This document shows positions 1 to 64,000 of a DNA stretch of 64,000 nucleotides, one piece after another. Positions within the stretch are counted from its first letter, which is position 1; each line of letters starts with the position of its first letter. Both the position numbers and the translations under genes were made by a program. The notes beneath the pieces are model-generated. The model saw nothing but the letters and a program-made list of their open reading frames with translations. It had not been told where the DNA came from and did not search any database. The DNA is taken from positions 518 to 64,517 of the forward strand of contig VHDE01000013.1 in NCBI GenBank assembly GCA_016871515.1, given 5' to 3'. This DNA is from Verrucomicrobiota bacterium (GTDB taxonomy: Bacteria; Verrucomicrobiota; Verrucomicrobiia; Limisphaerales; SIBE01).

Positions 1-1124
1 GCATCGTCGTAGCCGAGCCATTGTTTGAGTTTCCAGCAGGCGAAAAATGGCACCAAGCCTGCGAGGACTCCGATCAACATAGCGCCACCGGTAGTTACGA
101 AGCCGCAAGCCGGCGTAATGACAACCAGACCGGCGACAATGCCGGAACAGAAACCGAGAATGCTCGGTTTGCCCTTGATCAGGTATTCGGACATCGCCCA
201 GACGAAGCCGGCGGTCGCAGCTGCGAGCGTCGTGGTGGTGAAGGCGTGCGCGGCAATGCCATCAGCGGCGAGAGCGCTTCCGGCGTTAAAGCCGTACCAA
301 CCGACCCAGAGCATGCCTGTTCCGATCATACAAAGGACCATGCTGTGAGGAGGCATCGGTTCTTTGCCGACTCCAAGGCGTTTGCCCAGAATGAGGCAAA
401 GGATGAGAGCCGACCAACCCGATGACATATGGACCACTGTTCCGCCTGCGAAATCGAGCGCCTTGATGGAGGCGTTGGCGTTGAGAGCGCCGCACATGAA
501 ACCATCCGCAGCCCACACCATGTGAGCGAGCGGAAAATACACGGCAAACATCCAGAGGGCGATGAACAGCAGCACCGCGGAATATTTCATGCGCTCCGCA
601 ATGGCGCCCACGATAAGAGCAGGTGTGATGATGGCGAATGTAAGTTGGAAAATCGCCCAGATATTGTTTGATATCCAGTTGCTGCCTTGCCCGACGCCGC
701 TGCCATCGACCCCTTTAAAGAGGGCGAAATCCATGCCTCCGAGGAAAGGCGATCCCGCGGCAAACGAAAGACTGTAACCGCAGACCCACCATAGAATGGT
801 CACCATCCCGGCGATGCCTAAACACTGCGCCATTACAGAGAGGACGTTTCTGCGGCGAACCAATCCGCCGTAAAACAAGGCGAGGCCAGGAAGCGTCATG
901 AATAAGACCAAAGCGGTCGAGGCCATTTGCCAGGCATTGTGTCCTGGGCCAGGTCCTGGAATTTTGCTCGGCGCGTTGGTGCTGGCATTGCGCGCGACGT
1001 TATTCATATAAGCTTCAAGGTCTTCGAGGCGCTCCTGGACGGATCGCTCCGGGGCCGAATCGGCGCAGAGGCCGCTGGCAACCAGAGCCATCAGTAAGCT
1101 GAGGGAGAGGAGTATCTTTTTCAT
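1..1124 (-). CDS. amtB: ammonium transporter (Amt/AmtB family); C-terminus cut by the window edge
   Basis: Minus-strand ORF open to the left edge, so it is absent from the ORF track (no in-window stop). ATG at 1124-1122. My translation gives MKKILLSLSLLMALVASGLCA (signal peptide), then LVLFMTLPGLALFYGGLVRRRNVLS, FQLTFAIITPALIVGAIAERMKYS, LDFAGGTVVHMSSGWSAL and MLWVGWYGFNAGSAL, which are conserved Amt/MEP blocks. It starts 39 bp downstream of glnK, the classic glnK-amtB pair. Confidence 0.9.
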   Translation of the reverse strand, partial: MKKILLSLSLLMALVASGLCADSAPERSVQERLEDLEAYMNNVARNASTNAPSKIPGPGPGHNAWQMASTALVLFMTLPGLALFYGGLVRRRNVLSVMAQCLGIAGMVTILWWVCGYSLSFAAGSPFLGGMDFALFKGVDGSGVGQGSNWISNNIWAIFQLTFAIITPALIVGAIAERMKYSAVLLFIALWMFAVYFPLAHMVWAADGFMCGALNANASIKALDFAGGTVVHMSSGWSALILCLILGKRLGVGKEPMPPHSMVLCMIGTGMLWVGWYGFNAGSALAADGIAAHAFTTTTLAAATAGFVWAMSEYLIKGKPSILGFCSGIVAGLVVITPACGFVTTGGAMLIGVLAGLVPFFACWKLKQWLGYDD

Positions 1125-1163
1125 TTTTGGGTTAACTGGGTATTGGGGGTCGTGCAGATTAAA

Positions 1164-1517
<354 letters not shown>

Positions 1518-1911
1518 TCACTACGTTCTGCTAAATGGTGAGTGGTGGTTTGGACGACGGTTCAACGCTCTGCCTGCTGGCAAACAATCTCGACCGACTT
1601 CTCGACGGCTAGTCCTGGCGGAGGGCGTGACAAACAGATCGAATACGAGCAAATCCAGCCAAGATCGGCAAGGTGCTTGTGGCGCATGGCCCATTTAGCA
1701 GCGGCAATGCCATTAGTCCTGCTGCGGGAACGGTTGCGCGCAATCAACTCATTGCGAGAGGGTTAACAGAATGAACGAATTGCGGGTCGTCCATGAACGC
1801 TATCGCTATTTGAACACGCTGATTTTTTTTAGCCATTAGTTCTGTGCAACGCGCTCTCGCACAGAGCTGAGCATTTTCATATACAAATCTGCCTGAACTG
1901 GTGTCTATTAG

Positions 1912-2475
1912 GTGCACGTGCAGGCCGAAAACAAGATTGAGTTGGATTGGCGCGAGCGGCTTTATGAAGACAAAGCCGCGGAACTTATTCTCTATGGCCG
2001 GGCCTTGGGTTTAAGTCATGATGAAGCTGAGGACGTCCTGCAGGAGACATTCTTAGCATTGATGCAGCGCGGGACCGTGCCCGAGCGGCCGGTAAATTAT
2101 TGCCTCCGATCATTCCGCAATCGCGCGCTGAATTATCGTCGCAGCCTTTGGCGGCGGATGGCTCGCGAATTGGAGTCTGTTCGATGGTTTGAACGGTCGG
2201 AAGGTGAAACCACGAGCGAAAGAGCGGCGATGCGATGCCTCATGAAGCTGTCACGCGAGCAACGCGAGGTGATTGTCCTGAAGATTTGGCACGAGCACAC
2301 CTTCGAGGAAATCGGCGAGTTGCTCGAGACGTCACCGAATACTGTCGCTGGACGGTATCGATACGGGATGCAGAAGTTAATTGCGCACTTGAAAGGAAAA
2401 GATCATGAACAATTGGAATCGTTGGGAGAACCCATTGCCCTCCTGGATACCGCGCCGCCCTTCCGCAAAGCTTAA
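1912..2475 (+). CDS. RNA polymerase ECF-type sigma-70 factor
   Basis: 187-aa ORF. Region 2 is DVLQETFLALMQ...YCLRSFRNRALNYRR. The region 4 HTH is REQREVIVLKIWHEHTFEEIGELLETSPNTVAGRYRYGMQKL. The start codon (GTG at 1912) is uncertain. Confidence 0.8.
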   Translation: MHVQAENKIELDWRERLYEDKAAELILYGRALGLSHDEAEDVLQETFLALMQRGTVPERPVNYCLRSFRNRALNYRRSLWRRMARELESVRWFERSEGETTSERAAMRCLMKLSREQREVIVLKIWHEHTFEEIGELLETSPNTVAGRYRYGMQKLIAHLKGKDHEQLESLGEPIALLDTAPPFRKA

Positions 2476-2806
2476 GGCCAGAATCTTCTCCGCGCCTGCC
2501 GCACCAAAAGAACCGTCGGTGGCCTTTGGGGGAGGCTGGCGATGGATGGCGCCGGCGATGGGACTGTTTCTATTGGTCGTGGTGCTGAGTCCACGGCACG
2601 AGCCGATGGGCTATCTTCCGGCGAACAGCACGAATGACTTGCTCGCAACGCTGGCTAGCCACCATGGCTACGCCTACGTGGCAGCGGCCTTTCACAGCAA
2701 ACAAAACGGGTTGGACGACGGGTTAGAATGGACCACTAAAACGCGGACGACGTTCCGCACGGGCGGTGGTTTTTCCCTGCTGCGAACGAATAGTTTGATG
2801 CAATAA
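2405..2806 (+). CDS. putative anti-sigma/membrane protein partner of the ECF sigma factor
   Basis: 133-aa ORF directly following the sigma gene and overlapping it by 71 nt. It has a single hydrophobic helix (WRWMAPAMGLFLLVVVLSP). There is no recognisable domain, and the call rests on position only. Confidence 0.4.
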   Translation: MNNWNRWENPLPSWIPRRPSAKLKARIFSAPAAPKEPSVAFGGGWRWMAPAMGLFLLVVVLSPRHEPMGYLPANSTNDLLATLASHHGYAYVAAAFHSKQNGLDDGLEWTTKTRTTFRTGGGFSLLRTNSLMQ

Positions 2807-2835
2807 GCATAGCATGCAGTTAAGAGCGCCCGCCT

Positions 2836-2937
2836 CCATGAACCTCGGTCGTAGGACGGGGCGTCTCGCCTGTCCAGCATTTGCGTGCACCAAAAGCAGG
2901 ACAGGCAGGACGCGTTGTCCTGCCAAACGGTTCATGG
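2836..2937. repeat. MITE/REP-like element bounded by CCATGAACC...GGTTCATGG (102-bp variant)
   Basis: It has 9-bp terminal inverted repeats, ccatgaacc at 2836 and ggttcatgg ending at 2937. Internal hairpins include ggacggggcgtctcgcctgtcc and ggcaggacgcgttgtcctgcc. The termini are the same as in the copies at 2974 and 23486. Confidence 0.65.
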
Positions 2938-2973
2938 GTGTAATGGTCGAAAATGTGGTTCGGAGACATCTCT

Positions 2974-3099
2974 CCATGAACCGGCCGCTGTGGTATGGAG
3001 TTCCGGCTTCAGCCGGAGCGATTGCATTGCGCAAAATCTGTTTAGGCGCCAGCAAATGCTGCCGCCTAAAGGCGCGACTACATACCGGGAGGTTCATGG
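2974..3099. repeat. MITE/REP-like element bounded by CCATGAACC...GGTTCATGG (126 bp)
   Basis: Same termini as the other copies. Internal hairpins are ccggcttcagccgg and gccgcctaaaggcg. It closely matches the reverse complement of the 126-bp copy at 23486-23611. Confidence 0.75.
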
Positions 3100-3135
3100 A
3101 ACAGGGCACGTGCAGCTGAAATTGACGGGTTAAGG

Positions 3136-6100
3136 ATGAATAACGACAAATCGAAATCAGATCCCAAACCAGGCGAAGCAAAGACAAAGCCACCGCTGCC
3201 AGGGCCGGCGCCCATCGCGCCGAAAACCGCAACTCCAACGGCCTCGGGCCCTCGTTTCGCGCTCTTCCGTAGAATCGACTGGGTCACATTCGGGCTCACG
3301 ACGCTCCTGACCTTCATCGGTTATTACCTGACGCTGGCGCCGGACCTGACGCTGGAGGATTCCGGGGAATTGGCAGTGGGCTCGTTTTATGCCGGAGTCC
3401 CGCATCCACCCGGTTATCCGGTGTGGACACTTTATACGTGGCTCTTCACGTTGATTCCCTATTCGAATATCGCGTGGCGGGTTGCTCTCTCTTCGGCGGT
3501 GGCGGCGGCATTTGCGTGCGGTTTGCTGGCGCTGATGGTTTCGCGCGGCAGCAGTCTTTTGCTCGAGGGAATTGCCGAATTCAAACTGATTGAGCGTCGC
3601 TGGGAGAATGTGCTCTGCCTGGTCTCCGGCTTTGTCGCTGGCATGTTGCTTGGATTTAACGGGTTCATGTGGAGCCAGGCAGTCATCGTCGAAGTTTACA
3701 CGTTGAGCGTGCTCTCGTTCATGGCCGTGCTCTGCTGTCTGTTCCGCTGGATTTATGCGCCTGAGCAACGCCGCTATCTGTACTGGGCTTTCTTCTGGTT
3801 CGGCATCTGTTTCACGAATCATCAAACATTGATCGTCGCGGCGATGGGAATCGAAATCTTGATTATGGCCGTCCAGCCAAAGCTGGGCCGCGACCTATTT
3901 GTTGGAAATAGCATTGTTTATCTGCTCGGGATCGTGGCGAAGGCCGCGGGAGTTCTCACGGCGTTTGATAGCAACCCGCCGTTGTTTGTCATTTACAACT
4001 TGGTCGGCGTCGGGTCGATAACGCTCGTTATTTGGCTGAGCATTCGCCTTCGTGTGACCTTTGCCGTCTGGGAGGCTTTATTCCGCGACCTGCTTTTTGC
4101 GCTGGGTGTTGTCTATCTTCTAGCGCTGGTCCTAAACCAGATGGAAGTGATCGCCTTGAGCAGGAGGTCAGGGTTCATCGCACACCTCATTGGCCTCGGT
4201 GCTCTCGCTTTGTGCGGGCGCATCACTTACCAGGTTTCAAAAGCTAACCTCAAGTCACTTTCTGCCGCGGCCAAGGTTCTGTTGTTCTTTGCTGGCGGGT
4301 ACGTTCTGATCTTGATGTTAGCGTCGTTTCGGTCGGCGGTATTTCTCCGCCAGAATCTTCCTCTGTTCTATACGTTCCATGCGGTGGGCGCGGGCCTGCT
4401 CGTCTCCTCCCTGGCGTTCTTCATCAGGCGGACCGAGCTAGGTTCTGAACTGAAATTCATCAGCGGGCTCGCGGCGGTGTGGATTTTAGGCGCGTCGTTT
4501 TATTTTTACATGCCGCTGGCGTCGATGACCAATCCGCCTTTGAATTGGGGTTATCCCAGAACGGTGGAAGGCTTCAAGCACGCGCTTACGCGCGGTCAGT
4601 ACGAGCAAACAAATCCGACCAGCTCGATTGGCCGGTTCGTGGAACAAATCTGGATGTATGGCGAGGGAGCGTACGACGAATTCACGCCTGTCTATCTGCT
4701 GATTGGGTTGGTCCCTTTCTTGTTCTACCAGCGAATGCAGAAACGTGAGCGCGCCTGGTTGATCGGGTTGACGGCGATTGGCCTTTTCTTATCGGTGTTG
4801 CTTTTGATCCTGCTCAATCCGAATACCGACATGCAAAGCCGGCAACAGGCGCGCGTGTTTTTCACAGCCTCCCACATCATTGTGGCCATTGCGATCGGTT
4901 ACGGCGTCACGCTCATTGGCGGAGTGTTAGCGGCGGAATACCAGCGCTACCGGTTCGTCATCTTATGCAGCGGGGCGGTCGCGGCGGCGATTGAACTGTA
5001 TCATCTCGTCAGCACTTTCGACAAAACGCAGTTTCCGCTGATGCGCTTTTCCGCCGTGCTGGGACTCGCTTCGGCGGCCGTGTTCATCCTGGCGCTGCTC
5101 GTGGCTCGGCATCGGCCGATTTTGCCAGTCCTGATCGCCGTCTTCGCGCTCACGCCCGCGCGTTCGATCCTTTCGCATTGGGCGCCGAATGAACAACGCG
5201 GACACTTGTTTGGTTATTGGTTTGGCCATGACATGTTCACGCCGCCCTTCGGGATTTATCCCGAGATGGCGCGCAACGCCATTCTGTATGGCGGCACGGA
5301 TCCGGGACGGTTCAATCCGACCTACATGATTTTTTGCGAGAGCTTTATTCCAGCCAAACACAAGCCGCATGATCCGAACTTCGACCGGCGCGATGTCTAT
5401 CTGATCACGCAAAACGCGCTCGCCGACAAAACCTACCTCGATTACATCCGCGCCCATTACAACCGAAGCGCCCAGGTTGACCCGTATTTTTTCTCTGACT
5501 TAGTTCGGACCGAAAAGGAACGAGTCGAAGGGCGGACGAATCTCCTGGCTCGCGCCTTGTTGCCTCTGGATCGATATTTCACGGACCTTGGCGACCGCAT
5601 TGAGAGGCGCCGGCGTGCTGAGGGAGTTTACCCTCCAAAAGAAATCCTCACTCCGACAAACGAGGATTCGCAGCAGGCGTTTCACGAATATATCAACGAC
5701 GCGGCCCGCCGTCTGGCGCATGACCGGCAGTTTCCAAACGAACCCAAACAAGTGAAGCCAGGTGAGGGCGTTAGCTTCACGGAGGACAACCGCGTTCAAG
5801 TCAGCGGTCAAGTCGCGGTCATGTCTATCAATGGCCTCCTGACGAAAGTGATTTTTGACAAAAACCCGGAGAGCGAATTCTACGTCGAAGAAAGTTTTCC
5901 GTTGGACTGGATGTTCCCGCATCTGACGCCTTTTGGGATCATCATGAAAATTAACCGGCAGCCTGTTCCGGCGCTCACCGAGGGGATGATGTCGAAGGAC
6001 CACGAATTCTGGAGCAAATACTCCGAGCGTTTGATTGGCAATTGGGTAACGTACGACACGTCCGTGAAAGAAATCTGTGACTTTGCCGAGAAAACCTATC

Positions 6101-7194
6101 TCCGGCACGATTTCACCGGCTTCAAAGGCGACCGGAAATTTGCGCGCGATGACTTTGCGCGCAAGGCCTTCTCGAAATTGCGGAGCGCCATTGGGTGGCT
6201 CTACTGGTGGCGGGTGAGCCACGAATGCCCGCCGGAGCTGCGGCCGAAAGATCTCGCGGATCAACAGCGCTTAATGAAGGAGGCCGAATTTTCACTCAAG
6301 CAATCTTACGCTTTTTGCCCGTACAGCCCGGAAGCTCTCCACAAATATGTTACCCTTCTGCTGGGCGCTGGGCGCGTCGATGAAGCGTTCATGATTGCGG
6401 AGACGAGCCTTAAGTTTGATCCGGACAGTCCGGTCTTTCAAAGCTATGCCAACCAGCTTCGCGGCATGCGGGGAAACCAGTCGCAATTGATGCAAGCTCA
6501 AACCCAGTTTGCTCAGCTCGAACAGCAATTCCGATCTAACCCGACCAACCTGCAACTTGGGCTCCAGTTGGCCACAGCTTACATTCAAATGCAGCAGGGC
6601 GAAGCTGCGGTGCCGTTGCTGGAACAAGTTGCGGCGAGCCCACAGGCCGACGTTTCCGTCATGCTCCAGGCTGTTCAGCTGTTCGCCCAGGTCGGACGAA
6701 GACCGCAACTGGAGGCGGCCTTGCAAAAAATCAAGCCATTGCTTGGTCCACTGCAGAAACAGTACGAAGCGGACACGAATAACGCTGCGCTAGCTCGGCA
6801 ATTGGTCTCCGCGTATTTGCTGACGCAGCAAACGAATTTGGCCGTCTCTTTGGTTGATCAATTGGTGTCAGGACCGCAGGCCACAGCCGAAACACTGCTC
6901 GATGCGGCGCAAGTCTATAACCAGGTTCATGACCGCTCGAAGTTAGAAGGAACCCTGCAAAAGTTGGTCGCGATCATGCCGACGAGTCCGGAAGCTTGGT
7001 ACGATTTGGCCGCCGTTCAGGTCACGCTTGGAAAATCTCCGGAAGCCATCGCTTCGTTGAAGAAGGCGATGCAGCTCAGCCAAACGCGGTTTACCAATCA
7101 AGCGGGCGCGAAGGATTTGCGCCCCGAACTGGCGGTGGACCCGCGTTTCGCGCCGATCCGGCAATGGCCGGAGTTTCAGCAAATGCTGAAGTGA
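3136..7194 (+). CDS. DUF2723 (TMEM260-like GT-C fold) multi-pass membrane protein with C-terminal TPR-like region
   Basis: 1352-aa ORF. The N-terminal block YYLTLAPDLTLEDSGELAVGSFYAGVPHPPGYPVWTLYTW matches the DUF2723 signature (DsGEl...HPPGYP). Many TM helices follow, and the C-terminal ~400 aa is helical-repeat/TPR-like. Confidence 0.8.
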   Translation: MNNDKSKSDPKPGEAKTKPPLPGPAPIAPKTATPTASGPRFALFRRIDWVTFGLTTLLTFIGYYLTLAPDLTLEDSGELAVGSFYAGVPHPPGYPVWTLYTWLFTLIPYSNIAWRVALSSAVAAAFACGLLALMVSRGSSLLLEGIAEFKLIERRWENVLCLVSGFVAGMLLGFNGFMWSQAVIVEVYTLSVLSFMAVLCCLFRWIYAPEQRRYLYWAFFWFGICFTNHQTLIVAAMGIEILIMAVQPKLGRDLFVGNSIVYLLGIVAKAAGVLTAFDSNPPLFVIYNLVGVGSITLVIWLSIRLRVTFAVWEALFRDLLFALGVVYLLALVLNQMEVIALSRRSGFIAHLIGLGALALCGRITYQVSKANLKSLSAAAKVLLFFAGGYVLILMLASFRSAVFLRQNLPLFYTFHAVGAGLLVSSLAFFIRRTELGSELKFISGLAAVWILGASFYFYMPLASMTNPPLNWGYPRTVEGFKHALTRGQYEQTNPTSSIGRFVEQIWMYGEGAYDEFTPVYLLIGLVPFLFYQRMQKRERAWLIGLTAIGLFLSVLLLILLNPNTDMQSRQQARVFFTASHIIVAIAIGYGVTLIGGVLAAEYQRYRFVILCSGAVAAAIELYHLVSTFDKTQFPLMRFSAVLGLASAAVFILALLVARHRPILPVLIAVFALTPARSILSHWAPNEQRGHLFGYWFGHDMFTPPFGIYPEMARNAILYGGTDPGRFNPTYMIFCESFIPAKHKPHDPNFDRRDVYLITQNALADKTYLDYIRAHYNRSAQVDPYFFSDLVRTEKERVEGRTNLLARALLPLDRYFTDLGDRIERRRRAEGVYPPKEILTPTNEDSQQAFHEYINDAARRLAHDRQFPNEPKQVKPGEGVSFTEDNRVQVSGQVAVMSINGLLTKVIFDKNPESEFYVEESFPLDWMFPHLTPFGIIMKINRQPVPALTEGMMSKDHEFWSKYSERLIGNWVTYDTSVKEICDFAEKTYLRHDFTGFKGDRKFARDDFARKAFSKLRSAIGWLYWWRVSHECPPELRPKDLADQQRLMKEAEFSLKQSYAFCPYSPEALHKYVTLLLGAGRVDEAFMIAETSLKFDPDSPVFQSYANQLRGMRGNQSQLMQAQTQFAQLEQQFRSNPTNLQLGLQLATAYIQMQQGEAAVPLLEQVAASPQADVSVMLQAVQLFAQVGRRPQLEAALQKIKPLLGPLQKQYEADTNNAALARQLVSAYLLTQQTNLAVSLVDQLVSGPQATAETLLDAAQVYNQVHDRSKLEGTLQKLVAIMPTSPEAWYDLAAVQVTLGKSPEAIASLKKAMQLSQTRFTNQAGAKDLRPELAVDPRFAPIRQWPEFQQMLK

Positions 7195-7221
7195 TTGCTC
7201 AGGACTTTTGTTTGGGTAAAC

Positions 7222-7479
7222 ATGATCCTGTGGTTGGCGTTCGCTGGTCTCGCCGCTGCGCTTGTCTGGGCCAACGTTGGAATCGCAATGTTCCTCGTTA
7301 CTGCGGCACTGTTCGTTGTGAAGGACGTGATCTTTTCGGTTTGGGCAAAGCGTCAACTTCGGCAAGGCCTTCGTGCCATCGTGACGCGGACATCGGCCGG
7401 CGCCAAGCCTCAAAGGTTGTCGGAGCGTTGGAAGGCCCTTTGGCGTTCGCGTTTCACCTCTCCGCAGCCACAAAGCTAG
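7222..7479 (+). CDS. small hypothetical membrane protein
   Basis: ORF 7195..7479 with the first ATG at 7222. It has two hydrophobic helices (ILWLAFAGLAAALVWANVGIAMFLVTAALFVV). It starts right after the DUF2723 stop. No homology recognised. Confidence 0.3.
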   Translation: MILWLAFAGLAAALVWANVGIAMFLVTAALFVVKDVIFSVWAKRQLRQGLRAIVTRTSAGAKPQRLSERWKALWRSRFTSPQPQS

Positions 7480-8386
7480 CTACGATCGGGCGATGATCCG
7501 ACCCGACACCCCAGTTCGGCTGCGTAAGGATGTAGGTTCCGTTCGTATTCCATTCGCGAGCCATTCCACGACTGAGGAGGATATAATCGATTCGGCTGTA
7601 CGTGTCTTCTTTTCCGTAGTGATGCGTCCAGGTGATATGGCGCGGTTCGAACTGCGGATTGGGATTTGGCTGATCGTCGCCGTTTCGTTCGGCTGGCCGC
7701 GTGTCGGTTAAGGCCGCTCTGCCGCGGCCGATGATAATGCGAGTGGAGCGCGAATCCTTCACATCGTTCAGGTCACCCAGCACGATCAGATTCACCTCGG
7801 GATTGGCTTTGAGCCTCGCGTCAATCTTCTCGCGCAGAATCAGCGCCTCCTGTTCGCGCATCTCGGCCTCATCGGCCACGGCCACCGCGCGCCGCGATTT
7901 GAGATGCGCCGCGAACAGGGTGAATCGGTACTGCGCATTAACTTGAATATCGATCTCCGCAAAGCCGCGGCTCACTCGGAAACGCCGGCCACTCAGCAGA
8001 AAGCCTTCGTTCGTGTGCGGACGGCGCGCGACGATCGGAAACTGACTTAACACGGCGACGTAAATGTTCGTGTCAAAACCAGACGCGTGTTCCCAGTGAG
8101 GGTAATCGAGGCCGTCGGCCTTGAGCGCAGATCGAAGCTCCAGGAGCGCGTTCGTATTCCCAATTTCCTGGAGAGCGAGCACGTGCGGGCGCATGGCCCG
8201 AATGCTCTCCCTAATCTTGGCCTTCGAAGCGGGTGATTTCGCGGGGCGCGTGCCAGAAGGGGCATCGATGTAATTCTCCACGTTGTAGGTCGCAACCGTA
8301 AATGTGCCGGCCCCGATGGCAATCGCAGGGACCAAGCATAGAACCGCGGCCAAGACCAAAGAGGAACGGCCATTGCGCAAATGCAT
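7454..8386 (-). CDS. endonuclease/exonuclease/phosphatase (EEP) family protein, secreted
   Basis: 310 aa with a signal peptide. EEP blocks present: TVATYNVENY, LALQEIG, LGDLND, DYILLS, SDHRPIVASF. Confidence 0.8.
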   Translation of the reverse strand: MHLRNGRSSLVLAAVLCLVPAIAIGAGTFTVATYNVENYIDAPSGTRPAKSPASKAKIRESIRAMRPHVLALQEIGNTNALLELRSALKADGLDYPHWEHASGFDTNIYVAVLSQFPIVARRPHTNEGFLLSGRRFRVSRGFAEIDIQVNAQYRFTLFAAHLKSRRAVAVADEAEMREQEALILREKIDARLKANPEVNLIVLGDLNDVKDSRSTRIIIGRGRAALTDTRPAERNGDDQPNPNPQFEPRHITWTHHYGKEDTYSRIDYILLSRGMAREWNTNGTYILTQPNWGVGSDHRPIVASFVAAER

Positions 8387-8585
8387 GAGGGAGATTTAGT
8401 CGCAGCAATGCAGGAAGTCAAAAGACAATCGGACCAGCAGTTCTCATTATGGTCCCCAAATGGAACTGCTGCAATCGGTCGTGGCATGGTTTGCCTTGCC
8501 CCGCGGCGTTCACAGGCAACCAAGTGAGGTTGGGTGGAGTGAAGCGTCTCAGGTTTTGTGGCGCGACAAACGCCTTCAACCAGTG

Positions 8586-9503
8586 CTACCCAGTTCCGCG
8601 AAAAGCTAAGGCAGCAGCGCCAACGAGTCCGGCATCATTGCCCAGTGCGGCCTTAACCACAGCGATTTCGTGGCGTGGAATCATGGCGGCTGCGTCGATG
8701 CTTTGCTGAATGGCGCTGGCAAAGAGCCGAAAATGGTCGTCGATGATTCCGCCGCCAAGAACGAAACGCTGCGGCAGAAACGTGTGCAGGAGAGCCCAAG
8801 CTGCGCAAGCCGTGGCGTCCAACGCTTGGTCGATGATGGCTTTGGCGCGGCTGTTATTTACCGAGGCCGCGACAAAAACGTCACGCGCGGTGTGAAAGCC
8901 ATGTTCCTGCCCGGCTTTCTCGATCGCCGCGCCAGACGCAATTGATTCCAGGCAGCCGCTGCGGCCGCAATAACACACGGCCCCGCCTCGCATGACCGGC
9001 ACGTGACCGATTTCCGGATGCTCACCTGCGGCGCCCCGGAACACGGCGTTGCCGCTCAGGGCCGCGCCACCAATGCCGGTGCCGAATGTCAGCATCACGA
9101 CTGGATCAAACCCGCGCGCCGCTCCGGCCAGTGACTCGCCTAGCAAGGCGGCGTCCGCGTCATTTTCGAGATAAACGGGCAACCCAACTCGGCTCTGGAG
9201 CGACGTGATGAGATTACCGCCTTCCCAACCTGGAAGTGTGTACGGATTGTTCACCAGGCCGGTTCGAGGATTCACGGGCCCGGCGCAGCCGATGCCTAGG
9301 CCGGCCAGCGCGGAAAACTCGAGCGCTTGCGCGCGCAACAGTTCGCCAAGAGTAAGCGTGATCGACGATACTGCGCTCTGAAACTCCTTCGGGGTTGCGA
9401 ACGACTGCCGGCACACGATTTGGCCACTGCGGTCGACAAGGCCAACGGCGATCTTCGTTCCGCCAATGTCGATTCCTGCTGATAGGCGGCGTTGCTCACT
9501 CAT
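8586..9503 (-). CDS. ROK family sugar kinase (glucokinase-like)
   Basis: 305 aa. Motifs: IDIGGTKIAVGLVD (ATP-binding), ENDADAALLGE, and the zinc motif GHVPV...CYCGRSGCLESIASG. Confidence 0.85.
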   Translation of the reverse strand: MSEQRRLSAGIDIGGTKIAVGLVDRSGQIVCRQSFATPKEFQSAVSSITLTLGELLRAQALEFSALAGLGIGCAGPVNPRTGLVNNPYTLPGWEGGNLITSLQSRVGLPVYLENDADAALLGESLAGAARGFDPVVMLTFGTGIGGAALSGNAVFRGAAGEHPEIGHVPVMRGGAVCYCGRSGCLESIASGAAIEKAGQEHGFHTARDVFVAASVNNSRAKAIIDQALDATACAAWALLHTFLPQRFVLGGGIIDDHFRLFASAIQQSIDAAAMIPRHEIAVVKAALGNDAGLVGAAALAFRGTG

Positions 9504-9610
9504 GTCTGCGCATTATCCTAAGGGGCAGTTGAACCGCGAACAAACACTATGCTCTTTATCGCAATAGATTTCCGGATAGGCAGGGCAGGCGCTGCTGCCT
9601 TCCGGTTTAG

Positions 9611-9746
9611 CGTAGCGCAGACTTTCAGTCTGCTGTATCGCAGAATTGTATTCTGCGGATCGTCCGCAAGTTCGAGCGTCCTGGAATGTGCGGACGGTAT
9701 GCCGATTGCAAATCGGCGATACAGCAGACTGAAAGTCTGCGCTACG
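9611..9746. repeat. 136-bp REPIN (inverted REP pair), 'gcagaCtttcaGtctgc' variant
   Basis: It has perfect 30-bp terminal inverted repeats, cgtagcgcagactttcagtctgctgtatcg and cgatacagcagactgaaagtctgcgctacg. Each arm carries a 7-bp-stem hairpin preceded by GTAG. Internal hairpins are cgcagaattgtattctgcg and ccgattgcaaatcgg. Confidence 0.85.
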
Positions 9747-9879
9747 ACGAAGGCAAGCGCGCTAACCATGTGGGCCGCGCTTCCGGCAAACCAGTGCTAG
9801 CAGATGCGAAACCCGAATGAGCACTCTCGGCGAGCCTCCTGGTTTGCTTACGAAATCGCTGCTAATCTTCTTTCATGAA

Positions 9880-12009
9880 TTATTTCGTGTGAGCCAAGGG
9901 TAATAGTTCGAACTTTCCTTCCCATCCCAAACTTGCGGCGGTCCTTTTCGGAAATTCCCAGCCTTGGTCGTCGGCGTGAGATTGATAAAGACGAATCTTG
10001 GAACGTTCTGCCGCCATTGCGACCGCTTGGGGCACGTCCAGGAAGCGCAGCACATTCAAATAATCCGGCCCATCCCGATGCGAGTTGGGCACGTTTTGAA
10101 ATTCAAGCTGACTGACATTTGGTTCAAAAAGGGAAGCATAAAGACCGTTCACCGCCATCGAACCTTTCGCGCGCAACGACACGGGCGCGTTTCTCAATCC
10201 CTCAAGGGAGCGGAGCGCCTGAATGCCGCGTCGAATGTCCCAAACACGCATTGCGTCCACGGTCTCGCCCAAAAGCATATACCTGCGACGCTGTTGGAGA
10301 CGTTTGGCTTCGCTCAAGTTTGAGGCCGTTGGCCCGATGCCCCGCGGCGCGATCCACGCGAAGGCGGTGCGCTGGCTGGCTAACTCTTCTTTGATCGAAG
10401 CGAAACGACTCCCTGAAACTGCGAACTTCGTTGAGCTAGGGCCGGCCAGCGTCTCAATCTCTTGTTTGGTAAGGCTCTGAAAACTCTCGCGAAGCAGAGC
10501 CGTCCAATCCGCCCAGTCCTCATCATCCATGATCTGCACAACGAGCCGTTCAGGTTTGGCACGTGAATTCTGAAGCAGGTAGATCGGCAGTTGGACACTC
10601 GGCTGACTCGAATATTCGCAGGCTCGCAAAAGGATGCCATCATCATCGACCGAAACGAGCGGTTGCATAGTGAGTGAAAGCGCTTGATCGGGCCAAGCGC
10701 GGAAAACCTTTTCCTGCAGAGCCGCCGTCCACGCTTGGCGTTGTTCGGTCCACTGCGATGCGGAAACGGGAACAGTTGGTTTTGGCGCGAGCGGAACGAA
10801 TGTTTCGTGAATCCTGCTGGTCCGTTCATCGGCGGGCAACGTCTCGAATACTTTGAGTTGATCGGGCGTGAAGAAACGCCGGGCCGCCACTTCAATGACG
10901 GGGTCCTCGCCTTTGAGATGCCGGTTAAACCAGCGAAACACGGGCAATTGCAAATCTTGCGTGTCCTTGTGCGGCCCTTCGGTAATCAGCAAACCCAGAG
11001 AGTTGGTCGCGCCATAAAGCTTGTAGATGTTCGCAACCTTGGCATGGATGCGAGCGACTCCGTCCAAGGGAAAGATCCAGTCCTTGTCCGAATTGCAGAT
11101 CAATAACGGCCGCGGAGCAGCCAGCGCCGCGACCATCGCGTAATCCCAGCGAAAGGTATTCACGATGAACATGCAATCGCAGTGGCCTTCGACGGCGCCA
11201 TCGACGACATGATTCTGAAGGTCCGTGATCCCTGCCACGGGCGCGGCGACCTTGATGCGATCATCGAGCGCCGTGATCCACCAACTGTACGCTCCGCCGC
11301 CCGAACGGCCTGTGACTCCGATGCGGTTCGGATCGACCTCCGGACGCGACTGGAGGTAATCCACCGCGCGGAGGCTGTTCCACGCTTCGACGCCAGCCGA
11401 GCTATAACCGCGCGCATTCCACCACCACATCCCTTCGCGGTAAGTGCCGTGATGGATGCCTTGGATCTCTCCGAGTTGCACGGTGTCAACCGTCAGGCAG
11501 ACGTACCCGTTCCTCGCGAACCACGAACCATGATGCTCGTAACCAGCCTTGTTCCCGAAGCTCACGCCATTGGTGATAAGGCGGGCGTGACCGCAAAGGT
11601 AAAGAATCGCCGGCGCGGGCTTCTGCAGTTTCTTTGGCAGAAATAGATTCGCCGTGACATAGAGGCCAGGCATCGATTGAAAATGCAGTTTCTCAACCGT
11701 GAACAACTCGGAGTCGATTTTGCCTGTGATGACTGGTTTCAAATCGGTCCGCGCGGGCAGGGGAGATAAGCTCAGCATTTCGAACAACTGTTGCCGATAT
11801 TCGGTTCGTTTCGCTTTCCAGTCGTCGAGCGTCTTAATATCGGCCAAAGAGCGATTCGCTAGCGCTGCCGTGCGGCTTTTGAAGTAATCGGCGAGCATCT
11901 GATCGCCGCGCGATGGCTGGGATGATATGTCAGCTGCAAGCAAAAAAGCCGGAGACAAAGTCGCGAGCAGAGCAAGAGAATAGAGGCGTGCGCAAGCGTA
12001 GATTTTCAT
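9880..12009 (-). CDS. alpha/beta hydrolase (acetyl xylan esterase/AXE1-like N-terminal half) with C-terminal extension, secreted
   Basis: 709 aa with a signal peptide. Nucleophile elbow GVTGRSGGGAYSWW. Surrounding blocks (LYLCGH..., VAAPVAGITDL, GHCDC) are typical of AXE1/dienelactone-hydrolase-like esterases. Confidence 0.7.
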   Translation of the reverse strand: MKIYACARLYSLALLATLSPAFLLAADISSQPSRGDQMLADYFKSRTAALANRSLADIKTLDDWKAKRTEYRQQLFEMLSLSPLPARTDLKPVITGKIDSELFTVEKLHFQSMPGLYVTANLFLPKKLQKPAPAILYLCGHARLITNGVSFGNKAGYEHHGSWFARNGYVCLTVDTVQLGEIQGIHHGTYREGMWWWNARGYSSAGVEAWNSLRAVDYLQSRPEVDPNRIGVTGRSGGGAYSWWITALDDRIKVAAPVAGITDLQNHVVDGAVEGHCDCMFIVNTFRWDYAMVAALAAPRPLLICNSDKDWIFPLDGVARIHAKVANIYKLYGATNSLGLLITEGPHKDTQDLQLPVFRWFNRHLKGEDPVIEVAARRFFTPDQLKVFETLPADERTSRIHETFVPLAPKPTVPVSASQWTEQRQAWTAALQEKVFRAWPDQALSLTMQPLVSVDDDGILLRACEYSSQPSVQLPIYLLQNSRAKPERLVVQIMDDEDWADWTALLRESFQSLTKQEIETLAGPSSTKFAVSGSRFASIKEELASQRTAFAWIAPRGIGPTASNLSEAKRLQQRRRYMLLGETVDAMRVWDIRRGIQALRSLEGLRNAPVSLRAKGSMAVNGLYASLFEPNVSQLEFQNVPNSHRDGPDYLNVLRFLDVPQAVAMAAERSKIRLYQSHADDQGWEFPKRTAASLGWEGKFELLPLAHTK

Positions 12010-12063
12010 AATCCGAGTTCAAAGCATGCGACCGCAGGAATACTCCGGCAAGTATTTTGGTGC

Positions 12064-12215
12064 TTTTGGAGTGCGGCCATGGAGTCTAGTCTGCGCAATC
12101 GCCGCTTTGGCGTAAAAGAGCCAGGACGTGTCCCGAACTGCGTGGCGTTTTCGGAGTGCGGACGCCAAAGCGGTGACTCCGCAGACTCCGTCACCGCAGT
12201 CCAAGACGCTGTCGC
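12064..12215. repeat. composite REP-like palindromic region (approximate bounds)
   Basis: Duplicated motif ttttggagtgcgg / ttttcggagtgcgg. Inverted pair gccgctttggcgt / acgccaaagcggt. Hairpin gtgactccgcagactccgtcac. Confidence 0.4.
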
Positions 12216-12308
12216 GACGACGGATGCTCCGGCCCATCGGTTCTCTACTCTACAAGTGCGCGCGCTTTGGCTCTTCAGACCCAATTGGGGCCGCGCGGAC
12301 CAACTCGC

Positions 12309-13085
12309 TCACTTCACAAATTCCGGATGAATATCTTGCAACGCCGGGAATTCGTCGCGCCAGGATAAGACCTGATTCAAATCGGCGTCCGCGCTGACCG
12401 CACCTTCCTTGTCCCTGCCATCGGCAAGAACTTCCCCGCGCGGGTCAATGATTAGGCTGCGGCCCGGATAGGCGAGCTTTGGATCATTGCCAGTTCGATT
12501 GACGCCGATTACGCAAGCTTGATTTTCAATGGCGCGCGCTTGCAACAAGGTTGTCCAGTGCTGGACGCGCTTTGTTGGCCAGTTCGCGATGACGGTGAAA
12601 AGATTCGCGCCGCGACGGACGGCTGCGCGGAAGATTTCCGGAAAGCGCAGATCGTAACAAATGAAAGGCGCCACCGTGAAGCCATGCCAGTTGAACGTCA
12701 CTATATCTCCGCCGGCTTCGTAGAATTGCGATTCGCCACCAAACGAGAATGGATGGATCTTGCAATAACGAACGACTCGCTGGCCTTCCGGACCAATCAC
12801 GACGGCCTCGTTGCGTCCGCGATTGTCCCGCCCAGAGGTTACCAGCCCTCCGATCACAAAGGCGCCATGCTGCCGGGCTATCTCGGCCAGAAACGTTTCG
12901 GTTTGCGATGGCGTGTCTTCACGGATGGCCGCAACGTTCATGCTGAACCCGGTCGAGAACATTTCGGGCAAAAGCACCAACGAACCGGCCGGCACTGTGG
13001 CTGCGTCGAGCAACCGCCGGACTTTTTCGTAGTTGGCCGTTTTGTTTTCCCAAATGATATCCAATTGAATGCAGAATATCTTCAT
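12309..13085 (-). CDS. carbon-nitrogen hydrolase (nitrilase superfamily; omega-amidase/YafV-like)
   Basis: 258 aa. Motifs: LPEMFSTGF (Glu), ...YCKIHPF (Lys region), ICYDLRFPE (Cys). It overlaps the upstream aminotransferase gene by 4 bp (ATGA). Confidence 0.85.
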   Translation of the reverse strand: MKIFCIQLDIIWENKTANYEKVRRLLDAATVPAGSLVLLPEMFSTGFSMNVAAIREDTPSQTETFLAEIARQHGAFVIGGLVTSGRDNRGRNEAVVIGPEGQRVVRYCKIHPFSFGGESQFYEAGGDIVTFNWHGFTVAPFICYDLRFPEIFRAAVRRGANLFTVIANWPTKRVQHWTTLLQARAIENQACVIGVNRTGNDPKLAYPGRSLIIDPRGEVLADGRDKEGAVSADADLNQVLSWRDEFPALQDIHPEFVK

Positions 13086-14248
13086 GCGTTGAGAATGCTC
13101 TTCAAGCCGCGAGCCAGCCGGCCGATTCCTTCTGCGGCTGTCTCTTTCTTGAGCGCGCCATACGCCACGCGCAAGTAGCAGCCTTTCTCGATGCCGAACG
13201 CTGTGCCCGGTATCACCGCGACACCGAATTCGCGCACGAGTCTTTCCACGAGTTCCATCGGCTGCGCATCAGTTTCCAAGCGAAGCAAGAAATAGAACGC
13301 GCCGTCGCTTTGCGGCACGACACATCGGCTGCCGAGGCTTTTCAATTCGCCCAGGATCAACGCGCGCACTTCCGCAATCGACCGAAGTTTTTCGCGGCAA
13401 TAATTGACGCCAGCCCGCAGCGCGCCGACGGCTGCGTATTGCGAAATGACGGGCGAACAGATGAGCAACGTGTCCTGAATCTTCTTCACTGAGACCACCA
13501 GATGCTCGGGAATCACCATGTAACCGATCCGCCAACTCGCGAAACCGTATGCCTTGGACAACGAATACAGCGAAATCGTGTGGGCCGCGCTCCCGGGAAT
13601 TGACGCGGGCGAGAAATGACGCGCTCCGTCGTAGGTGAAGTACTCGTATGCTTCGTCATTGATGTGGTAAATGCCTTTCTGCCGGCATAGATCATTCACG
13701 TCGCGGAGAGCCATCTCTGAATAGACTGCGCCGGTTGGATTGTTGGGTGAAATCGTCACTACCGCGCGCGTCTGGGGCGTAATCGCTTGGCGAATCGCAT
13801 CGGGGCGCAATTGATAATTCTCATCGGTTGAAACCAGAACGGGGCGGCAACCAGCCATCACAATCGCCATCTCATGATTGAAGTAGTAGGGAGTCTGAAG
13901 AATGATTTCATCGCCAGGATCTGTGATGGCCAGCACCGCGTTCATGAAAGCGAGGTTGCCGCCGGCGGTGACGATCAACGGATTCGAATGATCGATGGCA
14001 ATTCCATTTTCGGATTTCAGTTTAGCGGCGAGGCCGTCGAGCAATTGGGGAATGCCTTGGACCGGTTTGTACTTGTGATTGTCCGGTTCGGCGAGAAACC
14101 AAGTGATCTGGTCGATCGCTTCGGGCGGAGGGCCGTAATACACTACTCCTTGACCAAGCGAGATTGTGCCAGGGCAGCTTCGGATTAACTCGGCAACTGC
14201 CGGGATGACCGGCGATTGCACGGCCTGCATGCGCAGTGGATCACGCAT
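13082..14248 (-). CDS. PLP-dependent aminotransferase, class I/II
   Basis: 388 aa. Motifs: SPNNPTG, INDEAY, and the PLP-lysine block YSLSKAYGFASWRIGYM. Confidence 0.85.
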   Translation of the reverse strand: MRDPLRMQAVQSPVIPAVAELIRSCPGTISLGQGVVYYGPPPEAIDQITWFLAEPDNHKYKPVQGIPQLLDGLAAKLKSENGIAIDHSNPLIVTAGGNLAFMNAVLAITDPGDEIILQTPYYFNHEMAIVMAGCRPVLVSTDENYQLRPDAIRQAITPQTRAVVTISPNNPTGAVYSEMALRDVNDLCRQKGIYHINDEAYEYFTYDGARHFSPASIPGSAAHTISLYSLSKAYGFASWRIGYMVIPEHLVVSVKKIQDTLLICSPVISQYAAVGALRAGVNYCREKLRSIAEVRALILGELKSLGSRCVVPQSDGAFYFLLRLETDAQPMELVERLVREFGVAVIPGTAFGIEKGCYLRVAYGALKKETAAEGIGRLARGLKSILNA

Positions 14249-14251
14249 CCA

Positions 14252-15022
14252 CTACTTCTTTTCCGCGCGCCGAATTTGAATATTGCGCAGAGCCGAGGTG
14301 GTTTGCCATGCAGCCAAACCAAAGGGAACGGAAAGTTCGATTTCCCCCGCGCGCATGCTGATCTTGCGGTCGCCAATCGGTTGGTCGACGAGTTTTTCAT
14401 CATCGATCCACGCTTCGATTTTCGGCTGCGTTACCCGGACGCGCACGCGATACCAGCGGTTCTTTTCGAAGGTCATGAATTTCGTTGTTTCGTTCTCGGA
14501 AGCGTCTGCGCCATCGATGCTGGAGATCCCAACGACAGCGCCGCCCCATCCGCCGACGATAAGAGAGCAATGGTTCGTTCCGACGGGGAAGGTGAGGCCG
14601 CAGAAAAAATCGCTGCCATCGATCTTCATCGCCTCGAACGCGACTTCGTAATCCGTTTTGGGGAGAGCATTCGTGAACGTAACGCCGGTCAACATCGCTC
14701 CGCTGTGCAACATGAGTTGGCCCTTCTCGACGCCAACCCGGCCGGCGCCGGCGAAATCGGTGGCTTTCCAACCTGCGAGCGTTTTGCCGTCGAAAAGCGG
14801 TTTCCACTCCGCGGTTAGTTGCAGTGGAGTGGTCGAATATTCTGCCTGCCCTTTGATTGCGGTAACGACGGCTTTGCCTTCTGCGGGTTTTCGCGGCGAT
14901 GATGAATCCTGGCGAGCCTGTTGGTGCATGCAACTTGCCAGCAACGCCATTCCTGAGATAAGCGAGCGCAGTGGCCAGCGAGGAGCGCTGCCAGATTTAC
15001 TTGTAATTGGGTGTTTGAACAT
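14252..15022 (-). CDS. DUF1080 (3-keto-disaccharide hydrolase-like) domain lipoprotein
   Basis: ORF 14252..15082. The ATG at 15022 gives a signal peptide with lipobox LASC. The block WKPLFDGKTLAGWKATDFAG...W.V..G.L is typical of DUF1080. Confidence 0.7.
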   Translation of the reverse strand: MFKHPITSKSGSAPRWPLRSLISGMALLASCMHQQARQDSSSPRKPAEGKAVVTAIKGQAEYSTTPLQLTAEWKPLFDGKTLAGWKATDFAGAGRVGVEKGQLMLHSGAMLTGVTFTNALPKTDYEVAFEAMKIDGSDFFCGLTFPVGTNHCSLIVGGWGGAVVGISSIDGADASENETTKFMTFEKNRWYRVRVRVTQPKIEAWIDDEKLVDQPIGDRKISMRAGEIELSVPFGLAAWQTTSALRNIQIRRAEKK

Positions 15023-15236
15023 AAGCAGGATTGGACATCCTTTCGCCGAAATGCGCCAGTCTGAAAAGCGTGGTTGCAGCAATCAGGCAGGGACGGCGCG
15101 CCGCGCTGTCCTGCTTTCTGCAAGACAATGCCCCGGAACAACTCTTGGGTGCACTGCTTCGCTTGGAGAGCGCACCGCCCGTTCGCCGCCGGCTGTTTTA
15201 TTCGCGCGCTGTCCCTCGACTCTGTGCAAAACTGCC

Positions 15237-17300
15237 CTACGGGATCACGGCGAAATTCAAGTAACCGATGAACATCTCTTCGTAGGTTTGTTCGCCAAAG
15301 CGCACGGTTACCGAAGGATCGGGGTTCTCGAGGTTCTGCGCCGAGTTGTCGAAGGCGCCGGTGCAGCGCACAATCGTTCCGGCCGGGAGCCGCTTGGGCT
15401 GAGCGAGACGATAGAGCGTTTGCCAGTGGAAATCGTATTTGGGAACCGAGAGCAGGACTTCACTGGTTCCGTTCGGATACATTGCCTCAAATTTGAAGCG
15501 CGATCCGCGGTAATGCATGTGCGGCGAGACTTCGTACAGCCAAACATCCCGCGTGGCCGAAGGCGTAACGTAAGCCTCGCGCGCGTAATCTTTCTCGCCC
15601 GGCGGCACGGCAATATCCAATGTGAAGGCGGATCGAGTCACCAATTCCATGGTCGGTGGTTCGCGCAGGAAATAGAGACCGACTTGTGTTTGATCCGTCT
15701 CCGTTTTGCCTGTGGTCGTGTAATGCATTTGAACCGTCAGGGCCGAATCTTTGCGCAGGAATTTGCCCGTGCCAGCGGGATATGCTTCTTGCTTCATGCC
15801 GGGGACGTATGCGGCGAAATATCCGTTCAAACCGCCCGCGTTCAATATAACCTCAGCTAGGGAACCGGCGAAAACGAGGCTGTGATGGACAACCCGCGTG
15901 TTACCAGGCAGCACGACGGCCGCGCGCAACCAGACATTGGACGGAATTCTTGCGACGACTTGAGGATGTTTGTAAGGAACGTGGCCGGTCGCCGGAATCG
16001 TTTGCCGCGGAATCGATATGACGTAGTCAGGTTTTCCCAACGACGCCGGCCATGTTGCGGGATAATCAGCTGGCGGCGGGGTGCTAGCAAAGGTTTCGGC
16101 CAACGGGTCTGGCCCACTGCCTCGAGGCGCCCCGTCGTCAATCCACTGGAGTAAGATCGCTGCCTCGGCTGGCTTTAGGGACACATCGTTGGCAAACAAC
16201 CCGTGAGCCGGATCAGCGTGCCACGGCGGCATGCGACCAGTAAGGACTTCGGTCCTGATCGACGAAGCAAAGGCCTGCACGACGGCATGATTCGTCATCG
16301 ACCACGGACCAATGTTGCCGGGACTATGACAGCTAACGCAGTTTTTCACCAGGAGCGGTCCGACATCGGCCGAGTAGGAGATGGGCGTCCTTGGCAACTC
16401 GATGGGGCAACCCGAGGCGCGCGTTTGGTGAATAGATATCGGGTGATCCGCCAGAAAACGGGTCAGCGCATTCGCAAGATAATGCTGCCTTGTGCCTGGT
16501 GGTGTTGAATCGGCCCCTCCGTCATTGATAGCTCCGCGATAAAAAACGGTCCAATCAGTTGCGTTAACGGCGACGATCTCCGGCGCGATCGAAACACCAA
16601 ACGCGCGCGCGACTAACTGCCCTCGATCTCGCAAAACGGGCAAGCCTGGCGCCGAATTCGCCACTTGTGCGGAAACGGTTGAACGGGCTTCGGCGCTGGT
16701 GTCAATCACCCAGAAGAGCACGCCTTGCGAAGCATATTGATCGCGGAGCGAGGCTAACACTGCCAGCATCTGTTGATGCTGAGGACAAGTGCTGTCCGTA
16801 AATGCGAGCACCACCGCTCGTTCGGTCGAGTTATAATAAAGCTCGCGTGACACGCCGAGGTTATCGATCAGCCGGAAGTTATACGCCGGCGGAGGTTCGA
16901 TGGCGCCGGTTGGGCTCAACAGACGGTAAAAGCGCTGCGGCGCCGTAAGCGAAGCAGAATCGAACCATTGATGCGAGTTGGTGGCCAGCGTCAGTGCCAT
17001 TAGCAAGCCCCAACTATCGGGAGCGGCGGGAGTGGAGGTCTGCTCGACGAGGAATCGATCTCCGACCTTCCCGCTGATCTCGAGTTTCAACGGCGCTGGC
17101 CCGCGGTGAATGGACAATTTCGGCGATTGCGCTTGGGCGGTCCCGGCAAACCAAACGCACACGCCTAGAGTACAGGTAAGTTGTAGAGCACGCACAATGG
17201 GCTGACCGTCGCATGACGCGCCGGTTTGTGCAATCCTGAATTCCGATTTTTCGCCATTTTCGCCACTTTCGGGCTGTCGGGAATTCCCAAACCAGAACAC
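15237..17300 (-). CDS. secreted multidomain redox protein: thioredoxin/redoxin-like + c-type heme motif + PHM/DBH-like (HxH...M) C-terminal domain
   Basis: 687 aa. Redoxin-like segment VVLAFTDSTCPQHQQ. CXXCH motif CVSCHSPGNIGPW followed by MPPW. The C-terminal SPHMHYRGSRFKFEA...DFHWQ resembles copper monooxygenase-type folds. The start is uncertain and the domain calls are by eye. Confidence 0.55.
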   Translation of the reverse strand: MFWFGNSRQPESGENGEKSEFRIAQTGASCDGQPIVRALQLTCTLGVCVWFAGTAQAQSPKLSIHRGPAPLKLEISGKVGDRFLVEQTSTPAAPDSWGLLMALTLATNSHQWFDSASLTAPQRFYRLLSPTGAIEPPPAYNFRLIDNLGVSRELYYNSTERAVVLAFTDSTCPQHQQMLAVLASLRDQYASQGVLFWVIDTSAEARSTVSAQVANSAPGLPVLRDRGQLVARAFGVSIAPEIVAVNATDWTVFYRGAINDGGADSTPPGTRQHYLANALTRFLADHPISIHQTRASGCPIELPRTPISYSADVGPLLVKNCVSCHSPGNIGPWSMTNHAVVQAFASSIRTEVLTGRMPPWHADPAHGLFANDVSLKPAEAAILLQWIDDGAPRGSGPDPLAETFASTPPPADYPATWPASLGKPDYVISIPRQTIPATGHVPYKHPQVVARIPSNVWLRAAVVLPGNTRVVHHSLVFAGSLAEVILNAGGLNGYFAAYVPGMKQEAYPAGTGKFLRKDSALTVQMHYTTTGKTETDQTQVGLYFLREPPTMELVTRSAFTLDIAVPPGEKDYAREAYVTPSATRDVWLYEVSPHMHYRGSRFKFEAMYPNGTSEVLLSVPKYDFHWQTLYRLAQPKRLPAGTIVRCTGAFDNSAQNLENPDPSVTVRFGEQTYEEMFIGYLNFAVIP

Positions 17301-17425
17301 ATGAGATTGGAACAGGAGAAAACAAAGGAAGCGAAGGTCCGGCAGTTTCGACTCTGACAGAGTCTAAGTCAATAACGTCCTGAAATGCGCTTGCTTTTTT
17401 TGGATCGCACGTCCTGATATACGGC

Positions 17426-20377
17426 ATGATAAAATCACTCTTTACCCAAGTTAACAATTTATCGAAGGGCTCTGGCTGTAGTCCCTTTGCCACGAAGCTC
17501 CGCTCGCCTGGGGCGCCGATAGCCAGGGCTCGGTCCGCACATCGCTTATTGCTGTCCGGCGCGTGCGCGATTCTCGCCACTGCTTTCGCAAGCGAGACCT
17601 TGTTGGCGCAAGCGCCCCCGCCGTCCACTGTCACCAACGTTTTGGCGCCCATCACCTTGCCCTCACGGCCACCGTCGAAATTCCGCGATTTCAACGATGT
17701 GACCCGTGACACGATCAAGTACGACGGTTTCTTCACGCTCTATCGGACGAATGAAACGCTTTACGGCGAAATCAAACCGATGGTGTTGAATCAGCCGATC
17801 ATCGCTCCCATGGCCATCGCGCGTGGCATGGCGAGCGCGGGCCAGCCTCTGAACTTCGGTGACGAATGGATTTTGGTTTTCCGGCGGATTGATGACAAAG
17901 TTCAGCTTGTCCGGCGCAACATCCATTATCAGGCGCCGCGGGGCACTCCGCTCGACAAGGCGGTCCAACAGAATTACACCGATTCAGTCCTCCTGGCATT
18001 GCCAATTGTGACGATTAATCCGGCCACGCAGGGACTGTTGATTGACTTCAGCCAAATTTTCTTGACCGACTTTGCGGATCTTCGCATCGGCGGCCTCGAT
18101 CGCAACCGCTCGACTTGGCATAAGATCAAAGTCTTTCCGAACAACGTCGAACTCCAAGTCGAAGCCACTTTCAGCGGTCGCGGTCTGTTATTCGGCGGTG
18201 ACTCGGGCGTCGTCGATGCGCGGGGCATGACGTTGGTGATTCACTATAGCTTGGCCAGACTGCCGGACGCTGGCTACCGTCCACGTTTGGCGGATCAACG
18301 CGTTGGCTACTTCTTGAACGCGACAAAGGATTTTGCTTCGACCAATCCCGACACACAATTCGTGCGGCAGATTAATCGCTGGCGTCTGGAGAAAGCTGAT
18401 CCGAAAGCGAAATTGTCCCCTCCGACAAAGCAGATCGTCTGGTGGGTCGAAGATACTGTTCCGCAAGAGTACCGCCCATTCGTTGAGGACGGGATTCTGG
18501 AATGGAACAAGGCGTTCGAGAAAATCGGCTTCCGCAATGCCTTGGCGGTTCGCTGGCAAAACGAACGCGATGAGTTCGATCCTGAAGACATAAATTACTG
18601 CACGTTCCGATGGATTACGAGCGGTTCGACTTTTGCCATGTCGGCGCTGCGCTCGAATCCGTTGACCGGAGAAATGATTGACGGCGACGTGATCTTTGAC
18701 GCGAGCTGGATCCGCTATTGGAAGACAGAGTACGCGTTCATGGTTGGCACGCCGATCCCGACGGGTGAAGGACCGGTGGAGCCGATCGCTCTCGCGGAAG
18801 TCATCAGCCCGATCATGGCGGTGAAGGAAGGTTATGGACTGCCATTCCCACTGCCCCATCGCCAGTTCAGCGCGGGCCTGCCGATTCCAGGTGAAAAGCA
18901 GCAAGTTCCCCACGTATATCCAGCCGATTGGAGTCCGCTCCAGATGCACTTAAGCCGAAGGCTTGGCCCTGGCAAATTCGCGGCCTGCCAATGCGTCTCA
19001 GGCAAGAAACATGAATTCGCGATGGCCGCGATGGCCTTGGCCGCTGCTGGCAAAACTGATGCCGACGGCAAATTGCCCGAAGAATTTCTGGGTCAAGCCA
19101 TCAAAGAAGTGGTGATGCACGAGGTCGGCCATTCCCTGGGCCTGCGGCATAATTTCAAAGCCAGCAGCATGCTGAACCAGGACCAGATCAACGACACGAG
19201 CATCACTCGGGTCAAAGGCATGAGCGGAAGCGTGATGGATTACAACCCCATCAACATTGCTCCGAAAGGCCAGAAGCAAGGTGACTACGCTTCGACAACG
19301 ATTGGGCCTTACGACTATTGGGCTATCGAATACGCCTACAAACCAATCGACGGCGACGAGGCAGCGGAGTTGAAGAAAATCGCCGCGCGTTCGCCCGAAC
19401 CCGACCTGACGTTTGCGACCGATGAAGACATGTATGGCAGCGACGATCCGCAGGTGAACGCGTTCGATCTCGGTTCAGACCCGCTCCGTTACGGCCAGGA
19501 ACGCATGGAATTGGCTGCGGAATTGTTAAAGAACCTCGAAGACAAAGTGGTCCGTGACGGCGAATCGTGGGCCAGATTGCGGACGGCCTTTTCCGTTTTG
19601 CTCGGCGAATTCGGGAATGCCACCTATCTCGCTTCTGGATACATCGGCGGGCAAAGCTTCTCCCGTGACTTCAAAGGCACCGAGAAAGGCCGCGATCCGA
19701 TTGTTCCAGTTGCGGGCAGCAAACAACGTGAAGCGCTGAAGCTCGTGACCGAGAAGATACTGGGTGATGGCGCCTTCAAGTTCTCGCCTGCGCTGCTTCG
19801 GCGGTTGACTATCGAGCATTGGTATCACCGGGGCAGCGGTGGCTTTGGCGCCTCGATCAATTATCCGATCTACGATCGCATTCTGGCTCTCCAACGCATT
19901 GTCTTGAACCAATGCTTTAATGGAGCTGTCTTGTCGCGGATTCAAAATCAGCAACTCCAAGCAGAGGAAGGCGCCAACCCATTGCGCATCGAAGAAATCT
20001 TCCAAACCTTGACCGATGGCATTTGGTCGGAACTGGCGTCGGGATCAGATTCGAAGAAAGTTTCAGCCTCCACGATCCGTCGCAACCTCCAGCGCGAACA
20101 TCTGCGTCGTCTCGCCACGATCGTCTTGGGCAATCGCCGGAGCCCGTACGAAGACATGTACGGCTACATCATTATCATTGGCGGTGGCGGCGGTTCAGTC
20201 CCGGCGGATGCTCGGAGCTTGGCTCGACTGCATCTGGGCAATATCACCAGCCACATCGATAAGAAACTGAGCATGCCCGACGTCGAGGTTGATGACACAA
20301 CCCGCGCGCATCTCAGCGAGTGCCGCCAGCGCATTGCCAAGGTTTTGGAGTCGAGCTATACGGCGAACGAGCCGTAA
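17426..20377 (+). CDS. zinc-dependent metalloprotease (DUF5117/DUF4953-type), secreted
   Basis: 983 aa. HEXXH motif in VVMHEVGHSLGLRHNFKASS followed by GSVMDY. The large N-terminal beta-rich region is typical of this family. The true start may lie downstream of 17426. Confidence 0.8.
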   Translation: MIKSLFTQVNNLSKGSGCSPFATKLRSPGAPIARARSAHRLLLSGACAILATAFASETLLAQAPPPSTVTNVLAPITLPSRPPSKFRDFNDVTRDTIKYDGFFTLYRTNETLYGEIKPMVLNQPIIAPMAIARGMASAGQPLNFGDEWILVFRRIDDKVQLVRRNIHYQAPRGTPLDKAVQQNYTDSVLLALPIVTINPATQGLLIDFSQIFLTDFADLRIGGLDRNRSTWHKIKVFPNNVELQVEATFSGRGLLFGGDSGVVDARGMTLVIHYSLARLPDAGYRPRLADQRVGYFLNATKDFASTNPDTQFVRQINRWRLEKADPKAKLSPPTKQIVWWVEDTVPQEYRPFVEDGILEWNKAFEKIGFRNALAVRWQNERDEFDPEDINYCTFRWITSGSTFAMSALRSNPLTGEMIDGDVIFDASWIRYWKTEYAFMVGTPIPTGEGPVEPIALAEVISPIMAVKEGYGLPFPLPHRQFSAGLPIPGEKQQVPHVYPADWSPLQMHLSRRLGPGKFAACQCVSGKKHEFAMAAMALAAAGKTDADGKLPEEFLGQAIKEVVMHEVGHSLGLRHNFKASSMLNQDQINDTSITRVKGMSGSVMDYNPINIAPKGQKQGDYASTTIGPYDYWAIEYAYKPIDGDEAAELKKIAARSPEPDLTFATDEDMYGSDDPQVNAFDLGSDPLRYGQERMELAAELLKNLEDKVVRDGESWARLRTAFSVLLGEFGNATYLASGYIGGQSFSRDFKGTEKGRDPIVPVAGSKQREALKLVTEKILGDGAFKFSPALLRRLTIEHWYHRGSGGFGASINYPIYDRILALQRIVLNQCFNGAVLSRIQNQQLQAEEGANPLRIEEIFQTLTDGIWSELASGSDSKKVSASTIRRNLQREHLRRLATIVLGNRRSPYEDMYGYIIIIGGGGGSVPADARSLARLHLGNITSHIDKKLSMPDVEVDDTTRAHLSECRQRIAKVLESSYTANEP

Positions 20378-20735
20378 TTCAACTGGATCAAGCAAACTTC
20401 ACGGCCGCCAACGGACAATCCGCCGGCGGCCTTTTGCTGCCTGGACGGTGCGATAAAACTGTCGGTCAAGGAGCGCAGCGTTTCACGCCGCAGAAAGTGA
20501 TATTGCCGGACGGCTCGAAGCTCTGCGGACCGTTTCGATTCTTCGAAGATTTCGTCCCTTTGTGCTCCATTGTCAGATGTCCGCAAGTTTAACATCAGTC
20601 ATCCAGAGTTCATACTGGCAGGCAAAGGGGTTGTCGCAGTCTTGCGTGATGATGATCTAGTTGAAACCATTGATGCGCTCCATGTGGTTTCAGTCGAAGA
20701 AGCATCGAGTAAATCTTGAGGTTCGACGACAGACT

Positions 20736-22310
20736 CTAACTCCAATAGCGGTAATTAACTTCCGGGAAAATATTATCCTGCCATTCGAGTCTTCTAAGCC
20801 AGGCTTCGTCTGCGCGATTTTCAAGAATCCGGTCTCGCAGAGCATTAAAGCGCAGCAAGTGATCCGTAATACGTTTGCGCGCGTATTCGGGGCTCGTATC
20901 GGTGCGCAAAATAAATGGCCAATCGCTGGCTTGAGCTAGCAACAACTCACGCGCGGCTTGTTTTAGTGCTCGTTCCAACAATCCACTCGCTTGAGGGAAA
21001 CGTCGAGCCAGTTCCGCCATTCGCTCTTGAGCCACATGCAAGTGGGGATAAATCCATGCGTTCGTTTCATTCAACCAAACCTTCCAATAGCCTTCTTCGC
21101 CCCAACTCGATGGAGCCGGTTGGGCGGCTTGGTGCGTCGAATGTTGCCGCAGATATTCTTCAGGGGTGATCATGGCAAACGCTTTTTGATCGTAGAACGC
21201 CTTGCGGAAAAGAAAGTCCAGAAACTCAGGGCCTTCGTACCACCAATGTCCGAACAACTCGGCATCGTACGGGCACATTACGATCGGCGCACGTTCCATA
21301 ATGCCCGCCAGCCGTTCAATCTGCTTCATTCGGGCATCGAGGAAGTGCCCAGCGTGGTCCGCCGCCGCCTGGAGCGCGGCCGCGCGATGGTAGGTTTTTT
21401 TCTCAACGTTATCGCCCGTGATAGCGTTATATTTGATGCCCGTGAAGCTTCGGCAGGGTGGGGCCGGCAGATGTGGTTTGAGATAATCGTAATCGAGGTC
21501 GAATCCGATATCGCGGTAAAAGTCGCGATAGCGGCCGTCACCCGGATATCCTTCGTGTTTGCTCCAGACCTGCTTGGCCGAATCGATGTCGCGGCCAAAG
21601 GCGGCGATTCCGTTCGGAGTGAACACGGGCGTGAACACGCCGTAGCGCGGCCGGGGATGCGCTTGAAGAAGACCGTGAGTTTCGAGGACGAACCACCGAA
21701 TATTCGCCTCCTGCAAGGCTGAATCAACCGCCGGAGCATAGCCGCATTCCGGAAGCCAGATGCCGCGCGGGTCGCATTTAAAACAACTGCGATAATGATC
21801 GCGCGCGACGAGAACCTGCGCGCGCAATGAAGCTGGATCGTCTTCCAATAAGGGCAGGAGCGCGTGCGTTGCTGCCGTGGTAATGATTTCGAGCCTGTTT
21901 AGGTCCTGAAAGGCGGCGAAGGCTTCGACCAAATTCCGATCGTGCCGGAGGTAGGTGTCCCGAATCTTCTTGAATCGCTCCAAGTAATCGTCAGCCAACG
22001 GCCTTAAGCCCGCCTCCCAGTAAGTGCGATGCGTCTCTTTTTCGGCGAGTTCAATCAACCCATTCAAGTAACGCATGTAACGTTCTTGCAACAAGGGATC
22101 GAGCAGCATCGAGCAGAGCGTCGGTGATAAAGTCAGCGTGAGCCGGGCATCCATCCCGTCCCGCAGCCAGCCTTCCATCACTTGCAGCAAGGGAATGTAA
22201 GTTTCGGTGATCGCCTCATAGAGCCAATTCTCTTCGAGGAAATTGTCATGCTCCGGATGGCGGACGTAAGGCAGATGAGCATGGAGAACCAGAGAACAGT
22301 AGCCTTGCAT
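20736..22310 (-). CDS. GH57-family 1,4-alpha-glucan branching enzyme (DUF1957-containing)
   Basis: 524 aa. The N-terminus MQGYCSLVLHAHLPYVRHPEHDNFLEENWLYEAITETYIPLL is the characteristic GH57 branching-enzyme start. Later blocks: WLPECGY and FGHWWYEGPEFL. Confidence 0.85.
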   Translation of the reverse strand: MQGYCSLVLHAHLPYVRHPEHDNFLEENWLYEAITETYIPLLQVMEGWLRDGMDARLTLTLSPTLCSMLLDPLLQERYMRYLNGLIELAEKETHRTYWEAGLRPLADDYLERFKKIRDTYLRHDRNLVEAFAAFQDLNRLEIITTAATHALLPLLEDDPASLRAQVLVARDHYRSCFKCDPRGIWLPECGYAPAVDSALQEANIRWFVLETHGLLQAHPRPRYGVFTPVFTPNGIAAFGRDIDSAKQVWSKHEGYPGDGRYRDFYRDIGFDLDYDYLKPHLPAPPCRSFTGIKYNAITGDNVEKKTYHRAAALQAAADHAGHFLDARMKQIERLAGIMERAPIVMCPYDAELFGHWWYEGPEFLDFLFRKAFYDQKAFAMITPEEYLRQHSTHQAAQPAPSSWGEEGYWKVWLNETNAWIYPHLHVAQERMAELARRFPQASGLLERALKQAARELLLAQASDWPFILRTDTSPEYARKRITDHLLRFNALRDRILENRADEAWLRRLEWQDNIFPEVNYRYWS

Positions 22311-22384
22311 GAGTGGGCGTGATGAAAGCTAAAAGGGTTGCGCAAAGCAAGCCGCTCTTTAAAAAACGACGCATCCAAAGGTTC

Positions 22385-22547
22385 GTAGCGGCGGGCATCC
22401 TGCCTGCCTGCCGTAAAGCCGTGGCATCCTGCCCGGCGGATGACGCGTGCGATTTCAAAGCGCAACGGCCGGGTTGCACGCGCTGTTCCGGGCGGCAAGA
22501 TGCGCGCCCTCTACGGCAGGCCGGAGGCCCGCCGCTGCCGCCGCTAC
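22385..22547. repeat. REPIN-like inverted repeat ('gtagcggcgggc...cctgccgta' family)
   Basis: The left arm gtagcggcgggcatcctgcctgcctgccgtaa matches the reverse complement of the right arm ctacggcaggccggaggcccgccgctgccgccgctac. It lies in the divergent intergenic region between the GH57 gene and the TPR gene. Confidence 0.45.
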
Positions 22548-22577
22548 TAAAGGGTTGAAACAAGCTCGAATTCTCTT

Positions 22578-23429
22578 ATGTTCTGCCAACGCATGAACCG
22601 AGGTGAAAAACGACGCGCGAAGCGAAATTCATCCGGGGCTGTCTGGTCGCTGGCGGCTGTCGGCGCGTTGGTTCTGGTTGCGCTCGGCGTCATTTCCACG
22701 ACCAAGAATCGATCGGGCCAATCTAGTGACTCGCCACGAGTTTCGGACGCGGCAAATCCTTTCGCGGGAAACTCGGGTTCGACAAATCTGAGCTCGGCGA
22801 CTTCGACGAACGAATTCGGCCATCGCGAGGATGAGGAAGGCGGAAGTGACGCCGAGAAGGCTGTCGCTCTGCTCACGACCGGAAATGAATTCCTGGCAGA
22901 TGGCAGGTTCGAGGAAGCCATTCGACATTACAAACACTCGCTCATTCATGATCCAGCCGCTGAGGATACGCATTACAACCTCGGCATTGCTTTGGGACGG
23001 GCAGGGAAAACGGACGAAGCGATCGAACATTATCAAGAAGCGCTGAGGATTCTGCCTGATTACGCGGACGCGCATAACAACCTCGGAAATCTCCTGGTGA
23101 AACAAGGCAAGTTCGACCAAGCCATCGAGCACCTTAAACAATCGATCGAACTGAATCCGGAGTCGGCTTCCAATCACAATAACCTCGGCACAGCATTGGC
23201 CCGCCAAGGGAAGATCACGGAAGCTACGGTGCATTTTGCCAAAGCCGTGCAACTGATGCCCAACTATTTGGATGCCCACTACAACCTCGGCAATGCTTAC
23301 GTTTCTCAGGGCAGGATCGAGGAGGCGATCGCTGAGTTTAACGAAGCGCTGAAAATCCAACCCGACTTTAATCCCGCAATGATTGCCCTGGCAAAGGCAC
23401 GCCAAAAAGCAGCCGAGCTGCGCAAATAG
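22578..23429 (+). CDS. TPR repeat protein (membrane-anchored/secreted)
   Basis: 283 aa with an N-terminal hydrophobic anchor. Then about 6 canonical 34-aa TPRs (A..HYNLG.AL...G..DEAIEHYQEALRI.PDYA.AHNNLGN...). Confidence 0.8.
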   Translation: MFCQRMNRGEKRRAKRNSSGAVWSLAAVGALVLVALGVISTTKNRSGQSSDSPRVSDAANPFAGNSGSTNLSSATSTNEFGHREDEEGGSDAEKAVALLTTGNEFLADGRFEEAIRHYKHSLIHDPAAEDTHYNLGIALGRAGKTDEAIEHYQEALRILPDYADAHNNLGNLLVKQGKFDQAIEHLKQSIELNPESASNHNNLGTALARQGKITEATVHFAKAVQLMPNYLDAHYNLGNAYVSQGRIEEAIAEFNEALKIQPDFNPAMIALAKARQKAAELRK

Positions 23430-23485
23430 GCGCGGCCCACGTGCGTCAGGGCAATGGCATTCAACGAACCACGAACTTTCACTTT

Positions 23486-23611
23486 CCATGAACCTCCTGG
23501 TATGTAGTCCCGCCTTTAGGCGGCAGCATTCGCTGGGAGCGAAACGGGCTTTGCGGATTGCAATTGCACCGGCTGAAGCCGGGACTACGTGCCCCAACAG
23601 TCGGTTCATGG
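23486..23611. repeat. MITE/REP-like element bounded by CCATGAACC...GGTTCATGG (126 bp)
   Basis: Same 9-bp termini as the other copies. Its reverse complement aligns along its full length with the copy at 2974-3099. Confidence 0.75.
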
Positions 23612-23650
23612 TTCCAATGCATGAGATTGAACTATGAAAAACAATCGCAG

Positions 23651-25900
23651 ATGAAATGCTACGCGAACATCTGCTGGTTCTGCCTTTGGTTGGTGTTGTT
23701 GGTTCGCTTCGTCCTGGCGGATTCGCCTGCCCACTATACCGGTTCCGGCACGCGCAAAATGTCGGAGCGTCTGCAGGAGATCGCTCGGCAGGGTGATCCC
23801 ATGGAGAACCGATTTAGAAACGCGGAGCGAGCTGACATCTTGCGTTTGCGATTACCCAAGGCCACCAATGCTCAGGAAAGGTTTGAAATCCAAAGCAGCT
23901 TATGCACGGAGCTCTTGAATGCAGGCCGAAGCGAAGAATGTTTGGTCGAGCTGGAGAGACTCGAGCAGGTTCTTAAAGAAGGACAAGTATTCGACCTCAA
24001 CAAACAATTATTGCGAGTCTCGCAAGCCATCGCCTGGCTGCGCATTGGCGAGCAAGAAAATTGCCTAACCAACCATAATGTCGAGTCGTGCCTTCTGCCC
24101 ATTCAAGGAGGCGGCATTCATAAGGCCCAGCGTGGTTCCCGCGGTGCCATGGGAATCCTAACCAATTTCCTCGCTGAGGTCCCTGACGACCTGACCTCTC
24201 GCTGGTTGCTCAACATTGCTTATATGACCACCGGTGAGTACCCGGACAAAGTTCCATCGCGGTGGCTTATTCCACCGCCGGCTTTTGCGTCGGACTATGA
24301 CATCAAGCGCTTTCCTGACGTGTCGGCGGGCTTAGGCTTGGATTTTGATGGCTTGGCGGGCGGGGTCATTATGGATGATTTTGACGGGGATGGTTATCTC
24401 GATTTGGTTAATTCAGCTTGGGGCGCTTTGGATCAGCTTCGTTACAGGCATAACAATCGCGACGGCACCTTCACCGAACGAACCAAGGAAGCAGGATTGA
24501 TCGGGGTGTTCGGTGGGCTCAACCTGATTCAAGCCGACTACAATAACGACGGCCATCTTGATTTTTTTATCTTGCGCGGCGCGTGGTCTGGCGCAGCGGG
24601 GCGCGTGCCGGACTCGCTCATTCGCAATAACGGGAATGGGACGTTCGACGATGTGACTGAAGAAGCAGGACTGCTTGCGTTCCATCCGTCGCAAACGGCG
24701 ACATGGTTTGATTACAACAACGACGGCTGGATTGATCTTTATATTGGGAACGAGTCGCAAGGCCGCGAAATACATCGATGCCAGCTTTTCCGGAATAACG
24801 GGAATGGAACGTTCACCGAGTGCGCTGCTCAGGCAGGGGTGGCTGTGATCGCTTTCGTGAAAGGCGTGACCAGCGGCGATTACAATAATGACGGACGCCC
24901 TGACCTCTATGTTTCTTCGCTCGCGAAACCGAACATGCTTTTCCGGAACGATGGGCCGCGCGCCGATCCCAGCAACCCGCACGGATGGAAATTCACTGAA
25001 GTGGCACGAATGGCCAAGGTCCAGGAGCCGATGCATAGTTTTCCGACCTGGTTTTGGGATTACGATAACGATGGCTGGCTCGACATTTTTGTGAGCGGCT
25101 ACAACATCGATCACGTTGGCGATATCGCGGCGGATTATTTGGGACTTCCTTCCGGGAGCGAGCGGGCTCGGCTTTACCGGAACAATCGCAATGGAACGTT
25201 CTCTGATGTAACACAGGCGGCGAAGCTTTACAAAGTCCTGCTCACGATGGGTTCCAACTTCGGCGACCTGGACAATGACGGGTTTCCCGACATGTATCTC
25301 GGCACTGGCAATCCGGACCTTGTCACCATTGTTCCCAATCGCATGTTTCGGAACGCGGAAGGCCGCTTCTTTCAGGATGTCACAACCTCCGGCGGTTTCG
25401 GTCATCTGCAGAAAGGCCATGGGATTGCGTTTGGCGACATCGACAATGACGGTGATCAAGATATCTACGAAGATATGGGAGGTGCTTTCACGGGCGACGT
25501 CTATCGCAACGTTTTTTTTGAGAATCCCGGACATGGCAATCACTGGATAAGCGTGAAACTGGAAGGCAGGAAATCCAATCGTTCCGCCATCGGCGCGCGA
25601 ATTAAGATTACCGCCATTACTGCGCAAGGCGAGCGCACCGTTTACAAGACTGTGAACTCAGGCGGCAGCTTCGGAGCGTCGCCTCTGCGACAAGCGGTTG
25701 GTCTGGGCCAAGCTAAAGCAATCAAATCGATTGAAATTTACTGGCCAACGAGCGGAACGACTCAGGTATTTAACAATGTTGAGATGGATCAATTCTTCTC
25801 CATTCGCGAAGGCGGCTCCGAGATGGCTCGGACAGAATTAAAGACCTTCAAATTAAGCCGCGGCCATGGTGGCCACACACATCACCACCATCACAAGTAG
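23651..25900 (+). CDS. CRTAC1-family protein (TPR-like N-terminus, FG-GAP/VCBS repeats, ASPIC/UnbV C-terminal domain), secreted
   Basis: ORF 23558..25900. The ATG at 23651 gives the signal peptide MKCYANICWFCLWLVLLVRFVLA, and upstream codons are translated repeat. Repeated DFDGDGYLDL / DYNNDG.D / DYDNDGWLD / DLDNDGFPD motifs. ASPIC block NHWISVKLEGRKSNRSAIGARI...NSGGSFGASP. Ends in HGGHTHHHHHK. Confidence 0.8.
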   Translation: MKCYANICWFCLWLVLLVRFVLADSPAHYTGSGTRKMSERLQEIARQGDPMENRFRNAERADILRLRLPKATNAQERFEIQSSLCTELLNAGRSEECLVELERLEQVLKEGQVFDLNKQLLRVSQAIAWLRIGEQENCLTNHNVESCLLPIQGGGIHKAQRGSRGAMGILTNFLAEVPDDLTSRWLLNIAYMTTGEYPDKVPSRWLIPPPAFASDYDIKRFPDVSAGLGLDFDGLAGGVIMDDFDGDGYLDLVNSAWGALDQLRYRHNNRDGTFTERTKEAGLIGVFGGLNLIQADYNNDGHLDFFILRGAWSGAAGRVPDSLIRNNGNGTFDDVTEEAGLLAFHPSQTATWFDYNNDGWIDLYIGNESQGREIHRCQLFRNNGNGTFTECAAQAGVAVIAFVKGVTSGDYNNDGRPDLYVSSLAKPNMLFRNDGPRADPSNPHGWKFTEVARMAKVQEPMHSFPTWFWDYDNDGWLDIFVSGYNIDHVGDIAADYLGLPSGSERARLYRNNRNGTFSDVTQAAKLYKVLLTMGSNFGDLDNDGFPDMYLGTGNPDLVTIVPNRMFRNAEGRFFQDVTTSGGFGHLQKGHGIAFGDIDNDGDQDIYEDMGGAFTGDVYRNVFFENPGHGNHWISVKLEGRKSNRSAIGARIKITAITAQGERTVYKTVNSGGSFGASPLRQAVGLGQAKAIKSIEIYWPTSGTTQVFNNVEMDQFFSIREGGSEMARTELKTFKLSRGHGGHTHHHHHK

Positions 25901-25941
25901 GACAGACATTTCTGTTGGTTTGCGACCTGGTGTCCGACGTG

Positions 25942-26050
25942 AGGAGCGGAGCGTTCACGCTGCAGAAACTTCGAATTGGGCCGCAGCGTTCTCAAGATTT
26001 CGGAACGTTTGAACATGCGAACGTTTCTGCAGCGTAAACGCTGCGCTCCT
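25942..26050. repeat. REPIN ('aggagcgcagcgtttacgctgcag' family)
   Basis: The left arm aggagcggagcgttcacgctgcagaaac matches the reverse complement of the right arm gtttctgcagcgtaaacgctgcgctcct with 2 mismatches in 28. It lies between two convergent CRTAC1-like genes. Confidence 0.65.
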
Positions 26051-26076
26051 GCAACGGTTCGCCGTGCCAAACTGGG

Positions 26077-29000
26077 TCAGCGCACCCCTCCATCCGCAGC
26101 GACGGTGATTTCTTTCGCTCCTTTGGGAATATTCGATTTCGTAGTTTTTCCTCCGGGCCATCGCACCCAAATTCCAGTTGGCTCTTCGGGAGTCCCCAAA
26201 ACCATGGTCAAGCTGTCTTGCGACCAGTAGCCGCTCCCTGTGCGGATCTCGCGCGAGGGCCCCGCACGTTCTCCAAAGATTAATCTCGCGCTCGCGCCCA
26301 CAGCACCAGGATTTTGGTCAACCCCTTTGAGACGCACGCGCAAACCAGGTTTAGCTCCTGCGTTCTGATAAAGTTTGGTCGCGGCGCCGTTCTGAGTGAT
26401 TGCCAAGTCCGCACGCCCATCCTTGTCATAATCTCCCACTGCGCAACCCCTCTGCTCGCCATAGACAGTTACGCCGCTTTCCTGTCCTGGGACTGCTTTC
26501 AACCCGCCTTTGCCATCGCCTCTTAACCACAAGCCGCGCCCAGCGTCGCAGCGATTATCCTCGGTTCGAACAGCAAAAAAGTTTTGAGCCACCAATACGT
26601 CCTCATTGCCGTCCCCATCGAGGTCGGCAACGGCAAGGCCGAGAGCGGGCGCCCATTGCGTTTCCGGCGGTAGCGGAGCCGCTTCGAATTTCTCGCCGCG
26701 ATTAAGAAAAACCGTCGAGGCAAGCGTGTTCGCTTGAAGTTGAGTGGCATTCCGATCGCCAAGGATTTGAGCGACGGTCGAACGCCCGTAAACCTTGTGT
26801 GACGTCAATCGTTCGGGAATCCATGGCAAAACCGCACCGACCAAGGCCATGTCGCGCCACGGAATGATCTTTTGCAACGCGAGATTCAGATAACCTTCCA
26901 GCAAATGAACCTGCGCATCCGCATTGAAATCTCCATAATACAAATGCCACGGACCCTGCGGAGCGCGATGGTACAGGCTGTTTAGCCCCCAATTGCCGGC
27001 GATAATATCCATGAGTCCATCGCCATTGAGATCGCCAGCAGTGACGCTGTTCCACGAACCCACGAGTCCAGCTAAGCCGAACGCGGCAGTTACGTCTTGA
27101 AATGTCCCTTGATTGTTTTGCAGCAGGCGAATTGGGCCCCACTCACATGCCAGAATCAAATCGGGCTCTCCATCGCCGTTGACATCGCTAAAGAGCGCAG
27201 CCGTGATCAGGCCAATCTTTTCGAACGCCCGGCTATTCTCGGCATCCAAGGCGAACTTCCCATTGGCGTTCCGAAAGAGCGCCGAAGTCGCCGGTTCCGG
27301 ATATCGGCCCGCGATCACTCGTCCTCCAACGAATAGATCCAAATCACCGTCTGCATCAATATCCGCCAGCGCCAGCGGTCCAACACTCGATGGCATGGCC
27401 GGCAATCCGAGCGTCTCGCTGAACGCGCCATTCGCATATTCGTATTGCAAGACCGAAGGCAAATTCGTCGCAGCGGTCTCGTAGTTGCATAGCCCAACCC
27501 ATAATGTTGATTTTCGTCCCGCGCTTCCCGGCATGGCCACAATCCCCGTTAAGTCTCCGGCCGCAGGCATGCTTGGGACGTTGCTGGGCAAGCGACTGAA
27601 ACCGCCTTTTCCATCGTTGCGGTAAACAGCGAGGCTCCCGCCTTTGCCAGAGCCAACGATCAATTCATCGTTTCCATCGTCATCGAGATCGAACCACACG
27701 ACGCTGGGCCCTGGCTGGCTGAGTTTCTTGGGCAGGAGCGGCTGACGCGCAAAATCGTCGTACGGCTGTTCAGTGTGGGTGTGCGAAATCAGGCTGCTCA
27801 CATCTCGAAAAAGCGACGTGCCTGCGGAGACCTTTGTGCTTGCGTCTGGGGCCGGCCGCATTTTTGCAGGCGAAGCTGCATTTTCGCTGGGCTGTGGGAT
27901 TTCGGCTGCCGATTCGTCGATCTCGTAAAGATGGTTGTGCAGAGCTTGTGGAACGACACTCCGCTTTCCATTTCGCCAGGTTACTTCCACCTTCAGTGAA
28001 TTGTTCGATGTGCCTGTCGCGAACACGCGCACGGGGTCATCGCCTGACAGGTACCGCCCGCCGCAAATGATTTCCTGGGTCTGCGTTACGGGCCCGCCCG
28101 AGACGGTGATTTTTCCCCCGATCCCCTGCGTATTCGGAGACGCTCCCTTCAACCGCACTGCTAGCCGATTGGCGGCCGAGTCATTGCGATAGATCAACGG
28201 TGCGGCATTTTGACAATTTGCGATGACATCCGCGTCGCCGTCGTTATCCAGGTCGGCGAGAACCATTCCATGGGCGATGTCTCGTGAATCAAATCCCCAC
28301 GCCGCGCTCACATCCGCAAAAGTCAGGTCCCTCTGGTTGTGAAAAGCGGCCTTCGGCGTATCGAGCCTCGGATATTGCAGCGGCGCCTTTACTTTGTCTT
28401 CGTTTGGGGCGGATCTTCGGCGCGCTTGCACGTCTCGATCGTTCACGTCGTGAAGATGGCCGTTTGAGACGAGCACGTCCTCGTAACCATCCAGATCAAC
28501 GTCGATAAAAATTGGGGTCCAAGACCAATCTGAAGCCGCGAGTCCGCTGTAAAACGCAAGCTCAGCGTAGGTGCCGTCGCCGCGATTCCAATAAAGCGTA
28601 TTGCGCGGGACTTCTTCCCGGTTCTCGATTGCGCCAATCACTCTCGGGAACTGGGTTACTGGACTTGATTGATTCATGAGCCGGGTGTGATCGCGGCTTA
28701 ACATTTCAACCGCAAAAAAATCAAGTCGTCCGTCCCGATCGATGTCGGCGAAATCCGCGCCCATCGAAGCGTAACTCATGTTCCGCAAGGCCAACCGCTC
28801 GACAGCTCGAAAACGCCCGCGCCCATCATTCAGCCAAAGGCGATCGGGCGTTTGAAAGTCGTTGCAGATATAAATGTCTGGAAATCCGTCGCCATTGATG
28901 TCGCGGATTTGAACCGCCAAACCGAAATCCGGTTGCGGCGCCATCCCCTGGCCATTCTCGTCGCGGAAGGTCTGTTTCCAATCCACCGGACTGAATCGTC

Positions 29001-29772
29001 CTTTCCCATCATTCACATAGTAGATGTCTGGCTCGCCCAGTTCCATGATCCGGCCATCTGCGATGGTTAAGCGTTTGGCATATTGCCCAGTCACCCGAGG
29101 TTGTCCGTTGACCATGCGATAGGAATAAGCGCCTCCGTCGCGCAGAATCGCTTCGATCCCAAAGTAGCAAACATACAAATCCAAATCGTTGTCGCCGTCC
29201 ATGTCGCCGAGCGCCATGCTCGTGCAGCCTCCTTTGGCATTCAATCCGGATGCTGACGTGATATTGGTGAAGCGGCCATCTCCCAAATTTAGGAAACAGG
29301 CGTTCGGTCCCGTAAACGATGTCACCAAAAGATCGAGCCGCGCATCGCCGTTGATGTCGGCGAAAACTGCGCCGGTTGATGTTTGATTGGTGCAGGCGAC
29401 GCCGGCTCGCGCCGTAACATTTTCGAATTTCCAATTCCCGAGGTTGCGGAAGAGACCGTTGGGCCCTTCTTTATTGCAAAGGTACAAGTCACACCAGCCA
29501 TCACCATCATAATCACCGGCCGCCAACCCCGAACCGTTCATGAGATTCTGGCGCGCTGCGTACCGGTCGGGGGCGATGAAGTTCGTCCAACGGATACCGA
29601 GCGCCTCGGGCGAAAGCAGAGTGAAACCGGTCTTTCCCGCCGCGGGCACGTTGAGCTTCGCGCGCCGATGTCCAGGGCCAACTTCCCATTTCAATCCTTC
29701 CGCCGCGAGCGCACATTGGCTTATTTGGCCAACCAGCAACGCGGAAAGCCCGATAGCAATGCCGTTCATCAA
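26077..29772 (-). CDS. FG-GAP/VCBS repeat protein with ASPIC/UnbV domains (CRTAC1-like), secreted
   Basis: 1231 aa with a signal peptide. It has many GDYDGDGW.DL / DINGDG.PD / DLDNDGDAD repeats. ASPIC-like blocks include GARVRLKG...SGYLS. Confidence 0.8.
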   Translation of the reverse strand: MMNGIAIGLSALLVGQISQCALAAEGLKWEVGPGHRRAKLNVPAAGKTGFTLLSPEALGIRWTNFIAPDRYAARQNLMNGSGLAAGDYDGDGWCDLYLCNKEGPNGLFRNLGNWKFENVTARAGVACTNQTSTGAVFADINGDARLDLLVTSFTGPNACFLNLGDGRFTNITSASGLNAKGGCTSMALGDMDGDNDLDLYVCYFGIEAILRDGGAYSYRMVNGQPRVTGQYAKRLTIADGRIMELGEPDIYYVNDGKGRFSPVDWKQTFRDENGQGMAPQPDFGLAVQIRDINGDGFPDIYICNDFQTPDRLWLNDGRGRFRAVERLALRNMSYASMGADFADIDRDGRLDFFAVEMLSRDHTRLMNQSSPVTQFPRVIGAIENREEVPRNTLYWNRGDGTYAELAFYSGLAASDWSWTPIFIDVDLDGYEDVLVSNGHLHDVNDRDVQARRRSAPNEDKVKAPLQYPRLDTPKAAFHNQRDLTFADVSAAWGFDSRDIAHGMVLADLDNDGDADVIANCQNAAPLIYRNDSAANRLAVRLKGASPNTQGIGGKITVSGGPVTQTQEIICGGRYLSGDDPVRVFATGTSNNSLKVEVTWRNGKRSVVPQALHNHLYEIDESAAEIPQPSENAASPAKMRPAPDASTKVSAGTSLFRDVSSLISHTHTEQPYDDFARQPLLPKKLSQPGPSVVWFDLDDDGNDELIVGSGKGGSLAVYRNDGKGGFSRLPSNVPSMPAAGDLTGIVAMPGSAGRKSTLWVGLCNYETAATNLPSVLQYEYANGAFSETLGLPAMPSSVGPLALADIDADGDLDLFVGGRVIAGRYPEPATSALFRNANGKFALDAENSRAFEKIGLITAALFSDVNGDGEPDLILACEWGPIRLLQNNQGTFQDVTAAFGLAGLVGSWNSVTAGDLNGDGLMDIIAGNWGLNSLYHRAPQGPWHLYYGDFNADAQVHLLEGYLNLALQKIIPWRDMALVGAVLPWIPERLTSHKVYGRSTVAQILGDRNATQLQANTLASTVFLNRGEKFEAAPLPPETQWAPALGLAVADLDGDGNEDVLVAQNFFAVRTEDNRCDAGRGLWLRGDGKGGLKAVPGQESGVTVYGEQRGCAVGDYDKDGRADLAITQNGAATKLYQNAGAKPGLRVRLKGVDQNPGAVGASARLIFGERAGPSREIRTGSGYWSQDSLTMVLGTPEEPTGIWVRWPGGKTTKSNIPKGAKEITVAADGGVR

Positions 29773-29954
29773 AGCTGAAACTAAAGTGCGGTGATCGGAA
29801 AAAGCAAGACCGCTGTTCCCGATAGTTTTGGTTCTCGCAAGAAATGGCCATTTGCATTTGAAAGACCTGTGCGATTCTTTCCTGTTGCTGCGGTGCGTAG
29901 TCCCGGCTTCCGCTCAATGCCTTTCGTTAATTCAAGGCCGTGTGGCAAATGGTT

Positions 29955-30156
29955 GTCCTGAAGGGACAACGTGAAAATAGCCCGGCGTTTCAACGCCGGG
30001 AACCGAATCGCCCGAGACGTAAGTCCCGAAGGGACGGTTGAATTGCATGGCAAGGGTGAACGGTTCAACCGTCCCTTTCGGGACTCTCGTGTTCATCGGC
30101 CCAACCCGGCGTTGAAATTGAAACGCCGGGCTATTTTCACCGTGTCCCTGCGGGAC
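29955..30156. repeat. ~200-bp palindromic MITE-like element
   Basis: The left half gtcctgaagggacaacgtgaaaatagcccggcgtttcaacgccggg...gtcccgaagggacggttgaa mirrors the right half ttcaaccgtccctttcgggac...cccggcgttgaaattgaaacgccgggctattttcaccgtgtccctgcgggac. Confidence 0.65.
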
Positions 30157-30186
30157 AAGCGCCTTCTGAATTACCGAAAAGGCATT

Positions 30187-30276
30187 AGGCTTCAGCCGGT
30201 GCGGCTGCAATGCGCAATTCCGTTTCGCTGCCAGCAAATGCTGCCGCCTCAAGGCGGGACTGCATGCCGGGAGGTG
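30187..30276. repeat. degenerate copy of the CCATGAACC-family element (lacks intact termini)
   Basis: The segment aggcttcagccggtgcggctgcaatgcgcaattccgtttcgctgccagcaaatgctgccgcctcaaggcgggactgcatgccgggag aligns with the interior of the copies at 2974 and 23486. Confidence 0.5.
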
Positions 30277-30333
30277 TTGCCGGCGTCGCATATCCGATTT
30301 GCTCTCGCTGCGGTTTCGGGTAGCATCAAACGC

Positions 30334-31140
30334 ATGCTCGCTCGAAAGAATTATTCCCTTGCTCTGCGTTTGATTGGATTGGTCTCGCTCATTGCCGCGC
30401 CGGCCGATGCTCGAGCTCAAACAGCGCCCAAGCCGGCGGCGCCCGGGTACGAATTCCGTCAGCAACACGACCCGAACGGCATCGGCAAGTTTTACATGGG
30501 CCGCGAAATTGCGCACGTTATGGGGCATCAAGCGGCGGATTGGCTGGAACGCGCCGAGCGCGAAGAGGAAGAAAAGCCGGGTCTGCTTTTGGAAGCGCTC
30601 AAACTAAAGCCGGGTGAGGCCGTAGCAGATATTGGCGCCGGCAGCGGCTACTTCAGTTGGCGTCTTGCGCAAATGGTTGGCGAGAAAGGAACCGTTTATG
30701 CCGTCGATATTCAGCAGGAGATGCTCGATCTGTTGTCCAGGAAAATGGCCGAGCGGAAGATAAACAATGTGAAGCCAGTGCTCGGTTCGATCACCAACAC
30801 GCATTTGCCAGCCAACTCTGTCGATCTTGCCATCATGGTTGACGTCTACCACGAGTTCTCTCACCCGTACGAAATGATGGAATCGATCATCCGCTCACTA
30901 AAGCCAGGCGGCCGCGTTGTTTTCGTCGAGTACCGCGCGGAGGATCCAAATGTTCCGATCAAATTGGTCCACAGAATGTCCGAGGCTCAAGTGCGAAAGG
31001 AAATGGCCGTGCATGCCGTGGATTGGTCTGAGACGGCAGACGTTCTACCCAGACAACACATTATTATCTTTCGGAAACGAGGTGCGACCTCTCCGGGAAC
31101 CAGGCAGCAGGACAGTGCGTCTCGGCGGGCCAAACCTTGA
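30334..31140 (+). CDS. class I SAM-dependent methyltransferase with N-terminal signal peptide
   Basis: ORF 29971..31140, but its first 121 codons are translated repeats. The ATG at 30334 gives MLARKNYSLALRLIGLVSLIAAPADARAQ. SAM motif I is VADIGAGSGYFSWRLA, followed by VYAVDIQ and LKPGGRVVFVEY. Confidence 0.8.
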   Translation: MLARKNYSLALRLIGLVSLIAAPADARAQTAPKPAAPGYEFRQQHDPNGIGKFYMGREIAHVMGHQAADWLERAEREEEEKPGLLLEALKLKPGEAVADIGAGSGYFSWRLAQMVGEKGTVYAVDIQQEMLDLLSRKMAERKINNVKPVLGSITNTHLPANSVDLAIMVDVYHEFSHPYEMMESIIRSLKPGGRVVFVEYRAEDPNVPIKLVHRMSEAQVRKEMAVHAVDWSETADVLPRQHIIIFRKRGATSPGTRQQDSASRRAKP

Positions 31141-31176
31141 GATGCACCATGACAGGCGGGACGCGCTGCCCTACCC

Positions 31177-31252
31177 TGCAGCAACGTCTCGCAAGAGCAC
31201 CACCATTCCTAAACATCCCGAGTTTGCGGCGCCCTTACGAGACGCCGCTACA
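31177..31252. repeat. degenerate inverted repeat of the 'cgtctcgtaagagcgccgc' family
   Basis: The arm tgcagcaacgtctcgcaagagcaccac matches the reverse complement of gcggcgcccttacgagacgccgctaca with 7 mismatches in 27. It belongs to the same family as 37093-37163. Confidence 0.4.
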
Positions 31253-31262
31253 ATGCGTGTGC

Positions 31263-31832
31263 TTAAGAGATTAGACGGGCTCGCGCACGAGTTTGAGCGA
31301 CCTTCCGCCCCAAGATGACCAAGACAGCAACGATTAATCCAACGGCGACGATTGGCGCAACCAGCGAAAGGACCGATGTGATAAGCGACCCGCCCAATTC
31401 AGCGGTGGCAAAAATTGGATTGGCCAATCCTCCCGTTCCAGCGGACGAAGCGCCCCGAATTAGAACTGTCGCACCTTGAACTAATCCTGCAGTGCTACCG
31501 CCGGCAATCACGGCCAAAGTCCATTTTAGGAACGGGCTCACATCAGTGACCATCGACGCAGTCACGATAGTTCCCGCCACAATGGCCGCAGGCGTGGCGA
31601 TGGTGTCTAAAAAATTGTCAACCCAAGGGATGTAATAGCCGCCAATTTCCAGCGCGGTTGCCAAAGCGAATGCGATCAGCGCGGGCTGCGAGCCGATCCA
31701 TTGAAAAGAAGGCGCTAGAGATAGATGTCCGGAATATGAGGCGATGCTCATGACTAAGAGCGGGACGAAAATTCGAAAACCGCACGCCGCGCTCAGGCCG
31801 ATGCCGACGCAAAGACTTAGTACTGTTTCCAT
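31263..31832 (-). CDS. DUF4126 family membrane protein
   Basis: ORF 31263..31886 with a likely start at ATG 31832 (METVLSLCVGIG...). The block LEIGGYYIPWVDNFLDTIATPAAIVAGTIV resembles the DUF4126 core (..iP.vDh.lD.i.t...p.aGa). Confidence 0.7.
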   Translation of the reverse strand: METVLSLCVGIGLSAACGFRIFVPLLVMSIASYSGHLSLAPSFQWIGSQPALIAFALATALEIGGYYIPWVDNFLDTIATPAAIVAGTIVTASMVTDVSPFLKWTLAVIAGGSTAGLVQGATVLIRGASSAGTGGLANPIFATAELGGSLITSVLSLVAPIVAVGLIVAVLVILGRKVAQTRARARLIS

Positions 31833-32145
31833 AATGATGTGATCGTTAAACTCTGTGTTAGCCGCTCGGACAGATCCAATTGCCAATCAGCCTGTCTATT
31901 TGCATAAAGAATAGCTCAATTCATCAACGTCGCAACCAATCTGTGCGCAATCCACAGTCCCGTATAGATACGGGAGCGCGAACATTCCTGTCCACAAAGG
32001 TTTTAACACCGCCAAGCTCGTTCGAGTTTCAAAAATTATTGTTGCGGCCAAATGAACCGGTTCAAAATCATTACCAGCCGAGATCCGCAAGATTCACGCC
32101 GCAATTTTCCTTGTCTCTTGCTCATGTGAAGCGTAGTCATCCGAT

Positions 32146-33519
32146 ATGAAAACTTCTTCCTCTCCGCCTCGTTCCAGTCGGGTGACCCGCCGCGGTTTCC
32201 TGAAATCATCCTCGGCGGCAAGCGCAGCGTTCCTCCTTGGCGCCCCAGCTCTTTTGCGTGGCCAAGGCCTCAATGAGAAACTCAACATTGCGATCATTGG
32301 CGCTGGAGGGCGTGGCGCGGCGAATACCGAGAGCGTTAGCAGCGAAAATATTGTTGCGCTTTGCGATGTTGATGAGGGGCGCTTGGAGAACGCAGGGAAG
32401 AAATATCCGATGGCGCGCAAGTATGCGGACTTTCGCAAGCTCTTTGACAATGCGAACGGAATCGATGCTGTCGTCGTCAGCACGGCGGAACACACCCATG
32501 CGTTTGCAACCTTGCCCGCGCTTCAGATGGGCAAGCACGTCTATTGTGAGAAGCCGTTGACGCATGGCATTTGGGAAGCGCGCATCATCGCCGAGGCCGC
32601 CAAGCAAGCGAAGGTGGCCACACAAATGGGCACGCAGATTCATGCCACCGAGAATTATCATCGCGTGGTTGAGCTCATTCAAACCGGAGCCATCGGTCCG
32701 GTGCGGGAAGCGCATGTTTGGGTCTCGCGTGCGTGGGGATTACAAACACCGGAAGAAGCCAAAACGCACGGAGATATTGTGAGCGTGCAGGACCGTCCTA
32801 AAGAAGCGACGCCTGTGCCGGCCGGATTGCATTGGGATTTGTTTGTCGGCCCCGCGCCGGAACGCCCGTTCCACGAAGTGTATTGGCCTGGACCGAAGTG
32901 GTATCGCTGGTGGGACTTCGGCAGCGGCACGATGTCAGACTTGGGCAGCCATTTTATCGATCTCCCTTTCTGGGCGCTCAAGCTGCGGCATCCGCTGACT
33001 ATTGAGGCCAAAGGCCCTCCGCCGCATCCGGAACTCGCCCCGGCGTCGATGAGCGCGACCTATGAATACGGAGCGCGCGGCGGCATGCCGCCCGTGAAGC
33101 TCACTTGGTATCAAGGCACGGAAAAGCCCCCGCATTACTTGGAAAAGAAGATTCCGCAATGGGGCAGCGCGATTTTGTTTGTTGGCGACAAAGGAATGTT
33201 GCTGTCCGATTACGGCAAACACCTCCTCCTGCCCGAAGCGGACTTCAAAGATTTCAAACGGCCTGATCCATTTATTCCCAGGTCGTCGGGCCATCACGCA
33301 CAATGGATCGAAGCCTGCAAAACAGGCAAGCCAACCGGTTCGAACTTTGACTATGCTGGCGCGCTTACGGAAGCGAATCATCTCGGCAATGTGGCTTACC
33401 GCATCGGCAAGAAGATCGAGTGGGACCCGGTGAACCTGAAGGCTAGGAATGCTCCCGAAGCAGATCGTTTGATTCGGAAGGAATACCGGAAAGGCTGGCA
33501 GTTGCTGAGGAGCGTTTGA
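32146..33519 (+). CDS. Gfo/Idh/MocA family oxidoreductase with Tat signal
   Basis: 457 aa. Twin-arginine leader [24 protein letters not shown]. Rossmann block [16 protein letters not shown]...VALCDVD. Followed by EKPLTH. Confidence 0.85.
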
Positions 33520-33692
33520 GACACGGCCATTCGCGGTGTTCGATCTCTCTGGGTTCTTTGCGTCCGTAGCGGTTAAGAAATCCGAAAGCGCTGCGCACGC
33601 CAGCGTCCAGCGTAGCCACCCGCTTGGCAACGGTCCTTAACCGAGAGAAATGTGTTGCGGAGTGGCTCCGCGGGACAGGCGGGACGCCCGTC

Positions 33693-36020
33693 CTACTCGG
33701 CTGGTGGTTCCGGCCAAATCAGCGCGTACTCCGTGGGCGCAGCCGCAATTTCCGCGACGGTGGCGAAACGAATGGACGCGTCCAGGTACAATTTCTCGCG
33801 CCGGTTGACCCAGTCTTTGAAGACTTGTGTCACGATAAAAACGTAATGGCAGTTTCGGTCGAATGCCAGGCCAAGCAGAGCGCTGCCCTTGAATTCGTCG
33901 GGATCAATCGTGACGTCCGGTTGGAGCAAACAGCGTTCTGGGCCGAACTCGACGCGCTTGCCTTTGCAAGCATAGTTCAAAAGCGTTTTTCGGTCGTTGA
34001 TATGCGTGAGATAAAATCCGACGAACTCCCCCAAACGCAGTTCCAGAACCTCTGTGATTTCCGGGTGGCTGAAGCTAATGATTTCAAAACGGCGGTTTGC
34101 GAAGACGCGTGGCAGGTCGAGACAAATGTCCTGGACAGCTGGGCCCAGGCGTTTTCCGAGCTTCCGAAAGGCCTCAGCGTTGATTCGCAACGGATCTGTT
34201 TCGTGAAAGAGTGCCGGCATCGGCTGGTCTCTTGGCGGCGCGGGCTCCGCAACGACTGTAGGAGGCGCATCTGTTGAGGTGGCTGGACGAGTCTGTTCCA
34301 TTTCTGGCGCCGCGGCGTTATTGCTTGCCTGTTTACTCTTCGGAGGCTCGCTTTGGCTTTGCGATGGTTCGGAAGCCGCCTCGGATGACCGCGTTGGAGC
34401 GGCTGGGATAGTTGCGGCAACGGATGGAGCCGTTGCTGCCGCCAGAGGCGGAACGGGCATTGCAGGTTCAGAAATGGACAAAGGTGAAGAGGGATTTTCA
34501 ACCGACTCCTGCTTGAGTATCGTTGCAAGCGGTTCCGGGGTTTCCTTCGCAGGCGCAGGTTTCACTTCGGTGGCTGGCCGGGGCACGGGTGGTTTCAAGG
34601 CCGCCGTTAACATGAGTCCCGCTTTGCCCAAATCAGCATCCGGGCTGCTCTGGTCAATAGCAATGACCTCCTTCTGATTGGATTCTTTGTTCAGGACACG
34701 GAGCGTGCGGTTATCTACCGAAAGCGCCACTTCGAGATGCGGCAAGAAAACAGCGTGGTGTTGTAACTCGGAAATATTATGATGAGTCAACGCGCTTCCT
34801 TTCGGCGTTCCGCCAGCCGTGGTAACGCACTCAAGCCAAAGGAATAGTTTGTTCTGCGGATTTCTCACGACGCGAATTTCGATGATATCGACCGGCTGTT
34901 CCTGTTCGGCAGCCGCGGTTTGTTCTGCTTTCTCTCCAAGGCGGCGGATCACAGGATGATTGAGCATGCGCTGGAGCTGTCCGGCGGTGACACGTCGATA
35001 CTGCACATCGGGCAATTCTGGAATCTTTTCTTCGCTGCTGTCGCGTCGCCGGCGTCGAAAGAGCAGGCAGGGAGGCGAAAGCCGAAGCACCGTGCCCGGC
35101 TGAAGGATTTCGCAGCGGTTGGTGTCCTGCAGGACGTCGAGCTTGTCCTGAGAGAGATGTCCCTTGATCTCGAAACGTGCCCCTGCTCGAATCGTCACGA
35201 AACGGATGTCGAATCCTGTCGCGGCAGCGGGATTTTCCTTGATCTCAACCGCATCGTCTTCTTCGGCGCCCAGAGCGGGCGCATAGCGAGAGTTCAGAAA
35301 TTCCTCGAGTTGGCGAGCGCCAGCCTCATTGGATTCAAAGTGCGTGTCATCGATATCGACGCCTCGGAGCAATGGATCGACGTGCAGGCTTTTCGGTTTG
35401 AGCATCAAGCCATTCTCAACCAGAGACGGCAAACCGCGGATGCCCGTTTCGACGCGCTCGTTGCGCCGGAAACATTCGACCATCAAATGCCCCAGATGAT
35501 CGAGCCGCACTTTAAATTGGACGCGTCCGGATATTCCGGATGCAGCGCCTGAAGCTGGCGCGCGCGTGCCATGACCTGTGGCGGGCGTTTTGTGCGCAAC
35601 GGGCGGCGCATGACGGCTATGGATTTCGCGCTCAAGCTTAGCCGTGCCCTCGGGATCGCTCAGGCGAATATTTTCGCCAGCGATTGCAATGGCGCCATCT
35701 GCGTGGATATGAAATGAGCGCGGATCTTCAATCACTCCGCGTGTGACCCACTTGTAAACATCGAGCTTGTTCCAAGATTTGCCCGGTTCGAGGACGACAG
35801 TTTCCGCTCCAAGACTGAGCGTGAAGACCTTTGGGTTGCCTTCTTCGTCGCTCTTTTTCCCCGCTTTGAGTCGTTTCGCGCCAGCGGCTTCGGCGGTGAC
35901 CGCGGCGGCGGCCATCGCGACAATTCCGCCCACCAAAACACCGAATAGCGTGACAGGCTCGAGGGATGATCCTTGATAAGTGAGGCCGACACCTGAGGCC
36001 AACAGCAAGCTCGTTGTCAT
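33693..36020 (-). CDS. hypothetical membrane-anchored protein (no recognisable domain)
   Basis: 775 aa. N-terminal TM helix VTLFGVLVGGIVAMAAAAVTA. Then a ~430-aa region, a ~120-aa Pro/Ala/Ser/Glu-rich linker and a ~190-aa C-terminal globular region. Composition is coding-like throughout. Confidence 0.6.
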   Translation of the reverse strand: MTTSLLLASGVGLTYQGSSLEPVTLFGVLVGGIVAMAAAAVTAEAAGAKRLKAGKKSDEEGNPKVFTLSLGAETVVLEPGKSWNKLDVYKWVTRGVIEDPRSFHIHADGAIAIAGENIRLSDPEGTAKLEREIHSRHAPPVAHKTPATGHGTRAPASGAASGISGRVQFKVRLDHLGHLMVECFRRNERVETGIRGLPSLVENGLMLKPKSLHVDPLLRGVDIDDTHFESNEAGARQLEEFLNSRYAPALGAEEDDAVEIKENPAAATGFDIRFVTIRAGARFEIKGHLSQDKLDVLQDTNRCEILQPGTVLRLSPPCLLFRRRRRDSSEEKIPELPDVQYRRVTAGQLQRMLNHPVIRRLGEKAEQTAAAEQEQPVDIIEIRVVRNPQNKLFLWLECVTTAGGTPKGSALTHHNISELQHHAVFLPHLEVALSVDNRTLRVLNKESNQKEVIAIDQSSPDADLGKAGLMLTAALKPPVPRPATEVKPAPAKETPEPLATILKQESVENPSSPLSISEPAMPVPPLAAATAPSVAATIPAAPTRSSEAASEPSQSQSEPPKSKQASNNAAAPEMEQTRPATSTDAPPTVVAEPAPPRDQPMPALFHETDPLRINAEAFRKLGKRLGPAVQDICLDLPRVFANRRFEIISFSHPEITEVLELRLGEFVGFYLTHINDRKTLLNYACKGKRVEFGPERCLLQPDVTIDPDEFKGSALLGLAFDRNCHYVFIVTQVFKDWVNRREKLYLDASIRFATVAEIAAAPTEYALIWPEPPAE

Positions 36021-36371
36021 AAGAACTCCTGGTTATTGCGTCGTGGCGCAGTTGAAAGCGACGTGCGGCGCCGGGCTCCAAGTCTCAACGTTGGGTCGGG
36101 TCGCGTTGAGGTACGCAAGTGACACGTTGGACGCCGAACGTTTTCACCTTTCACCACGCCAAAGAACTTTGCGGATTGTCGGGAGTCTATGCCTCAAAGG
36201 GGTCCAAATTCAAGCAGAGAAGAGCAGAGAAGGGAAAACGACTTCCCATCTTAGCTTCGAGTAGCGCCTCGGAGGGCCGTGAAGACCGAACTTCGGCAAG
36301 CCAGCCTCGCTGAGCCGCGTTCGCCCTGCCAACCGTGGACTGCGCCAATGTTGTGTGCTTCGATTTAGGAT

Positions 36372-37007
36372 TTACTTCGACAGTGTCTCGAAGTGCGCCT
36401 GATCGCCTTTGAAAGCCTTGGCCTTCTCGCCGATCCTCAGAATCTTAATGGTCTTGATAGCGTCACCGTTGGCGATCTTGTTCACGACGTCCTGGCCTTC
36501 CACAACGTGGCCGAAAACGCTGTGCTTGTTATTCAAATGGGGTGTCGGTCCATGCGTGATGAAGAATTGGCTGCCGTTTGTGCCGGGACCTGCGTTGGCC
36601 ATCGAAAGGATGCCAGCTCGATCATGCTTCAAACTTGGATCGAACTCGTCTTTGAACCTGTAGCCGGGGCCGCCACGCCCGCTGCCTTGAGGACAACCAC
36701 CTTGGATCATGAAATTCGGAATGCAACGATGGAAGGTCAGCCCGTCGTAGAATGGTTTGGTCTGGGATTTCGGCGATGTGCTGCCTGGCGTGGTATCGTA
36801 GTGCTTCGTTCCTGCAGCCAGGCCAACAAAATTTGCAACCGTGAGAGGCGCTTTCTCATATTCCAATCGCAGGAGAATCTTGCCTTTGGCGGTATCGAAT
36901 TCCGCGTAAAGGCCATCAGCCAGTTTTTTGTCGGCATCAGCTGCCCCGGCCGGCACGATTGCAAGCGTTCCCAAAGTGACCAATTTGACGAGATGTTTTC
37001 TAATCAT
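36372..37007 (-). CDS. peptidyl-prolyl cis-trans isomerase, cyclophilin type, secreted
   Basis: ORF 36372..37163. The ATG at 37007 gives the signal peptide [25 protein letters not shown]. Cyclophilin blocks: [45 protein letters not shown]. Confidence 0.9.
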
Positions 37008-37092
37008 AGTAGGGGGAATAAAAACCAAATCTGCGCGGAAGCAAGAGCTTTTTTCTGTCGTCACCACCAGGCATGGGCGCGTCCGTTCAGTT

Positions 37093-37163
37093 GTAGCGGC
37101 GTCTCGTAAGAGCGCCGCCAGCTTTGGCGGGAAGAATGCGGCGCTCTTACGAGACGCCGCCAC
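37093..37163. repeat. near-perfect 26-bp inverted repeat with 19-nt spacer ('gtagcggcgtctcgtaagagcgccgc')
   Basis: The arm at 37093-37118 matches the reverse complement of the arm at 37138-37163 in 25 of 26 positions. It lies between two co-directional minus-strand genes, so it could act as a terminator or RNA-stability hairpin. Confidence 0.65.
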
Positions 37164-37230
37164 AGCTAGAAAGGACGCTCCCTACACCAGGCATGGTCAG
37201 ACTGAGATGCGCACTTGAGTTGAGAAGCGC

Positions 37231-38232
37231 TTAGGGCCTGTTCGTCTCGAGCAATGCCAGCGTGGCCCAGCCTGTCGTGGAAAGGCGATGCGCATAGCTT
37301 TCGGCGCCGGGCGGCCGCGTCGTTTCGGGCCAACTGCCATCACTCTGTTGCAACTTGAGCAGAAAATTTCGGCCGCGACGAATCTGTTCTGCATTCGCTG
37401 GATTCGGAGGAACGCGTGCCAGCGCCAAGAGAACTATTGCCGTATCGAATGTCTCGGGCGGCGCAGTCGGAAACGGCCCCCAACCGCCGTCCGCCGATTG
37501 TCCGCGAGCAATCAAACTGAGACATTGATCGCGCTGCTGGACGGCCTCCGTATCCGAGGAGTTTTCCAGCGCGAGAAGAATTGCGGCCGCATCGAGGATG
37601 CTATTGATGGGCGCGCGACGCAGCCATCGTTCGCCCTTTTCGATGCTGGTTCGCAAGTGATCCGACTTGGCCGCTCGCAGAATCCGAAGCGCCACGTGCG
37701 TGGCCAGCGAGGGTCCGTACGTGATTGGAGAACCGACAGAATCGCTGCTGCCCACATGCCAAGCGCCGTCTTCAGCTTGCGATTCGATCACCAAATCAGC
37801 GGCGCGAACCAGAACACGACGATCTTTGATATGGCCAGTTTCAATCGCCGTTGTCAGAGCCGCCGCGAATTGGATTCGCGCCAGATGTTTGTCGCTAAAG
37901 CGCGGGTCACCTTTGTTGTCATCCCAACGATTCGGTTTGGTCAGCCACTCGATCGTATCGGCAGTTGTGCTGGCAGCTATTCGATAGGCCCGATGGCCGC
38001 CAACAAAGAGCGCTCGCGCCGCGTCGCCATTGTTGTGACAGGAAAAGCATCTGTTCTCGTGATGCCAGAGTGGGACCTCCTGACTCAAGAACGTGAGCGC
38101 TTTCTCCTCGGGCGTGGAGCTGCCAACGGTTCGGCCACTGTTCAACGAGGGGCCTGAGCGGCAGCCGACTAAAGCGAAACAAAAAACGAGCAAAGTTCCG
38201 CGACTGACACTTAATGCCTTTCGATATCCCAA
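37231..38232 (-). CDS. lipoprotein with CXXCH motif and prenyltransferase/squalene-cyclase-like (alpha/alpha toroid) repeats
   Basis: ORF 37231..38427, but codons upstream of 38232 are a translated REPIN. The TTG at 38232 gives MGYRKALSVSRGTLLVFCFALVGC, with lipobox LVGC. It carries CFSCHNNG plus repeated DGAW / DGGWG / DGSW motifs. Confidence 0.55.
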   Translation of the reverse strand: MGYRKALSVSRGTLLVFCFALVGCRSGPSLNSGRTVGSSTPEEKALTFLSQEVPLWHHENRCFSCHNNGDAARALFVGGHRAYRIAASTTADTIEWLTKPNRWDDNKGDPRFSDKHLARIQFAAALTTAIETGHIKDRRVLVRAADLVIESQAEDGAWHVGSSDSVGSPITYGPSLATHVALRILRAAKSDHLRTSIEKGERWLRRAPINSILDAAAILLALENSSDTEAVQQRDQCLSLIARGQSADGGWGPFPTAPPETFDTAIVLLALARVPPNPANAEQIRRGRNFLLKLQQSDGSWPETTRPPGAESYAHRLSTTGWATLALLETNRP

Positions 38233-38235
38233 CGT

Positions 38236-38371
38236 CGCAGCGCAGACTTTCAGTCTGCTGCATGGCAGAATGGCGATCGGGATGCCGCCCGCACTTTCCA
38301 GGACGCTCGAACTGCCGGGCGATTCGCAGAATGCAATTCTGCCATGCAGCAGACTGAAAGTCTGCGCTGCG
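38236..38371. repeat. 136-bp REPIN, 'gcagaCtttcaGtctgc' variant
   Basis: It has perfect 30-bp terminal inverted repeats, cgcagcgcagactttcagtctgctgcatgg and ccatgcagcagactgaaagtctgcgctgcg. It lies between the peroxidase stop and the next gene start. Confidence 0.85.
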
Positions 38372-38423
38372 ATGAAGACAAACGCCCTAGACACGCAAGG
38401 ACGGGCACACTTCGGCAAAGCGT

Positions 38424-40313
38424 TCATTCATAGTCTTCGTTCAAGGAACGCAGAAACGCCGAAAGCGGCGCAAGCGTTTCTTTGACCAAATGGATTCGAG
38501 CCATTTCGGGATCGCCGTTGCGAACTCTTTGCTCGCGGGCGAGGTCAGAAGTAAAACGATAAAAGAATATGACGGCTTCAATGGTCGATGATTGGCCGGT
38601 GTGCAGGTAGGGCGCCGAATGGCCAAGATCACGCAGTCCGGGCGTTTTGAAGAGAGCGACGGTTTTAGGCAGCAGATCACCGCTGGCATTCGACCCAAAC
38701 TGCGCGGAGAGCATCGCGTTAAGTGGCGCTTGCGACGCCGGAAAATCCGGGTTCGCGTACACATTCCACAACCCGAGATCAGCGAAACCCGGGGACTCTT
38801 TGATCGGCTGGAAAGCAAATCGACCGTTTGCGTTCGGATGCATTGCGGTCGGCGGGAGGAAATCGTTCGGCGCAGCCAAACGTTCCGAGAGACTTGGGAT
38901 GGGAATCTGCGCCAACGTTCCTTCACCGTGAACCGAGTCGTACTCCCACTGCGTTGCGCCGGTGTTGTGAAAACTGAAATCGGTAAAATGCGGCGCGGCG
39001 TGGCAGGCGACGCAATTGCCAATCTTGCCCGGGACAGACGATGGGTCGCCGGGCTCAGCGAGGAATATTTTGAAGCCCTGCAATTCGGTTGGTCCGAAGC
39101 CGAATTTTTGGGCGTGGGTTGTGAATAAACCGTCGTCTGCGGTAACAAATACAGGGGATTTCAAGTTTGCGACAAGCCTCAACAAACGGCGACTGTAGGC
39201 CTTGTCATCCTCGCCGGCTTGCGGGCGACGCGGAAGGGAGTTCTTCTTGAGGAAGAGGTCGTAAGGGCTGCCCACGTATTCTCCGGCGTCGTCGGTGGCA
39301 AAAGCGAGCGACTTGAGATAAGCGTCGACGAGCTTGGCAACGGATTCGAGAATCCCGGCGTTGCTGGCTTTGAAGACATCAATCCTGAACTGTTCAGGCA
39401 ATCTGAAGGCGCCGGGAATTGCTGGATCGGTTCCGGCAAAGACTGTTCGGTAGGCTCCGCCCGTTTTTCGACCGAGGGGGTCCTGACCATTATCTTCGCG
39501 GATGACTCGGGCGATATGACTCACCGCCTGAGCGTGTTCGGCCGGCAACCAACCAAAGTTGCGACCGGTCAATGTTCCCTTAACGAGGGCTTCTCCGTTT
39601 GGGAATTCGCCATCGAAGTGCAGGAAGAACGCTCCTGGGCGGGCGACGGACGCGTTGGCGAGAGCGGGCGAATTGCGCGCCGTGAAACGACGGCCATCGC
39701 CGCGATCTGGAATCGGCGAACGGATGGCGAAATCCGCGTTAGCACGGGTCCCGAGACCGCTCGAACTGTGTTCATTCACGAGGTGACAAGCGCGGCAATT
39801 CATCGATTGTCCGGCGAATGCGCCTGGTTCCGCCGTATTGACCGTGAGCGTCTTTTCCATGACTGGGTCACCGCCGTTCGCCAACGGAGCGTTCACATCG
39901 CCGCCATAGTGCGCGAAAAAGAACTGGGCGAAACGAGTTTCAGCAAAGAGGCGCTCCCCGATCGCCACCTCAGGAGGATCAGGTTTAGCGTTAGCTTCCG
40001 CAGCCGAAAAAGCCCGAAAGAAGAGTTGAGGAGAGGATAATGGAACAGCGAATGTCGTCCGGCCGTTCGTGTCGGCAATTTGGACGGGCCATGTGGTCCA
40101 GCGCTGGAAGTCTTCGGTGGACGAAATGCCATAAGCGACCCCACCGGTTCCGGACACTATCAGCTGAGCGGTGCGGTTCGAAGAAGCCAGAATGGAAAGC
40201 CCGGGCGCACCCGAAGCTGTCGAATGGCCGCCGAGCAACAGAGCACCGAGACCAATAGACCAGCTAAGCCCAACGAGATGGGGCATTATTGCTGACACCA
40301 AGCCGAAGCGCAC
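38424..40313 (-). CDS. di-heme cytochrome c peroxidase (CCP/MauG family), secreted
   Basis: 629 aa. Two CXXCH motifs (CRACHLVNEH, CVACHAAPHFTDFSFHNTG). It also has the conserved FKTPGLRDLGHSAPYLHTG block. Confidence 0.8.
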   Translation of the reverse strand: MRFGLVSAIMPHLVGLSWSIGLGALLLGGHSTASGAPGLSILASSNRTAQLIVSGTGGVAYGISSTEDFQRWTTWPVQIADTNGRTTFAVPLSSPQLFFRAFSAAEANAKPDPPEVAIGERLFAETRFAQFFFAHYGGDVNAPLANGGDPVMEKTLTVNTAEPGAFAGQSMNCRACHLVNEHSSSGLGTRANADFAIRSPIPDRGDGRRFTARNSPALANASVARPGAFFLHFDGEFPNGEALVKGTLTGRNFGWLPAEHAQAVSHIARVIREDNGQDPLGRKTGGAYRTVFAGTDPAIPGAFRLPEQFRIDVFKASNAGILESVAKLVDAYLKSLAFATDDAGEYVGSPYDLFLKKNSLPRRPQAGEDDKAYSRRLLRLVANLKSPVFVTADDGLFTTHAQKFGFGPTELQGFKIFLAEPGDPSSVPGKIGNCVACHAAPHFTDFSFHNTGATQWEYDSVHGEGTLAQIPIPSLSERLAAPNDFLPPTAMHPNANGRFAFQPIKESPGFADLGLWNVYANPDFPASQAPLNAMLSAQFGSNASGDLLPKTVALFKTPGLRDLGHSAPYLHTGQSSTIEAVIFFYRFTSDLAREQRVRNGDPEMARIHLVKETLAPLSAFLRSLNEDYE

Positions 40314-40478
40314 GAGCAGTCAGATTGCTCACCTGGGGCGAAGGAGTCCACAGTATTTTTGAACTTGTCGGCGCCAGCCATTCTAGGTGTGATGCTCCGT
40401 GTCTTTACCCACGAGACCGAATCCTAAGCAGGACGATGGTTCCGAACCGGGCCATAAAATTGGAGCATAGAAGATTGG

Positions 40479-40549
40479 AACAGAAGGCAACGAAGGAAAC
40501 AAAGATGAACCGAGCTACCTTTTCTTCGTTATCTTCGTTTCCCTCTGTT
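40479..40549. repeat. REP-like inverted repeat ('aacagaaggcaacgaaggaaac' family)
   Basis: The arm aacagaaggcaacgaaggaaacaaag matches the reverse complement of cttcgttatcttcgtttccctctgtt with about 5 mismatches in 26. It lies in the divergent intergenic region. Confidence 0.45.
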
Positions 40550-40616
40550 AATCCCAAGCAGGAGCGCGAAGCAGCCTTCCAATGTGGGCTGTTTTGATTA
40601 GCAAGCCTGAAGCATC

Positions 40617-41609
40617 ATGAAAACGCGATTACCGAACTTCGTTCTAATTTCTCTTTGTTTTTTTGGGGACTTGGCGGTATCGGCGCAAACGCCCGCGTCG
40701 CTCAAGATCGATTTGCCTGGGCGGCTGACAATCACAGGAGAGCCGGGCGCTGTTTACTCGATCGAATATGTGACGGACCTTTCCAAAACGAACGCTTGGC
40801 GCTGCCTTGACTTCCTTCAGTTGCCTTCCAGAACTCACACCTGGGTCGATTTAAGTTCGTCCAACGCCTCGCGGCGATTTTACCGAGCCGTCCGGCAAGC
40901 GCGGCCGGAAATGATATTCATTCCACCTGGCGCCTATCAAATGGGCAGCCCTGCGAACGAAGTCGGACGTGCTGAGGATGAAGGTCCGCAAACCGCGGTG
41001 ACGCTGTCAAAGGGTTTCTATATGGCCAAATACAAAGTTACCCAGCAGGATTATCAGTGGGTGATTGGCACTTATCCCAGCGTTTTTACGGGCGATGTCA
41101 AGAGGCCCGTGGAAACAGTGGACTGGCAAGACGCGGCCAATTACTCCGCTCAACTGACCAAACGCGAGCGAGCGGCCAGAGTCATACCACAGAACTGCGT
41201 TTATCGGCTGCCCACAGAAGCCGAATGGGAATATGCGTGTCGAGCGTCGACCACGACGCGGTTCAGCTATGGCGACGATCTGGATTACAAGATGTTAGCC
41301 AATTACGCGTGGTACGAAGATAACAGCAGCCACACTACACATGCCGTGGGTGAGAAACTGCCCAATCCATGGGGCTTATATGACATGCACGGGGGGCTTT
41401 GGGAATGGTGCCAGGATTGGTACGGCCCATATCCAGGCGGATCGGCCGTCGATCCACAAGGGCCCGCCACAGGTTCATATCGCGTTTATCGAGGGGGAAG
41501 CTGGGGTTGCGAACCGCCGCAATGCCGCTCCGCAACTCGCGGATACAATCCGGAAGGTGAAACGGGTTACGTTGGCTTCCGGGTCGTGCTGGCAATAGGG
41601 CAGCCGTGA
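40617..41609 (+). CDS. formylglycine-generating enzyme (SUMF1/FGE-sulfatase) family protein, secreted
   Basis: 330 aa. Motifs: [71 protein letters not shown]. Confidence 0.85.
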
Positions 41610-42332
41610 GAAGGGAATGGTTCGGTTTGGTGGCGCCGCCCAAAATGGATCAGTCTCTGGTAACGTAGGAAATCGATAGCCCTGCGCGTGGCCGTCGCCA
41701 AATAACATAACAACCAAGCTTTTCCCTTTGTAGTTGTGCCAGATGCTGCGAGGACTTGTCCAACCGCGGTTCATGTGCCAAATCCAATCGCCCAGAATGA
41801 TTTTGTTCGCGGGACTGACGGCGATCTCTGTGGTGTTCATGGATCGTCCCGAATAATCGTTGGGTGAAAAGTTAACGTTGCCAAAGACACGTTTGACGCG
41901 CATTGCGTCGAACGACCATTCCATCAAATAGCTCGTTCCATATTGCACGTAACAGTTCGTGGAGTTGATGTTGACCCAACGCATTCCTTGCGAATCCCCT
42001 TTGTCAGCCGGACAACGAAATACCTCCGGCGTTCCCTGATAGCGATAAAGTGGCTTATTGGTCATATCCACAAAGAGATCGTAACGACCACTTTTCCCAC
42101 CCAACGATGCCCAATCCCGGCAAACGGGCAAAGTATCATTGAAGTCGTCGGCATACAGCGCCAAGGCAATGCCGATTTGTTGGTTATTGCTCAGCCACTT
42201 GGTCTGTTGTGCTTTGGACTTGGCCCGGGAGAGCGCCGGCAAAAGCATGCCGGCCAAAATTGCGATGATCGCAATAACGACCAAGAGTTCGATGAGCGTG
42301 AAGGCCGCACGCGGTTTGGATGGGGAATTCAT
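41475..42332 (-). CDS. prepilin-type N-terminal cleavage/methylation domain protein (H-X9-DG/DUF1559-like)
   Basis: 285 aa. Motifs: [29 protein letters not shown] and, near the C-terminus, [11 protein letters not shown]. The last ~45 codons overlap the convergent FGE gene. Confidence 0.75.
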
Positions 42333-42656
42333 GAACGTTCCGTGGATGGTTGATTGGAGCTTTCGTGTAAATCAACCAGGCGCGTTCGGCAATAGATTTA
42401 TTTGGTTGAAACAAGTTTCACCAGGAACGACATCGTCACACGCCCTTCGCGCAATTGAATTCTTGGAACAGCAAACATGTGCGAATCTGGCGAATGGTTT
42501 GCGACGATTTGGATACAGGACCTAGTTTTGGCAGCGTTTCCGTGACAAACATATTGACTATTGGCGTGGTCTGTGACGAAATGCGTCGCATAATCCCGGC
42601 AGACAAGAACCGTTATCGGAACGACTCGGTATTGTAACGGAACACCAGGCTAGTTT

Positions 42657-45653
42657 ATGAAAACACGTTCACTCCCTAATATTCTCTCATTCGCACTATC
42701 GGCGTTGCTCGCCCTCACGAGCGTCCATGCCGCCGATCCAGTCATCAGCAATGCCCAAACAACTTCACTCGGCGTCGTCACCGGTGGTGATGCTGGTGAG
42801 GGGTTGGACCTGGAAGGAAACATTATTTATGCGCTCGCGATCGGCGCCGACGTCACCTTGGCGGTTCCCGTGCGCGGCGTCATATTCAAGGGCCTCATCA
42901 ACAGCGAGGTTCCAGGCGCCAACTTGGTCGCTGGGAACAGGATTCTGAATTGGTACAATCTCGATTACGGTGATTCGGTCAACGATGACAATCTCGAGTT
43001 GGCCACGCGCAGTATTCGGTGGAGCGCCGCGGGCGATGCGAATACGCCTCAGGTCATCCTGACACTGCAAAAAATCAAAGTGGGTGGGAAATACAAAGTG
43101 CAACTGATCTTTGGCGAACAATGTTGCAACCGTGGTTTCGACGTCTTCTTCAATGACGTGCTCGCTGTAAAGGATTTTAATCCCGGTGTTCAGCATGGTG
43201 GCATTGCTAATGGCACGCAGACAGCATTGATTACTCACGAATTGACCGCGACTGCTCCGACCTTGGTGCTGCGCCTCGATGGCCGCTCAGCCAGCAGCGA
43301 TTACCCAGATCACAACGCCATCTTTAATGCGATTACCGTCGAGGAAGTTTCAGCTCCTGGAGATTCGGATAATGACGGCTTGTCTGATGCTTGGGAGCAA
43401 CTTTATTTCAATAATCTCACCGCCATCGCCGGCGGCGATCCGGATGGCGACGGACTGACTAATGCGGAAGAACTTACGGCCGGCACAAATCCCACGCTCG
43501 CTGATACGGACAAAGACGGCCTCAATGACGGCCTCGAGGTCAAAACCCATAAGACCAACCCAGGCCGGGCCGATACAGACAATGATGGGCTCTCCGATTT
43601 TGACGAAGTCACGGTGCACAAGTCGGATCCGCTCAAGTCCGACGGCGATGGTGATCTATTGAGCGACGCAGCAGAGATCAACATACACAAAACCAACCCC
43701 GCCAAAGCCGACACAGACGGCGATGGTCTGAGCGATTATCACGAAATTCATTTCTTGACTGATCCATTGGTTGCTTCGACTAAACCATCCAAAACGGTTG
43801 CGAGCGTGTTCACAGGGCCGGGAGCGGGACAAGGTCTCGATTTCGCTGGGACATTTCCTTACGCCATCAGCTTCGGCAACGAACAACCGGGTGGACAAAT
43901 CGGAAATGCGTTGTTTACCTCGGACTCAGTGGACGGATTTACCGTTCTCGCATCTCAGGTTGCGAACAACTGGAACCAGGGTGTTAACTATGGCAGCACT
44001 CCTGAACAGGAGGTGTTGAGTTCCGTGATGGGCAGCATCCGCTGGAGCGACGCCGGCAATGCCACCACCGCCGATGTCACCGCTACCTTCTCGAAGCTGC
44101 AAGTGGGCGCGGCTTACAAGCTGCAGCTTCTGTTCGGCGAACGTCTCTGGGCTCGCGGCTTCAATGTCACCATCAATGGAAAACTGGTCGCCCGCGATTT
44201 CGCTCCGTTCCAATGGCAGGGCGGCTTTGTTGGGCCGGGCAATGCAACGCCACGAACCAACGGAGTCGTGATCACTCACAGCTTCATCGCGACCAGCACC
44301 GAGGCCGTAGTTGTTCTGGACGGCCGCCCAGTCAGAAATCCCGCCATGCCAGATCGCAACGCAATTATCAATGGCGCGACGCTCGAACGGGTTTCGCCCG
44401 CGGTTGACTCGGATAATGATGGTTTGTGGGATGCCTGGGAAATGGAGAACTTCGGCAACCTGACCCAAAACGGAACTGGTGATCCCGACAATGACGGTCT
44501 AAGGAGCTCCTTGGAGTTCACCGCCGGTTCCGACCCGAGCGTGGCTGATACTGATGGCGACGGTCTCAACGACGGTCAGGAAGTGAACACGACCAAGACC
44601 GACCCTGTAAGTGCTGACACCGATAAAGACCTTCTCAGCGATGGAGCCGAAATTAATATCTATAAATCAGATCCTCTGAAGGCCGATACCGATGGCGATG
44701 GCTTGGCGGACGGCGCGGAAGTGCTCACTCACAAGACAGATCCATTCAAAGCGGATACGGATGGCGACGGATCCAGCGACGGCAAAGAGGTAAACTTTGG
44801 CGGTAACCCAATCAAGGCCGAAGCCGCGACCAAGTTTAGCAACATCGAGATTAAGCCCATTAGTGGCGGCGATCCGGGCGAAGGTTTGGACCTCCAAGGC
44901 AACTTCGTCTACGCGGTTAATGTCAGCAGCGCCGGCGTGGCTGGCAAAGCCGGTGACGCCGATTTCACGGCTGATAATGCGGCGGGCGTTACCGTCACAG
45001 CGCCGAGCAATATTCCCAACTGGTCTAATCCGGCGTTCGGCGATACGGCGGCTGATAACGTCATCGAAAAGGTGAATCAATCGATCCGCTATGGCCCAAC
45101 CATGAGAGTCGAGCTCGCGAACATCGTGCCTGGCAGCACCTATAAACTGCAATTGATGTTCTACGAACAGTGCTGCGCCAATCGTGGGTTCAATGTTTAT
45201 GTCGATGGCGAAACTCTCGCGGCCGACTTCTCTCCGCCTGAGATTCAAGGCGGGGTGAACAATACAGCGGCAGCAGCTGCTATCTCCGCCGAAGTGGTGA
45301 CCCAACGCGACCGCATGACCATTGTGTTAACCACAATGGGACGGACCCGCGAGGATTTGACCGATCCAAATGCAATCCTCGACGGACTGACGCTGGAATT
45401 AATAAGACTGGGCGACGTTCCGGTTGCTGCTAAGGTCTCAAGCGTCAAGGCTGATGCGAGCGGCATTACGATCACCTTCGATTCAATCTCCGGCCGGCGT
45501 TATCAAGTCGAGTACCGGGAAAACGTCGCCACGGGCGCCTGGCAACCGGTCGGCAATCCTGTGACGGCCACGGGCGCGAGTTCGTCGTTCACGGATAATG
45601 ACGCGACTCGCCGAGCCCGCGGCCGAGGCTTCTATCGTATCCGCAGCCAATAG
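42657..45653 (+). CDS. large secreted protein: three malectin-like carbohydrate-binding modules separated by thrombospondin type-3-like Ca-binding repeats
   Basis: 998 aa with a signal peptide. Three paralogous ~200-aa modules (GEGLDLEGN..., YKVQLIFGEQCCNRGFDVFFNDVLAVKDFNP / YKLQLLFGERLWARGFNVTINGKLVARDFAP / YKLQLMFYEQCCANRGFNVYVDGETLAADFSP) resemble malectin. Runs of D.D.DGL.D..E repeats lie between them. Confidence 0.7.
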   Translation: MKTRSLPNILSFALSALLALTSVHAADPVISNAQTTSLGVVTGGDAGEGLDLEGNIIYALAIGADVTLAVPVRGVIFKGLINSEVPGANLVAGNRILNWYNLDYGDSVNDDNLELATRSIRWSAAGDANTPQVILTLQKIKVGGKYKVQLIFGEQCCNRGFDVFFNDVLAVKDFNPGVQHGGIANGTQTALITHELTATAPTLVLRLDGRSASSDYPDHNAIFNAITVEEVSAPGDSDNDGLSDAWEQLYFNNLTAIAGGDPDGDGLTNAEELTAGTNPTLADTDKDGLNDGLEVKTHKTNPGRADTDNDGLSDFDEVTVHKSDPLKSDGDGDLLSDAAEINIHKTNPAKADTDGDGLSDYHEIHFLTDPLVASTKPSKTVASVFTGPGAGQGLDFAGTFPYAISFGNEQPGGQIGNALFTSDSVDGFTVLASQVANNWNQGVNYGSTPEQEVLSSVMGSIRWSDAGNATTADVTATFSKLQVGAAYKLQLLFGERLWARGFNVTINGKLVARDFAPFQWQGGFVGPGNATPRTNGVVITHSFIATSTEAVVVLDGRPVRNPAMPDRNAIINGATLERVSPAVDSDNDGLWDAWEMENFGNLTQNGTGDPDNDGLRSSLEFTAGSDPSVADTDGDGLNDGQEVNTTKTDPVSADTDKDLLSDGAEINIYKSDPLKADTDGDGLADGAEVLTHKTDPFKADTDGDGSSDGKEVNFGGNPIKAEAATKFSNIEIKPISGGDPGEGLDLQGNFVYAVNVSSAGVAGKAGDADFTADNAAGVTVTAPSNIPNWSNPAFGDTAADNVIEKVNQSIRYGPTMRVELANIVPGSTYKLQLMFYEQCCANRGFNVYVDGETLAADFSPPEIQGGVNNTAAAAAISAEVVTQRDRMTIVLTTMGRTREDLTDPNAILDGLTLELIRLGDVPVAAKVSSVKADASGITITFDSISGRRYQVEYRENVATGAWQPVGNPVTATGASSSFTDNDATRRARGRGFYRIRSQ

Positions 45654-45679
45654 TTCACCTCCTGAGTTCGTTTGAACCT

Positions 45680-45707
45680 GAAGGGCATCGCAGCAGCGAT
45701 GCCCTTC
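45680..45707 (+). terminator. candidate intrinsic terminator hairpin
   Basis: A perfect 12-bp stem with 4-nt loop (gaagggcatcgc-agca-gcgatgcccttc) lies 27 nt after the stop at 45653. The downstream T-tract is weak (actttgt). Confidence 0.45.
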
Positions 45708-45729
45708 ACTTTGTACAATTGATCGTGGC

Positions 45730-45755
45730 AGGAGCGCAGCGTTTACGCTGCAGAG
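45730..45755. repeat. solo REP of the 'aggagcgcagcgtttacgctgcag' family
   Basis: aggagcgcagcgtttacgctgcagag matches the arms of the REPIN at 25942-26050. Confidence 0.5.
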
Positions 45756-46042
45756 TGACCGCATGACTGCGTTTGTTTCAAGTGATCGCCGGGCCAAGCT
45801 TGTTTCAGAGGCTAATGCAGACGCTGATCCCGTTTGGAAGATTTGTAAGCTCTTGGCCCGAAGGCCGGCGGCGCTGGCGTCCTCTTAATCGTAATCACAA
45901 CACTCAAAGCCTATGAAAATGGCCCCCAGTTCCCGCGCGTCTCGTCGCAACGCCAAGAACGCTCTCAAACTGAAGCAGCAATCCCGTCAGAAAGCCAAAG
46001 CTGGAGCGTGGGTCGTGGACATGGAAAAGCTCGAGCCGATCC

Positions 46043-46363
46043 ATGAGCCGGCGGACCCGCAAAGTCGTTAATCGCGCCGCCATGATTCTGGGCCTGGCAG
46101 CGGTGGCGGTGGGGCGCACCGACACTTGGCTCGGTCTGTTCTACCGACGCATCAAAGCCCGCAAAGGCGGACCAAAGGCGGTGACGGCCACCGCTCGAAA
46201 ACTGGGCTGCAGCATCTATCACATGCTCAAATACCAGGTCGAGTTCGTCGCGTTGGACATGGACAAGTACGTCGCTCAGGCCGAAGCTCACCGGCTTGGT
46301 TACTTGACGCGTGAAGCCAAAAAACTCGGATACCAACTCATTGAAATAGAACAGGCTGCTTAG
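46043..46363 (+). pseudogene. IS110-family transposase, C-terminal fragment only
   Basis: The 106-aa ORF ...LGLAAVAVGRTDTWLGLFYRRIKARKGGPKAVTATARKLGCSIYHMLK... matches the conserved C-terminal (Transposase_20) end of IS110-type transposases. No N-terminal DEDD domain is present upstream. Confidence 0.6.
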
Positions 46364-46668
46364 AAGTTATTTGGAAGATGATTTGGATCGCCATTCTGTG
46401 CTGAGACGCGAAGCAGTCCATCACTTTGTTCGTAACGATCTCCCCCAGATCCATAAGCCTTCCAATCAGGATTTCGATTAGGGGAATCAAAATCGTCTTG
46501 AAATCCGTTAACACGCTGACCGAGTTCCTGCGGCAGGCCGAAGTTTGGAGCCTGCCCTTGACTGTCAGATGTTACCGCGACTCCATAAAGCAAAGCGAGT
46601 AACAAACTAACGCACCAAACCTGTTGAATTGCGACAGTCACTGGTTGGCGATAGCAAGTAACGAACAC
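46360..46668 (-). pseudogene. truncated N-terminal fragment of a secreted LamG/DUF1080-like protein
   Basis: 102-aa ORF with a signal-like helix (VWCVSLLLALLYGVAV). Then FQDDFDSPNRNPDWKAYGSGGDRYEQSDGLLRVSAQNGDPNHL, a typical start of a concanavalin-like lectin domain. It ends abruptly where the IS110 fragment ends. Confidence 0.35.
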
Positions 46669-46702
46669 ACTTTCGAGTAGAGGTCAATAATGTTGGGCAG
46701 CG

Positions 46703-48100
46703 CTAGGCCACAATACCACCAATCGGATTGCCCTCCGCGATCATGACAGGTCGCTGCCCGACAGCATAAACTTCGGTGTGCGGGTCGATCCCCAGAAGAT
46801 AATAAATTGTCGCCGCTAAATCTTCCGGACGAACCGGATCCTTCGTTGGAAGCGAAGCCGTTTTGTCCGACTCGCCGAAAACGAATCCTCGCTTCACTCC
46901 GCCGCCCGCCAGCAACACCGTATAACAATCGGGCCAATGATCGCGGCTGGCCTTTTCGTTGATCTTCGGCGTGCGCCCAAACTCGCCAGTCCACACCACC
47001 AGCGTTGTATCGAGCAATCCGCGCTGGTCGAGTTCCTCAAGCAACGTCGGCAACGTTTGATCTGTCATCGGGAGATGATACTTCTCCATGATCGGAAACA
47101 TCTTCTTTCCGTTATTCCCATGCGTATCCCAGCCACTGCCCACATCGCCTCCGATGTTTGGCGAAAAGTAAACCGTGACGAACTTTGTGCCGGCTTCTAC
47201 CAGCCGACGAGCGAGCAAACAACTCTGTCCGTAGGGCGTTCGTCCGTAGCTGTCGCGAACTGCGTCCGATTCTGCCGAAAGATTAAACGCCTCGCGCAGT
47301 TTGGGTGAATCGAGCATGGCCAGCGCCTTCTCGTAATAGGCATCCAGGCCGCGCGCCTGCGCCGAATGACTCAGCAAGCGCGACTGGCTATCAATGATTT
47401 TCTGGATCGACCGCCGATGCATGAGCCGCTCGTAAGAAATATTCGCGGGCAAGCTTAGTTCGGGCAGTTTGAAATCCGGTTTGTTCGGGTCGCGCGTGAT
47501 AAGCAACGGGTCATGCACCTTGCCGAGAAAGCTCGCCGCCTGACCCGGCGTTACGGTGCCGTCCCCAATAACCCACGGCAATGCGACGGAAGTCGGAATC
47601 GCTCCGACGACAGGTGCTAAGCGATCCACTACCGATCCCAACGCCGGAAAAAGGTCTGGAGAATCCCGCAACGTGATATCATCCACTGGCGGCGCATGTC
47701 CCGTGAGTGCATAGTACGACGCCGGGTTGTGGTTCTTCATGTGATGATGAACCGAACGAATCAGCGTGACCTTATCCGTTACCTTCGCCAGACGCGGCAA
47801 ATGCTCGCTAATCGCAATGCCATCGGCATTCGTGGCGACCGGTTTGTGCAATCCACGAATGCCCTCCGGCGCCTCCGGCTTCATATCGAACATGTCGATA
47901 TGACTCGGCCCGCCGAATTGATAGAGGAAGATTACCGACTTCGTGCGCGCTTTGAGGGTTGGCTTGGAATTGTTCGCCTCGGCTTGCAAAAGTTTGGGCA
48001 AACTCAATCCCAGAAGCCCAAGACCGCCGACCTTCAGCGCGTGACGCCGCGACATCGCGTGAAAAGCTGGACAAGCGAAGGAATGTGTCATCGAATTCAT
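46703..48100 (-). CDS. DUF1501 domain protein (sulfatase-like fold, Tat signal)
   Basis: 465 aa. Motifs: MSRRHALKVGGLGLLGLSL, SVIFLYQFGGPSHIDMFDMKPEAP, WDTHGNN, TGEFGRTPKIN..SRDHW. Confidence 0.85.
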   Translation of the reverse strand: MNSMTHSFACPAFHAMSRRHALKVGGLGLLGLSLPKLLQAEANNSKPTLKARTKSVIFLYQFGGPSHIDMFDMKPEAPEGIRGLHKPVATNADGIAISEHLPRLAKVTDKVTLIRSVHHHMKNHNPASYYALTGHAPPVDDITLRDSPDLFPALGSVVDRLAPVVGAIPTSVALPWVIGDGTVTPGQAASFLGKVHDPLLITRDPNKPDFKLPELSLPANISYERLMHRRSIQKIIDSQSRLLSHSAQARGLDAYYEKALAMLDSPKLREAFNLSAESDAVRDSYGRTPYGQSCLLARRLVEAGTKFVTVYFSPNIGGDVGSGWDTHGNNGKKMFPIMEKYHLPMTDQTLPTLLEELDQRGLLDTTLVVWTGEFGRTPKINEKASRDHWPDCYTVLLAGGGVKRGFVFGESDKTASLPTKDPVRPEDLAATIYYLLGIDPHTEVYAVGQRPVMIAEGNPIGGIVA

Positions 48101-48395
48101 CTCAGCCTCGGTTCAGTCGTCGGTAGCTGCGCGTTTAAACGCGCAGGCAAACTTAGCATCGAAACATTATCATCACCAACCCAGTTCAACAAAGCTCAAA
48201 TTGAAGTCTCTAATTGGCGGGTTTGATTGAATTGAAAAACTCGACGGAATTTGATCCCGGCTGACTCCTTCATCTGCTTGTGCCACGGAAAGTTTAGTTT
48301 TGTTGCGCGCCCTGCCAACCCCTCGGCTGTGACAATGTTGGAGACTTCGATTGCAGCACCTGTCCGTCGTGAAACAGCTGCGTTGGCGTTTGAAT

Positions 48396-50777
48396 TCATC
48401 TACGAAAGACAAAGTCTTTTGAATTGAGCAAGCCCCACAAAATATCTTCGAACTCCGCTCGGCGATCCTTCGTTGCCTCGAGCGCTGCCAAAAGGCCCTC
48501 TCGTTCTTCGGGCATGGGCGGGCGAGTGAGGGCTGTCCAAAAAAATTCCTCCAGGATTTCGCCGTTTGACTTATCAGCAGCCAGGAGGCGGCTGACACGA
48601 TTCTCCTTTTCCGCCAGCAATCCGTTGATGGCTGAACCACTGATCATTTGAAAGGCCTGGCTCATATTGCATTCGCAGGACCGTTCGGTGTCGGTTGTCA
48701 ACAGCCGCGGGGGTTTTCCGAACATTTCCAAGAATTGATCGAGTTGATTGGATCGCCGCTTGCCTTTGCTCTCGGGACGCACGCCGGGTAATTGCGCGGC
48801 GCGCATTCCAACGGGATAGCTCGCAAATCGGAGCGGGACGCCTGTTACTTGGCTTTGGCAATCCAGCAGTTGTTCTGCGCCCAAGCGGCGGGTAAGCGTT
48901 CGTGAGAAATTGATGTCATCGGCGCCGTTCGTGTTGTTCGGTTCGAAAGACAATTGATAGACGCGCGAATTCATGATCAGCCGAATGATGTGGCGAACAT
49001 CATGATTATGCTCGACGAAGTCTTTGGCCAGCGCGTCGAGCAATGCGGGATGCGACGCAGGATTTGTGGCTCGAAAATCGTCGGGCGGATCGACCAGGCC
49101 TCGGCCCATCAAATGAAACCAGATGCGGTTGACCTGAACGCGGGCGAACAGGGTGTTGTTGGTGCTCGTAAGCCACTCGGCCAGGACTTCGAGGCGGTCG
49201 GGTTCGTGATGCGTGATCCGTGATCCGTGATCCGTGATCTGTGAAGTTAGTCCTCGCTGGTCGGCGGTGGCGCCGAGGAAGCGAGGTTGAGCGTCCTTGC
49301 TGGTGCGGGGGTTCTTTAGGGAACCTGAGCGCGGCGCGAAGACGATTTGTTCGCCGTTCCATTCGTGTTTGTCGCTGCCAATCTCACGCTTGTTCTCGAT
49401 AATCTTATAGCCAACCCGCCCGAAGGCGGCAGCCCAATCGTAGTAATCGTCCTGAGTCCAGCGGTCGGATGGATGATTGTGGCACTCGGCGCATTGCAGG
49501 CGCGCACCGAGAAACACCTGGGCCGTCGCCTTCGCTCGCGAGGCGGGATCGCGATTGGGACGGTAATAGTTGGCGGCGGGATTCTGGTACGTGCTGCCGC
49601 GTGCGCTAATAAGTTCGCGAACGAATTGATCGAGCGGCTTGTTTTCGGCGACACTTTGGCGAATCCAGTGATGAAAAATCTGAACGCCTTTCTGGTCGAG
49701 CGAATGGGCTTCGACTCGCAACAGGTCAGCCCACTTGAGCGCCCAGAAGTCGGCAAACTCCGGTCGATCAAGCAACTGGTCAATAAGCCGCTCTCGTTTG
49801 CCGAAGACCAAACTCTCCATAGCAGCCGACGTGAGGAAGCTCTGATCCGGCGCCGCGTTGGTGCTCGAAGGCTGAGCCTCCTGGCGTCGGCTGCTACGAA
49901 TAGCTGGCACAACGAACGCGCGCGCTTCATCGGCCGTTGGCAGAATGCCAAGCAAATCGAGATACGCTCGTCGCATGAACACTTCATCCGAAGCTAATTC
50001 CGAAGGATTCATTCGCAGCGTCCGAAGCTTCACAAAGATATGGTCGTCGATGTAATTCTGGCGCGGCGTGTCCATCCACGTGAATCCCGGTCGGGCTGGG
50101 ATAAATGCGACTCGAACCGGTTCCTGACAATGCAAGTAGCGAACCAGAATTGTGGTCTCGCCCAGGCCTGCGCGTTGCACTTCGCCCGTCGCGCTCACTT
50201 TCGCGAACGGGTTCGAGGCTTCATAAACTGCGAAGTTGGTTATGTCTCGAACCGAGCCGTCGGAAAACTTCGCCTGGACTTGCAGTTGGAATCGATCATC
50301 GGGATCGATCAAGTTTCGCTCGCCCGGCGCCACCGCGATACCCTGCAGTTTGGGCGACGAACTCACGTCGTCCCGCATGCCTTCAGCGATCCAATTTCGA
50401 AGCGCTTGATAGAGCTCTGAATCTTTTCGAAAACGCAAGCCGCCCTCATGAGCCAACTCTGTGGTCGGCTTCAACAGAATAAGACTTTGTTCCGGATCGA
50501 GCAGGTTGGCGCGGCGACCAAACAACTCGCGTGTTAGCGTTTGGTGATCCGCGTCTGGATCCTGCCCGCGGAGGGAAAGTTTGAATCCGCCCTTGCCGTT
50601 CTTGTTGCCATGACATGTGCCGGCGTTGCAACCGGCTTTCGAAAGCACCGCCATGACATCGTTCCGGAACGAAACCTCAGCGGCTCCGATGCCGTTGCAA
50701 GCCCCAACGAAGCACGCGAGCAGCAGCCAACAGACGCCTCGAGTCAATGGTCGATTGTTGGACCGTCGTGTAAGCAC
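48396..50777 (-). CDS. DUF1549/DUF1553 (PSD1-like) protein with Big_2-like domain
   Basis: 793 aa. Motifs: VLSKAGCNAGTCHGNKNGKGGFKLSLRG, FADFWALKWADLLRV, LGARLQCAECHNHPSDRWTQDDYY, VNRIWFHLMGRGLVDPPDDF, FGKPPR....ER. It is the typical partner of DUF1501. Confidence 0.85.
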   Translation of the reverse strand: MLTRRSNNRPLTRGVCWLLLACFVGACNGIGAAEVSFRNDVMAVLSKAGCNAGTCHGNKNGKGGFKLSLRGQDPDADHQTLTRELFGRRANLLDPEQSLILLKPTTELAHEGGLRFRKDSELYQALRNWIAEGMRDDVSSSPKLQGIAVAPGERNLIDPDDRFQLQVQAKFSDGSVRDITNFAVYEASNPFAKVSATGEVQRAGLGETTILVRYLHCQEPVRVAFIPARPGFTWMDTPRQNYIDDHIFVKLRTLRMNPSELASDEVFMRRAYLDLLGILPTADEARAFVVPAIRSSRRQEAQPSSTNAAPDQSFLTSAAMESLVFGKRERLIDQLLDRPEFADFWALKWADLLRVEAHSLDQKGVQIFHHWIRQSVAENKPLDQFVRELISARGSTYQNPAANYYRPNRDPASRAKATAQVFLGARLQCAECHNHPSDRWTQDDYYDWAAAFGRVGYKIIENKREIGSDKHEWNGEQIVFAPRSGSLKNPRTSKDAQPRFLGATADQRGLTSQITDHGSRITHHEPDRLEVLAEWLTSTNNTLFARVQVNRIWFHLMGRGLVDPPDDFRATNPASHPALLDALAKDFVEHNHDVRHIIRLIMNSRVYQLSFEPNNTNGADDINFSRTLTRRLGAEQLLDCQSQVTGVPLRFASYPVGMRAAQLPGVRPESKGKRRSNQLDQFLEMFGKPPRLLTTDTERSCECNMSQAFQMISGSAINGLLAEKENRVSRLLAADKSNGEILEEFFWTALTRPPMPEEREGLLAALEATKDRRAEFEDILWGLLNSKDFVFRR
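49206..49240. repeat. heptanucleotide tandem repeat (gtgatcc)n inside the DUF1553 CDS
   Basis: The run reads gtgatgc gtgatcc gtgatcc gtgatcc gtgatct, with 3 perfect and 2 imperfect units. It is translated as ...ITDHGSRITHH... Confidence 0.7.
49820..49896. repeat. REP-like inverted repeat embedded in-frame in the DUF1549/1553 CDS
   Basis: The arm tagcagccgacgtgaggaagctc (49820-49842) matches the reverse complement of gagcctcctggcgtcggctgcta (49874-49896) in 20 of 23 positions. It encodes ...SSRRQEAQPSSTNAAPDQSFLTSAA..., a low-complexity stretch inside otherwise conserved sequence. Confidence 0.5.
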
Positions 50778-50869
50778 GGAGCAAAGTTATCCACTTGCTC
50801 TGTCCAATACAAGCGACACGTCAATTTCAGCCAAATGCCGAGAAGGTAAGCGTCGCCCTACGGAGCTCA

Positions 50870-53800
50870 CTAACTTGCCTTGCGGAAGGCGCGGCTCGCG
50901 GCGCCGAATGCAGCCAGTACAACAAACACGCCGATGAGGATCGACAGGCGCAGCCGCCAGGAAGCGGTCCTTGCCGCGACCGCCTCCAGTTCAATCCTCA
51001 AGTCCGCCCATGGATCCACGAGCACGGCACGCTTGAAGGTGAGGAGCCGGCCTTGTTCGGGAATAGACGCGCGCATCGCAACGGGACTGCTGACGGCGGC
51101 ATCCTGCTGCTGAATGAGTCGTTCGGCCAAGCGCATGAAAGCGGCGTTTTCATCCGCGGTGTTGCGATCGATAATCTCCTTCGCGTCCTGTTGGGTGTAG
51201 GTAACTCCTTCGCGACTCCGCAGGTCACGCACCCTTGCGCCCAGTGCCGTGGTGTCACCAGCTACTGCCGCTTGGCGGACGTTCAGCCCGACCAAAGCCT
51301 GTTGCAGCTTCAGATTGTGCAATTGAACGCGAGCATCTTCATTGAACGCGTTGTCATGCTGGCTCAAGCCGTAGGCGGCCTGGAATGCGCGTCGCGCCTG
51401 CTGCGGGTCGCCGCGTTCGAGCAGCGTATTGCCCATAGCCAGGAGTTCCTCGGCTTCTTTCGTTTTGCCGCGTTGCAGAGCAGCCTCATTTTGAAGATAA
51501 GTCTGCAAATCAACCGCGGCGCTCCGAGGCGCCATTTGGTCCTGTTGCAACTGCAGGGTCCCCGCCCAATCTTTGACGCGCCATTTCTCACTGAGATAGA
51601 CCCGCCATGTGATGTCCTCCAGCGGCAAATCAAATTTCGGGGCGAGCAGGTCAAGATCGAGCGAGCGCCTGCGAGATGAACCAATCTTGCTGCTGTAAAA
51701 TATTTCCACTGGGATCGCTTTCCCGGAGCGCGCTTGCGGTTCGAGCGGAACCAAAATGCGGTCCCCTTCGCGCCACGGCCAAACGCCGCTTTGATTCACG
51801 AACGCAAACCAAAAACGCGCGTCTGCTGGTAACGTGAGATAAAGCAAACGTTTGTCGCCTGGCAACATCTCGAGACGCGCTTGCGTGAGCATAACACCAT
51901 CATCGGAAATGACGGAGGTCAGCGTGACATTGTTGACGCGAGCGGGCAAAAGCTTCGCGGCTTCGTGGCGGTCCAGTTTCAATGGCAATTGAAACGACGG
52001 TTCAACGAGACGAAACGCGAAATTGGCCGAGACTGCTGACAAGTCCTGCTGCAGCGCGCGGGGAATGCTTTGCCACTCGGTCGTTTGCAGCGAAGCCGGC
52101 AGCGCATCGATGCGGACTTGTTGACGGCCTCGGGCTTGCACTGTGACGAAGCCGCGTTGCAGGTTCACGTCCGCCGTTTGGACGCCACGCAGAACGGTCT
52201 CGGTCGCGGTGTCTGCGACGGCAGTCTGATAAGTGACTTGCAACAAGTATCGACCAATCACACGCCGATGCAGCTTGATTTCCCACGCTTGCAAATTATT
52301 CGTCACCCCGCCTGCAATTGGGAGGAAACCGGAAACTTGGTCGCCTTGAAAACGGACGCTTCCGGCATTGGTCGGCAAGAAAACGCGGAACGCTTTCAAG
52401 CCCGTGTTCTCGATCTGGTATTGCAAGTTTGCCCCAACGTTTACCAGGGCTTCACTGACAGTTGCATGTTGCAGGCTCGTCACCTGAATCCACGGATCGA
52501 CTTGTTCGATGTCCAGCGCCAGATTCCACGGAACCTGCAGAATGCGGAAGGCGAGCACGCCCTTCTGCTGGATGCCTGTCTTTTGCGGGTCCAGCTGTGT
52601 CACGCCATTGCGCGTGCCCGGTTGCAGCCGCATGCCTTGGTCCGGCACAATCAAGAGAGTTCCGCGCTGCTTGCTGGCTTCGCGCAAAACGAGCTGTGGA
52701 ACGGCCCAATTGTTCGTGGTCTTAACACCGGCTCCCGACAAACTGATGGCGAACTGTTGCGGCCCGGCCGTCTTGCCGCGCAAGTGCAGCGTGATAATCC
52801 GTCCAGCATCAGCGCGCAACTCGGTCCAATGGCTCAACGCTTGGCCACTGATCGACTCCACATCGAGCGCGCCGGGCAACACAAAACTCAGGCGGAAAAT
52901 GCCCGCGCGCGTAATATCGACCGACAGGTTCGACGCAAGAACTGTCCGGTCTTCGCCCAATGATACGGTGTCCTGTGTTTCGACGCGCACGTCCGGCTCG
53001 ACTGGAGAGGCTCGGACCGAAACCGTAGCTCCAGTCTCCGTGTATCGAAACGCGCGGCGGACGGTCAGCTCAGGAATCTGCGCCTGGAGCATTTGCGGTG
53101 CGCTAACGGGATAATCTTCGAGATTGATCGGGGAGAGATTGCCTGCGTTCACGGAATCGAGTTGAACTTCGCGGCCCGTCGCAATACCAAGCAAACCGAT
53201 CTGCCCCGCCGCCTGCTCGATAGAAAGAAGTCCAATCGATTGTTCAAAGGGCAATGGGCCGGTAGGAACTTGTGAGCGGATCAGCAGCGTGAAAGGACGC
53301 GACTGCGCCGGGTTCAAATTCACGCGGAGCCTGCGCGTGTCGGGATCGAAACGCCAGAGCGACGCGATCGATTTTGGTGGCAGTGGTTGGTTGGTGGCGG
53401 CATCGGTCCCGGGTGTAGGATCGATTGCGCTGACATCCGTGATCGTCGCGCCGGTTGGGACGTTAAAGACAAGCTCCGTAAGTTCTCCCTGGGCCGGGCG
53501 AATGACGGCGTGATGCGCACCTTCAATTACACCCGCAGTCGGGACGTAAAGTTGAGAGATTTCAGCATAGAAGACCGCTCTTTCCCGCTTCACATCACGG
53601 CTGCGCGGGCGCCAGTTGATCCAGGCGTCGTTCACGGGCGCGAGGACGAGGTTCGCCATGGTGTTGCTGTTGGAAGTCGTGCGTTCGATGGAAGCGGCCT
53701 GCGCTGAGAATACGTCCACATCAAGATTGGCGAGGGTCAACCGAAGCGGATTGATCAACCCATGTTGCGTGGGGAGAACGAAGCCGCTTTCGCTAAGCTT

Positions 53801-56800
53801 GGCCGTCACGTGGATTTGGTATCGCAATTCGACATCGAACGCGCCGGTTTCCAAAGCTAGCAACTGATGCGCACGCCTGCCGTTGGCCGGAGCCTGAATC
53901 AGTCTGAGTGCGTTCGTCGGATAAACAACGCTCGTCAATACGGCCGGCTCGAACAGGAGAGGAAGCGTCTGGTTTTTCTCGGCCGTCCAATGGATCTTGG
54001 CCGTGCCGAGCGCGAACCTTTCTTCGACGCGAATTTCCTGCGCGACCGATTCGGCCAGCGCCGGCGCTCTGGGAAATGGAGTAGGGGTGTAAAGGGCGGC
54101 GGGAACTGGATTGGCTTGCGGATTGGCCGTCTGCGCCTGAGCAACCAGCAGCGTGCCATCGTAACGCAGAGTTCCACTCTGCTGTATCGCAGACTTGTAG
54201 TCTGCAGCGAGTCCGAGAGCCGAGACATTCCCGCGAGATCGAGCGTTCTGCCGACTGAAAGTCGGCGATACAGCAGAGTGAAACTCTGCGTTACGAGGCG
54301 CGCTCGAATGCGCAATGACCGGCGGCGCGGATTCAGACCACAGTGACAGCAGGGTTCCAATGAGCAGCGATGCCACAGCCGGCGCCGGGCCGCTGTCCGG
54401 CGGAGTCAGCGCCGCGGACTTTGGTTTTCTTGGCAGTTGCCAAAGCCGGCGCAGAGCCGGAATCAAAGTGTGGAGCAGTAAGAAGAGGAGAATAATTACG
54501 ATGAAACTCGGCGCTCCGCCGGGTGCCCGCAGTCCCGCCCAGGCCACAAGCGTCCATCCGAACAGCCATCCGACCGCCGTGAACCACATGCGATTCGTGA
54601 TCCATCCATAAACCCAGACCACCAGCGCAAGCAATGCCGGCCATGCGTAGCCAAGGAAACTGAACACCGTGGCTTCAGCTTTGATGTTTGCTACTTCGAC
54701 GTTAAGCCCAGTGCCGGCTTGTTGTACTGGCGCTAGAAACGTTACCTCGCGCGAAACAGCGACGTTCTGCTGCGCGGCCAAGTCACCAAGGCTGATCAGT
54801 GCTGCGATCGCCATAGCCACGGCTATCAGACCCAGGACCGTCCCGAACAGATGGCGCGCGCTGTATCTGTAAACGCCTTCACGCACCGTCCATCGCCAAA
54901 CCACAAGCGCAATCCCAACTAATAACAGCGCAGCAATCAGCGAAACCAGAGCTTGCGCAGCGTCCAGACCGCTGAATGCTTTGTTCAACTGGGCGAAGCC
55001 AGAAATATCGGCGACACCATCCACAGGCGTCAGTGAACCCCGGCGATAGATCAAACGTTGTCCTGCGTCTGGCGCAAGTTTCCATTCTGCGAGCATCACG
55101 GGTGCGGCGACGATTGGTGTGGCGATGGCCACCCGTTTGGGGGTTGTTGACCGCGAAGCCAACTTAACGTCCACGGCCAGGACCGCGTTGGGATCCGCTC
55201 GCTGCGGCAAGGGAATCATGTTCGCTTGTCCATCCAGGACCGGCACGACCGGAGCGCCGTTCACTGTTGCGGACCACAATTGCGTTCCAGCCGGGAGCGT
55301 CACTCGGAAATGTGAATTGCCGCGATTCTTGACGAAATAATGCGCGTCCGTCAGGACTTGTCCTTCTTTCGAAATTCGTGTCAACAGCGACGCCCGGTCA
55401 ACGACTTGGCTGAGAGAATCGCCCTGGACCAGCGGGTTGAGCGCGAGCCGCAAATTGAATGGCCGCGATGTGTAACGATAAGCCGCGAGAACTGGCGCAT
55501 CGAAGAAGAGTCGATATTCCGGAGGCACTTCACCAGTTTCGAGCGGCAACAATCCTGGCGACACATCCACCGGATTGACCTGAAATTGATACGCGCTAAT
55601 CACCAGCGTGTGGCCTTGTTCCGATTGCGCGTCGAGCGGGCGCGCTCCGGTAAATGCGAGCGTTTCGCCTTGCGCTCGAAACGGCCGCTCATAGGTTGCG
55701 AGCAGCGTATAAGCGCCGGACACGGGCGAGTGCAATTGCACGACGTAGCCATTGGTCGCTCTTTGCCAATTGCGAATGTCTTTGCCGATAAACTCGACGT
55801 TGAAGTATTCGTTCGAGAGCTCGATCCTCAGCGTTGATATCGGCGCGCCTGAAACCAGATAGTGCATCACGCTGCTGCCGTAAGCGATGCCTTCGCCGAT
55901 GGAAAAAAGATGGAAAGCATCCGCTTGCACCGTCTGCGGCAAACGCTCCACGCGCAACGTTGCCTGCCAAGCCGGTTCGCTGAGTCGAAATGCCAACTGA
56001 ATGCCAGCGACCTTGCGCGGAAAGAACGCCGTTGCGATCTCGGTCAATGCTTGGGTCCTGTCGGGTGTGATGCGGAAACCCGCATCCGCCGAGACGCCCA
56101 AATGGCCACGCACCGATTTCGCTCGGGAAATCTCGATCCGTGGCAACACCCAATTAGTTTGGCCCAGCGCTTGATGGCGTTCGACGCGGAGCTGAACGAT
56201 TTGCCGGCCGGAAACAGGTTGGCCATACACCAGACGCAGTTCGGCGTCTGGATCGCCCTCCGGCTCGCGCAGAAAATAATCGCTCAGGCCGGACGCGTTC
56301 AGGCGCGCGATGGCATATCCTTTTGGGACGCGCATCAGCAACTCCCGCATGGGCGCTTCGCGGATGTCCAATTCAAACTCCGCGTCGATGGCGAGTTCGT
56401 TCTCGGCGTGATGATATGCGAGCACTTCGGAGACGCTGAGTTCAGGCAAGATTTGGTCCGCTTGAATTCGCAGGGAGAATTCGCCGCCAGAAAAGCGATA
56501 AGCAAACCGCTGGCTGCCGCCAGTCGCAAAGAGCGTTCTCGTGACGTCCGTTTCCGGAAATTGTTCGGGAGAAATCTGAGAAAGTCCGGCGGCTTGGACA
56601 ACTTCGAGGCGCACCGCACCTTCGTTGAGTATCCGAACATAACCAGCTAAACGGGTCGCGCCTTCAGGCCGTAGTTGCATGGCATCGACGGCTTGGGGAA
56701 GCGCCCCGATGGATGTCTGCATTTGAACTTGGAGCGCGAACTGATCTTTCTGGGGTTGATTAAACTGAATGACGAGGCGCCGGCCAGCAGAGTTCGCAAT

Positions 56801-58174
56801 AGGTTCAACATTCCATGCGAGCACATGAGCGCCTTGGACACGTGTGACTTCGCCGGCGCCGCGCAACAACAAGGCGACGCGGTTCAACTCGCCTTGCATG
56901 ACTTTGAAATCAAGCAACGCCATTTGCCGCATGAGCCCGGGACTGACGCCGATCTGAGAAAGCATTTCGGCCGCGTAGAACAGTTTGCCCTCGGCTTCGC
57001 GCCGAGCTTCTTTCCAGGAAAGTTTCACCGCGCCGTCCGCCGGAAGGTAACCCACGAATTGGCTGCCAGCGCGTTCGGGCCGAGCCGCCCCGGGAAACTC
57101 GAACTGAGTATCGGCGATCAATCCTTCGAGAGCGATCGGTTGCAATGCACTCGGTGCAACGCGGAAATCGACTGAGTTCCAACCATTGGTTTGGCTAACT
57201 GCGGCCTTGAACTTGAGCTGAATGGGAAATTCGCCCGACCGATCGAACGCAATGATGAAGCGGCCTTGCTCGAACCGGAGACGCCAATGTGGATGCGTTT
57301 TCAGATCGGTCAAAGCAATGTTCCCTTGCAACAGCGCTATCGAACCGCCGCGCGGATTTTTGATGCGCGCGTTGGCGGTCAAGACAAAGCTTACCGTTTG
57401 GTCGCTGAGTTGCCCGCTCAGCTTAAAGTCGCGCAACACAACTCGGCGCGCTTCGGGGTCCGCGATCGTAATGCGGAGCGGGATATGGTAGGGCGAGCCG
57501 TGGAAACGGAAGGCGAGCGGATCTGGACTATCCGGCTTGGCCTCGATGCGCAATGATGATGGCAAGAATTTGGGATCGATGGGCGCCAGGCCGGTGGGGC
57601 TGTCGGGCTGGACATCGAGGTCCGGCGTCACTTCAATCGTCACGTAACCGTTGAATAACGCTGGACTGGATGGAGTGAGGGTTAAGGCGGTTAATGGATT
57701 CGTCCATGTGCGGAGATCGCGTTCGGCCGAAATCGTGACCGAAAGTTGCGTGATTGGTTTGTCGCTTTTGCGAGGGCGAAGGATCAGCGTGCGCACGCCG
57801 TTGGTTTCTTGGCGGATGCTCCAATCTTGCAGCAACTCGCCGGTGACCTGGCGTATTTCACCTTCCCCGCTGATCGTGAGTGGGAGTTCTTTGGGCTCGC
57901 CTTGAAGAATGTCGAAGGTGGCTGCGATGGAATGGGCGATTTTTTCGCGCGAGACTTTGATCGAGTGCTGGAGAGCGGTGGCGTAAATAAGCTTGTCTTT
58001 CTCGCCGGACAAACCGCTGAGCACCGCTTCGATGATCAGCCGCGCCCTCCCGTCTTCGACGCCGCCGTTGATGGAAAGGTTTCTTAATTCTGCGGTCGCG
58101 CCCGAAACGTTGTTCGCGGTCAGGATCGATAACGCAAGGAGGATGGATATGGGGATGCGTACGGGAATGTTCAT
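50870..58174 (-). CDS. giant hypothetical membrane protein (2434 aa): two paralogous beta-rich halves, each ending in TM segment(s), joined across a REPIN
   Basis: Uninterrupted ORF with the N-terminal signal peptide MNIPVRIPISILLALSILTANNVSG. The first half ends in ~5-6 TM helices. The second half ends in a TPR-like segment plus one TM helix (LSILIGVFVVLAAFGAA). The halves share blocks such as VTLPAGTQLWSATVNGAPVVPVLDGQANMIPLP and LTLPADARFWFAFVNQSGVWPWREGDRILVPLEP. It may really be two genes. Confidence 0.6.
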   Translation of the reverse strand: MNIPVRIPISILLALSILTANNVSGATAELRNLSINGGVEDGRARLIIEAVLSGLSGEKDKLIYATALQHSIKVSREKIAHSIAATFDILQGEPKELPLTISGEGEIRQVTGELLQDWSIRQETNGVRTLILRPRKSDKPITQLSVTISAERDLRTWTNPLTALTLTPSSPALFNGYVTIEVTPDLDVQPDSPTGLAPIDPKFLPSSLRIEAKPDSPDPLAFRFHGSPYHIPLRITIADPEARRVVLRDFKLSGQLSDQTVSFVLTANARIKNPRGGSIALLQGNIALTDLKTHPHWRLRFEQGRFIIAFDRSGEFPIQLKFKAAVSQTNGWNSVDFRVAPSALQPIALEGLIADTQFEFPGAARPERAGSQFVGYLPADGAVKLSWKEARREAEGKLFYAAEMLSQIGVSPGLMRQMALLDFKVMQGELNRVALLLRGAGEVTRVQGAHVLAWNVEPIANSAGRRLVIQFNQPQKDQFALQVQMQTSIGALPQAVDAMQLRPEGATRLAGYVRILNEGAVRLEVVQAAGLSQISPEQFPETDVTRTLFATGGSQRFAYRFSGGEFSLRIQADQILPELSVSEVLAYHHAENELAIDAEFELDIREAPMRELLMRVPKGYAIARLNASGLSDYFLREPEGDPDAELRLVYGQPVSGRQIVQLRVERHQALGQTNWVLPRIEISRAKSVRGHLGVSADAGFRITPDRTQALTEIATAFFPRKVAGIQLAFRLSEPAWQATLRVERLPQTVQADAFHLFSIGEGIAYGSSVMHYLVSGAPISTLRIELSNEYFNVEFIGKDIRNWQRATNGYVVQLHSPVSGAYTLLATYERPFRAQGETLAFTGARPLDAQSEQGHTLVISAYQFQVNPVDVSPGLLPLETGEVPPEYRLFFDAPVLAAYRYTSRPFNLRLALNPLVQGDSLSQVVDRASLLTRISKEGQVLTDAHYFVKNRGNSHFRVTLPAGTQLWSATVNGAPVVPVLDGQANMIPLPQRADPNAVLAVDVKLASRSTTPKRVAIATPIVAAPVMLAEWKLAPDAGQRLIYRRGSLTPVDGVADISGFAQLNKAFSGLDAAQALVSLIAALLLVGIALVVWRWTVREGVYRYSARHLFGTVLGLIAVAMAIAALISLGDLAAQQNVAVSREVTFLAPVQQAGTGLNVEVANIKAEATVFSFLGYAWPALLALVVWVYGWITNRMWFTAVGWLFGWTLVAWAGLRAPGGAPSFIVIILLFLLLHTLIPALRRLWQLPRKPKSAALTPPDSGPAPAVASLLIGTLLSLWSESAPPVIAHSSAPRNAEFHSAVSPTFSRQNARSRGNVSALGLAADYKSAIQQSGTLRYDGTLLVAQAQTANPQANPVPAALYTPTPFPRAPALAESVAQEIRVEERFALGTAKIHWTAEKNQTLPLLFEPAVLTSVVYPTNALRLIQAPANGRRAHQLLALETGAFDVELRYQIHVTAKLSESGFVLPTQHGLINPLRLTLANLDVDVFSAQAASIERTTSNSNTMANLVLAPVNDAWINWRPRSRDVKRERAVFYAEISQLYVPTAGVIEGAHHAVIRPAQGELTELVFNVPTGATITDVSAIDPTPGTDAATNQPLPPKSIASLWRFDPDTRRLRVNLNPAQSRPFTLLIRSQVPTGPLPFEQSIGLLSIEQAAGQIGLLGIATGREVQLDSVNAGNLSPINLEDYPVSAPQMLQAQIPELTVRRAFRYTETGATVSVRASPVEPDVRVETQDTVSLGEDRTVLASNLSVDITRAGIFRLSFVLPGALDVESISGQALSHWTELRADAGRIITLHLRGKTAGPQQFAISLSGAGVKTTNNWAVPQLVLREASKQRGTLLIVPDQGMRLQPGTRNGVTQLDPQKTGIQQKGVLAFRILQVPWNLALDIEQVDPWIQVTSLQHATVSEALVNVGANLQYQIENTGLKAFRVFLPTNAGSVRFQGDQVSGFLPIAGGVTNNLQAWEIKLHRRVIGRYLLQVTYQTAVADTATETVLRGVQTADVNLQRGFVTVQARGRQQVRIDALPASLQTTEWQSIPRALQQDLSAVSANFAFRLVEPSFQLPLKLDRHEAAKLLPARVNNVTLTSVISDDGVMLTQARLEMLPGDKRLLYLTLPADARFWFAFVNQSGVWPWREGDRILVPLEPQARSGKAIPVEIFYSSKIGSSRRRSLDLDLLAPKFDLPLEDITWRVYLSEKWRVKDWAGTLQLQQDQMAPRSAAVDLQTYLQNEAALQRGKTKEAEELLAMGNTLLERGDPQQARRAFQAAYGLSQHDNAFNEDARVQLHNLKLQQALVGLNVRQAAVAGDTTALGARVRDLRSREGVTYTQQDAKEIIDRNTADENAAFMRLAERLIQQQDAAVSSPVAMRASIPEQGRLLTFKRAVLVDPWADLRIELEAVAARTASWRLRLSILIGVFVVLAAFGAASRAFRKAS
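54160..54295. repeat. 136-bp REPIN, 'gcagaGtttcaCtctgc' variant, inside the giant ORF
   Basis: Terminal arms are cgtaacgcagagttccactctgctgtatcg and cgatacagcagagtgaaactctgcgttacg, with internal hairpins gcagacttgtagtctgc and ccgactgaaagtcgg. It is translated in the ORF frame as RNAEFHSAVSPTFSRQNARSRGNVSALGLAADYKSAIQQSGTLRY. Confidence 0.85.
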
Positions 58175-58190
58175 GAGCAGTGTTCTGGAA

Positions 58191-58219
58191 ATCGCGATAA
58201 CCGAAAAAACAAGCGCTCC
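58191..58219 (-). promoter_or_regulatory. candidate ECF-type promoter (GGAGCG-N17-CGCGAT) upstream of the giant ORF
   Basis: The minus-strand sequence reads ggagcg cttgttttttcggttat cgcgat, ending 16 nt before the ATG at 58174. It resembles the GGAGCA-N16-CGTCTA box upstream of the ECF sigma gene at 63315. This is pattern match only. Confidence 0.2.
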
Positions 58220-58223
58220 GGAC

Positions 58224-58454
58224 CGTAACGCAGAGTTTCACTCTGCTGTATCGCCGACTTGCAGTCGGCAGAGCACTCGACCTTGCGGAAACTTCTCGAT
58301 TTGGCGGACGCGCTGCAGATTGGAAATCTGCGATACGGCAGAGTAAAACTCCGCGCTACGATCTGGCACTCGAATTTGTGGGAGCTTCTCGATTGTCGGA
58401 CACGCCGCAGAGTGAAACTCTGCGATACAGCAGAGTGAAACTCTGCGTTACGCC
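58224..58454. repeat. 231-bp REP cluster (one 137-bp REPIN plus a partial REPIN with tandem hairpins), left flank of RAYT
   Basis: By eye it is identical base-for-base to 59243-59473. It starts cgtaacgcagagtttcactctgctgtatcg and ends gcagagtgaaactctgcgatacagcagagtgaaactctgcgttacgcc. Confidence 0.9.
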
Positions 58455-58536
58455 GCTGGCCGCGACATTGAGGTTGCAAATAACCGAGTCGACGCGCTAG
58501 CCTCCGCACGTGTTTCCCAAGGAGGAAAATCCGCGG

Positions 58537-59247
58537 ATGGATCGAGTGCGCTTTGAGCTTCGTTCGGACGGGATCAAACCGGAGGAAACAAACCCGTTGC
58601 GTTCCGGTGTTCATACACGAGGCTATCTGCCACACGTCAAGCGCGAAGGCGCGCGTTACTTTGTGACATTTCGCCTCGCCGATTCGTTGCCCAAAGAGGT
58701 CTTGCTCAAGTATCAGGCGGAGCGCGGGGAGCGGTTGCAGCTTTTCTATGCGCAGCACGACGCCGCGAAAGGCCCGGGGACAGCCCTCCCGAAGCAAGAG
58801 ATGCTGGAAGAAATCGAGCGCGAGTACAATCGCAAGGTCGAGCGTTATCTTGATCAAGGCTGCGGGGAATGCTGGCTGAGACGACCCGAAATTGCGGACT
58901 TGGTCACTGAAGCCGTGCGATTCTTTGATGGCAAGCGATATTGGCTGGATGCTTGGGTTATCATGCCAAATCACGTGCATGGTGTCTTGTGGCCGGCGCC
59001 GAACCACTCGTTGAGCCATATCCTGCAAAGCTGGAAAAGCTACACAGCTCGGCAGGCGAACAAAGTTCTCAATCGGACGGGACATCCATTTTGGCAACGA
59101 GAGGCATTCGATCATTGGATTCGCGATGATGAGGAACATGCGCAGTGCTGTCGTTATGTGACAAACAATCCGGTAAAGGCTGGCCTGTGTGCAACGCCGC
59201 GGGACTGGAAATGGAGCAGCGCGTGGGGTGATGGCCAGCCATCGTAA
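58537..59247 (+). CDS. REP-associated tyrosine transposase (RAYT; IS200-like Y1/HUH family)
   Basis: ORF 58510..59247 with ATG at 58537, preceded by aaggagg (58519-58525). HUH motif in WVIMPNHVHGVLWP. Downstream blocks: SWKSYTARQAN, FWQREAFDHWIRD, YVTNNPVKAGL, W.WSS. N-terminal block GYLPHV. The TAA stop lies inside the right REP cluster. Confidence 0.8.
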   Translation: MDRVRFELRSDGIKPEETNPLRSGVHTRGYLPHVKREGARYFVTFRLADSLPKEVLLKYQAERGERLQLFYAQHDAAKGPGTALPKQEMLEEIEREYNRKVERYLDQGCGECWLRRPEIADLVTEAVRFFDGKRYWLDAWVIMPNHVHGVLWPAPNHSLSHILQSWKSYTARQANKVLNRTGHPFWQREAFDHWIRDDEEHAQCCRYVTNNPVKAGLCATPRDWKWSSAWGDGQPS

Positions 59248-59473
59248 CGCAGAGTTTCACTCTGCTGTATCGCCGACTTGCAGTCGGCAGAGCACTCGAC
59301 CTTGCGGAAACTTCTCGATTTGGCGGACGCGCTGCAGATTGGAAATCTGCGATACGGCAGAGTAAAACTCCGCGCTACGATCTGGCACTCGAATTTGTGG
59401 GAGCTTCTCGATTGTCGGACACGCCGCAGAGTGAAACTCTGCGATACAGCAGAGTGAAACTCTGCGTTACGCC
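59243..59473. repeat. 231-bp REP cluster, right flank of RAYT
   Basis: Identical to 58224-58454, at an offset of 1019 bp. Confidence 0.9.
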
Positions 59474-59525
59474 TTTGGGCAGTTTCTATGCGTGGGATGA
59501 ATTGGTTCGGCCTGTTCATCTCGAT

Positions 59526-62500
59526 CTATCTTCCCGCCATGCTCTTCGCTTGCCGGATCATCCATTCGAGCTTTTTAGGACGTGCATCGGCGCCATAGAC
59601 TTCGGGCACACCATTCAGTTGCGCGAGCAAACGGTCGGTCGTCACTTCGCCGGCGTATGGACTTGAAATGAGCCATTCCGAGAACGCACTTGCGGTCGCG
59701 GCTAGGCGCATAGCCGGCCCAGCTTGTTCCAACGCCACAGCATTTCCGCTGTAAGGCACCGGCCATTCATGCTCGCGATATTCGGTTGTATTCGGTTTCT
59801 TGTATCGCACTCGCACGACGGCCAACGGCCCGTCCCCCTGCGGATTCACCTCAACGACGTAAAGCGCGTTGCCCGATTCCGCCGCACCAATCTCGGCCGC
59901 ATCGACGGTGTTATCGCGGAATTGTTCTTTGGTCAGCTGATGTTTGGCATACCCGATTTGGCGGCAGGCCGTCACCCGTTTCGGATTGAATTCAACCTGA
60001 GCTTTAACATCCGACGCTGCCACTCGCAGAGAGCCGGCGAGTTGAGCGACAAAACCAGTTGCGGCCTCAGCCGGTGTGTTAATAAAACCGTAACGCCCAT
60101 CACCATTGCGCGACAGCACCTCCAACAAATCGTCGTTGAAACCTTCCCACCCAATTCCGAAGCAATCGAGCGCGATCCCTTGTTTGCGATGATTTTCAAC
60201 TTTCCGCTTCAGAGTGTCCGGATTAACGTCACCGAGATTCGCCGCGCCGTCGGTGAGCACCACGACGCGGTTGCCGCCGCTCACGTAATGCCGCAACGCC
60301 GTCGCGTAGGCGAGATTCAGCGCATCTTCGAGATTGGTGCCGCCTTGTGGTGCGAGTTGGCTCACCCGTTCCGCGACCTGGGCCGCTTGGTTGCCTGGCG
60401 CACCATCCACCCAGAGCCGGGCTGTGCGCGCAAACGCAATGACACTGAGTTTGTCTTCGGGCTTCAATTGCGTTGCCAACACGCGCAATGCCTCCCGAAG
60501 AATCTGCACGCGATCCGCCCGCTCCATCGAGCCGGAGTTGTCGAGCAGCAACACGAGATTCAACGGCTGGCCGGGTTGACGGCCTTGCGCCGCCGTCTTG
60601 ATCGAGAAACGCAGCAAATCACGATTATGCGCGAACGGATAGCGAGCGCGTTCCCAAGCAAAGGCTACGGGGACATCTGGCGGCGGCTCGGAATCGCCGT
60701 AATCGAACGCATTGATGAATTCTTCGCTGCGCACGGTCGCAGGCTCGGGCATGACTCCCTTTTCCAGACTGGCCAAGGCAAGCTTGAACGACACATCGCT
60801 GACGTGCAGCGAGAAGGTCGAGAATGCGTTTTCGCGCGTCTGGACTTCGGGCTGCGGAACTGGCGCGCCAGCCACGGGTTTGCGCACGGCTGTATCGGCC
60901 TCTTCTCGGTTGGACTCTCCACGCAGGCGATCAAGTTCCGTGTGCGCTTGAGCATCCTTTTTCTCCTGCTCGGCAAGCTGTTCTTTCAAGACACGAGCGC
61001 TATCGTCGGCCGCCTGTTTGCTCCGTTCCGCGCGTAAATCGCGATAAACCTCGGCGATGGTGTTGGCGATCTGGGCAGCCTCTTCTGGTTGATCGCTCTT
61101 CACTCGAATATCGAGTTCGCTCGAATTGGGAACCTGCCGCACATCAACGCGGCCTAATAGCGCTTGAAATGCTTCGGCATTATTCAGCTTCTCGCCCTTG
61201 CCATGCTTCTCGGCCCAAGCTTCATTCAGATTCAATTTCTCAATCACCTTGTAGAGAACTTGCTTGGACTTGACCTTCTCGAATTCAGTCGTGACGAAGT
61301 AGGGATCGAATCCAACTTGAGGCTGAGCGCGCGTCACGAGCGGCGCCATATCAGTCGCATCTTTCCCGACGCTGATGCGCGCGCTTCGTTCGACTTTCCC
61401 GCTCAACGCTCCGCCGATGCGTCCCCACAAGCTTGAATCTCGTGGTGACTCAGCTTGCGCAACATCGACAATCTGGACAGGACCATTGTTAGGCGCGAGC
61501 GGCGGTCGACTTGCTCCTGTAGCTGACCGGGTCGCATGACCTGCGCGCAATTCACCCCATTCACGTTTGGCTTTGGACTGCGGTGTCTCCTGCGCGACTT
61601 GAAGCTCTTCGATCCGTTGTGTCGACTCGGCTGGTCTCGCTCCAGACTTGCTTTCAGTGCCTGGCTTGGCTGCTTTGGCGAGGGTGCGTGCTCCAATATC
61701 CGCTGCCCACGCCTGGTTCCGCGGCTGACCAACCTCTGCCTCTGCCTCTATTGGTGGAAGAACAATGGACGACCGATTCGACTCCCGCAGCGCCTCCTCT
61801 GTCACTTTGGAATCTTTTCCGAGGCTGCTCATGCCCGGGCGCATCAACCCATAACGTTCCACATCCATATCGCGAATCGTCTTGATTCGAACCTCGCCAT
61901 CTGGCGGCGCTGCTGTAGTGGAAAAGTCGGATTTTAAACTGGAGACAACGCCGGCGTTTTTGCTGGGAATTATGCCTAAGCTATCGCCGAGGGCTGCGAG
62001 AGGTTTCCCGATCGATTCGCGCTGCGACTGAACATTGTCGATCACAGCCGCGCCGAAGTCCTTCTTGTTCACACCAAATTCCAAAGCTCCGTTCTCTGCG
62101 GCAGCCACTGCCACGAAGGATGTTTCCTTTGAGCGCTCGAGCCGCCTGGCGAATCCCGGCAGCAACGCGACCGTGCCCAGTAGCGCGACCAATGCGGCGG
62201 CAAGGCTCATCGGGACAAACCAACGGCTCTCTCGATGGACTGAGGCGGCGAATTCCTTCGGGGCAACCGTCTTAAAATGCTGCAGCAGCTTCTCGCGCCG
62301 TTCAGCGGACAATCGCAGGGGCGTCTGTTGCGCAGCCGCTTGTTCCACCGGGTTGGCTGCAACTTCAGCGACCAGCCCAATCGTTTGCTTGAGGCGTTCA
62401 TGAAGTTGCGCCAGTTCGGCATCTTGCGCGATCTCCTCGCGCAAAGCAGCAGCTTCTTCCGGCGATAGCTCCCCGTGCAGCAGAGCAGTTAAGCGCGCTT

Positions 62501-62576
62501 CCATTTGTTCGCGCGGTGTTTCAGAAAAACCGTCGTTCATAAAGAGCCCCTTCGGATTTCGATGTGTGAGAGGCAT
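59526..62576 (-). CDS. anti-sigma factor fused to GumC/Wzz-like and YfbK-type vWA (vWA + DUF3520-like) periplasmic domains
   Basis: 1016 aa, with an alternative start at ATG 62540 (MNDGFSE...). The N-terminus EARLTALLHGELSPEEAAALREEIAQDAELAQLHERL is typical of an anti-sigma domain. TM helix WFVPMSLAAALVALLGTVALL. Chain-length-determinant-like block KSKQVLYKVIEKLNL...VDVRQVPNSSELDIRVKSDQPEEAAQIANTIAEVYRD followed by a coiled coil. Then STFSLHVSDVSF..., the MIDAS motif LVLLLDNSGSM, VVVLTDGAAN and a C-terminal YfbK-like tail. Confidence 0.75.
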   Translation of the reverse strand: MPLTHRNPKGLFMNDGFSETPREQMEARLTALLHGELSPEEAAALREEIAQDAELAQLHERLKQTIGLVAEVAANPVEQAAAQQTPLRLSAERREKLLQHFKTVAPKEFAASVHRESRWFVPMSLAAALVALLGTVALLPGFARRLERSKETSFVAVAAAENGALEFGVNKKDFGAAVIDNVQSQRESIGKPLAALGDSLGIIPSKNAGVVSSLKSDFSTTAAPPDGEVRIKTIRDMDVERYGLMRPGMSSLGKDSKVTEEALRESNRSSIVLPPIEAEAEVGQPRNQAWAADIGARTLAKAAKPGTESKSGARPAESTQRIEELQVAQETPQSKAKREWGELRAGHATRSATGASRPPLAPNNGPVQIVDVAQAESPRDSSLWGRIGGALSGKVERSARISVGKDATDMAPLVTRAQPQVGFDPYFVTTEFEKVKSKQVLYKVIEKLNLNEAWAEKHGKGEKLNNAEAFQALLGRVDVRQVPNSSELDIRVKSDQPEEAAQIANTIAEVYRDLRAERSKQAADDSARVLKEQLAEQEKKDAQAHTELDRLRGESNREEADTAVRKPVAGAPVPQPEVQTRENAFSTFSLHVSDVSFKLALASLEKGVMPEPATVRSEEFINAFDYGDSEPPPDVPVAFAWERARYPFAHNRDLLRFSIKTAAQGRQPGQPLNLVLLLDNSGSMERADRVQILREALRVLATQLKPEDKLSVIAFARTARLWVDGAPGNQAAQVAERVSQLAPQGGTNLEDALNLAYATALRHYVSGGNRVVVLTDGAANLGDVNPDTLKRKVENHRKQGIALDCFGIGWEGFNDDLLEVLSRNGDGRYGFINTPAEAATGFVAQLAGSLRVAASDVKAQVEFNPKRVTACRQIGYAKHQLTKEQFRDNTVDAAEIGAAESGNALYVVEVNPQGDGPLAVVRVRYKKPNTTEYREHEWPVPYSGNAVALEQAGPAMRLAATASAFSEWLISSPYAGEVTTDRLLAQLNGVPEVYGADARPKKLEWMIRQAKSMAGR

Positions 62577-62581
62577 GGCGC

Positions 62582-62717
62582 CGTAACGCAGAGTTTCACT
62601 CTGCCGTATCGCAGAGTTTCACTCCGCGGCGCGCCCGCAATTCCAAAGCCCACCGACAGATCGAACGCTCTGCCGACTGCAAATCGGCGATGCGGCAGAG
62701 TGAAACTCCGCGTTACG
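62582..62717. repeat. 136-bp REPIN, 'gcagaGtttcaCtctgc' variant, between the ECF sigma and anti-sigma genes
   Basis: Terminal arms are cgtaacgcagagtttcactctgccgtatcg and cgatgcggcagagtgaaactccgcgttacg, with 2 arm mismatches. It fills almost all of the 151-bp sigma/anti-sigma spacer. Confidence 0.85.
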
Positions 62718-62727
62718 GGGTTTTCCG

Positions 62728-63315
62728 TCATGGGATAACTCCGGTTTTGGCCAATTCGTCAGCGATGCTTTTCAGCGCATGATGCAGAAGGTAACCGACG
62801 TGACCCACGGTGAGACCGGTCCGGGCGCTGATTTCTTTATAGGACAAACCTTCGTTGAACTTCAGCCGGATCAACTCGCGGCTGCGTTCGTCGAGTGTCT
62901 CCAAACTGAGCCGCACCAGACCGATGCCTTCCCAGCGCGCGATTTGTTCGTCCGGCAGCGGCTGAGGATCGGTGATTTCTGGTTCGGCAGATGCGGGACG
63001 GTCTTCCGACGATGAAGCTGAAGTCTGCGCGAGCGGGATAATCTTGCCGGACTGTCGCCGTTGGTTTAGCGCGAGATTGTGCACCGTGCGATAGAGCCAT
63101 CGCCTTGGCTCGCGCACTTGATCAAACTGTGCATGCAATTTCATGAAAGCGTCTTGAACAACATCTTCAGCGAGACTCAATTCCTGAACAAAGCGCAGGG
63201 CATAACAGAGGAGCGGCGATTCCAGAGCGGCAAAAAGCTCCTCAATCGTTTCCGGTCGTGGTGATGCCACACTAACGTCTTCTCTTCGGCCCACGGCCAT
63301 GCCTGGGTGAGTCAT
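62728..63315 (-). CDS. RNA polymerase ECF-type sigma-70 factor
   Basis: 195 aa. Region 2 is EDVVQDAFMKLHAQ...WLYRTVHNLALNQRR. The region 4 HTH is RSRELIRLKFNEGLSYKEISARTGLTVGHVGYLLHHALKSI. Confidence 0.85.
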   Translation of the reverse strand: MTHPGMAVGRREDVSVASPRPETIEELFAALESPLLCYALRFVQELSLAEDVVQDAFMKLHAQFDQVREPRRWLYRTVHNLALNQRRQSGKIIPLAQTSASSSEDRPASAEPEITDPQPLPDEQIARWEGIGLVRLSLETLDERSRELIRLKFNEGLSYKEISARTGLTVGHVGYLLHHALKSIADELAKTGVIP

Positions 63316-63406
63316 TTCATTCTATTCGCGATTTCCATTTAACTGCCTTAGTCGCAACGCTGGCAGTTGCCGGTCTCACTAGTATGACACGCGAGAGCAG
63401 CAATTC

Positions 63407-63435
63407 TTAGACGATTTCTTCGGGAATTTTGCTCC
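63407..63435 (-). promoter_or_regulatory. candidate autoregulated ECF-type promoter (GGAGCA-N16-CGTCTAA)
   Basis: The minus-strand sequence reads ggagca aaattcccgaagaaat cgtctaa, about 90 nt upstream of the ATG at 63315. It is one mismatch from the generic ECF -35 GGAAC, with a CGTC-type -10. This is pattern match only. Confidence 0.25.
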
Positions 63436-63555
63436 AGAATCGTGCGGATAAAGTGCCAGGCCTGAAATGGCCTAACTAACGCGTCAAACTGGCTTGCGCC
63501 GCACCAGTTCAGTTTTGTATGAATTGCCGGAACGCTTGCAACTGCCGACGTCGCA

Positions 63556-63966
63556 GTGAAAACCAAACCGAAACTTGGCGCCATCTGCCAAAAGCAATTC
63601 GTCGTCGAGCGATCACATGCGATTGACTTCGCCGACGACAAAATGCCGGCGGTTCTCTGTACGCCCTGGCTCATTTGGTTTCTCGAACACACGGCGCGCG
63701 AGGCTGTGCTGCCGTGGCTGGAGAATGGAGAGAGCACAGTCGGCATCGAGATCGAAATTTCCCACTTGGCGCCCACTCCAGTCGGACAAACCGTGACGTG
63801 CCTGGCGCGCGTGGTGCATGCGGATGGTGCTCGGGTTTCCTTCCAACTCGAAGCTCGCGATCAACACGAACTGATCGCGAGGGGCTCCCACAAACTCCAG
63901 ATCATTCGCGTGGACCGATTCGCCAGCAGGGTCCACCGCAAGCGTGGGCCTTTAGATTCAGGTTAG
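63556..63966 (+). CDS. hotdog-fold thioesterase (FlK/fluoroacetyl-CoA thioesterase-like family)
   Basis: 136 aa with a GTG start. Blocks VLCTPWLIWFLEHTAREAV, GESTVGIEIEISHLAPTPVGQTVT and ARGSHKLQII resemble the VlaTP.li...E / VG..v...HlaptpvG pattern of this thioesterase family. Confidence 0.65.
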   Translation: MKTKPKLGAICQKQFVVERSHAIDFADDKMPAVLCTPWLIWFLEHTAREAVLPWLENGESTVGIEIEISHLAPTPVGQTVTCLARVVHADGARVSFQLEARDQHELIARGSHKLQIIRVDRFASRVHRKRGPLDSG

Positions 63967-64000
63967 CTTGCTTTTCAACGCTTGCCCACCTCTCGCAACC

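Follow-up and report, generated by a model that had tools for sequence, protein, structure and literature searches.

A REPIN family and its RAYT gene in a Verrucomicrobiota genome, with structural constraint on individual hairpins

The dispersed repeats described here very probably belong to a REP/REPIN family with its cognate RAYT gene, carried by a Verrucomicrobiota genome from a freshwater metagenome. They were analysed in a stretch of 64,000 nucleotides (contig VHDE01000013.1, referred to below as the window), which contains six full elements of 136 or 137 nt, two partial copies and one intact RAYT gene. The pattern GCMGANTNNNANTCKGC has 23 exact matches in the window, for 0.04 expected from shuffled sequences, and the family is present in about 25 Verrucomicrobiota metagenome-assembled genomes (MAGs), with over 100 sites spread across 93 blocks of 8 kb. 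This is a known kind of element, and the family is a well-preserved fresh example of it, not a novel class. Structural constraint acts on its mini-hairpins and not on the 136-nt fold, because only the local hairpins covary.

Copies in the window

The features of the window are listed below; copies are named in the text by their first coordinate.

9611-9746, plus strand: full REPIN, 136 nt (covariance model, 147.9 bits)
38236-38371, minus strand: full REPIN, 136 nt (covariance model; 85% complementary to 9611)
50870-58174, minus strand: host ORF of 2434 aa (translation), carrying REPIN 54160-54295 in a variable linker
54160-54295, plus strand: full REPIN, 136 nt, inside ORF 50870-58174
58224-58360, minus strand: full REPIN, 137 nt, upstream of the RAYT gene, first part of a 236-nt composite repeat
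58362-58452, minus strand: partial REPIN, centre and one arm with two hairpins (covariance model, 63.4 bits), second part of the composite repeat
58537-59247, plus strand: RAYT gene, 236 aa (Pfam Y1_Tnp; NCBIfam REP_Tyr_transpos; PDB 4ER8)
59243-59379, minus strand: full REPIN, 137 nt, downstream of the RAYT gene (covariance model), identical to 58224-58360
59381-59471, minus strand: partial REPIN, duplicate of 58362-58452 (covariance model)
62582-62717, plus strand: full REPIN, 136 nt (covariance model)

A previous sequence-only reading had listed five REPINs, all with correct coordinates and lengths (136 nt, or 137 nt for 58224-58360); the copy at 59243 is a sixth, and the two partial copies are also additions to that list. 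The same reading had proposed that elements occur in both orientations, and 38236, 58224 and 59243 are all inverted relative to 9611, although 38236 belongs to the same lineage as 9611. The 9611 copy, which folds at -61 kcal/mol (z = -13.9), is located between two genes of the minus strand (8586-9503 and 9880-12009). The 62582 copy lies between a sigma-70 gene (62728-63315, minus) and a vWA/YfbK-type gene (59526-62576, minus), beginning 5 nt from the start codon of the latter. An additional covariance-model match, at 25942-26050, proved to be a different palindrome and was rejected as a family member.

Of the six full copies, five are intergenic and one (54160-54295) lies within a gene; strictly, therefore, the family is not confined to extragenic DNA. 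The intragenic copy is read through in frame and encodes about 46 residues of the 2434-aa product, which has likewise been called on an independent JGI contig. Orthologues of this ORF at two related loci (L102 and L034) lack the element and are read as one continuous frame. The linker has 89 extra residues in the window, about 46 of them of REPIN origin, and the exact insertion boundaries are undefinable because the host linker is too divergent. Intragenic REPs have been documented elsewhere (PMC3733652, PMC6006769).

Architecture of the element

The element is laid out as 23+23+44+23+23 nt, that is, two inverted arms of 46 nt around a 44-nt spacer (136 nt in total). Each arm consists of two tandem 23-nt modules, giving four hairpins per element, and each module comprises GTA(G/A/T), a C and a 17-nt hairpin, GCNGANT-NNN-ANTCNGC, with a 7-bp stem and a 3-nt loop. 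The leader consensus is CGTAGC; of 76 elements, 65 have G as the last base of the tag and 10 have A. In the inner modules the tag is GTAT. The GTAG or GTAA tetranucleotide reported to precede the outer hairpins is found in the window copies, with the exception of 38236, which has GCAG. The two inner hairpins are of different types, conferring a polarity on the element, and exactly one of them is of the GCCGA type in 45 of 47 elements.

The fixed length that had been proposed is a property of the family and not of the window alone: the commonest length in many species is 136 nt, with about 70% of full sites measuring 134-137 nt, and length classes differ by entire modules (113-115 nt corresponds to 136 minus 23). 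Neither a conserved target nor a target-site duplication was found in the flanking sequence of the elements.

The centre is the least conserved part, with a between-genome identity of 0.38, versus 0.80-0.88 for the arms. Self-complementarity z-scores (mean -0.5, with 7 of 35 centres below -1.64) rule out a conserved stem in the 44-nt centre. An origin of the centre from captured host DNA was also rejected, because its identity exceeds that of shuffled sequences (0.26) and because it retains conserved ends and a weak YYGRAAYT motif.

The RAYT gene and its loci

The translation of the RAYT gene contains an HUH motif (NHVH) and a tyrosine motif (RYVTNNP, of the YxxxNP form). It matches the NCBIfam profile REP_Tyr_transpos (NF047646) with 100.8 bits (cutoff 80), over residues 123-236 only, and PDB 4ER8 with E = 1.6e-5, the HUH and tyrosine motifs being aligned. 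The NCBIfam IS200 profile (NF033573) gave 25.6 bits, below its cutoff of 55. JGI annotates homologues of the protein as RayT and, an identical protein aside, the nearest homologues are at most 75% identical.

The link between a REPIN-type family and a RAYT, first made for the window, is borne out by this profile match and by the orthologous RAYTs elsewhere that are flanked by the same element. REPINs of the same polarity flank the gene in the window and at three other loci (L028, L102 and L088), and at L110 an element is present on the 3' side; one of the nine RAYT-adjacent elements, at L110, has the opposite polarity. The TAA stop codon of the window gene sits within the GTAA of the downstream REPIN. 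The order large ORF, RAYT, vWA gene, sigma gene is conserved, and the RAYT, present in one copy in the window, occupies a syntenic position in three to four species. Stand-alone RAYT contigs of about 1.0 kb were considered as possible circles; given that their ends lie within the same REPIN hairpin, they are most simply read as assembly breaks. REPIN repeats are disruptive to metagenome assemblies.

Pairing and covariation

The outer hairpins occur as described before, with gcagaCt..aGtctgc at 9.6 and 38.2 kb and gcagaGt..aCtctgc at 54-62 kb, and the compensation of the C/G swap extends well beyond these copies: in unbiased scans that left the variable pair free, 105 of 111 and 111 of 111 matches were Watson-Crick paired. 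Across the four local mini-hairpins, 97.7% of cells are paired, and the covariation score is 0.222; shuffles gave 0.069 (the observed score being reached in 0/500) and slid controls no more than 0.064. Stem position 6 may be T·A, A·T, G·C or C·G in each of the four hairpins. Mismatches comprise 11 wobble and 30 other pairs; wobble pairs are not enriched, so the constraint fits the DNA level, on both strands. A stem position that varies freely and is yet compensated provides natural mutational evidence that the 17-nt hairpin is the constrained unit.

It seems unlikely that the element mainly serves the host as an RNA or DNA structure, for example by stabilising intercistronic mRNA or acting as an attenuator, and is kept by host selection with the RAYT association secondary. 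Several copies do lie between same-strand genes, and the gap between the sigma and vWA genes holds a full-length element in three species (the window, L028 and L098) with neighbouring proteins 65-73% identical; there the centre is nearly randomised, but hairpins and 136-nt length are intact, a conservation that could reflect a host function. However, the orientation of that element in the window differs from that in the other two species, and its distance from the start codon varies (5, 2 and 17 nt). Elements of the family are found in both orientations, within a coding sequence and between genes that diverge or converge; they carry no T-run terminator signature and no excess of wobble pairs, and no Rfam family matches any REPIN at the gathering threshold.

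Selection or replication acting on the folded form, as put forward in the sequence-only reading, is supported for the mini-hairpins because of their local covariation, and not for the 136-nt fold. A model in which the whole fold-back, arm paired with arm, is the main selected unit, such that the arms co-evolve, is unlikely. As single-stranded DNA, the window copies fold outer arm to outer arm with z-scores of -5 to -14, and 45 of 76 elements bear the same variant in both outer hairpins (25.9 expected). In 9611 the 30-nt arms are perfect, and in 38236 they reach 36 perfect nt; each of the three changes that separate the two copies has its counterpart in the opposite arm, in keeping with the co-variation initially noticed. 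Neither property is supported for the family as a whole: arm-to-arm pairing is no better than in column shuffles (85.5% versus 85.2%, 112/500), and the other listed copies have mismatches (1, 4 and 2 per 30 nt in 54160, 58224 and 62582, respectively). The median element has 8-9 mismatches in 46 nt, perfect arms of at least 30 nt being found in just 4 of 75 elements, and the inner hairpins are systematically non-complementary, with 0-3 of 47 elements paired at columns 32/106 and 44/94. The present sample suggests no depletion of arm mismatches relative to neutral expectation. In sister copies of the 38236 lineage, the GTAG-to-GCAG change is confined to one arm, and in 38236 itself the inner hairpin of the GCCGA type has its 3' half overwritten by the arms; the perfect arms of this copy are best explained by the copying of one arm onto the other.

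Stem variants

The C and G stem variants had been proposed to define two discrete sub-families, possibly served by different RAYTs. This is improbable, although in the window the two C/C elements (9611 and 38236) have a common centre, the G/G elements cluster near the RAYT, and contigs from Lake Tanganyika hold further C/C copies with the same centre. All four position-6 pairs occur in every hairpin, 31 of 76 elements (41%) differ in state between their two outer hairpins, including G/C and G/T mixes from Lake Tanganyika, and the RAYT-adjacent hairpins of five genomes display all four states (T, A, C and G). Because of these four states, the mixed elements and the presence of all states beside RAYTs, C and G are not RAYT-specific sub-families. 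The suggested search for a second RAYT paralogue, by tblastn, returned the single RAYT of the window and only orthologues in about 1.4 Mb of related loci.

It is very unlikely that the element is an integron recombination site of the attC type or a MITE that a DDE transposase moves: small size, terminal inverted repeats and ends (..TAAC/GTTA..) superficially like attC R boxes recall such elements, but target-site duplications and conserved flanks are absent, the copies are dispersed in both orientations with no cassette arrays, and the conserved adjacent gene is an HUH RAYT, neither a DDE transposase nor an integrase.

Mobilisation and maintenance

In the favoured reading, a REPIN family with its cognate RAYT, the protein belongs to the IS200-derived TnpA-REP family of HUH/Tyr enzymes that act on single-stranded DNA. 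It is presumed that the enzyme recognises the tag together with the hairpin folded in single-stranded DNA, and that it mobilises or maintains the elements. Watson-Crick pairing would be kept, with position 6 drifting through the four pairs, because the RAYT would read the folded hairpin. Copies seem to multiply as entire units, given that unlinked sites hold members of one lineage with a common centre (9611, 38236, L113, L139 and L171). They would then be long-lived, with the centre decaying and the hairpins and length retained, and the arms may now and then become identical when one is copied onto the other, as in 38236.

More tentatively, the element might be a polar, four-hairpin IS200/IS605-type miniature with distinct left and right ends, as suggested by the single GCCGA-type inner hairpin of almost every element, with spacing set by a multimeric RAYT synapse and with fold-back templated copying. 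If this were true, synapse geometry would account for the rigid 44-nt spacer and for the placing of modules at 23 nt, both preserved in many species with the spacer sequence nearly randomised, and the homogenised 36-nt arms of 38236 would reveal the templated copying step.

To our knowledge, work on REPIN-RAYT systems has so far been almost solely in Proteobacteria. The family is a clean example from outside that phylum, in Verrucomicrobiota MAGs, with an unusually regular layout. No new biological principle emerges from it, and it may serve as a handy set of substrates for RAYT biochemistry.

Comparison with known systems

One parallel in organisation is the REPIN-RAYT system of Pseudomonas fluorescens SBW25 and its relatives (Bertels & Rainey 2011, PMC3116915; 10.1101/2021.07.10.451892). 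Both have inverted REPs around a variable spacer, the REPs being conserved and the spacer poorly so, and an element-flanked RAYT that is syntenic and apparently vertically persistent. The Verrucomicrobiota element differs in its host phylum, in having four hairpins (tandem-doublet arms) instead of two, and in its consistently unlike inner hairpins (GCAGA/GCGGA versus GCCGA). The motifs of its RAYT (NHVH / WQ / YVTNNP) resemble Quentin subclass 2.4/2.7, and not Pseudomonas group 3 (subclass 2.5).

With the E. coli REP/BIME elements and TnpA-REP (PDB 4ER8; PMC3479197), the family shares a homologous enzyme, presumed recognition by GTAG tag and hairpin, and REP-type mosaics; the E. coli REPs are longer-stemmed and bulged, and the RAYT described here contains about 60 additional aa separating its first strand from the HUH region. 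IS200/IS605 elements (IS608) likewise have an HUH/Tyr enzyme, subterminal hairpins of the same orientation on both sides of the gene and no target duplication, whereas the tyrosine motif here is YxxxNP, not YxxxQ, and the gene looks like a syntenic gene present once, not a mobile one. Rickettsia palindromic elements resemble the intragenic copy, by description, as in-frame palindromic insertions adding a peptide in a tolerant region, although just one of the six full copies here is intragenic.

The GTAG-tagged REPs, among them those of Opitutus terrae, also of the Verrucomicrobia (Di Nocera et al. 2013, PMC3733652), have in common with this family the 5' GTAG tag, a 6-9 bp stem, head-to-head dimers with spacers alike in length and not in sequence, heterodimers, in-frame copies within genes and termini that furnish stop codons. 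REPs with a GTAG tag, spacers constant in length and variable in sequence, in-frame copies within genes and stop codons donated by REPs have all been published before; the comparison with GTAG-1 to GTAG-24 was made by description, not by sequence. Head-to-tail tandem dimers are reported to be rare among GTAG REPs (PMC3733652), whereas head-to-tail tandem modules are the rule inside each arm of the Verrucomicrobiota element.

Anatomy, copies and spread of the element

Reading of the sites and a repeat scan bore out the five full REPINs that the sequence-only reading had located in the window, and the scan added a sixth (59243-59379). When a covariance model was built from family members and run on the window, it matched these six and two partial copies, with three full copies in each orientation, in agreement with the earlier claim that both occur. 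Copies are named by their start coordinate.

REPINs and RAYT gene (REP-associated tyrosine transposase) of the window
9611-9746, orientation +, full REPIN
38236-38371, orientation -, full REPIN
54160-54295, orientation +, full REPIN
58224-58360, orientation -, full REPIN
58362-58452, partial REPIN, one arm and centre
58537-59247 (+), RAYT gene, Pfam Y1_Tnp match
59243-59379, orientation -, full REPIN
59381-59471, partial REPIN, one arm and centre
62582-62717, orientation +, full REPIN

Layout shared by every full REPIN of the window
Part 1: leader, 6 nt, CGTA(G/A)C
Part 2: hairpin, 17 nt (stem 7 bp, loop 3 nt)
Part 3: linker, 6 nt, CGTATC
Part 4: second hairpin, 17 nt
Part 5: centre, 44-45 nt
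Part 6: parts 1-4 mirrored

Given this layout, the repeat unit is a GTAG-tagged REP of 23 nt; each arm is a tandem doublet of such modules, with four hairpins per REPIN. The window contains 23 matches to the hairpin pattern GCMGANTNNNANTCKGC, where 0.04 would be expected. In 45 of 47 REPINs, C·G stands at stem position 3 of one inner hairpin and only one, the other having A·T or G·C, and the REPIN therefore has polarity.

A scan of species-representative genomes, with the variable stem pair left free in the pattern, yielded 93 blocks; they come from about 25 MAGs, almost all of them Verrucomicrobiota, and a metagenome scan gave 111 further matches. Length is 134-137 nt in 48 of 65 REPINs measured by arm pairing and in 51 of 73 full sites measured by the covariance model. 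Minor classes differ by module number or centre length (113-115 nt, or 136 minus one 23-nt module; 150-155 nt, with a longer centre), so the fixed 136-bp length first proposed holds as a strong modal class, not as an absolute rule. Between genomes, identity is 80-88% in hairpins, leaders and linkers and 38% in the centre, where shuffled sequence gives 26%; self-complementarity was not consistent among the centres examined.

The structure under constraint

Pairs were counted for two structures in a MAFFT alignment of 47 distinct REPINs.

Pairing and covariation (four local hairpins; arm-to-arm hairpin)
Cells paired: 97.7%; 85.5%
Cells paired, shuffled control: 89.9% (observed value reached in 0/500); 85.2% (reached in 112/500)
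Covariation score: 0.222; 0.085
Covariation score, shuffled: 0.069; 0.074
Slid controls: ≤0.064; ≤0.048

The proposal of selection on the folded form thus stands for the mini-hairpins (97.7% versus 89.9% paired) and fails for the arm-to-arm hairpin (85.5% versus 85.2%), in which the columns of the inner hairpins systematically fail to pair. Stem position 6, the variable pair of the 17-nt hairpin, takes three or four Watson-Crick states per hairpin and all four across the family. The patterns used for searching were free of any complementarity requirement there, making the following counts unbiased: the pair is Watson-Crick in 105 of 111 genome matches (16 combinations allowed) and C..G or G..C in all 111 metagenome matches, C..C and G..G never occurring. 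The compensated stem swap noticed in the window is confirmed by these scans. Since the variants all coexist within one genome, and even within one REPIN, a dimeric protein acting on double-stranded DNA would offer no reason for compensation, and the sensible reading is that the hairpin pairs within one strand. Wobble pairs are not enriched in the alignment (11, versus 30 other mismatches), which fits a DNA-level constraint acting on the two strands better than one confined to RNA.

Co-varying arms, by contrast with this, did not prove to be a family property: perfect arm runs of at least 30 nt occur in only 4 of 75 REPINs, and arm pairing is at the shuffled level. Outer hairpins carry the same variant in 45 of 76 REPINs (25.9 expected) and are unlike in 41%. 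The pair originally compared, 9611 and 38236, are the extremes of the arm-match distribution. The arms of 38236 match perfectly over 36 nt, overwriting half of a GCCGA-type inner hairpin at a position where the arms are mismatched in 71 of 75 REPINs, and in sister copies of its lineage just one arm has the GTAG-to-GCAG change. The simplest account would be that one arm of 38236 was copied onto the other, with no need for family-wide selection on the long fold.

The RAYT gene and its neighbourhoods

The RAYT scores 100.8 bits against NCBIfam REP_Tyr_transpos (cutoff 80) and only 25.6 bits against the IS200 model, whose cutoff is 55. In its match to E. coli TnpA-REP (PDB 4ER8) the HUH and Tyr motifs line up, and close homologues are named RayT by JGI; the REPIN/RAYT assignment is well supported. 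Identical 236-nt composites, each a full REPIN plus a partial one, flank the gene on both sides in direct orientation, and its TAA stop is the GTAA of the downstream REPIN. The identical protein occurs in Lake Tanganyika metagenome contigs and a 71-kb NCBI Verrucomicrobia MAG contig. Four metagenome contigs from independent assemblies (L006-L009, 1014-1070 nt) hold the RAYT alone, span almost exactly one 1019-bp repeat period and end inside the same REPIN inner hairpin; they most likely reflect assembly breaks at palindromes, a circular or tandem form of the RAYT unit being possible.

Orthologous RAYTs (65-76% identical) have full REPINs on both sides in three related loci (L028, L102, L088) and at the 3' side in L110. 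Polarity with respect to the gene is the same in eight of nine adjacent REPINs, and the stop codon again lies within a REPIN leader. The two flanking REPINs are more alike within a genome than when compared with those of other genomes, a sign of concerted evolution. These loci share the order large ORF, RAYT, vWA gene, sigma gene. In L034 (MAG DATCDZ; region 738-2464), the RAYT is absent from the interval separating the vWA gene from the large ORF; a 490-aa ORF is found instead, and a single full REPIN (2329-2464) remains, adjoining the large-ORF start. The C and G variants had been suggested to be sub-families served by different RAYTs. Position-6 pairs with T, A, C and G are all present in the hairpins nearest RAYT genes, which argues against this, and no second RAYT was found in the roughly 1.4 Mb of related loci searched.

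Location relative to host genes

A target motif or duplication was looked for in the REPIN flanks and none was found. REPIN 54160-54295 lies inside a 2434-aa ORF (50870-58174, -) and is read through in frame; the product is also called in an independent assembly. In L102 and L034 the orthologous ORF is uninterrupted and lacks the REPIN; compared with these, the window ORF carries 89 additional residues, in a variable linker. As usually 2-4 of the six frames of a REPIN are stop-free, there is nothing remarkable in this read-through. Within the extra linker sequence, 25 nt from the intragenic REPIN, lies a possible decayed REP hairpin (GCGGATTGGCCGTCTGC, 54118-54134) with two mismatches to the pattern, a stringency at which about 13 chance matches are expected. 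The ORF has no Pfam domain save a weak sub-threshold TPR match in its C-terminal half. Its halves are 21-24% identical (tblastn cross-hits), each preceded by a hydrophobic segment, and the ORF looks like an internal duplication.

At 59526-63315 (-), a sigma-70 (ECF-like) gene precedes the gene for a 1016-aa vWA/YfbK_C protein with an N-terminus resembling an anti-sigma domain. The gap between the two is taken up by REPIN 62582-62717, which lies 5 nt from the start codon; any ribosome-binding site of the vWA/YfbK_C gene would thus fall inside the REPIN. Three species have a full REPIN in this gap, but with differing orientation and start-codon distance, which makes common descent of that copy uncertain.

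Other elements in the window

The window also has three copies, 83-89% identical (2974-3101; 23484-23611, inverted; 30188-30275), of a non-coding element that is about 95 nt long and unrelated to the REPINs. It has short hairpins (GGCTTCAGCC, GCCGCCTAAAGGCGGG) and GGGAGGT at its end, with an ATG just after in two of three copies; it looks like a shared 5' leader, and had no Rfam match at E ≤ 1. An Acido-Lenti-1 RNA (RF01687) matches at full length at 29954-30000 (-), about 200 nt from one copy (37.2 bits; Rfam gathering score 37). A 109-nt palindromic element of different sequence (25942-26050, arms GGAGCGGAGCGTTCACGCTGCAGAAAC / GTTTCTGCAGCGTAAACGCTGCGCTCC) lies between convergent ORFs and matches the REPIN covariance model weakly (23 bits).

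Comparison with known systems

GTAG-tagged REPs are known in the Planctomycetes-Verrucomicrobia-Chlamydiae (PVC) phyla, including the verrucomicrobium Opitutus terrae, and heterodimers of different REP types, spacers unlike in sequence and similar in length, intragenic in-frame REPs and tag-donated stop codons have all been published (PMC3733652). In-frame insertions are also reported in PMC6006769, which describes RAYT subclasses with the motifs NH[IFV]H / WQ / YIxNNP that the motifs of the window RAYT resemble. A variable spacer between conserved REPs is the textbook description of a REPIN (10.1101/2021.07.10.451892). Three features of this family are less usual: each arm is an obligate tandem doublet, polarity is consistent, and length is sharply kept across many species.

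Follow-up and report, generated by a model that had tools for sequence, protein, structure and literature searches.

Extracytoplasmic function (ECF) sigma factor modules whose anti-sigma factors combine a vWA domain with DUF3520 form the group that Casas-Pastor et al. (2021; PMC7826278) call ECF289; a giant third gene goes unmentioned in the main text of that paper. For experimental studies of this class, or of DUF3520/YfbK/vWA anti-sigma factors, the searchable literature returned the classification paper only. The window analysed here, a stretch of 64,000 nucleotides from contig VHDE01000013.1 of a Verrucomicrobiota bacterium, carries a module of this kind followed by a giant gene (Table 1). 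Its sigma factor is an ECF member, scoring 80.3 bits against the TIGR02937 sigma70-ECF model (cut-off 42.9). The next gene encodes YfbK_C (DUF3520, 9.1e-30) together with VWA and vWF_A, and, judged by these anti-sigma domains, the pair resembles ECF289 as the main text of PMC7826278 describes it, with an ECF sigma factor followed by an anti-sigma factor bearing an extracytoplasmic vWA-DUF3520/YfbK_C part. The anti-sigma factor is organised as an N-terminal anti-sigma region, a TM helix at aa ~119-141, a Wzz/PCP-like stretch, and then vWF_A, VWA and YfbK_C. The MIDAS DxSxS motif of its vWA domain is intact (DNSGS at aa 679). NCBIfam matches to antisigma (5e-6) and EpsF (3.9e-8) are both below cut-off, and the homologous anti-sigma factor of locus L087 has a zf-HC2 domain.

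Table 1. Features of the sigma/anti-sigma/giant-gene cassette, in window coordinates
Feature	Position	Strand	Evidence or remark
ECF-type promoter motif, AAATCGTCTAAGAAT-N-GTGTCATAC	63382..63417	-	Position matrix; -10-like element 71 nt before sigma ATG
ECF sigma factor, 195 aa	62728..63315	-	Pfam Sigma70_r2 1.6e-10, Sigma70_r4_2 1.1e-11; NCBIfam TIGR02937
REP palindrome doublet between sigma and anti-sigma genes	62578..62735	.	Repeat families D1, I10, I11, I21
Anti-sigma factor, 1016 aa	59526..62576	-	Pfam YfbK_C 9.1e-30, VWA_2 5.7e-16, vWF_A 9.9e-13
REP array flanking RAYT gene	59243..59478	.	Repeat D2: 236 nt, 99% identical to 58224-58459
RAYT transposase	58510..59247	+	Antisense to operon; NCBIfam NF047646 REP_Tyr_transpos; Pfam Y1_Tnp 6.9e-7
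REP array	58224..58459	.	Ends 50 nt upstream of giant gene ATG
Giant ORF, 2434 aa	50870..58174	-	ATG start; no internal stops
Predicted N-terminal signal peptide, aa 1-26 (approximate)	58097..58174	-	Hydropathy peak aa 1-19 and sequence MNIPVRIPISILLALSILTANNVSGA
N-terminal accessory beta module, aa 27-239	57458..58096	-	No counterpart in half 2; hhalign alignment begins at aa ~240
Unit A, ~810-aa beta-sandwich array, aa 240-1056	55007..57457	-	hhalign, AlphaFold, Foldseek vs PDB
Five TM helices after unit A, aa 1072-1245	54440..54961	-	Hydropathy; AlphaFold helices, model positions 982-1155
Internal signal-peptide-like segment, aa 1242-1290	54305..54451	-	n-region RRLWQLPRKPKS, h-region PAVASLLIGTLLSLW, c-region ending VIAHS
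In-frame REP palindrome doublet, aa 1288-1339 (~52 residues)	54159..54313	-	Repeat family common to five other window copies
Unit B, paralog of unit A, aa 1367-2215	51530..54076	-	hhalign, AlphaFold, Foldseek vs PDB
Periplasmic helical region (predicted), aa ~2223-2370	51065..51508	-	AlphaFold helices, hydropathy
Marginal TPR-like hairpin inside helical region	51362-51454	-	TPR_2 E 0.009
Most conserved motif of giant family, AFNEDARVQLHNLKLQQALVGLN	51272-51349	-	Within C-terminal helical region
C-terminal TM anchor, aa ~2406-2433, then short basic tail	50876..50959	-	Hydropathy, AlphaFold

The giant gene is the third, and the sole conserved non-regulatory, member of an ECF sigma/anti-sigma/giant cassette. 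Among 52 Verrucomicrobiota loci with enough upstream DNA, the gene directly upstream of the giant gene always encodes a vWA/YfbK_C anti-sigma factor, an ECF sigma gene is present upstream in 50, and the order sigma, vWA anti-sigma, giant gene is retained in 49; the flanking genes are all different. All five look-ups among relatives at 24% identity or more recovered the trio, and a 4-nt overlap joins the sigma and anti-sigma genes in other genomes (for example L001, 5322 and 5325). An earlier note on this DNA had placed the giant gene downstream of an ECF/anti-sigma pair and had asked whether the trio recurs in related genomes. The pair is real, its anti-sigma gene is separated from the giant gene here by the RAYT gene and two REP arrays, and the neighbourhood proved strongly conserved, down to 25% identity for the trio. 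The most distant relatives of the giant protein (~20% identity) occur without the sigma/vWA pair, and therefore the unit can function without it.

In GenBank the product of the giant ORF appears, without a difference, as MBM3832676.1 ('hypothetical protein FJ403_05270') of a Verrucomicrobia MAG. The uninterrupted 2434-aa reading frame encodes a genuine membrane protein, with over 100 full-length homologs (59-73% identity, all of 2066-2658 aa). At E<=1e-3 the relatives fall into 2528 clusters (50% identity clustering), and the two-module length is retained among relatives down to 24% identity. A genome scan that used the conserved motif AFNEDARVQLHNLKLQQALVGLN as the search pattern found a relative of 2100-2450 aa in no fewer than 571 species genomes, and the 80 best of these are all Verrucomicrobiota, judged by content. 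The giant ORF truly belongs to a large family without a name, present in Verrucomicrobiota, whose proteins measure 2100-2450 aa.

As had been claimed from the letters of the sequence, the protein is uncharacterised and carries no named domain. Pfam gave nothing at E<=0.01 or E<=10 apart from a sub-threshold TPR_2, NCBIfam gave no match, PADLOC models of anti-phage defence matched neither half nor the vWA protein, and phmmer searches of PDB sequences with each half were empty. When a profile of 20 diverse family members was run against the PDB, only marginal matches to TPRs appeared (designed TPRs, best E 0.0023), and the sole Pfam match among 20 diverse relatives was a LysM insert in two of them. 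No description of the family came to light in Pfam, NCBIfam, PADLOC, the sequences of the PDB or the searchable literature.

One annotation points elsewhere, as the UniRef name of the Chthoniobacter flavus homolog is 'Alpha-2-macroglobulin domain protein', and Foldseek matches include human alpha-2-macroglobulin, C5 and TEP1. That the giant protein is a bacterial alpha-2-macroglobulin-like protease trap is nevertheless extremely improbable. The Foldseek matches have probabilities of 0.16-0.35 and TM-scores of ~0.07, Pfam matches to A2M, MG or thioester domains are absent even at E<=10, and what is helical in the protein amounts to TM helices and a short region near the C terminus, with no thioester domain. 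The identity fails at its defining thioester test, as the CxEQ motif is absent and there is not one cysteine in 2434 aa, where ~20 would be expected; 73 close homologs have 0-7.

The giant protein arose by fusion of two paralogous genes in tandem. The earlier note had proposed two paralogous beta-rich halves from shared motif blocks, which we located at aa 957-991 and aa 2112-2147. BLASTP aligns half 1 with half 2 over 640 aa (E 1e-29, 22% identity), and hhalign of the family profiles pairs aa ~240-1056 with aa ~1367-2215 at probability 100 (E 2e-81, 808 aligned columns). The AlphaFold model of unit A is all-beta with a pLDDT of 77.8, and that of unit B reaches 80.4. Each ancestral gene encoded a signal peptide, an ~810-aa beta-sandwich chain and a membrane anchor. 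The accessory N-terminal region that precedes unit A is absent from the giant protein in 24 of the 52 loci (for example L042, 2128 aa).

The ends of the halves had been described as five to six TM helices and as a TPR-like segment with a single C-terminal anchor. Hydropathy and AlphaFold place helices behind half 1 at aa 1072-1096, 1106-1135, 1170-1192, 1196-1216, 1221-1245 and 1264-1282; the first five stand as TM helices, and the sixth is an internal signal-peptide-like segment. Behind half 2, the helical region and the C-terminal TM helix hold good, and the TPR character shrinks to at most one marginal hairpin, a single TPR_2 match of 16.5 bits against a Pfam gathering score of 27 (E 0.009). 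This helical region carries the most conserved motif of the family, in which N2278, D2280 and A2281 vary little or not at all across 30 sequences down to 24% identity.

A resemblance to Bat/aerotolerance loci had also been suggested, and the locus is like a Bat operon in having a vWA protein beside a beta-rich membrane-anchored protein with a TPR-like hairpin; the anti-sigma factor even matches NCBIfam VWA_BatA_Lepto weakly (5.7e-7). This match amounts to 28.9 bits against a cut-off of 380. BatD (PF13584) is unmatched by either half at E<=10, genes for MoxR ATPase and DUF58 are absent from the cassette in the window and from six other loci, and the vWA protein is here an anti-sigma factor. The suggestion did not survive these comparisons, and a Bat-type complex is a very improbable identity for the locus.

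Profile and structure searches run half by half assigned neither half to a known family and gave a likeness at the level of fold only. The best structural matches of both halves are ribophorin I/Ost1, integrin alpha legs, PIGT and the M1-aminopeptidase N-domain. Ribophorin I/Ost1 is the top Foldseek match in the PDB for each half independently (half 1 against 6s7t_E, 1.9e-9; half 2 against 8b6l_O, 1.5e-8), with probability 1.00 over 410-455 columns, nearly the entire target. Behind the tandem beta-sandwiches comes a TM helix, as in ribophorin I. If the ~810-aa unit were a true homolog of the luminal part of ribophorin I/Ost1, it might be a substrate-holding or chaperone scaffold beside a membrane enzyme. 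We regard such homology as improbable. TM-scores are just 0.20-0.31, with an rmsd of 19-23 A and 9-12% identity, and integrin legs, PIGT, mu-adaptin and M1-aminopeptidase N-domains score nearly equally, which argues for a generic fold with long-stranded beta-sandwiches. PF04597 is unmatched in Pfam, the family profile finds no ribophorin in the PDB at E<=10, and no conserved glycosyltransferase lies nearby. For ribophorin I, as for the other arrays, the likeness (TM-score <=0.31, ~10% identity) goes no further than the level of fold, with no sequence-profile relationship.

The sixth hydrophobic segment of the giant protein is a former signal peptide and marks the old gene boundary. Its three-part layout is present in 66 homologs, many of which end in ASA|Q or VSA|Q; the site of the window protein, VIAHS, is weaker than ASA|Q. 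At locus L089 the halves are separate genes of 1220 aa and 1110 aa, the second of which has its own Met and signal peptide and begins MNRKFFLPILMLAAAVAGGHA|AP. Genes of 1257 aa and 1091 aa encode the halves at locus L088, where the split could be an assembly frameshift because contig coverage is low. In two distant relatives (L090 and L091) the unit occurs a third time, encoded upstream by a gene of its own that has a signal peptide (hmmsearch E ~1e-52). Judging from the small-x-small site, often ASA|Q, signal peptidase may still cut the giant family internally, and such a cut would yield two subunits in a fixed 1:1 ratio.

REP elements are normally intergenic and by definition mostly extragenic. 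In this operon, REP elements mobilised by a RAYT entered three times, once inside the ORF in frame. The transposase belongs to the REP/RAYT group (NF047646, 100.8 bits against a cut-off of 80), and a RAYT gene sits at the identical position in L045 (69% identity) and L086. Six REP loci occur in the window, each an inverted doublet. Residues 1288-1339 of the giant protein are a translated REP doublet and not ancestral protein sequence. Folded as RNA, this doublet reaches -100.3 kcal/mol (z = -10.1), and the linker between the halves that contains it measures 124 aa, against a median of 52 aa in 66 homologs. Locus L086 carries the same REP element at the same linker site. The linker that follows the internal signal peptide is disordered and variable in length and therefore tolerates REP insertion; it acquired REP-type elements in several lineages (P0002, P0012, P0023, P0064, P0019, P0013, P0098), from at least two repeat families. 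The in-frame REP, the RAYT/REP invasion of the operon, the internal signal peptide and the size of the family (2528 clusters) had all gone unmentioned in the earlier note.

The position of this doublet, exactly at the junction of the halves and of a type of repeat usually found between genes, might suggest that the giant ORF is spurious and peculiar to this genome, two neighbouring genes joined by a REP that happens to be open in frame; two-gene versions do occur elsewhere. We consider this scarcely credible. More than 100 homologs are single ORFs of ~2350 aa, most of them without a REP at the junction, the fused length holds to 24% identity, and the REP-free junction is a continuous 52-aa linker. 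The full-length single-ORF homologs refute a two-gene artefact.

The highly specific ECF-type promoter that precedes the sigma gene, which can also be given as GTCTAAGAAA-N-GTGTC, has its -35-like element at 63404-63413 and its -10-like element, GTGTC, at 63386-63390. A matrix scan of both strands of 91 loci and a 20-kb segment of the window (1.56 Mb) gave 41 sites, 39 of them upstream of a sigma homolog, two upstream of a giant gene (L066 and L067) and none elsewhere. The site before the sigma gene is the single one in the 64-kb window. Among exact motif matches in metagenome contigs, 87 of 120 lie directly upstream of a sigma homolog; in metagenomes the motif stands ahead of a few other secreted proteins as well, and the giant protein is therefore not the sole possible target. 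The matrix scan found no second ECF-type promoter ahead of the giant gene in the window, and around the giant locus no sigma-70 promoters or terminators exceeded shuffled expectation. As two REP arrays and the antisense RAYT gene separate the giant gene from the sole detectable sigma-type promoter, its expression here may be uncoupled or reduced.

Our explanation of the cassette as a whole is that the giant protein is a two-half periplasmic scaffold which the sigma module both expresses as its output and monitors. We hold this reading tentatively, with a probability of roughly 0.45; the function is inferred. The N-terminal signal peptide would send half 1 (~1050 aa) to the periplasm, where five TM helices would anchor it in the inner membrane, leaving the basic loop RRLWQLPRKPK in the cytoplasm. 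The sixth hydrophobic segment, once the signal peptide of gene 2, would re-export the chain, so that half 2 (~1000 aa and the helical region) would also be periplasmic, tethered by the TM helix at its end. The signal peptide, the positive-inside loops, the LysM insert in two of 20 diverse members, and cysteine depletion all point to the periplasm. The sister halves would form a scaffold near the peptidoglycan, and this scaffold would be the main product of the sigma factor. The vWA/MIDAS head of the anti-sigma factor may bind or monitor it, and loss or damage of the scaffold, or ligand engagement, would then set the sigma factor free and so increase transcription of the entire operon, making a self-monitoring envelope module. 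The feedback step, in which the vWA head would sense the giant protein, is drawn from gene linkage and from analogy with other ECF modules.

This step is the sole difference between the self-monitoring scaffold and a pure output of the sigma factor, in which stress of some kind would induce the giant protein for a structural role in the envelope or for adhesion while the vWA anti-sigma factor senses something else. Cassette linkage and the promoter evidence fit such an output equally well, the unit exists without the sigma/vWA pair in distant relatives, and ECF-type motifs also stand before other secreted proteins. The order sigma, vWA, giant gene is, on the other side, kept to 25% identity, a closer linkage than a simple regulon member usually shows, and we judge an output-only role somewhat unlikely. 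A bolder version of the self-monitoring scaffold is quite doubtful. It would join several possibilities in one Verrucomicrobiota-specific machine, a polyprotein cut at its internal signal peptide into sister subunits of a pseudo-symmetric scaffold near the peptidoglycan, a MIDAS that clasps the invariant acidic motif NEDARVQL of that scaffold, and a unit related to the luminal part of ribophorin I, and in it an integrin-like vWA/MIDAS head would report the mechanical or assembly state of the scaffold to the sigma factor.

At least about 570 verrucomicrobial species devote 7 kb of coding capacity to a protein that has no family name, domain or literature, retains 60-70% identity from order to order and stands behind a single dedicated sigma/anti-sigma pair. 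The family offers a testable way into the envelope biology of Verrucomicrobiota, and the cassette an entry into how vWA-type anti-sigma factors sense signals. For an experiment at the CfE428DRAFT_2824 locus of C. flavus Ellin428, the boundaries of the modules, the promoter motif, the internal signal peptide, and natural split and three-unit variants are now defined. If true, kinship of the ~810-aa unit with ribophorin I would add a further eukaryote-like part to the PVC group.

Two comparisons place the locus among known systems. Like Rickettsia palindromic elements and REP/REPIN, it has a palindromic mobile repeat in frame within a conserved gene, translated as an extra peptide, and like REP/REPIN systems mobilised by RAYT it has a RAYT gene with flanking REP arrays nearby. 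Unlike REPs at large, which are mostly extragenic, elements here have been received repeatedly by the linker of a single gene. That linker is a natural hot spot of in-frame REP insertion and a clean case of mobile palindromes becoming protein, and it raises the question of how a 7.3-kb mRNA is affected by a -100 kcal/mol hairpin near its midpoint. The cassette itself is like FecI-FecR-FecA and RpoE-RseA-RseB in that it encodes a sigma factor, a membrane anti-sigma factor and, as a conserved third component, an envelope protein, in an operon apparently autoregulated from a sigma-specific promoter. Pfam and NCBIfam find no TonB-dependent transducer, FecR or RseB domain in it. The third protein, neither a TonB-dependent transducer nor a small periplasmic binder as in those systems, is predicted to be a 260-kDa inner-membrane protein with two periplasmic arrays of ~1000 aa.

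The giant protein is identical to GenBank MBM3832676.1, annotated 'hypothetical protein' in a Verrucomicrobia MAG, and is encoded by a single ORF, as the earlier note had claimed, with a layout on which hydropathy and AlphaFold were concordant (Table). The two beta-rich halves that the note took for paralogues are, judged by sequence comparison, homologous; BLASTP aligned them at E 1e-29 over 640 residues, and half-1 and half-2 profiles (30 relatives) matched aa ~240-1056 with aa ~1367-2215 at probability 100 (E 2e-81, 808 columns). Pfam, NCBIfam, PADLOC and PDB sequences yielded no named domain in either half except one sub-threshold TPR hairpin, in keeping with the note's failure to recognise any. 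Where the note placed 5-6 TM helices at the end of half 1, there are six helices. For the proposed TPR-like tail and C-terminal anchor, the helical region and TM helix were recovered, and the TPR character comes down to that single hairpin.

Features of the window and the giant protein, with third-unit genes of two relatives (positions in the window unless marked otherwise)
Feature	Position	Strand	Remarks
Giant gene	50870..58174	-	one 2434-codon ORF
Signal peptide	N-terminus of giant protein		hydropathy and AlphaFold
All-beta stretch 1	~1050 aa, after signal peptide		hydropathy and AlphaFold
Six helices	aa 1072-1282		hydropathy and AlphaFold
All-beta stretch 2	~900 aa		hydropathy and AlphaFold
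Helical region	aa ~2223-2370		hydropathy and AlphaFold
Final TM helix	aa ~2406-2433		hydropathy and AlphaFold
Intragenic REP doublet	54159-54313 (aa 1288-1339)
ECF sigma gene	62728..63315		upstream of giant gene
Anti-sigma factor	59526-62576	-	1016 aa; one TM helix, intact MIDAS motif, vWF_A + VWA + YfbK_C (DUF3520)
Two-part motif site	63382-63417	-
RAYT gene	58510..59247	+	REP-associated tyrosine transposase; between anti-sigma and giant genes; NF047646 100.8 bits, cut-off 80
REP copies flanking RAYT gene	58224-58459; 59243-59478
REP copy between sigma and anti-sigma genes	62578-62735
REP doublets distant from RAYT gene	9606-9764; 38233-38389		144-nt arms, mutually 85% complementary
ORFs of 322 aa and 121 aa	58171-59139; 59154-59519	-	translated REP arrays and RAYT antisense strand
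PSCyt2/PSD1 (DUF1549/DUF1553) and DUF1501 genes	46703-50777	-	directly downstream of giant gene
Second palindromic repeat family	2974-3101; 23484-23611; 30216-30275		at least 3 copies, both orientations
Rfam Acido-Lenti-1 sRNA match	29954-30000	-	37.2 bits, barely over gathering score 37
TMEM260-like protein O-mannosyltransferase	3136-7194	+	1352 aa; long TPR tail (PF11028, 9.5e-27)
Third-unit gene, L090	5255-8944 (in L090)
Third-unit gene, L091	5579-9004 (in L091)

The AlphaFold models (aa 91-1290, pLDDT 77.8; aa 1340-2434, pLDDT 80.4) are both beta-sandwich chains, with some strands of 23 residues. When each half was searched separately with Foldseek against the PDB, a check the earlier note had proposed, ribophorin I/Ost1 ranked top (E 1.9e-9 and 1.5e-8, probability 1.00, 410-455 columns), followed by integrin alpha legs, PIGT, mu-adaptin and the M1 aminopeptidase N-domain. 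TM-scores did not exceed 0.31 and identity was ~10%, and we read the modelled likeness as one of fold class only. A C. flavus homolog carries the UniRef label 'Alpha-2-macroglobulin domain protein', which fails the defining thioester test; Foldseek matches of the halves to alpha-2-macroglobulin had low probability.

Four observations support an evolutionary unit in which ~810 aa of beta-sandwich domains stand between a signal peptide and a membrane anchor. The N-terminal 240 aa of the giant protein lack a counterpart in half 2 and are absent from 24 of 52 genomic homologs. At the homologous locus L089 the halves are two genes, the second of which has a methionine of its own and opens in a classical signal peptide (MNRKFFLPILMLAAAVAGGHA↓AP); they are also split in L088, a low-coverage contig. 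Two relatives at ~20% identity (L090, L091) have a third copy upstream, in a gene of its own that encodes a signal peptide (hmmsearch E ~1e-52), forming a three-unit system without the sigma/vWA pair. Where the halves are fused, the sixth 'TM helix' itself has a three-part signal-peptide layout, with a basic n-region (RKPKP...), an h-region of 12-15 residues and a c-region often ending ASA↓Q or VSA↓Q. Because the unit has its own signal peptide and the internal segment resembles one, we infer that both halves are periplasmic and that the RRLWQLPRKPK loop and C-terminal RAFRKAS tail are cytoplasmic. This location agrees with a LysM insert in two of 20 diverse members, among them the homolog P0136 (a peptidoglycan-binding domain within half 1, aa 314-354, E 1.1e-14), and with strong cysteine depletion, the giant protein having none and 73 close homologs 0-7, where neighbouring genes would predict ~20.

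When 1.84 billion cluster representatives were scanned in full with HMMER, 2528 clusters matched at E<=1e-3 and 596 at E<=1e-30, the two-module form of 2100-2400 aa being kept down to 24% identity. With one genome scanned per GTDB species, at least 571 species had a confirmed relative, and the best 80 of these fell in Chthoniobacterales, Limisphaerales, Verrucomicrobiales and Opitutia. Among the 80 best records, eight bear Acidobacteriota or Bifidobacteriaceae names. These loci (L008, L045, L054, L066, L067, L070, L073, L075) hold the verrucomicrobial sigma/anti-sigma/giant cassette at 64-68% identity despite GTDB titles of Bifidobacteriaceae, Bifidobacterium, Candidatus Acidoferrum, Candidatus Acidiferrales and Candidatus Sulfotelmatobacter, and look like mislabelled or contaminated MAGs. 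The family itself is undescribed, which bears out the earlier note's choice of it as a candidate for an undescribed envelope system.

Domain matches upheld the placing of the giant gene downstream of an ECF sigma factor and a vWA anti-sigma factor. The co-occurrence of the trio, which the note had left to be checked, held in each of the five relatives at >=24% identity that were looked up, one of them at 25%, and the flanking genes differed in every one. Among 52 genomic loci with >6 kb of upstream DNA, the vWA/YfbK_C gene was present in 52, sigma in 50 and the order kept in 49, with vWA-giant gaps of <60 nt in a quarter. The giant gene is the operon's only conserved cargo, and its architecture and sigma/anti-sigma linkage are near certain. 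The PSCyt2/PSD1 and DUF1501 pair beside it, of a kind typical of Planctomycetes and Verrucomicrobia, is not kept beside the cassette elsewhere, yet is present near L090.

A two-part motif, TTTCGTCTAAGAAA-N9-C-N2-GTGTC-N-TA, is conserved upstream of the sigma gene. Scanning both strands of 1.56 Mb with its position matrix gave 41 sites; 39 stand ahead of sigma, the other two, in L066 and L067, immediately ahead of the giant gene, and none lies elsewhere. In metagenome contigs the exact pattern was matched 120 times; of these matches 87 precede a sigma homolog, four are too short to judge and 29 are others; ~12 of the 29 keep the extended consensus ahead of other signal-peptide proteins. The genes at such contigs (L107/L201, L117/L121/L174/L195, L176, L109, L139) encode a CarboxypepD_reg-domain protein, a large helical unknown, a DUF1559/N-methyl pseudopilin-like protein and small secreted proteins, and are possible extra regulon members. 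With the motif ahead of the sigma gene, the operon looks autoregulated. In the window no sigma-type motif precedes the giant gene, so its expression must traverse REP arrays and an antisense RAYT gene, or start from an unrecognised promoter.

Residues 1288-1339 of the giant protein ('...RNAEFHSAVSPTFSRQ...ADYKSAIQQSGTLRYD') are a REP palindrome doublet translated in frame, and not ancestral protein sequence. The RNA form of the doublet has a folding energy of -100.3 kcal/mol, whereas shuffled sequences give -57.8 +/- 4.2 (z = -10.1). Its repeat family recurs at two sites distant from the RAYT gene (Table) and, within the operon, around that gene and between the genes for the sigma and anti-sigma factors, which in other genomes share a 4-nt overlap; the operon has thus been invaded three times. 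That the 'giant' is two genes joined by REP was rejected, since >100 homologs at 59-73% identity are single ORFs of ~2350 aa with an uninterrupted junction linker (median 52 aa, against 124 aa here). REP-type peptides occur in this linker in several other lineages (homologs P0002, P0012, P0023, P0064, P0019, P0013, P0098), which makes it a tolerated landing site; the P0002 locus has the window's element at the same site and orientation, and the repeat in P0098, P0013 and part of P0019 is from a different family. The two ORFs over the RAYT region share the peptide RRNAEFHSAVSQSFTLRR...ADCKSAIQQSETLRY and are almost certainly not genes. The linker, as a hot spot for in-frame REP insertion, is also noteworthy; this finding is smaller than that of the cassette but better shown. 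Unrelated to the REP doublets is the second palindromic family (core ...GCCGCCTAAAGGCGG...), a copy of which adjoins the Acido-Lenti-1 match; the TMEM260-like gene is by position unconnected with the cassette.

We rate the finding as an ECF envelope module whose giant partner is undescribed. The sister halves would form a periplasmic scaffold near peptidoglycan, anchored in the inner membrane, with their 1:1 ratio set by fusion or by cleavage at the internal signal peptide. The vWA/MIDAS head of the anti-sigma factor may bind or monitor this scaffold, a candidate contact being the invariant periplasmic motif AFNEDARVQL.NLK.QQA adjoining the last TM helix. Matches of anti-sigma aa 424-551, in its periplasmic part, to Wzz/PCP chain-length-determinant models (EpsF 3.9e-8, CspC 0.0026), both far under cut-offs, hint at an oligomerising coiled-coil base beneath the head. 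Were the scaffold perturbed, the sigma factor would be set free and transcription of the whole operon would rise. We put this package at a probability of about 0.45. Its feedback step is less likely than not, and the main rival to that step, that the giant protein is output only, is nearly as likely.

The loose Bat/aerotolerance likeness raised by the earlier note does not stand, as a Bat reading fails a defining feature; so do readings of the cassette as FecIRA and as a defence system. In its domains, the window's sigma/anti-sigma pair fits the description that the 2021 ECF classification (PMC7826278) gives of group ECF289.

Follow-up and report, generated by a model that had tools for sequence, protein, structure and literature searches.

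A REPIN inside the linker of a giant Verrucomicrobiota gene: probably a passenger in a long-fused reading frame

The classic in-frame palindromic inserts are the Rickettsia palindromic elements (RPEs), reportedly described by Ogata et al. in 2000, for which no dedicated transposase is known. RPEs are palindromes of ~100–150 bp that lie in frame in protein-coding genes and are translated, at positions tolerant of such inserts (review PMC10969869). The GTAG-tagged REP superfamily is characterized by a terminal GTAG, with degenerate variants allowed, next to a stem of 5–13 bp, and REPs and REP dimers of this type have been found wholly inside ORFs, in the greatest number in Opitutus terrae, a verrucomicrobium (Di Nocera, De Gregorio and Rocco 2013, BMC Genomics 14:522; PMC3733652). 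These intragenic REPs were proposed to be neutral, on account of their residence in flexible linkers or loops (PMC3733652). REPINs have been described as essentially extragenic, with 14 of 1,067 16-mers overlapping genes (Bertels and Rainey 2011, PLoS Genet 7:e1002132; PMC3116915).

The window analyzed here, a stretch of 64,000 nucleotides (64 kb) from a Verrucomicrobiota bacterium, holds a REPIN inside the reading frame of a giant gene. An earlier, sequence-only reading of this DNA took REPs to be extragenic by definition, a view that is outdated, as intragenic, translated REPs and REP dimers have been published (PMC3733652). With the REPs of Di Nocera et al. (2013), the element shares a GTAG-like tag, the arrangement in inverted dimers, the association with a RAYT (REPtrons), and the location inside an ORF; it differs from them in its length (45–46 codons here, 20–30 aa in the typical inserts there), in its host gene (a giant membrane protein, whereas repair and replication genes were stressed there), and in the occupancy of the same site in several species, which in that study was seen only for Xanthomonas recB. 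The likeness to the REPIN–RAYT systems of Bertels and Rainey (2011) comprises inverted REPs with a spacer, a long hairpin, multiple copies, and a single, flanked RAYT, which, as in those systems, appears vertically inherited, judging from its syntenic orthologs; unlike theirs, the window copy lies fully in a conserved ORF, and the host belongs to Verrucomicrobiota and not to Pseudomonas. As an in-frame palindromic insert in a protein-coding gene, the window REPIN also resembles the Rickettsia RPEs, which differ in their host, an obligate intracellular alphaproteobacterium, and in their sequence family.

The giant gene, the REPIN, and the parts of the linker comprise the following features, in coordinates of the window.

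50870..58174, minus strand: giant ORF, 2434 codons open, with no interruption
54305..54385, minus strand: internal signal-peptide-like segment, aa ~1264–1290, APAVASLLIGTLLSLW...IAHS, preceded by the basic LPRKPK
54160..54295, minus strand: REPIN core, 136 nt, in frame, codons 1294–1338, RNAEFHSAVS...QQSGTLRY
54250..54289: REP arm toward the gene's 5' end, coding strand AEFHSAV, SPTFSRQ, with two hairpins, GCCGACT-GAA-AGTCGGC (54250–54266) and GCAGAGT-GAA-ACTCTGC (54273–54289)
54166..54205: REP arm toward the gene's 3' end, coding strand ADYKSAI, QQSGTLRY, with two 7-bp-stem hairpins, GCAGAGT-TCC-ACTCTGC (54166–54182) and GCAGACT-TGT-AGTCTGC (54189–54205)
54131..54151, minus strand: LLVAQAQ, a host linker motif (LLxAQA) of long-linker orthologs

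A Verrucomicrobia MAG encodes the identical 2434-aa protein (MBM3832676.1, 100% identity). Its first half is laid out as a signal peptide, a large domain, and a TM cluster, with the linker next; the second half consists of a paralogous large domain, a weak TPR-like stretch, and a C-terminal TM anchor. BLASTP revealed the paralogy of the two halves (640 aa at 22% identity, E 4e-29), and Pfam searches with the whole protein and five fragments of it returned just sub-threshold TPR matches close to the C-terminus. The sequence-only reading had placed the REPIN within an uninterrupted ORF, at the junction between the multi-TM end of the first half and the second, paralogous half. Both statements were borne out, since no stop occurs in the 2434 codons and the element is preceded by the first half's last hydrophobic segments and followed by a half whose paralogy BLASTP supports. 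From codon 1268 to codon 1399, the giant ORF has no in-frame ATG, GTG, or TTG, and therefore independent initiation of the second half is impossible in the window.

The inverted-repeat arms of the in-ORF element (54159–54207 and 54248–54296) measure 49 nt apiece, are 90% complementary, and enclose a spacer of 40 nt. The peptide that had been quoted for it corresponds exactly to aa 1294–1338. The length given along with it, 136 bp and so not a multiple of three, holds for the core, with all intact copies examined, three of the related locus L001 among them, measuring 136 nt, but the palindrome present here extends over 54159–54296, i.e., 138 nt or 46 codons. Each arm carries two types of hairpin with 7-bp stems, GCAGAGT-nnn-ACTCTGC and GCCGACT/GCAGACT-nnn-AGTCGGC/AGTCTGC, and the two inverted REP units with their short spacer could form one long hairpin, as is characteristic of REPINs. 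The RNA fold of the REPIN reached –100.2 kcal/mol, against –52.5 ± 4.1 kcal/mol for shuffled sequences (z = –11.7). The tag adjoining the 7-bp stems is of the GTAG type (CGTAAC-GCAGAGT... in the window, a GTAA variant), and related loci carry CGTAGC-GCAGAGT/GCAGATT at this position. Three of the six frames through the REPIN are free of stops, so that a surviving in-frame copy needs only selection against the loss of the second half. Lying stop-free inside a conserved ORF, with homologs that align on both sides, the element can be regarded as an in-frame palindromic insert. Conservation suggests that translation passes through the –100 kcal/mol hairpin and that the full-length protein is produced; the tryptic peptides predicted for the REPIN include NAEFHSAVSPTFSR and GNVSALGLAADYK. 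In an Rfam search of positions 53800–54700 at a permissive threshold, a single chance match was obtained (Fungi_SRP, 13.5 bits; gathering score, 65), which places the REPIN outside any curated RNA family. The 49-aa REPIN peptide, a very short query, found zero candidates in a set of 5.8 billion proteins, in which the parent protein was also missed.

The repeat nature of the element is supported by its copies. A 30-nt arm probe matched seven sites in the 64-kb window, against 0 expected, and the hairpin motif gave 13 matches, against 0.01 expected, which identifies the in-ORF element as a repeat and not a chance palindrome. By nhmmer, further arm copies were located at 58224–58454, 59243–59473, and 62582–62717, and members of a sister family at 9611–9746 and 38240–38368; the family is multi-copy within the 64-kb window and, apart from the in-ORF copy, mainly extragenic there. 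The copies nearest to the giant gene surround a Y1/IS200-like RAYT (REP-associated tyrosine transposase) gene.

58224..58454: REP cluster, a 136-nt REPIN plus an extra REP pair, between the start of the RAYT and the start of the giant gene
58537..59247, plus strand: RAYT gene, divergent from the giant gene and just upstream of it
59243..59473: second REP cluster flanking the RAYT, on the far side from the giant gene, 231 bp identical to 58224–58454 (offset +1019)
62582..62725: further REPIN of this family, intergenic, upstream of a VWA/YfbK-like gene

The RAYT matched the Pfam family Y1_Tnp (PF01797) with 30 bits, against a cutoff of 23, and aligned with the E. coli TnpA-REP structure (PDB 4ER8) at E 1.6e-5, with the HUH motif in register (HVH in the query, HMH in the structure). 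The catalytic Tyr probably lies within RYVTNNPVK, aligned to DYIYINPVK. The gene is situated ~4 kb from the in-ORF REPIN and is bracketed by the two identical REP clusters. With the same REPs flanking a RAYT, the in-ORF element fully qualifies as a REPIN, and it belongs to the local RAYT's family. Orthologs of this RAYT with 67–71% identity are syntenic in seven other loci (L001, L006, L024, L070, L077, L078, and L079), where they occupy the same divergent upstream position and have REPINs of 135 or 136 nt on their flanks.

Because the source is a MAG and repeats are classic points of mis-assembly, a REPIN inside an ORF could be an assembly or sequencing artefact, that is, a repeat-induced chimera or a missed frameshift. 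The giant gene of 7305 nt with its REPIN is, however, also present in three further assemblies from other samples, at 99.95% nucleotide identity; the three contigs differ at 3–4 positions only, none of these less than 300 nt from the REPIN, which is identical in all. The recovery of a near-identical gene in three independent assemblies makes mis-assembly or sequencing error very unlikely, and in-frame REPs are found at the same site in orthologs of other species, which leaves an artefact hardly credible.

The first of two readings proposed earlier was that a REPIN at the stop/start region of two adjacent paralogous genes had joined them into one frame, which would agree with the paralogy of the halves and with the position of the element exactly at their junction. 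The comparison with orthologous loci, set out with that proposal as the test that could refute it, gave the refuting outcome: relatives without the REPIN hold one gene, not two. A whole-protein search returned 700 relatives, and the best 120 of these 700 are almost all single proteins of ~2100–2650 residues from Verrucomicrobiota, with 59–73% identity. A genome scan with one genome per species yielded 79 loci, in 70 of which anchors before and after the linker could be placed, and in all of these anchored loci (70/70) a single frame without a stop spans both halves; most of the 70 are devoid of any palindrome. Two separate genes in element-free relatives were found in none of the 70 anchored species loci, and ~117 protein clusters are single proteins. 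Furthermore, the fused layout persists down to 24–30% identity (exhaustive HMMER search with the second half as query), which would make it far older than a REPIN only 1/46 nt away from its source family. The remaining point on the side of a fusion comes from a few distant, stand-alone homologs of the second half (P0197, P0207, and P0239; ~1090–1110 residues), and because these have signal peptides of their own, a two-gene ancestor, or a two-gene derivative, is conceivable in deep time. The giant gene may accordingly descend from two genes at great depth, in an event unrelated to the window's REPIN, while a fusion brought about by this REPIN has next to no probability on the evidence of the repeat-free orthologs.

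The second earlier reading, a REPIN exonised as a linker, found support in the variability of the region between the halves. The order of elements is the TM cluster, the basic LPRKPK, a 14-residue hydrophobic segment, and then the linker, which up to a conserved ...LAESVxQxIRVE block ranges from 29 to 225 aa with a median of 45 (117 clusters). The hydrophobic segment ends in A-x-A in most orthologs (e.g., ...VASAQD, ...AFA/RS, ...ALA/RN), and in orthologs the REP starts directly after this AXA end; the window's REPIN likewise follows the hydrophobic segment directly. Since the stand-alone homologs of the second half start with a signal peptide at the corresponding place, we infer that the segment is an internal signal-peptide equivalent, its putative topology and cleavage being read from hydropathy and sequence. 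Several kinds of insert occupy the linker: a CCCTCTCCCC/GGGGAGAGGG palindrome family stands in frame in L003, L016, and L045, another in-frame palindrome family in L042, and an insert of ~230 residues in L060. The LLVAQAQ that follows the REPIN had been likened to an AXA signal-peptidase site. It is instead a linker motif shared irrespective of repeats, as LLxAQA recurs in long-linker orthologs whether these carry REPs, other palindromes, or neither; as a candidate relic of a signal-peptidase site it was rejected, being a motif of long-linker orthologs with neither an h-region nor a start codon.

REPs in different states occupy the same junction in several species. In locus L001 (protein P0002, 72% identical), the in-ORF REPIN, also 136 nt long, shares the phase of the window copy and the Asp-Gly that follows it. 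In L012, L006, P0012, and P0023, LLxAQA is bracketed by a REP on the left and an inverted one on the right; in L024 and L060, a single hairpin with a terminal tag remains; and in L029 and L002, the linker holds decayed REP remains. The left junction, in which GCx abuts CGT-A/G-x-C-GCA-GA, recurs in the same codon phase in at least six other species (L001, L012, L024, L029, L060, and L063), with the 5' end of the REP 96–108 nt past the anchor in these six loci and ~129 nt past it in the window. The six carriers are spread over different clades of an NJ tree, which is a rough one, built from one 900-aa block and without support values. A left junction and phase shared by lineages in different NJ clades indicate that the REP occupancy of the junction is old, and its history would be either that of an ancient shared insertion or that of repeated insertion into one preferred target site. 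A target-site duplication was considered as an explanation of 136 against 138 nt, but the flanks of the window copy (CCT/ATG) and of the L001 copy (GCT/ACG) hold no direct repeat. The nearest repeat-free relatives are ~70% identical and the linker is unalignable with them, and the pre-insertion sequence is for this reason irrecoverable.

The state of the linker does not strictly follow the RAYT. A RAYT is present in L024, L070, L077, and L078, yet their linker is empty of REPs or holds just a remnant, and L012 and L060 have REPs in the linker and no RAYT within 6 kb; an adjoining RAYT was accordingly discarded as a strict predictor of an intact linker REP (L070/L077/L078 against L012/L060).

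At the level of single copies, the REPs resemble those of their own genome more closely than those at the orthologous site. The in-ORF arm of the window mismatches its own RAYT-flanking REP at 58224 in 1/46 nt and differs from the in-ORF arms of L001 in 7–8/46 nt, whereas the latter differ from L001's own copies in 2/46 nt. Both arms carry the lineage-specific variants, CGTAAC/TTTCA in the window and CGTAGC/TTGCA in L001, so that compensatory changes keep the palindrome while the encoded residues change. The 44-nt loops of the window and L001 in-ORF copies have an identity of 0.47 in the forward and 0.60 in the reversed comparison, and the loop comparison with the RAYT-flanking copies agrees with an opposite orientation, which gives a modest indication that the two in-ORF copies are inverted relative to each other. 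The single mismatch to the RAYT-flanking REP implies that the window copy was probably either recently re-inserted or homogenised against local REPINs, so that the site would have been independently re-colonised, or the resident copy converted or flipped against the REPIN population of the genome. The near-identity to that REP is also an indirect sign that the RAYT may mobilise the element.

Taken together, we hold it very probable that a single, ancient gene was entered by a linker REP long ago, that this REP was later remodelled, and that the REPIN of the window is a neutral passenger. In the giant gene, the TM cluster, a helix resembling a signal peptide, and the hypervariable linker join the two paralogous halves, which are presumably periplasmic. 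Directly past the AXA end, this linker would have been entered by a GTAG-type REP of the local RAYT's family, and only in-frame, stop-free versions would have survived because the loss of the second half was selected against. Each lineage would then have remodelled the site in its own way, with growth to a REPIN doublet in some, reduction to one hairpin in others, and decay in still others. In the window, it holds an intact 136-nt REPIN with the genome's own REP variants, in line with a recent re-insertion or homogenisation against the local REPIN population, and translation of this REPIN would add 45 passenger residues to a linker that tolerates them. The architecture of the gene does not stem from the REPIN, and no function of the REPIN need be assumed.

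Retention of the REP or REPIN for a function at this site would be an alternative. As an mRNA structure it could modulate translation or decay between the halves, a pause at it could help the preceding helix to insert into the membrane, or its peptide could usefully lengthen the N-terminus of a second half that is processed. Occupancy over a long divergence with junction and phase fixed, a palindrome maintained by compensatory changes while the encoded residues change, and a very stable RNA structure speak for such a role. However, ~90% of the orthologs have no intact hairpin in the linker, the element freely decays or collapses, and no T-run or terminator was found 3' of the in-ORF hairpin; the unrelated palindromes and the ~230-residue insert in the same linker also fit tolerance better. 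We consider a function improbable on this balance.

A bolder extension of the same observations, which we advance tentatively and regard as possible though doubtful, is that the junction serves as a landing pad: a codon-phased, post-AXA REP site in a family- or order-level clade of Verrucomicrobiota, repeatedly overwritten by the current master REPIN of the neighbouring RAYT. The incoming REPIN would home to the REP already in place, or gene conversion would overwrite that REP, in either orientation. If this were true, the evolution of the insert would follow the REPIN and not the protein, through compensatory changes in the arms and lineage variants, and the insert would lengthen the N-terminus of a second-half protein that may be cleaved off; comparison of the loci would then show directly that REPINs mobilised by a RAYT reuse a target site.

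Under the reading of an ancient gene with a neutral passenger, the main yield is the correction of an attractive story, as the giant gene was not built by the repeat. REPs inside ORFs are already documented, and what is added is a clean multi-species case of REPs and REPINs inside a conserved ORF, forming a series at a single junction with a syntenic RAYT close by. This series, from intact over collapsed to decayed elements, can be used to study REPIN target choice, homogenisation, and decay after the loss of the RAYT. For genome annotation, REPINs of the window's family, stop-free in half of their frames, can both sit in real proteins and falsely extend ORFs. An example of a false ORF extension by a REPIN is found elsewhere in the window, at 37231..38427.

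Palindromic repeat families unrelated to REP were found to be translated in the same linker of the giant-gene orthologs in other species, here designated by their loci, at the following positions:

L003, about 9858-10065, translated non-REP palindrome in the linker
L016, about 5650-5780, translated non-REP palindrome in the linker
L045, about 4440-4780, translated non-REP palindrome in the linker
L042, about 9120-9260, translated non-REP palindrome in the linker

One of these families (L003, L016, and L045) has 10-bp stems CCCTCTCCCC/GGGGAGAGGG and a translation containing ...LTPALSPLRGEG..., with the palindrome unit duplicated in tandem in L045, and another (L042) has the stems CAACCCC/GGGGTTG. 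In the L060 linker (8913-9695), a single REP hairpin translates as ARSADYKSAS, and directly 3' of it lies an insert of about 230 residues (…LVGWWRGEGNALDHLG…VFGG…FYVDG…), which by eye we take to resemble a LamG/concanavalin-like domain.

The second half of the giant gene is encoded alone in P0197, P0207, and P0239, distant relatives (31-38% identity) of about 1090-1110 aa that begin with an ordinary N-terminal signal peptide; unfused counterparts of the giant gene thus exist somewhere.

The RAYT gene in the window lies between two REP clusters and is opposed by two listed ORFs:

58224-58454, REP cluster on one side of the RAYT gene
59243-59473, REP cluster on the other side of the RAYT gene
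58171-59139, minus strand, listed ORF of 322 aa, antisense to the RAYT gene and crossing REP clusters
59154-59519, minus strand, listed ORF of 121 aa, antisense to the RAYT gene and crossing REP clusters

Each cluster comprises a 136-nt REPIN plus an additional REP pair, and the two are 100% identical over 231 bp in direct orientation, a layout that would allow homologous recombination between them to delete or duplicate the RAYT gene. Both antisense ORFs are almost certainly spurious.

At L001 (8777-9745), the syntenic RAYT was called as two ORFs of 224 and 95 aa, and 234 residues align continuously at 71% identity (tblastn); this gene may have been recently disrupted, adjoining intact REPINs. 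In L002, which the NJ tree places as sister to L001, no RAYT was found within 6 kb upstream, REP hairpins are absent from the locus, and the sole REP trace in the linker is a decayed left-arm remnant, ATGAGCGCAGATATTCAAGCTGCC, translated as MSADIQAA. The state of L002 fits REP decay following RAYT loss, in a single case.

The sister REPIN family of the window, for which no second RAYT is visible within the window, provided two further features:

9611-9746, intergenic 136-nt REPIN of the second sub-family
37231-38427, minus strand, mechanical ORF containing the sister-family REPIN 38240-38368

The intergenic copy has GCAGACT-TTC-AGTCTGC as hairpin 1 and a true GTAG tag. The ORF, whose start shows an ATGA overlap with the upstream gene, reads through its REPIN for about 60 codons. 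Near 38233 it has a TTG, after which comes a lipoprotein-type signal (…LLVFCFALVGC). This TTG looks like the true start, in which case the ORF has been falsely extended through an open-frame REPIN.

Follow-up and report, generated by a model that had tools for sequence, protein, structure and literature searches.

A predicted REP-associated tyrosine transposase gene between two identical REP blocks in an uncultured verrucomicrobium

The RAYT gene and its surroundings

The window, the whole 64-kb stretch of DNA that was analyzed, carries a predicted REP-associated tyrosine transposase (RAYT) gene on the plus strand (58510 to 59247), placed between two 231-nt REP blocks at 58224 to 58454 and 59243 to 59473. 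The neighboring genes are all on the minus strand and encode a giant envelope protein (50870 to 58174, an ORF of 2434 amino acids), a vWA/YfbK_C protein (59526 to 62576), and an ECF sigma factor (62728 to 63315). In the ORF map of the window, every gene from 46703 to at least 63315 except the RAYT gene lies on the minus strand, in agreement with the original prediction, which had been made from the letters of the sequence and had described a lone plus-strand gene in a minus-strand block. That prediction had also placed the DNA in a PVC-type genome, in keeping with the NCBI entry for P0001, a 100%-identical protein named "MAG: transposase [Verrucomicrobia bacterium]." An Rfam scan found no known RNA families between 57800 and 59900, and scans for sigma-70 promoters and intrinsic terminators, which are uninformative for this phylum, gave nothing above background.

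The assignment of the ORF as a RAYT, an HUH/Y1 transposase related to IS200 TnpA, is supported by profile, sequence, and fold comparisons. The window protein scored 101 bits against the NCBIfam model NF047646 (REP_Tyr_transpos; cutoff, 80) and 30 against Pfam Y1_Tnp (cutoff, 23), so that the Y1/HUH membership proposed earlier holds; its score against NF033573 (transpos_IS200) was 25.7, under the cutoff of 55. The REP_Tyr_transpos model was also matched at an E value of ≤0.001 by 36/36 aligned orthologues, the comparison with the 80-bit cutoff applying to the window protein only. The best PDB match by sequence was E. coli TnpA-REP (4ER8; E = 1.6e-5, ~97 residues aligned). A Foldseek search, run on an AF2 model of moderate quality (pLDDT of 71, with residues 1 to 38 below 50), returned the same structure at the top (4er8_A; E = 2.4e-4, TM of 0.42 on the target), followed by the TnpAs of ISDra2, IS608, and IS200. 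The annotation pipelines of IMG and NCBI already call the family RayT or REP-associated tyrosine transposase.

The coding sequence probably begins at the GTG codon at 58510 and encodes 245 amino acids, because the MFP that opens all 36 orthologues aligns with this codon. The ATG at 58537, chosen in the original prediction, would give a protein of 236 amino acids; its start gives way, its frame and stop stand, and all four peptide blocks quoted there, the HUH motif included, lie in the ORF ending at 59247. The HUH motif is H155-V-H157 (58972 to 58980, plus strand), and the predicted catalytic tyrosine, Y216 (59155 to 59157, plus strand), is followed four residues later by N220. Across the 36 orthologues, H155, H157, and N220 never vary, and at least 90% have Y216. 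In the alignment, the HUH histidines, the tyrosine, and the asparagine correspond to H59/H61, Y115, and N119 in E. coli TnpA-REP, the roles of which were taken from PMC3479197. In the AF2 model, a conserved N-terminal arm (residues 1 to 38) is predicted to be disordered, and a helical hairpin of ~55 amino acids (residues 62 to 116) is inserted after strand 1.

The gene takes its TAA stop codon (59245 to 59247, plus strand) from the GTAA head of the REPIN downstream of it, and the stop hence lies within the right block, as had been noted. We examined eight RAYT loci, namely, those of the window, L072, L073, L074, L008, L065 (probably KSB1), L077 (KSB1), and L078 (named Planctomycetes), and in six of them a REP head supplies the RAYT stop codon; in L072, L073, L074, L065, and L078, the stop is the TAG within GTAG. 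With tblastn, no second RAYT copy was found in the 64-kb window.

REP hairpins and REPINs in the window

The hairpin sequence GCAGAGTnnnACTCTGC occurs 22 times in the window when up to two mismatches are allowed, versus 0.13 occurrences expected, and none of 100 shuffles reached 22. The counts of the four head variants were 90 for GTAG, 30 for GTAA, 21 for GTAT, and 9 for GTAC. Each stem is a perfect palindrome of 7 bp with a loop of 3 nt. The variable stem position 6, which was left free in the search pattern so that complementarity was not built in, is complementary in 79/79 hits from the genome collection and, when all hairpins are counted, in 156/157. Two inverted arms, each made of two tandem head-plus-hairpin units, form a REPIN of 134 to 135 nt; the arms are 80 to 85% identical, and the spacer is only ~45% identical, its length being fixed and its sequence free. 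The GTAG-type head, the covarying stem, the inverted doublets, and the dispersed copies together support the reading of the flanks and of the dispersed repeats as REPs and REPINs and, with NF047646 and 4ER8, uphold the REP/RAYT arrangement that had been proposed.

The two 231-nt flanking blocks had been judged identical by eye, and in a direct computational comparison they indeed agree at 231/231 bases. The identity begins at the C of CGTAAC, with none further left, and the first mismatch falls at offset 231; a second comparison aligned the pair over 236 nt at 99%. The left block opens with a REPIN of 137 nt (58224 to 58360, CGTAAC...GCTACG), after which come a spacer and a single additional right arm (58361 to 58454), in line with the earlier description of one complete and one partial element. 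Each block contains six hairpins, those of the left block lying at 58230 to 58246, 58253 to 58269, 58315 to 58331, 58338 to 58354, 58407 to 58423, and 58430 to 58446. The outer arms of this block (58224 to 58269 and 58407 to 58452) are 89% complementary, and as single-stranded DNA it is predicted to fold with −65.1 kcal/mol (z = −9.1).

Four dispersed REPINs account for the four further sites mentioned in the original prediction. Three of them are extragenic. The REPIN at 9612 to 9745, with GTAG heads and the stem GCAGACT/AGTCTGC, lies between two minus-strand ORFs; that at 38237 to 38370, with degenerate GCAG heads, lies 54 nt 3′ of the stop of a minus-strand ORF (38424 to 40313); and that at 62583 to 62716, with GTAA heads, takes up the 151 nt that separate the ECF sigma factor gene from the vWA/YfbK_C gene. 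The fourth (54161 to 54294, GTAA heads) is in frame within the 2434-amino-acid ORF and encodes amino acids 1294 to 1338 of the giant protein (RNAEFHSAVS...SGTLRY), so that five of the six REPIN sites in the window are intergenic. The dispersed REPINs are just 60 to 78% identical to one another and to the flanks, so that nothing in the window points to a recent REPIN burst. We also considered whether the copies with a GCAGACT stem (9612 and 38237) form a separate REP family belonging to another RAYT, an idea that was dropped because one REPIN can mix stem variants, as in L074 and L072, and because position 6 varies with compensation.

The locus and its REPINs in related genomes

The order of the giant gene (minus strand), the RAYT gene (plus strand), and the vWA gene (minus strand) is kept in the window and in four other contigs, with protein identities of 67 to 73%. 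The syntenic set consists of the window, L072/L076, L073, L074/L075, and the P0064 contig, the last being represented by its gene map only. In all three syntenic relatives with readable DNA, REPINs flank the RAYT gene on both sides. The presence of the same neighbors in at least four other genomes argues that the RAYT gene is vertically inherited at a fixed locus and is not part of a mobile 1.25-kb unit. The L008 RAYT, at 64% identity, lacks the giant-gene/vWA-gene synteny, and the conserved locus is therefore limited to a clade at about 67 to 75% identity. The association with REPs reaches further: REPs adjoin the RAYT homologue in all eight loci examined and lie on both sides in seven, the eighth being L078, with REPs downstream only plus an upstream remnant. 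RAYT relatives beyond Verrucomicrobiota occur in KSB1 and Planctomycetota, and the parts of the REP conserved across these phyla are the head and the stem foot, GTAG-CGCAG...CTGCG.

Individual REPIN positions are shared as well. A REPIN fills the position 5′ of the vWA gene (62583 in the window) also in L072/L076, and the giant-gene orthologues of L075 and L076 have an in-frame REPIN-derived segment at the position equivalent to 54161. That several positions are shared between genomes also fits elements that have long been immobile. The L076 giant gene contains, in addition, an in-frame REPIN of 117 nt, for which the window and L075 have an empty site; this single L076-specific insert represents REPIN movement after the lineages split. 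Moreover, the L072 REPIN at 8586 is 84% identical to another REPIN of the same genome (L072_3833) and 69% identical to its positional counterpart at 62583 in the window.

The two flanks of the RAYT gene likewise resemble each other within a genome, being 100% identical in the window, 93% in L074, 84% in L072, and 78% in L073, versus 59 to 78% across genomes. The window flanks are thus the extreme of a homogenization that is also visible in the relatives. We infer that one flank was recently copied onto the other, through either gene conversion or a replacement mediated by the RAYT. Of the explanations offered originally for the identical flanks, recent duplication or conversion is favored in this way, and mobility of the whole unit is not.

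At least 71 loci of the genome collection, at least 36 of them in one MAG, contain the exact REP 22-mer, compared with a chance expectation that we estimate at about 0.5 for the whole collection. When the window was compared with 71 collection loci by megablast, the REPs were the sole matches. The REP-rich MAG in the collection carries the label Limnocylindrales.

Readings of the locus and comparison with known systems

We consider it likely that the locus is a REPtron, in which a fixed, vertically inherited RAYT gene, a domesticated transposase gene, lies between REPINs of the family that it serves and probably spreads, and in which one flank has recently been copied. This reading draws on the anatomy of the locus, the family membership and conserved catalytic residues of the protein, the covariation in the stem, the synteny, and one REPIN insertion polymorphism. 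DNA binding, cleavage chemistry, and REPIN mobilization by the window RAYT are proposed by analogy. If it acts like E. coli TnpA-REP, the RAYT would bind single-stranded DNA in which the REP is folded as a 7-bp hairpin and would read the 5′ GTAG or GTAA head together with the stem foot (CGCAG...CTGCG). Cutting and rejoining beside the element would then proceed via Tyr216, and His155, His157, and Asn220 would coordinate a metal ion. REPINs would in this way be copied or moved by the RAYT, which itself would stay put, and the 231-nt flanks would each consist of a REPIN and an additional arm, with one flank recently overwritten by the other.

Alternatively, the RAYT could be a nuclease that has been domesticated and has lost all mobilizing activity, with the REPINs as fixed structural elements under host selection and their link to the gene a historical one; the elements would then act, for example, as RNA hairpins that terminate or stabilize transcripts or as DNA-structure sites. 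REPINs do occupy the same positions in genomes with 65 to 73% identical proteins (both RAYT flanks, 5′ of the vWA gene, and inside the giant gene), the dispersed window copies are diverged (60 to 78% identity), and those at 9612, 38237, and 62583 lie between codirectional genes, where REPs affect mRNA in other bacteria (PMC3733652). However, the insertion seen only in L076, for which two other genomes have a clean empty site, points to movement after the split, and positional REPIN orthologues are closer to copies of their own genome, as L072_8586 shows, so that ongoing conversion or replacement would be needed. In addition, the catalytic residues have been kept and the hairpins are not followed by a terminator-like T-run. 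We therefore regard fixed elements as unlikely.

Still less probable, in our view, is that the perfect identity of the blocks was inflated during metagenome assembly by a collapsed or copied consensus, in which case the feature would be real and its recency an artifact. The source is a MAG contig, most homologues are on contigs of 0.9 to 2.5 kb, which suggests that assemblers struggle with the flanks, and the flanks of orthologous loci are only 78 to 93% identical. Yet three independently assembled orthologous loci keep their flanks distinct, and in the window the identity breaks off abruptly where the element ends on either side, which is what a biological copying event should produce.

That the block, gene, and block recently landed as a mobile 1.25-kb unit, either IS200/IS605-like or a mobile REPtron, we consider highly improbable, since the identical flanks, the lone plus-strand orientation, and the Y1_Tnp domain common to IS200 are outweighed by the same neighbors in four other genomes, each with its own diverged REPIN flanks, by the IS200 equivalog score under cutoff, by ends that are direct copies of a dispersed repeat, and by the single copy in the window. 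The Y1/HUH fold and the recognition of a subterminal DNA hairpin are common to the IS200/IS605 TnpAs, but these elements have distinct left and right ends, which, as originally stated, are missing here, and the profile score, the fixed chromosomal position, and the lack of copies elsewhere in the window likewise speak against an IS200/IS605 insertion sequence.

Among the closest known systems is that of E. coli K-12, in which the REP/BIME "REPtron" also has the gene between REP clusters and the REP also consists of a 5′ GTAG head plus a hairpin. The TnpA-REP protein (RayT/YafM, 4ER8) shares with the window RAYT the HUH motif, the catalytic tyrosine on helix D, and the asparagine four residues on, and it recognizes the REP by its head and the lower part of the stem (PMC3479197), exactly the parts conserved across phyla here. 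Unlike the 165-residue E. coli protein, the 245-residue window RAYT has an N-terminal arm and an inserted helical hairpin, whereas it lacks the GTAG-contacting C-terminal tail including E161 and has Ala224 in place of the metal ligand H123; because of these last two differences, REP recognition may differ in detail from that in E. coli. The DNA differs too: the E. coli hairpins are bulged and imperfect, whereas the window stems are perfect palindromes, and each arm of the window REPIN contains two tandem REPs, unlike in E. coli.

The REPIN-RAYT systems of Pseudomonas and Enterobacteria have inverted conserved REPs, a variable spacer, and a RAYT flanked by its own REPIN type, as here, but their hosts belong to a different phylum from the Verrucomicrobiota, KSB1, and Planctomycetota concerned here. 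According to the papers of Bertels and Rainey, REPIN association is confined to RAYT groups 2 and 3. It is possible, and we offer it tentatively as somewhat less than an even chance, that a REPIN-associated RAYT lineage outside these groups is common to Verrucomicrobiota, Planctomycetota, and KSB1. In such a lineage the N-terminal arm and the helical-hairpin insertion would replace the C-terminal GTAG-binding tail, the protein would recognize the GTAG-CGCAG...CTGCG signature, and REPINs would routinely end the RAYT frame and be adopted as in-frame linkers in the conserved giant envelope protein.

Our findings do not overturn the current understanding of RAYT/REPIN loci. They extend the well-documented biology of REPINs and RAYTs, nearly all of it worked out in Gammaproteobacteria, to uncultured members of the Verrucomicrobia. 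The hallmarks recur there, with the gene passed on vertically at a fixed place, REPINs on its own flanks, and a hairpin that covaries. The conservation across phyla of the GTAG head and of the foot of the stem yields a recognition code that can be put to the test in a RAYT of divergent structure. The novelty implied by the original prediction is smaller than it seemed, as GTAG REP families (17 to 20) are known from the verrucomicrobium Opitutus terrae (Di Nocera et al. 2013, PMC3733652), in which REP heads give TAG stops to adjoining ORFs and many REPs and REP dimers are in frame within genes. O. terrae and the window thus have the phylum, the GTAG tags, head-derived stops, and intragenic REPs in common, but the REP sequences differ, as do the intragenic peptides (e.g., VGPALAAG versus ...SAVS... 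and ...DTADYKSAL here). None of the O. terrae intragenic REP peptides in the Di Nocera supplement matched the window REP family, and a full-text literature search for the window REP sequence found no paper containing it. New here are the probable GTG start, the locus conserved in at least four other genomes, the head-derived stops in six of eight loci, and the in-frame REPIN in the 2434-amino-acid gene.

In-frame REPINs also offer a natural example of protein segments derived from repeats. The classic in-frame case, cited in PMC3733652, is that of the Rickettsia palindromic elements (RPEs), palindromic repeats kept in frame in genes in the same way as the REPIN at 54161 to 54294 and the L076-only insert; unlike RPEs, the elements in the window are GTAG-headed REPINs tied to a RAYT.

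The RAYT locus and its flanks

The locus is a textbook-style REPtron, i.e., a fixed, vertically inherited RAYT (REP-associated tyrosine transposase) gene between homogenized REPINs (pairs of inverted REP arms around a spacer). The original prediction is right both in what it observed and in its main interpretation: the REP/RAYT arrangement that it placed in a PVC-type genome is present in a verrucomicrobial MAG. RAYTs have been described as single-copy, vertically inherited genes with their own REPINs flanking them in the same extragenic space, REPIN association being restricted to RAYT groups 2 and 3 (Bertels et al., PMC5581495). GTAG-tagged REPs are present in the PVC superphylum, and in the verrucomicrobium Opitutus terrae their heads provide TAG stops for neighboring ORFs and many REPs are located in frame within genes (Di Nocera et al. 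2013, PMC3733652). The O. terrae families encode peptides that differ from those of the window family. Hence, the window REP sequence belongs to a different family, and a full-text literature search found no paper with it. Modestly novel are the divergent architecture of the protein, the head-plus-foot signature kept across phyla, and the fact that the neighboring giant gene has conserved REPINs in its reading frame.

Four homologues with 67 to 73% identity, on long contigs, occupy the same position as the window RAYT. One neighbor is a minus-strand gene of 2,200 to 2,430 aa without a Pfam domain (the giant gene); the other is a vWA/YfbK_C gene, also on the minus strand, with a gene for an ECF sigma factor ahead of it. 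The order of ECF sigma gene, vWA/YfbK_C gene, RAYT (opposite strand), and giant gene is conserved in the window and in two loci from other genomes, L075 and L076. Because the four homologues share these neighbors at 67 to 73% identity, we infer vertical inheritance at a fixed locus, which speaks against the earlier option that the whole 1.25-kb unit is mobile. The vWA/YfbK_C protein of this context (window 59526-63315; L075; L076) has an anti-sigma-like N terminus. Both in the window and in L076, the sigma gene is separated from the vWA gene by a gap that a REPIN fills; in L076 a 67-aa gene, probably spurious, is called across this REPIN.

REPs adjoin the RAYT homologue in 8/8 loci examined. 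There is one REPIN per side in all three syntenic loci with readable DNA; L008 (64% identity), L065 (53% identity), and L077 (KSB1) have REPs on both sides, and L078 (named Planctomycetes) has them downstream only, apart from a remnant upstream. The distant loci have another hairpin body (GCAGGCTTCCAGCCTGC) but retain the head and the foot of the stem, GTAG-CGCAG...CTGCG, which E. coli TnpA-REP contacts in structure 4ER8 (PMC3479197).

The two flanking blocks of the window (58224-58454 and 59243-59473), claimed from the start to lack any mismatch, are indeed identical at 231/231 positions in a direct comparison. The identical stretch opens precisely with the C of CGTAAC and extends two bases past GTTACG. 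The 231-nt block is made up of one REPIN, a spacer, and an additional right arm; in ssDNA form it is predicted to fold with -65 kcal/mol (z = -9.1), and an Rfam scan of the block region matched no family. The upstream and downstream REPINs of the same genome are 100% identical in the window, 93% in L074, 84% in L072, and 78% in L073, whereas REPINs of different genomes are 59 to 78% identical. Moreover, the L072 REPIN upstream of the vWA gene is 80 to 84% identical to the other L072 REPINs versus 69% to its positional counterpart in the window. Since copies inside one genome are more alike than positional counterparts or REPINs of different genomes, they undergo homogenization. The window flanks show what is probably a very recent copying of the composite 231-nt element from one side onto the other. 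The copying could have proceeded by homologous gene conversion or, alternatively, by RAYT-mediated replacement; under either mechanism the tract should end at the element boundaries, which it does, and so the two are not separable. An assembly artefact could produce identical flanks too, which is possible but unlikely given that three independent assemblies resolve their two flanks as different sequences.

The RAYT protein and its reading frame

The assignment to RAYT-type Y1/HUH transposases passed the profile check. NF047646, the NCBI curated equivalog model for RAYTs, scored 101 bits (cutoff, 80) and Pfam Y1_Tnp scored 30 (cutoff, 23); the IS200/IS605 model, at 25.7 bits, stayed under its cutoff of 55. 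NF047646 also matched 36/36 orthologues (E ≤ 0.001). Among solved structures, 4ER8, in which E. coli TnpA-REP binds a REP hairpin, is the sole significant relative by sequence (E = 1.6e-5), and an AlphaFold model built on the 36 orthologues (pLDDT 71) gave 4er8_A as the best Foldseek match, followed by the ISDra2, IS608, and IS200 transposases. In a pairwise alignment (245-aa numbering), H155/H157, Y216, and N220 fall on H59/H61, Y115, and N119 of 4ER8; in TnpA-REP these residues form the HUH motif, act as catalytic tyrosine, and bind metal, respectively (Messing et al., PMC3479197). H155, H157, and N220 are invariant among the 36 orthologues, and conservation of Y216 is 90% or higher.

Unlike E. 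coli TnpA-REP, the window RAYT has a conserved N-terminal arm of ~38 residues that is predicted to be disordered and, in the model, a helical hairpin of ~55 residues (62-116) after the first strand. It lacks the C-terminal tail of the E. coli enzyme, which carries E161 and contacts GTAG, and has Ala at the position of H123. The family is very large (5917 matches at E ≤ 1e-5), many members being called "REP element-mobilizing transposase RayT" by IMG, and the 100%-identical entry (P0001) comes from a Verrucomicrobia MAG at NCBI. The contigs that bear the closest homologues are mostly just 0.9 to 2.5 kb long, as expected if flanking REPINs break metagenome assemblies.

Of the ORF first proposed, 58537-59247, the end stands and all quoted peptide blocks are present, but the start does not hold. 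All 36 orthologues start with MFP..., aligning with GTG 58510, and hence the coding sequence is most likely 58510-59247 on the plus strand (245 aa), ATG 58537 being 9 codons short. In the NCBI annotation, P0001 (224 aa) has its start 21 codons past GTG 58510; the start differences fall within 58510-58575, and the MFP... start is backed by 35 orthologues. The TAA stop lies inside the right block, as predicted, and is part of that block's GTAA head. In 6/8 loci the RAYT stop codon is the TAG or TAA of a REP head, and GTAA may be tolerated as a head variant here because the head doubles as the stop codon.

Repeat anatomy and occurrence across genomes

A REP unit comprises a four-base head, a C, and a hairpin whose stem is 7 bp and whose loop is 3 nt. 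With 2 mismatches allowed, the hairpin GCAGAGTnnnACTCTGC occurs 22 times in the window versus 0.13 expected. Over all loci the heads are GTAG (90), GTAA (30), GTAT (21), and GTAC (9). Any of the four bases can stand at stem position 6, and the partner base compensates in 79/79 collection matches, found with a pattern that left both partners free, and in 156/157 hairpins overall. The REPIN, 134 to 135 nt, reads head-hairpin-head-hairpin, spacer, and then the mirror image, and fits the published definition (bioRxiv 10.1101/2021.07.10.451892); between copies the arms are 80 to 85% identical versus ~45% for the spacer.

Outside the blocks, complete REPINs lie at the four other sites originally noticed: 9612-9745, 38237-38370, 54161-54294, and 62583-62716. 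The second has GCAG/CTGC heads instead of GTAG/CTAC and a decayed inner left hairpin and may be an ageing copy. A REPIN-like element at 22386-22548 has the GTAG...CTAC frame with other hairpins, GCGGGCATCCTGCCTGC and GCAGGCCGGAGGCCCGC, which resemble the KSB1-type REP GCAGGCATCCTGCCTGC of L077; this genome may therefore contain another REP family.

A 22-nt head-plus-hairpin pattern, for which we calculated ~0.5 chance matches, was found at at least 71 loci of a species-representative genome collection. Among the matches listed, most are from Verrucomicrobiota MAGs, and single hairpins occur in MAGs labelled Ignavibacteriales, Calditrichota, KSB1, Bacteroidetes, Terriglobia, Acidobacteriota, and Binatia; a single MAG with the label Limnocylindrales accounts for at least 36 of the loci. 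The exact matches in other-labelled MAGs are L012, L027, L044, L054, L058, L059, L067, L068, L070, and the DATJGF01 loci. This wide occurrence may stem from deep conservation, from mis-binning, or from the RAYT clade having spread horizontally. Some taxon labels may be binning errors; low-GC contigs, such as the Ignavibacteriales-labelled one (GC, 0.355), cannot have entered their bins as contamination from verrucomicrobia of the window type.

In-frame REPINs in the giant gene

The REPIN at 54161-54294 is in frame and encodes aa 1294-1338 of the 2434-aa giant gene (50870..58174, minus strand, without a Pfam domain). At the corresponding position, its orthologues in L075 and L076, 65 to 70% identical from end to end, also have an in-frame segment derived from a REPIN (L075, ~5857-5975; L076, ~4454-4569), directly after a hydrophobic segment. 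L076 has a second in-frame REPIN (~5480-5598; GTAAC...GCTAC; 117 nt), a 40-codon insertion. At this site the sequence is uninterrupted in the window (~55229) and in L075, giving an empty-site comparison of the type suggested with the original prediction. As read from these alignments, the L076-only copy is evidence of REPIN movement. An ATG stands on either side of this insert, either by coincidence or as a possible target duplication of 3 bp.
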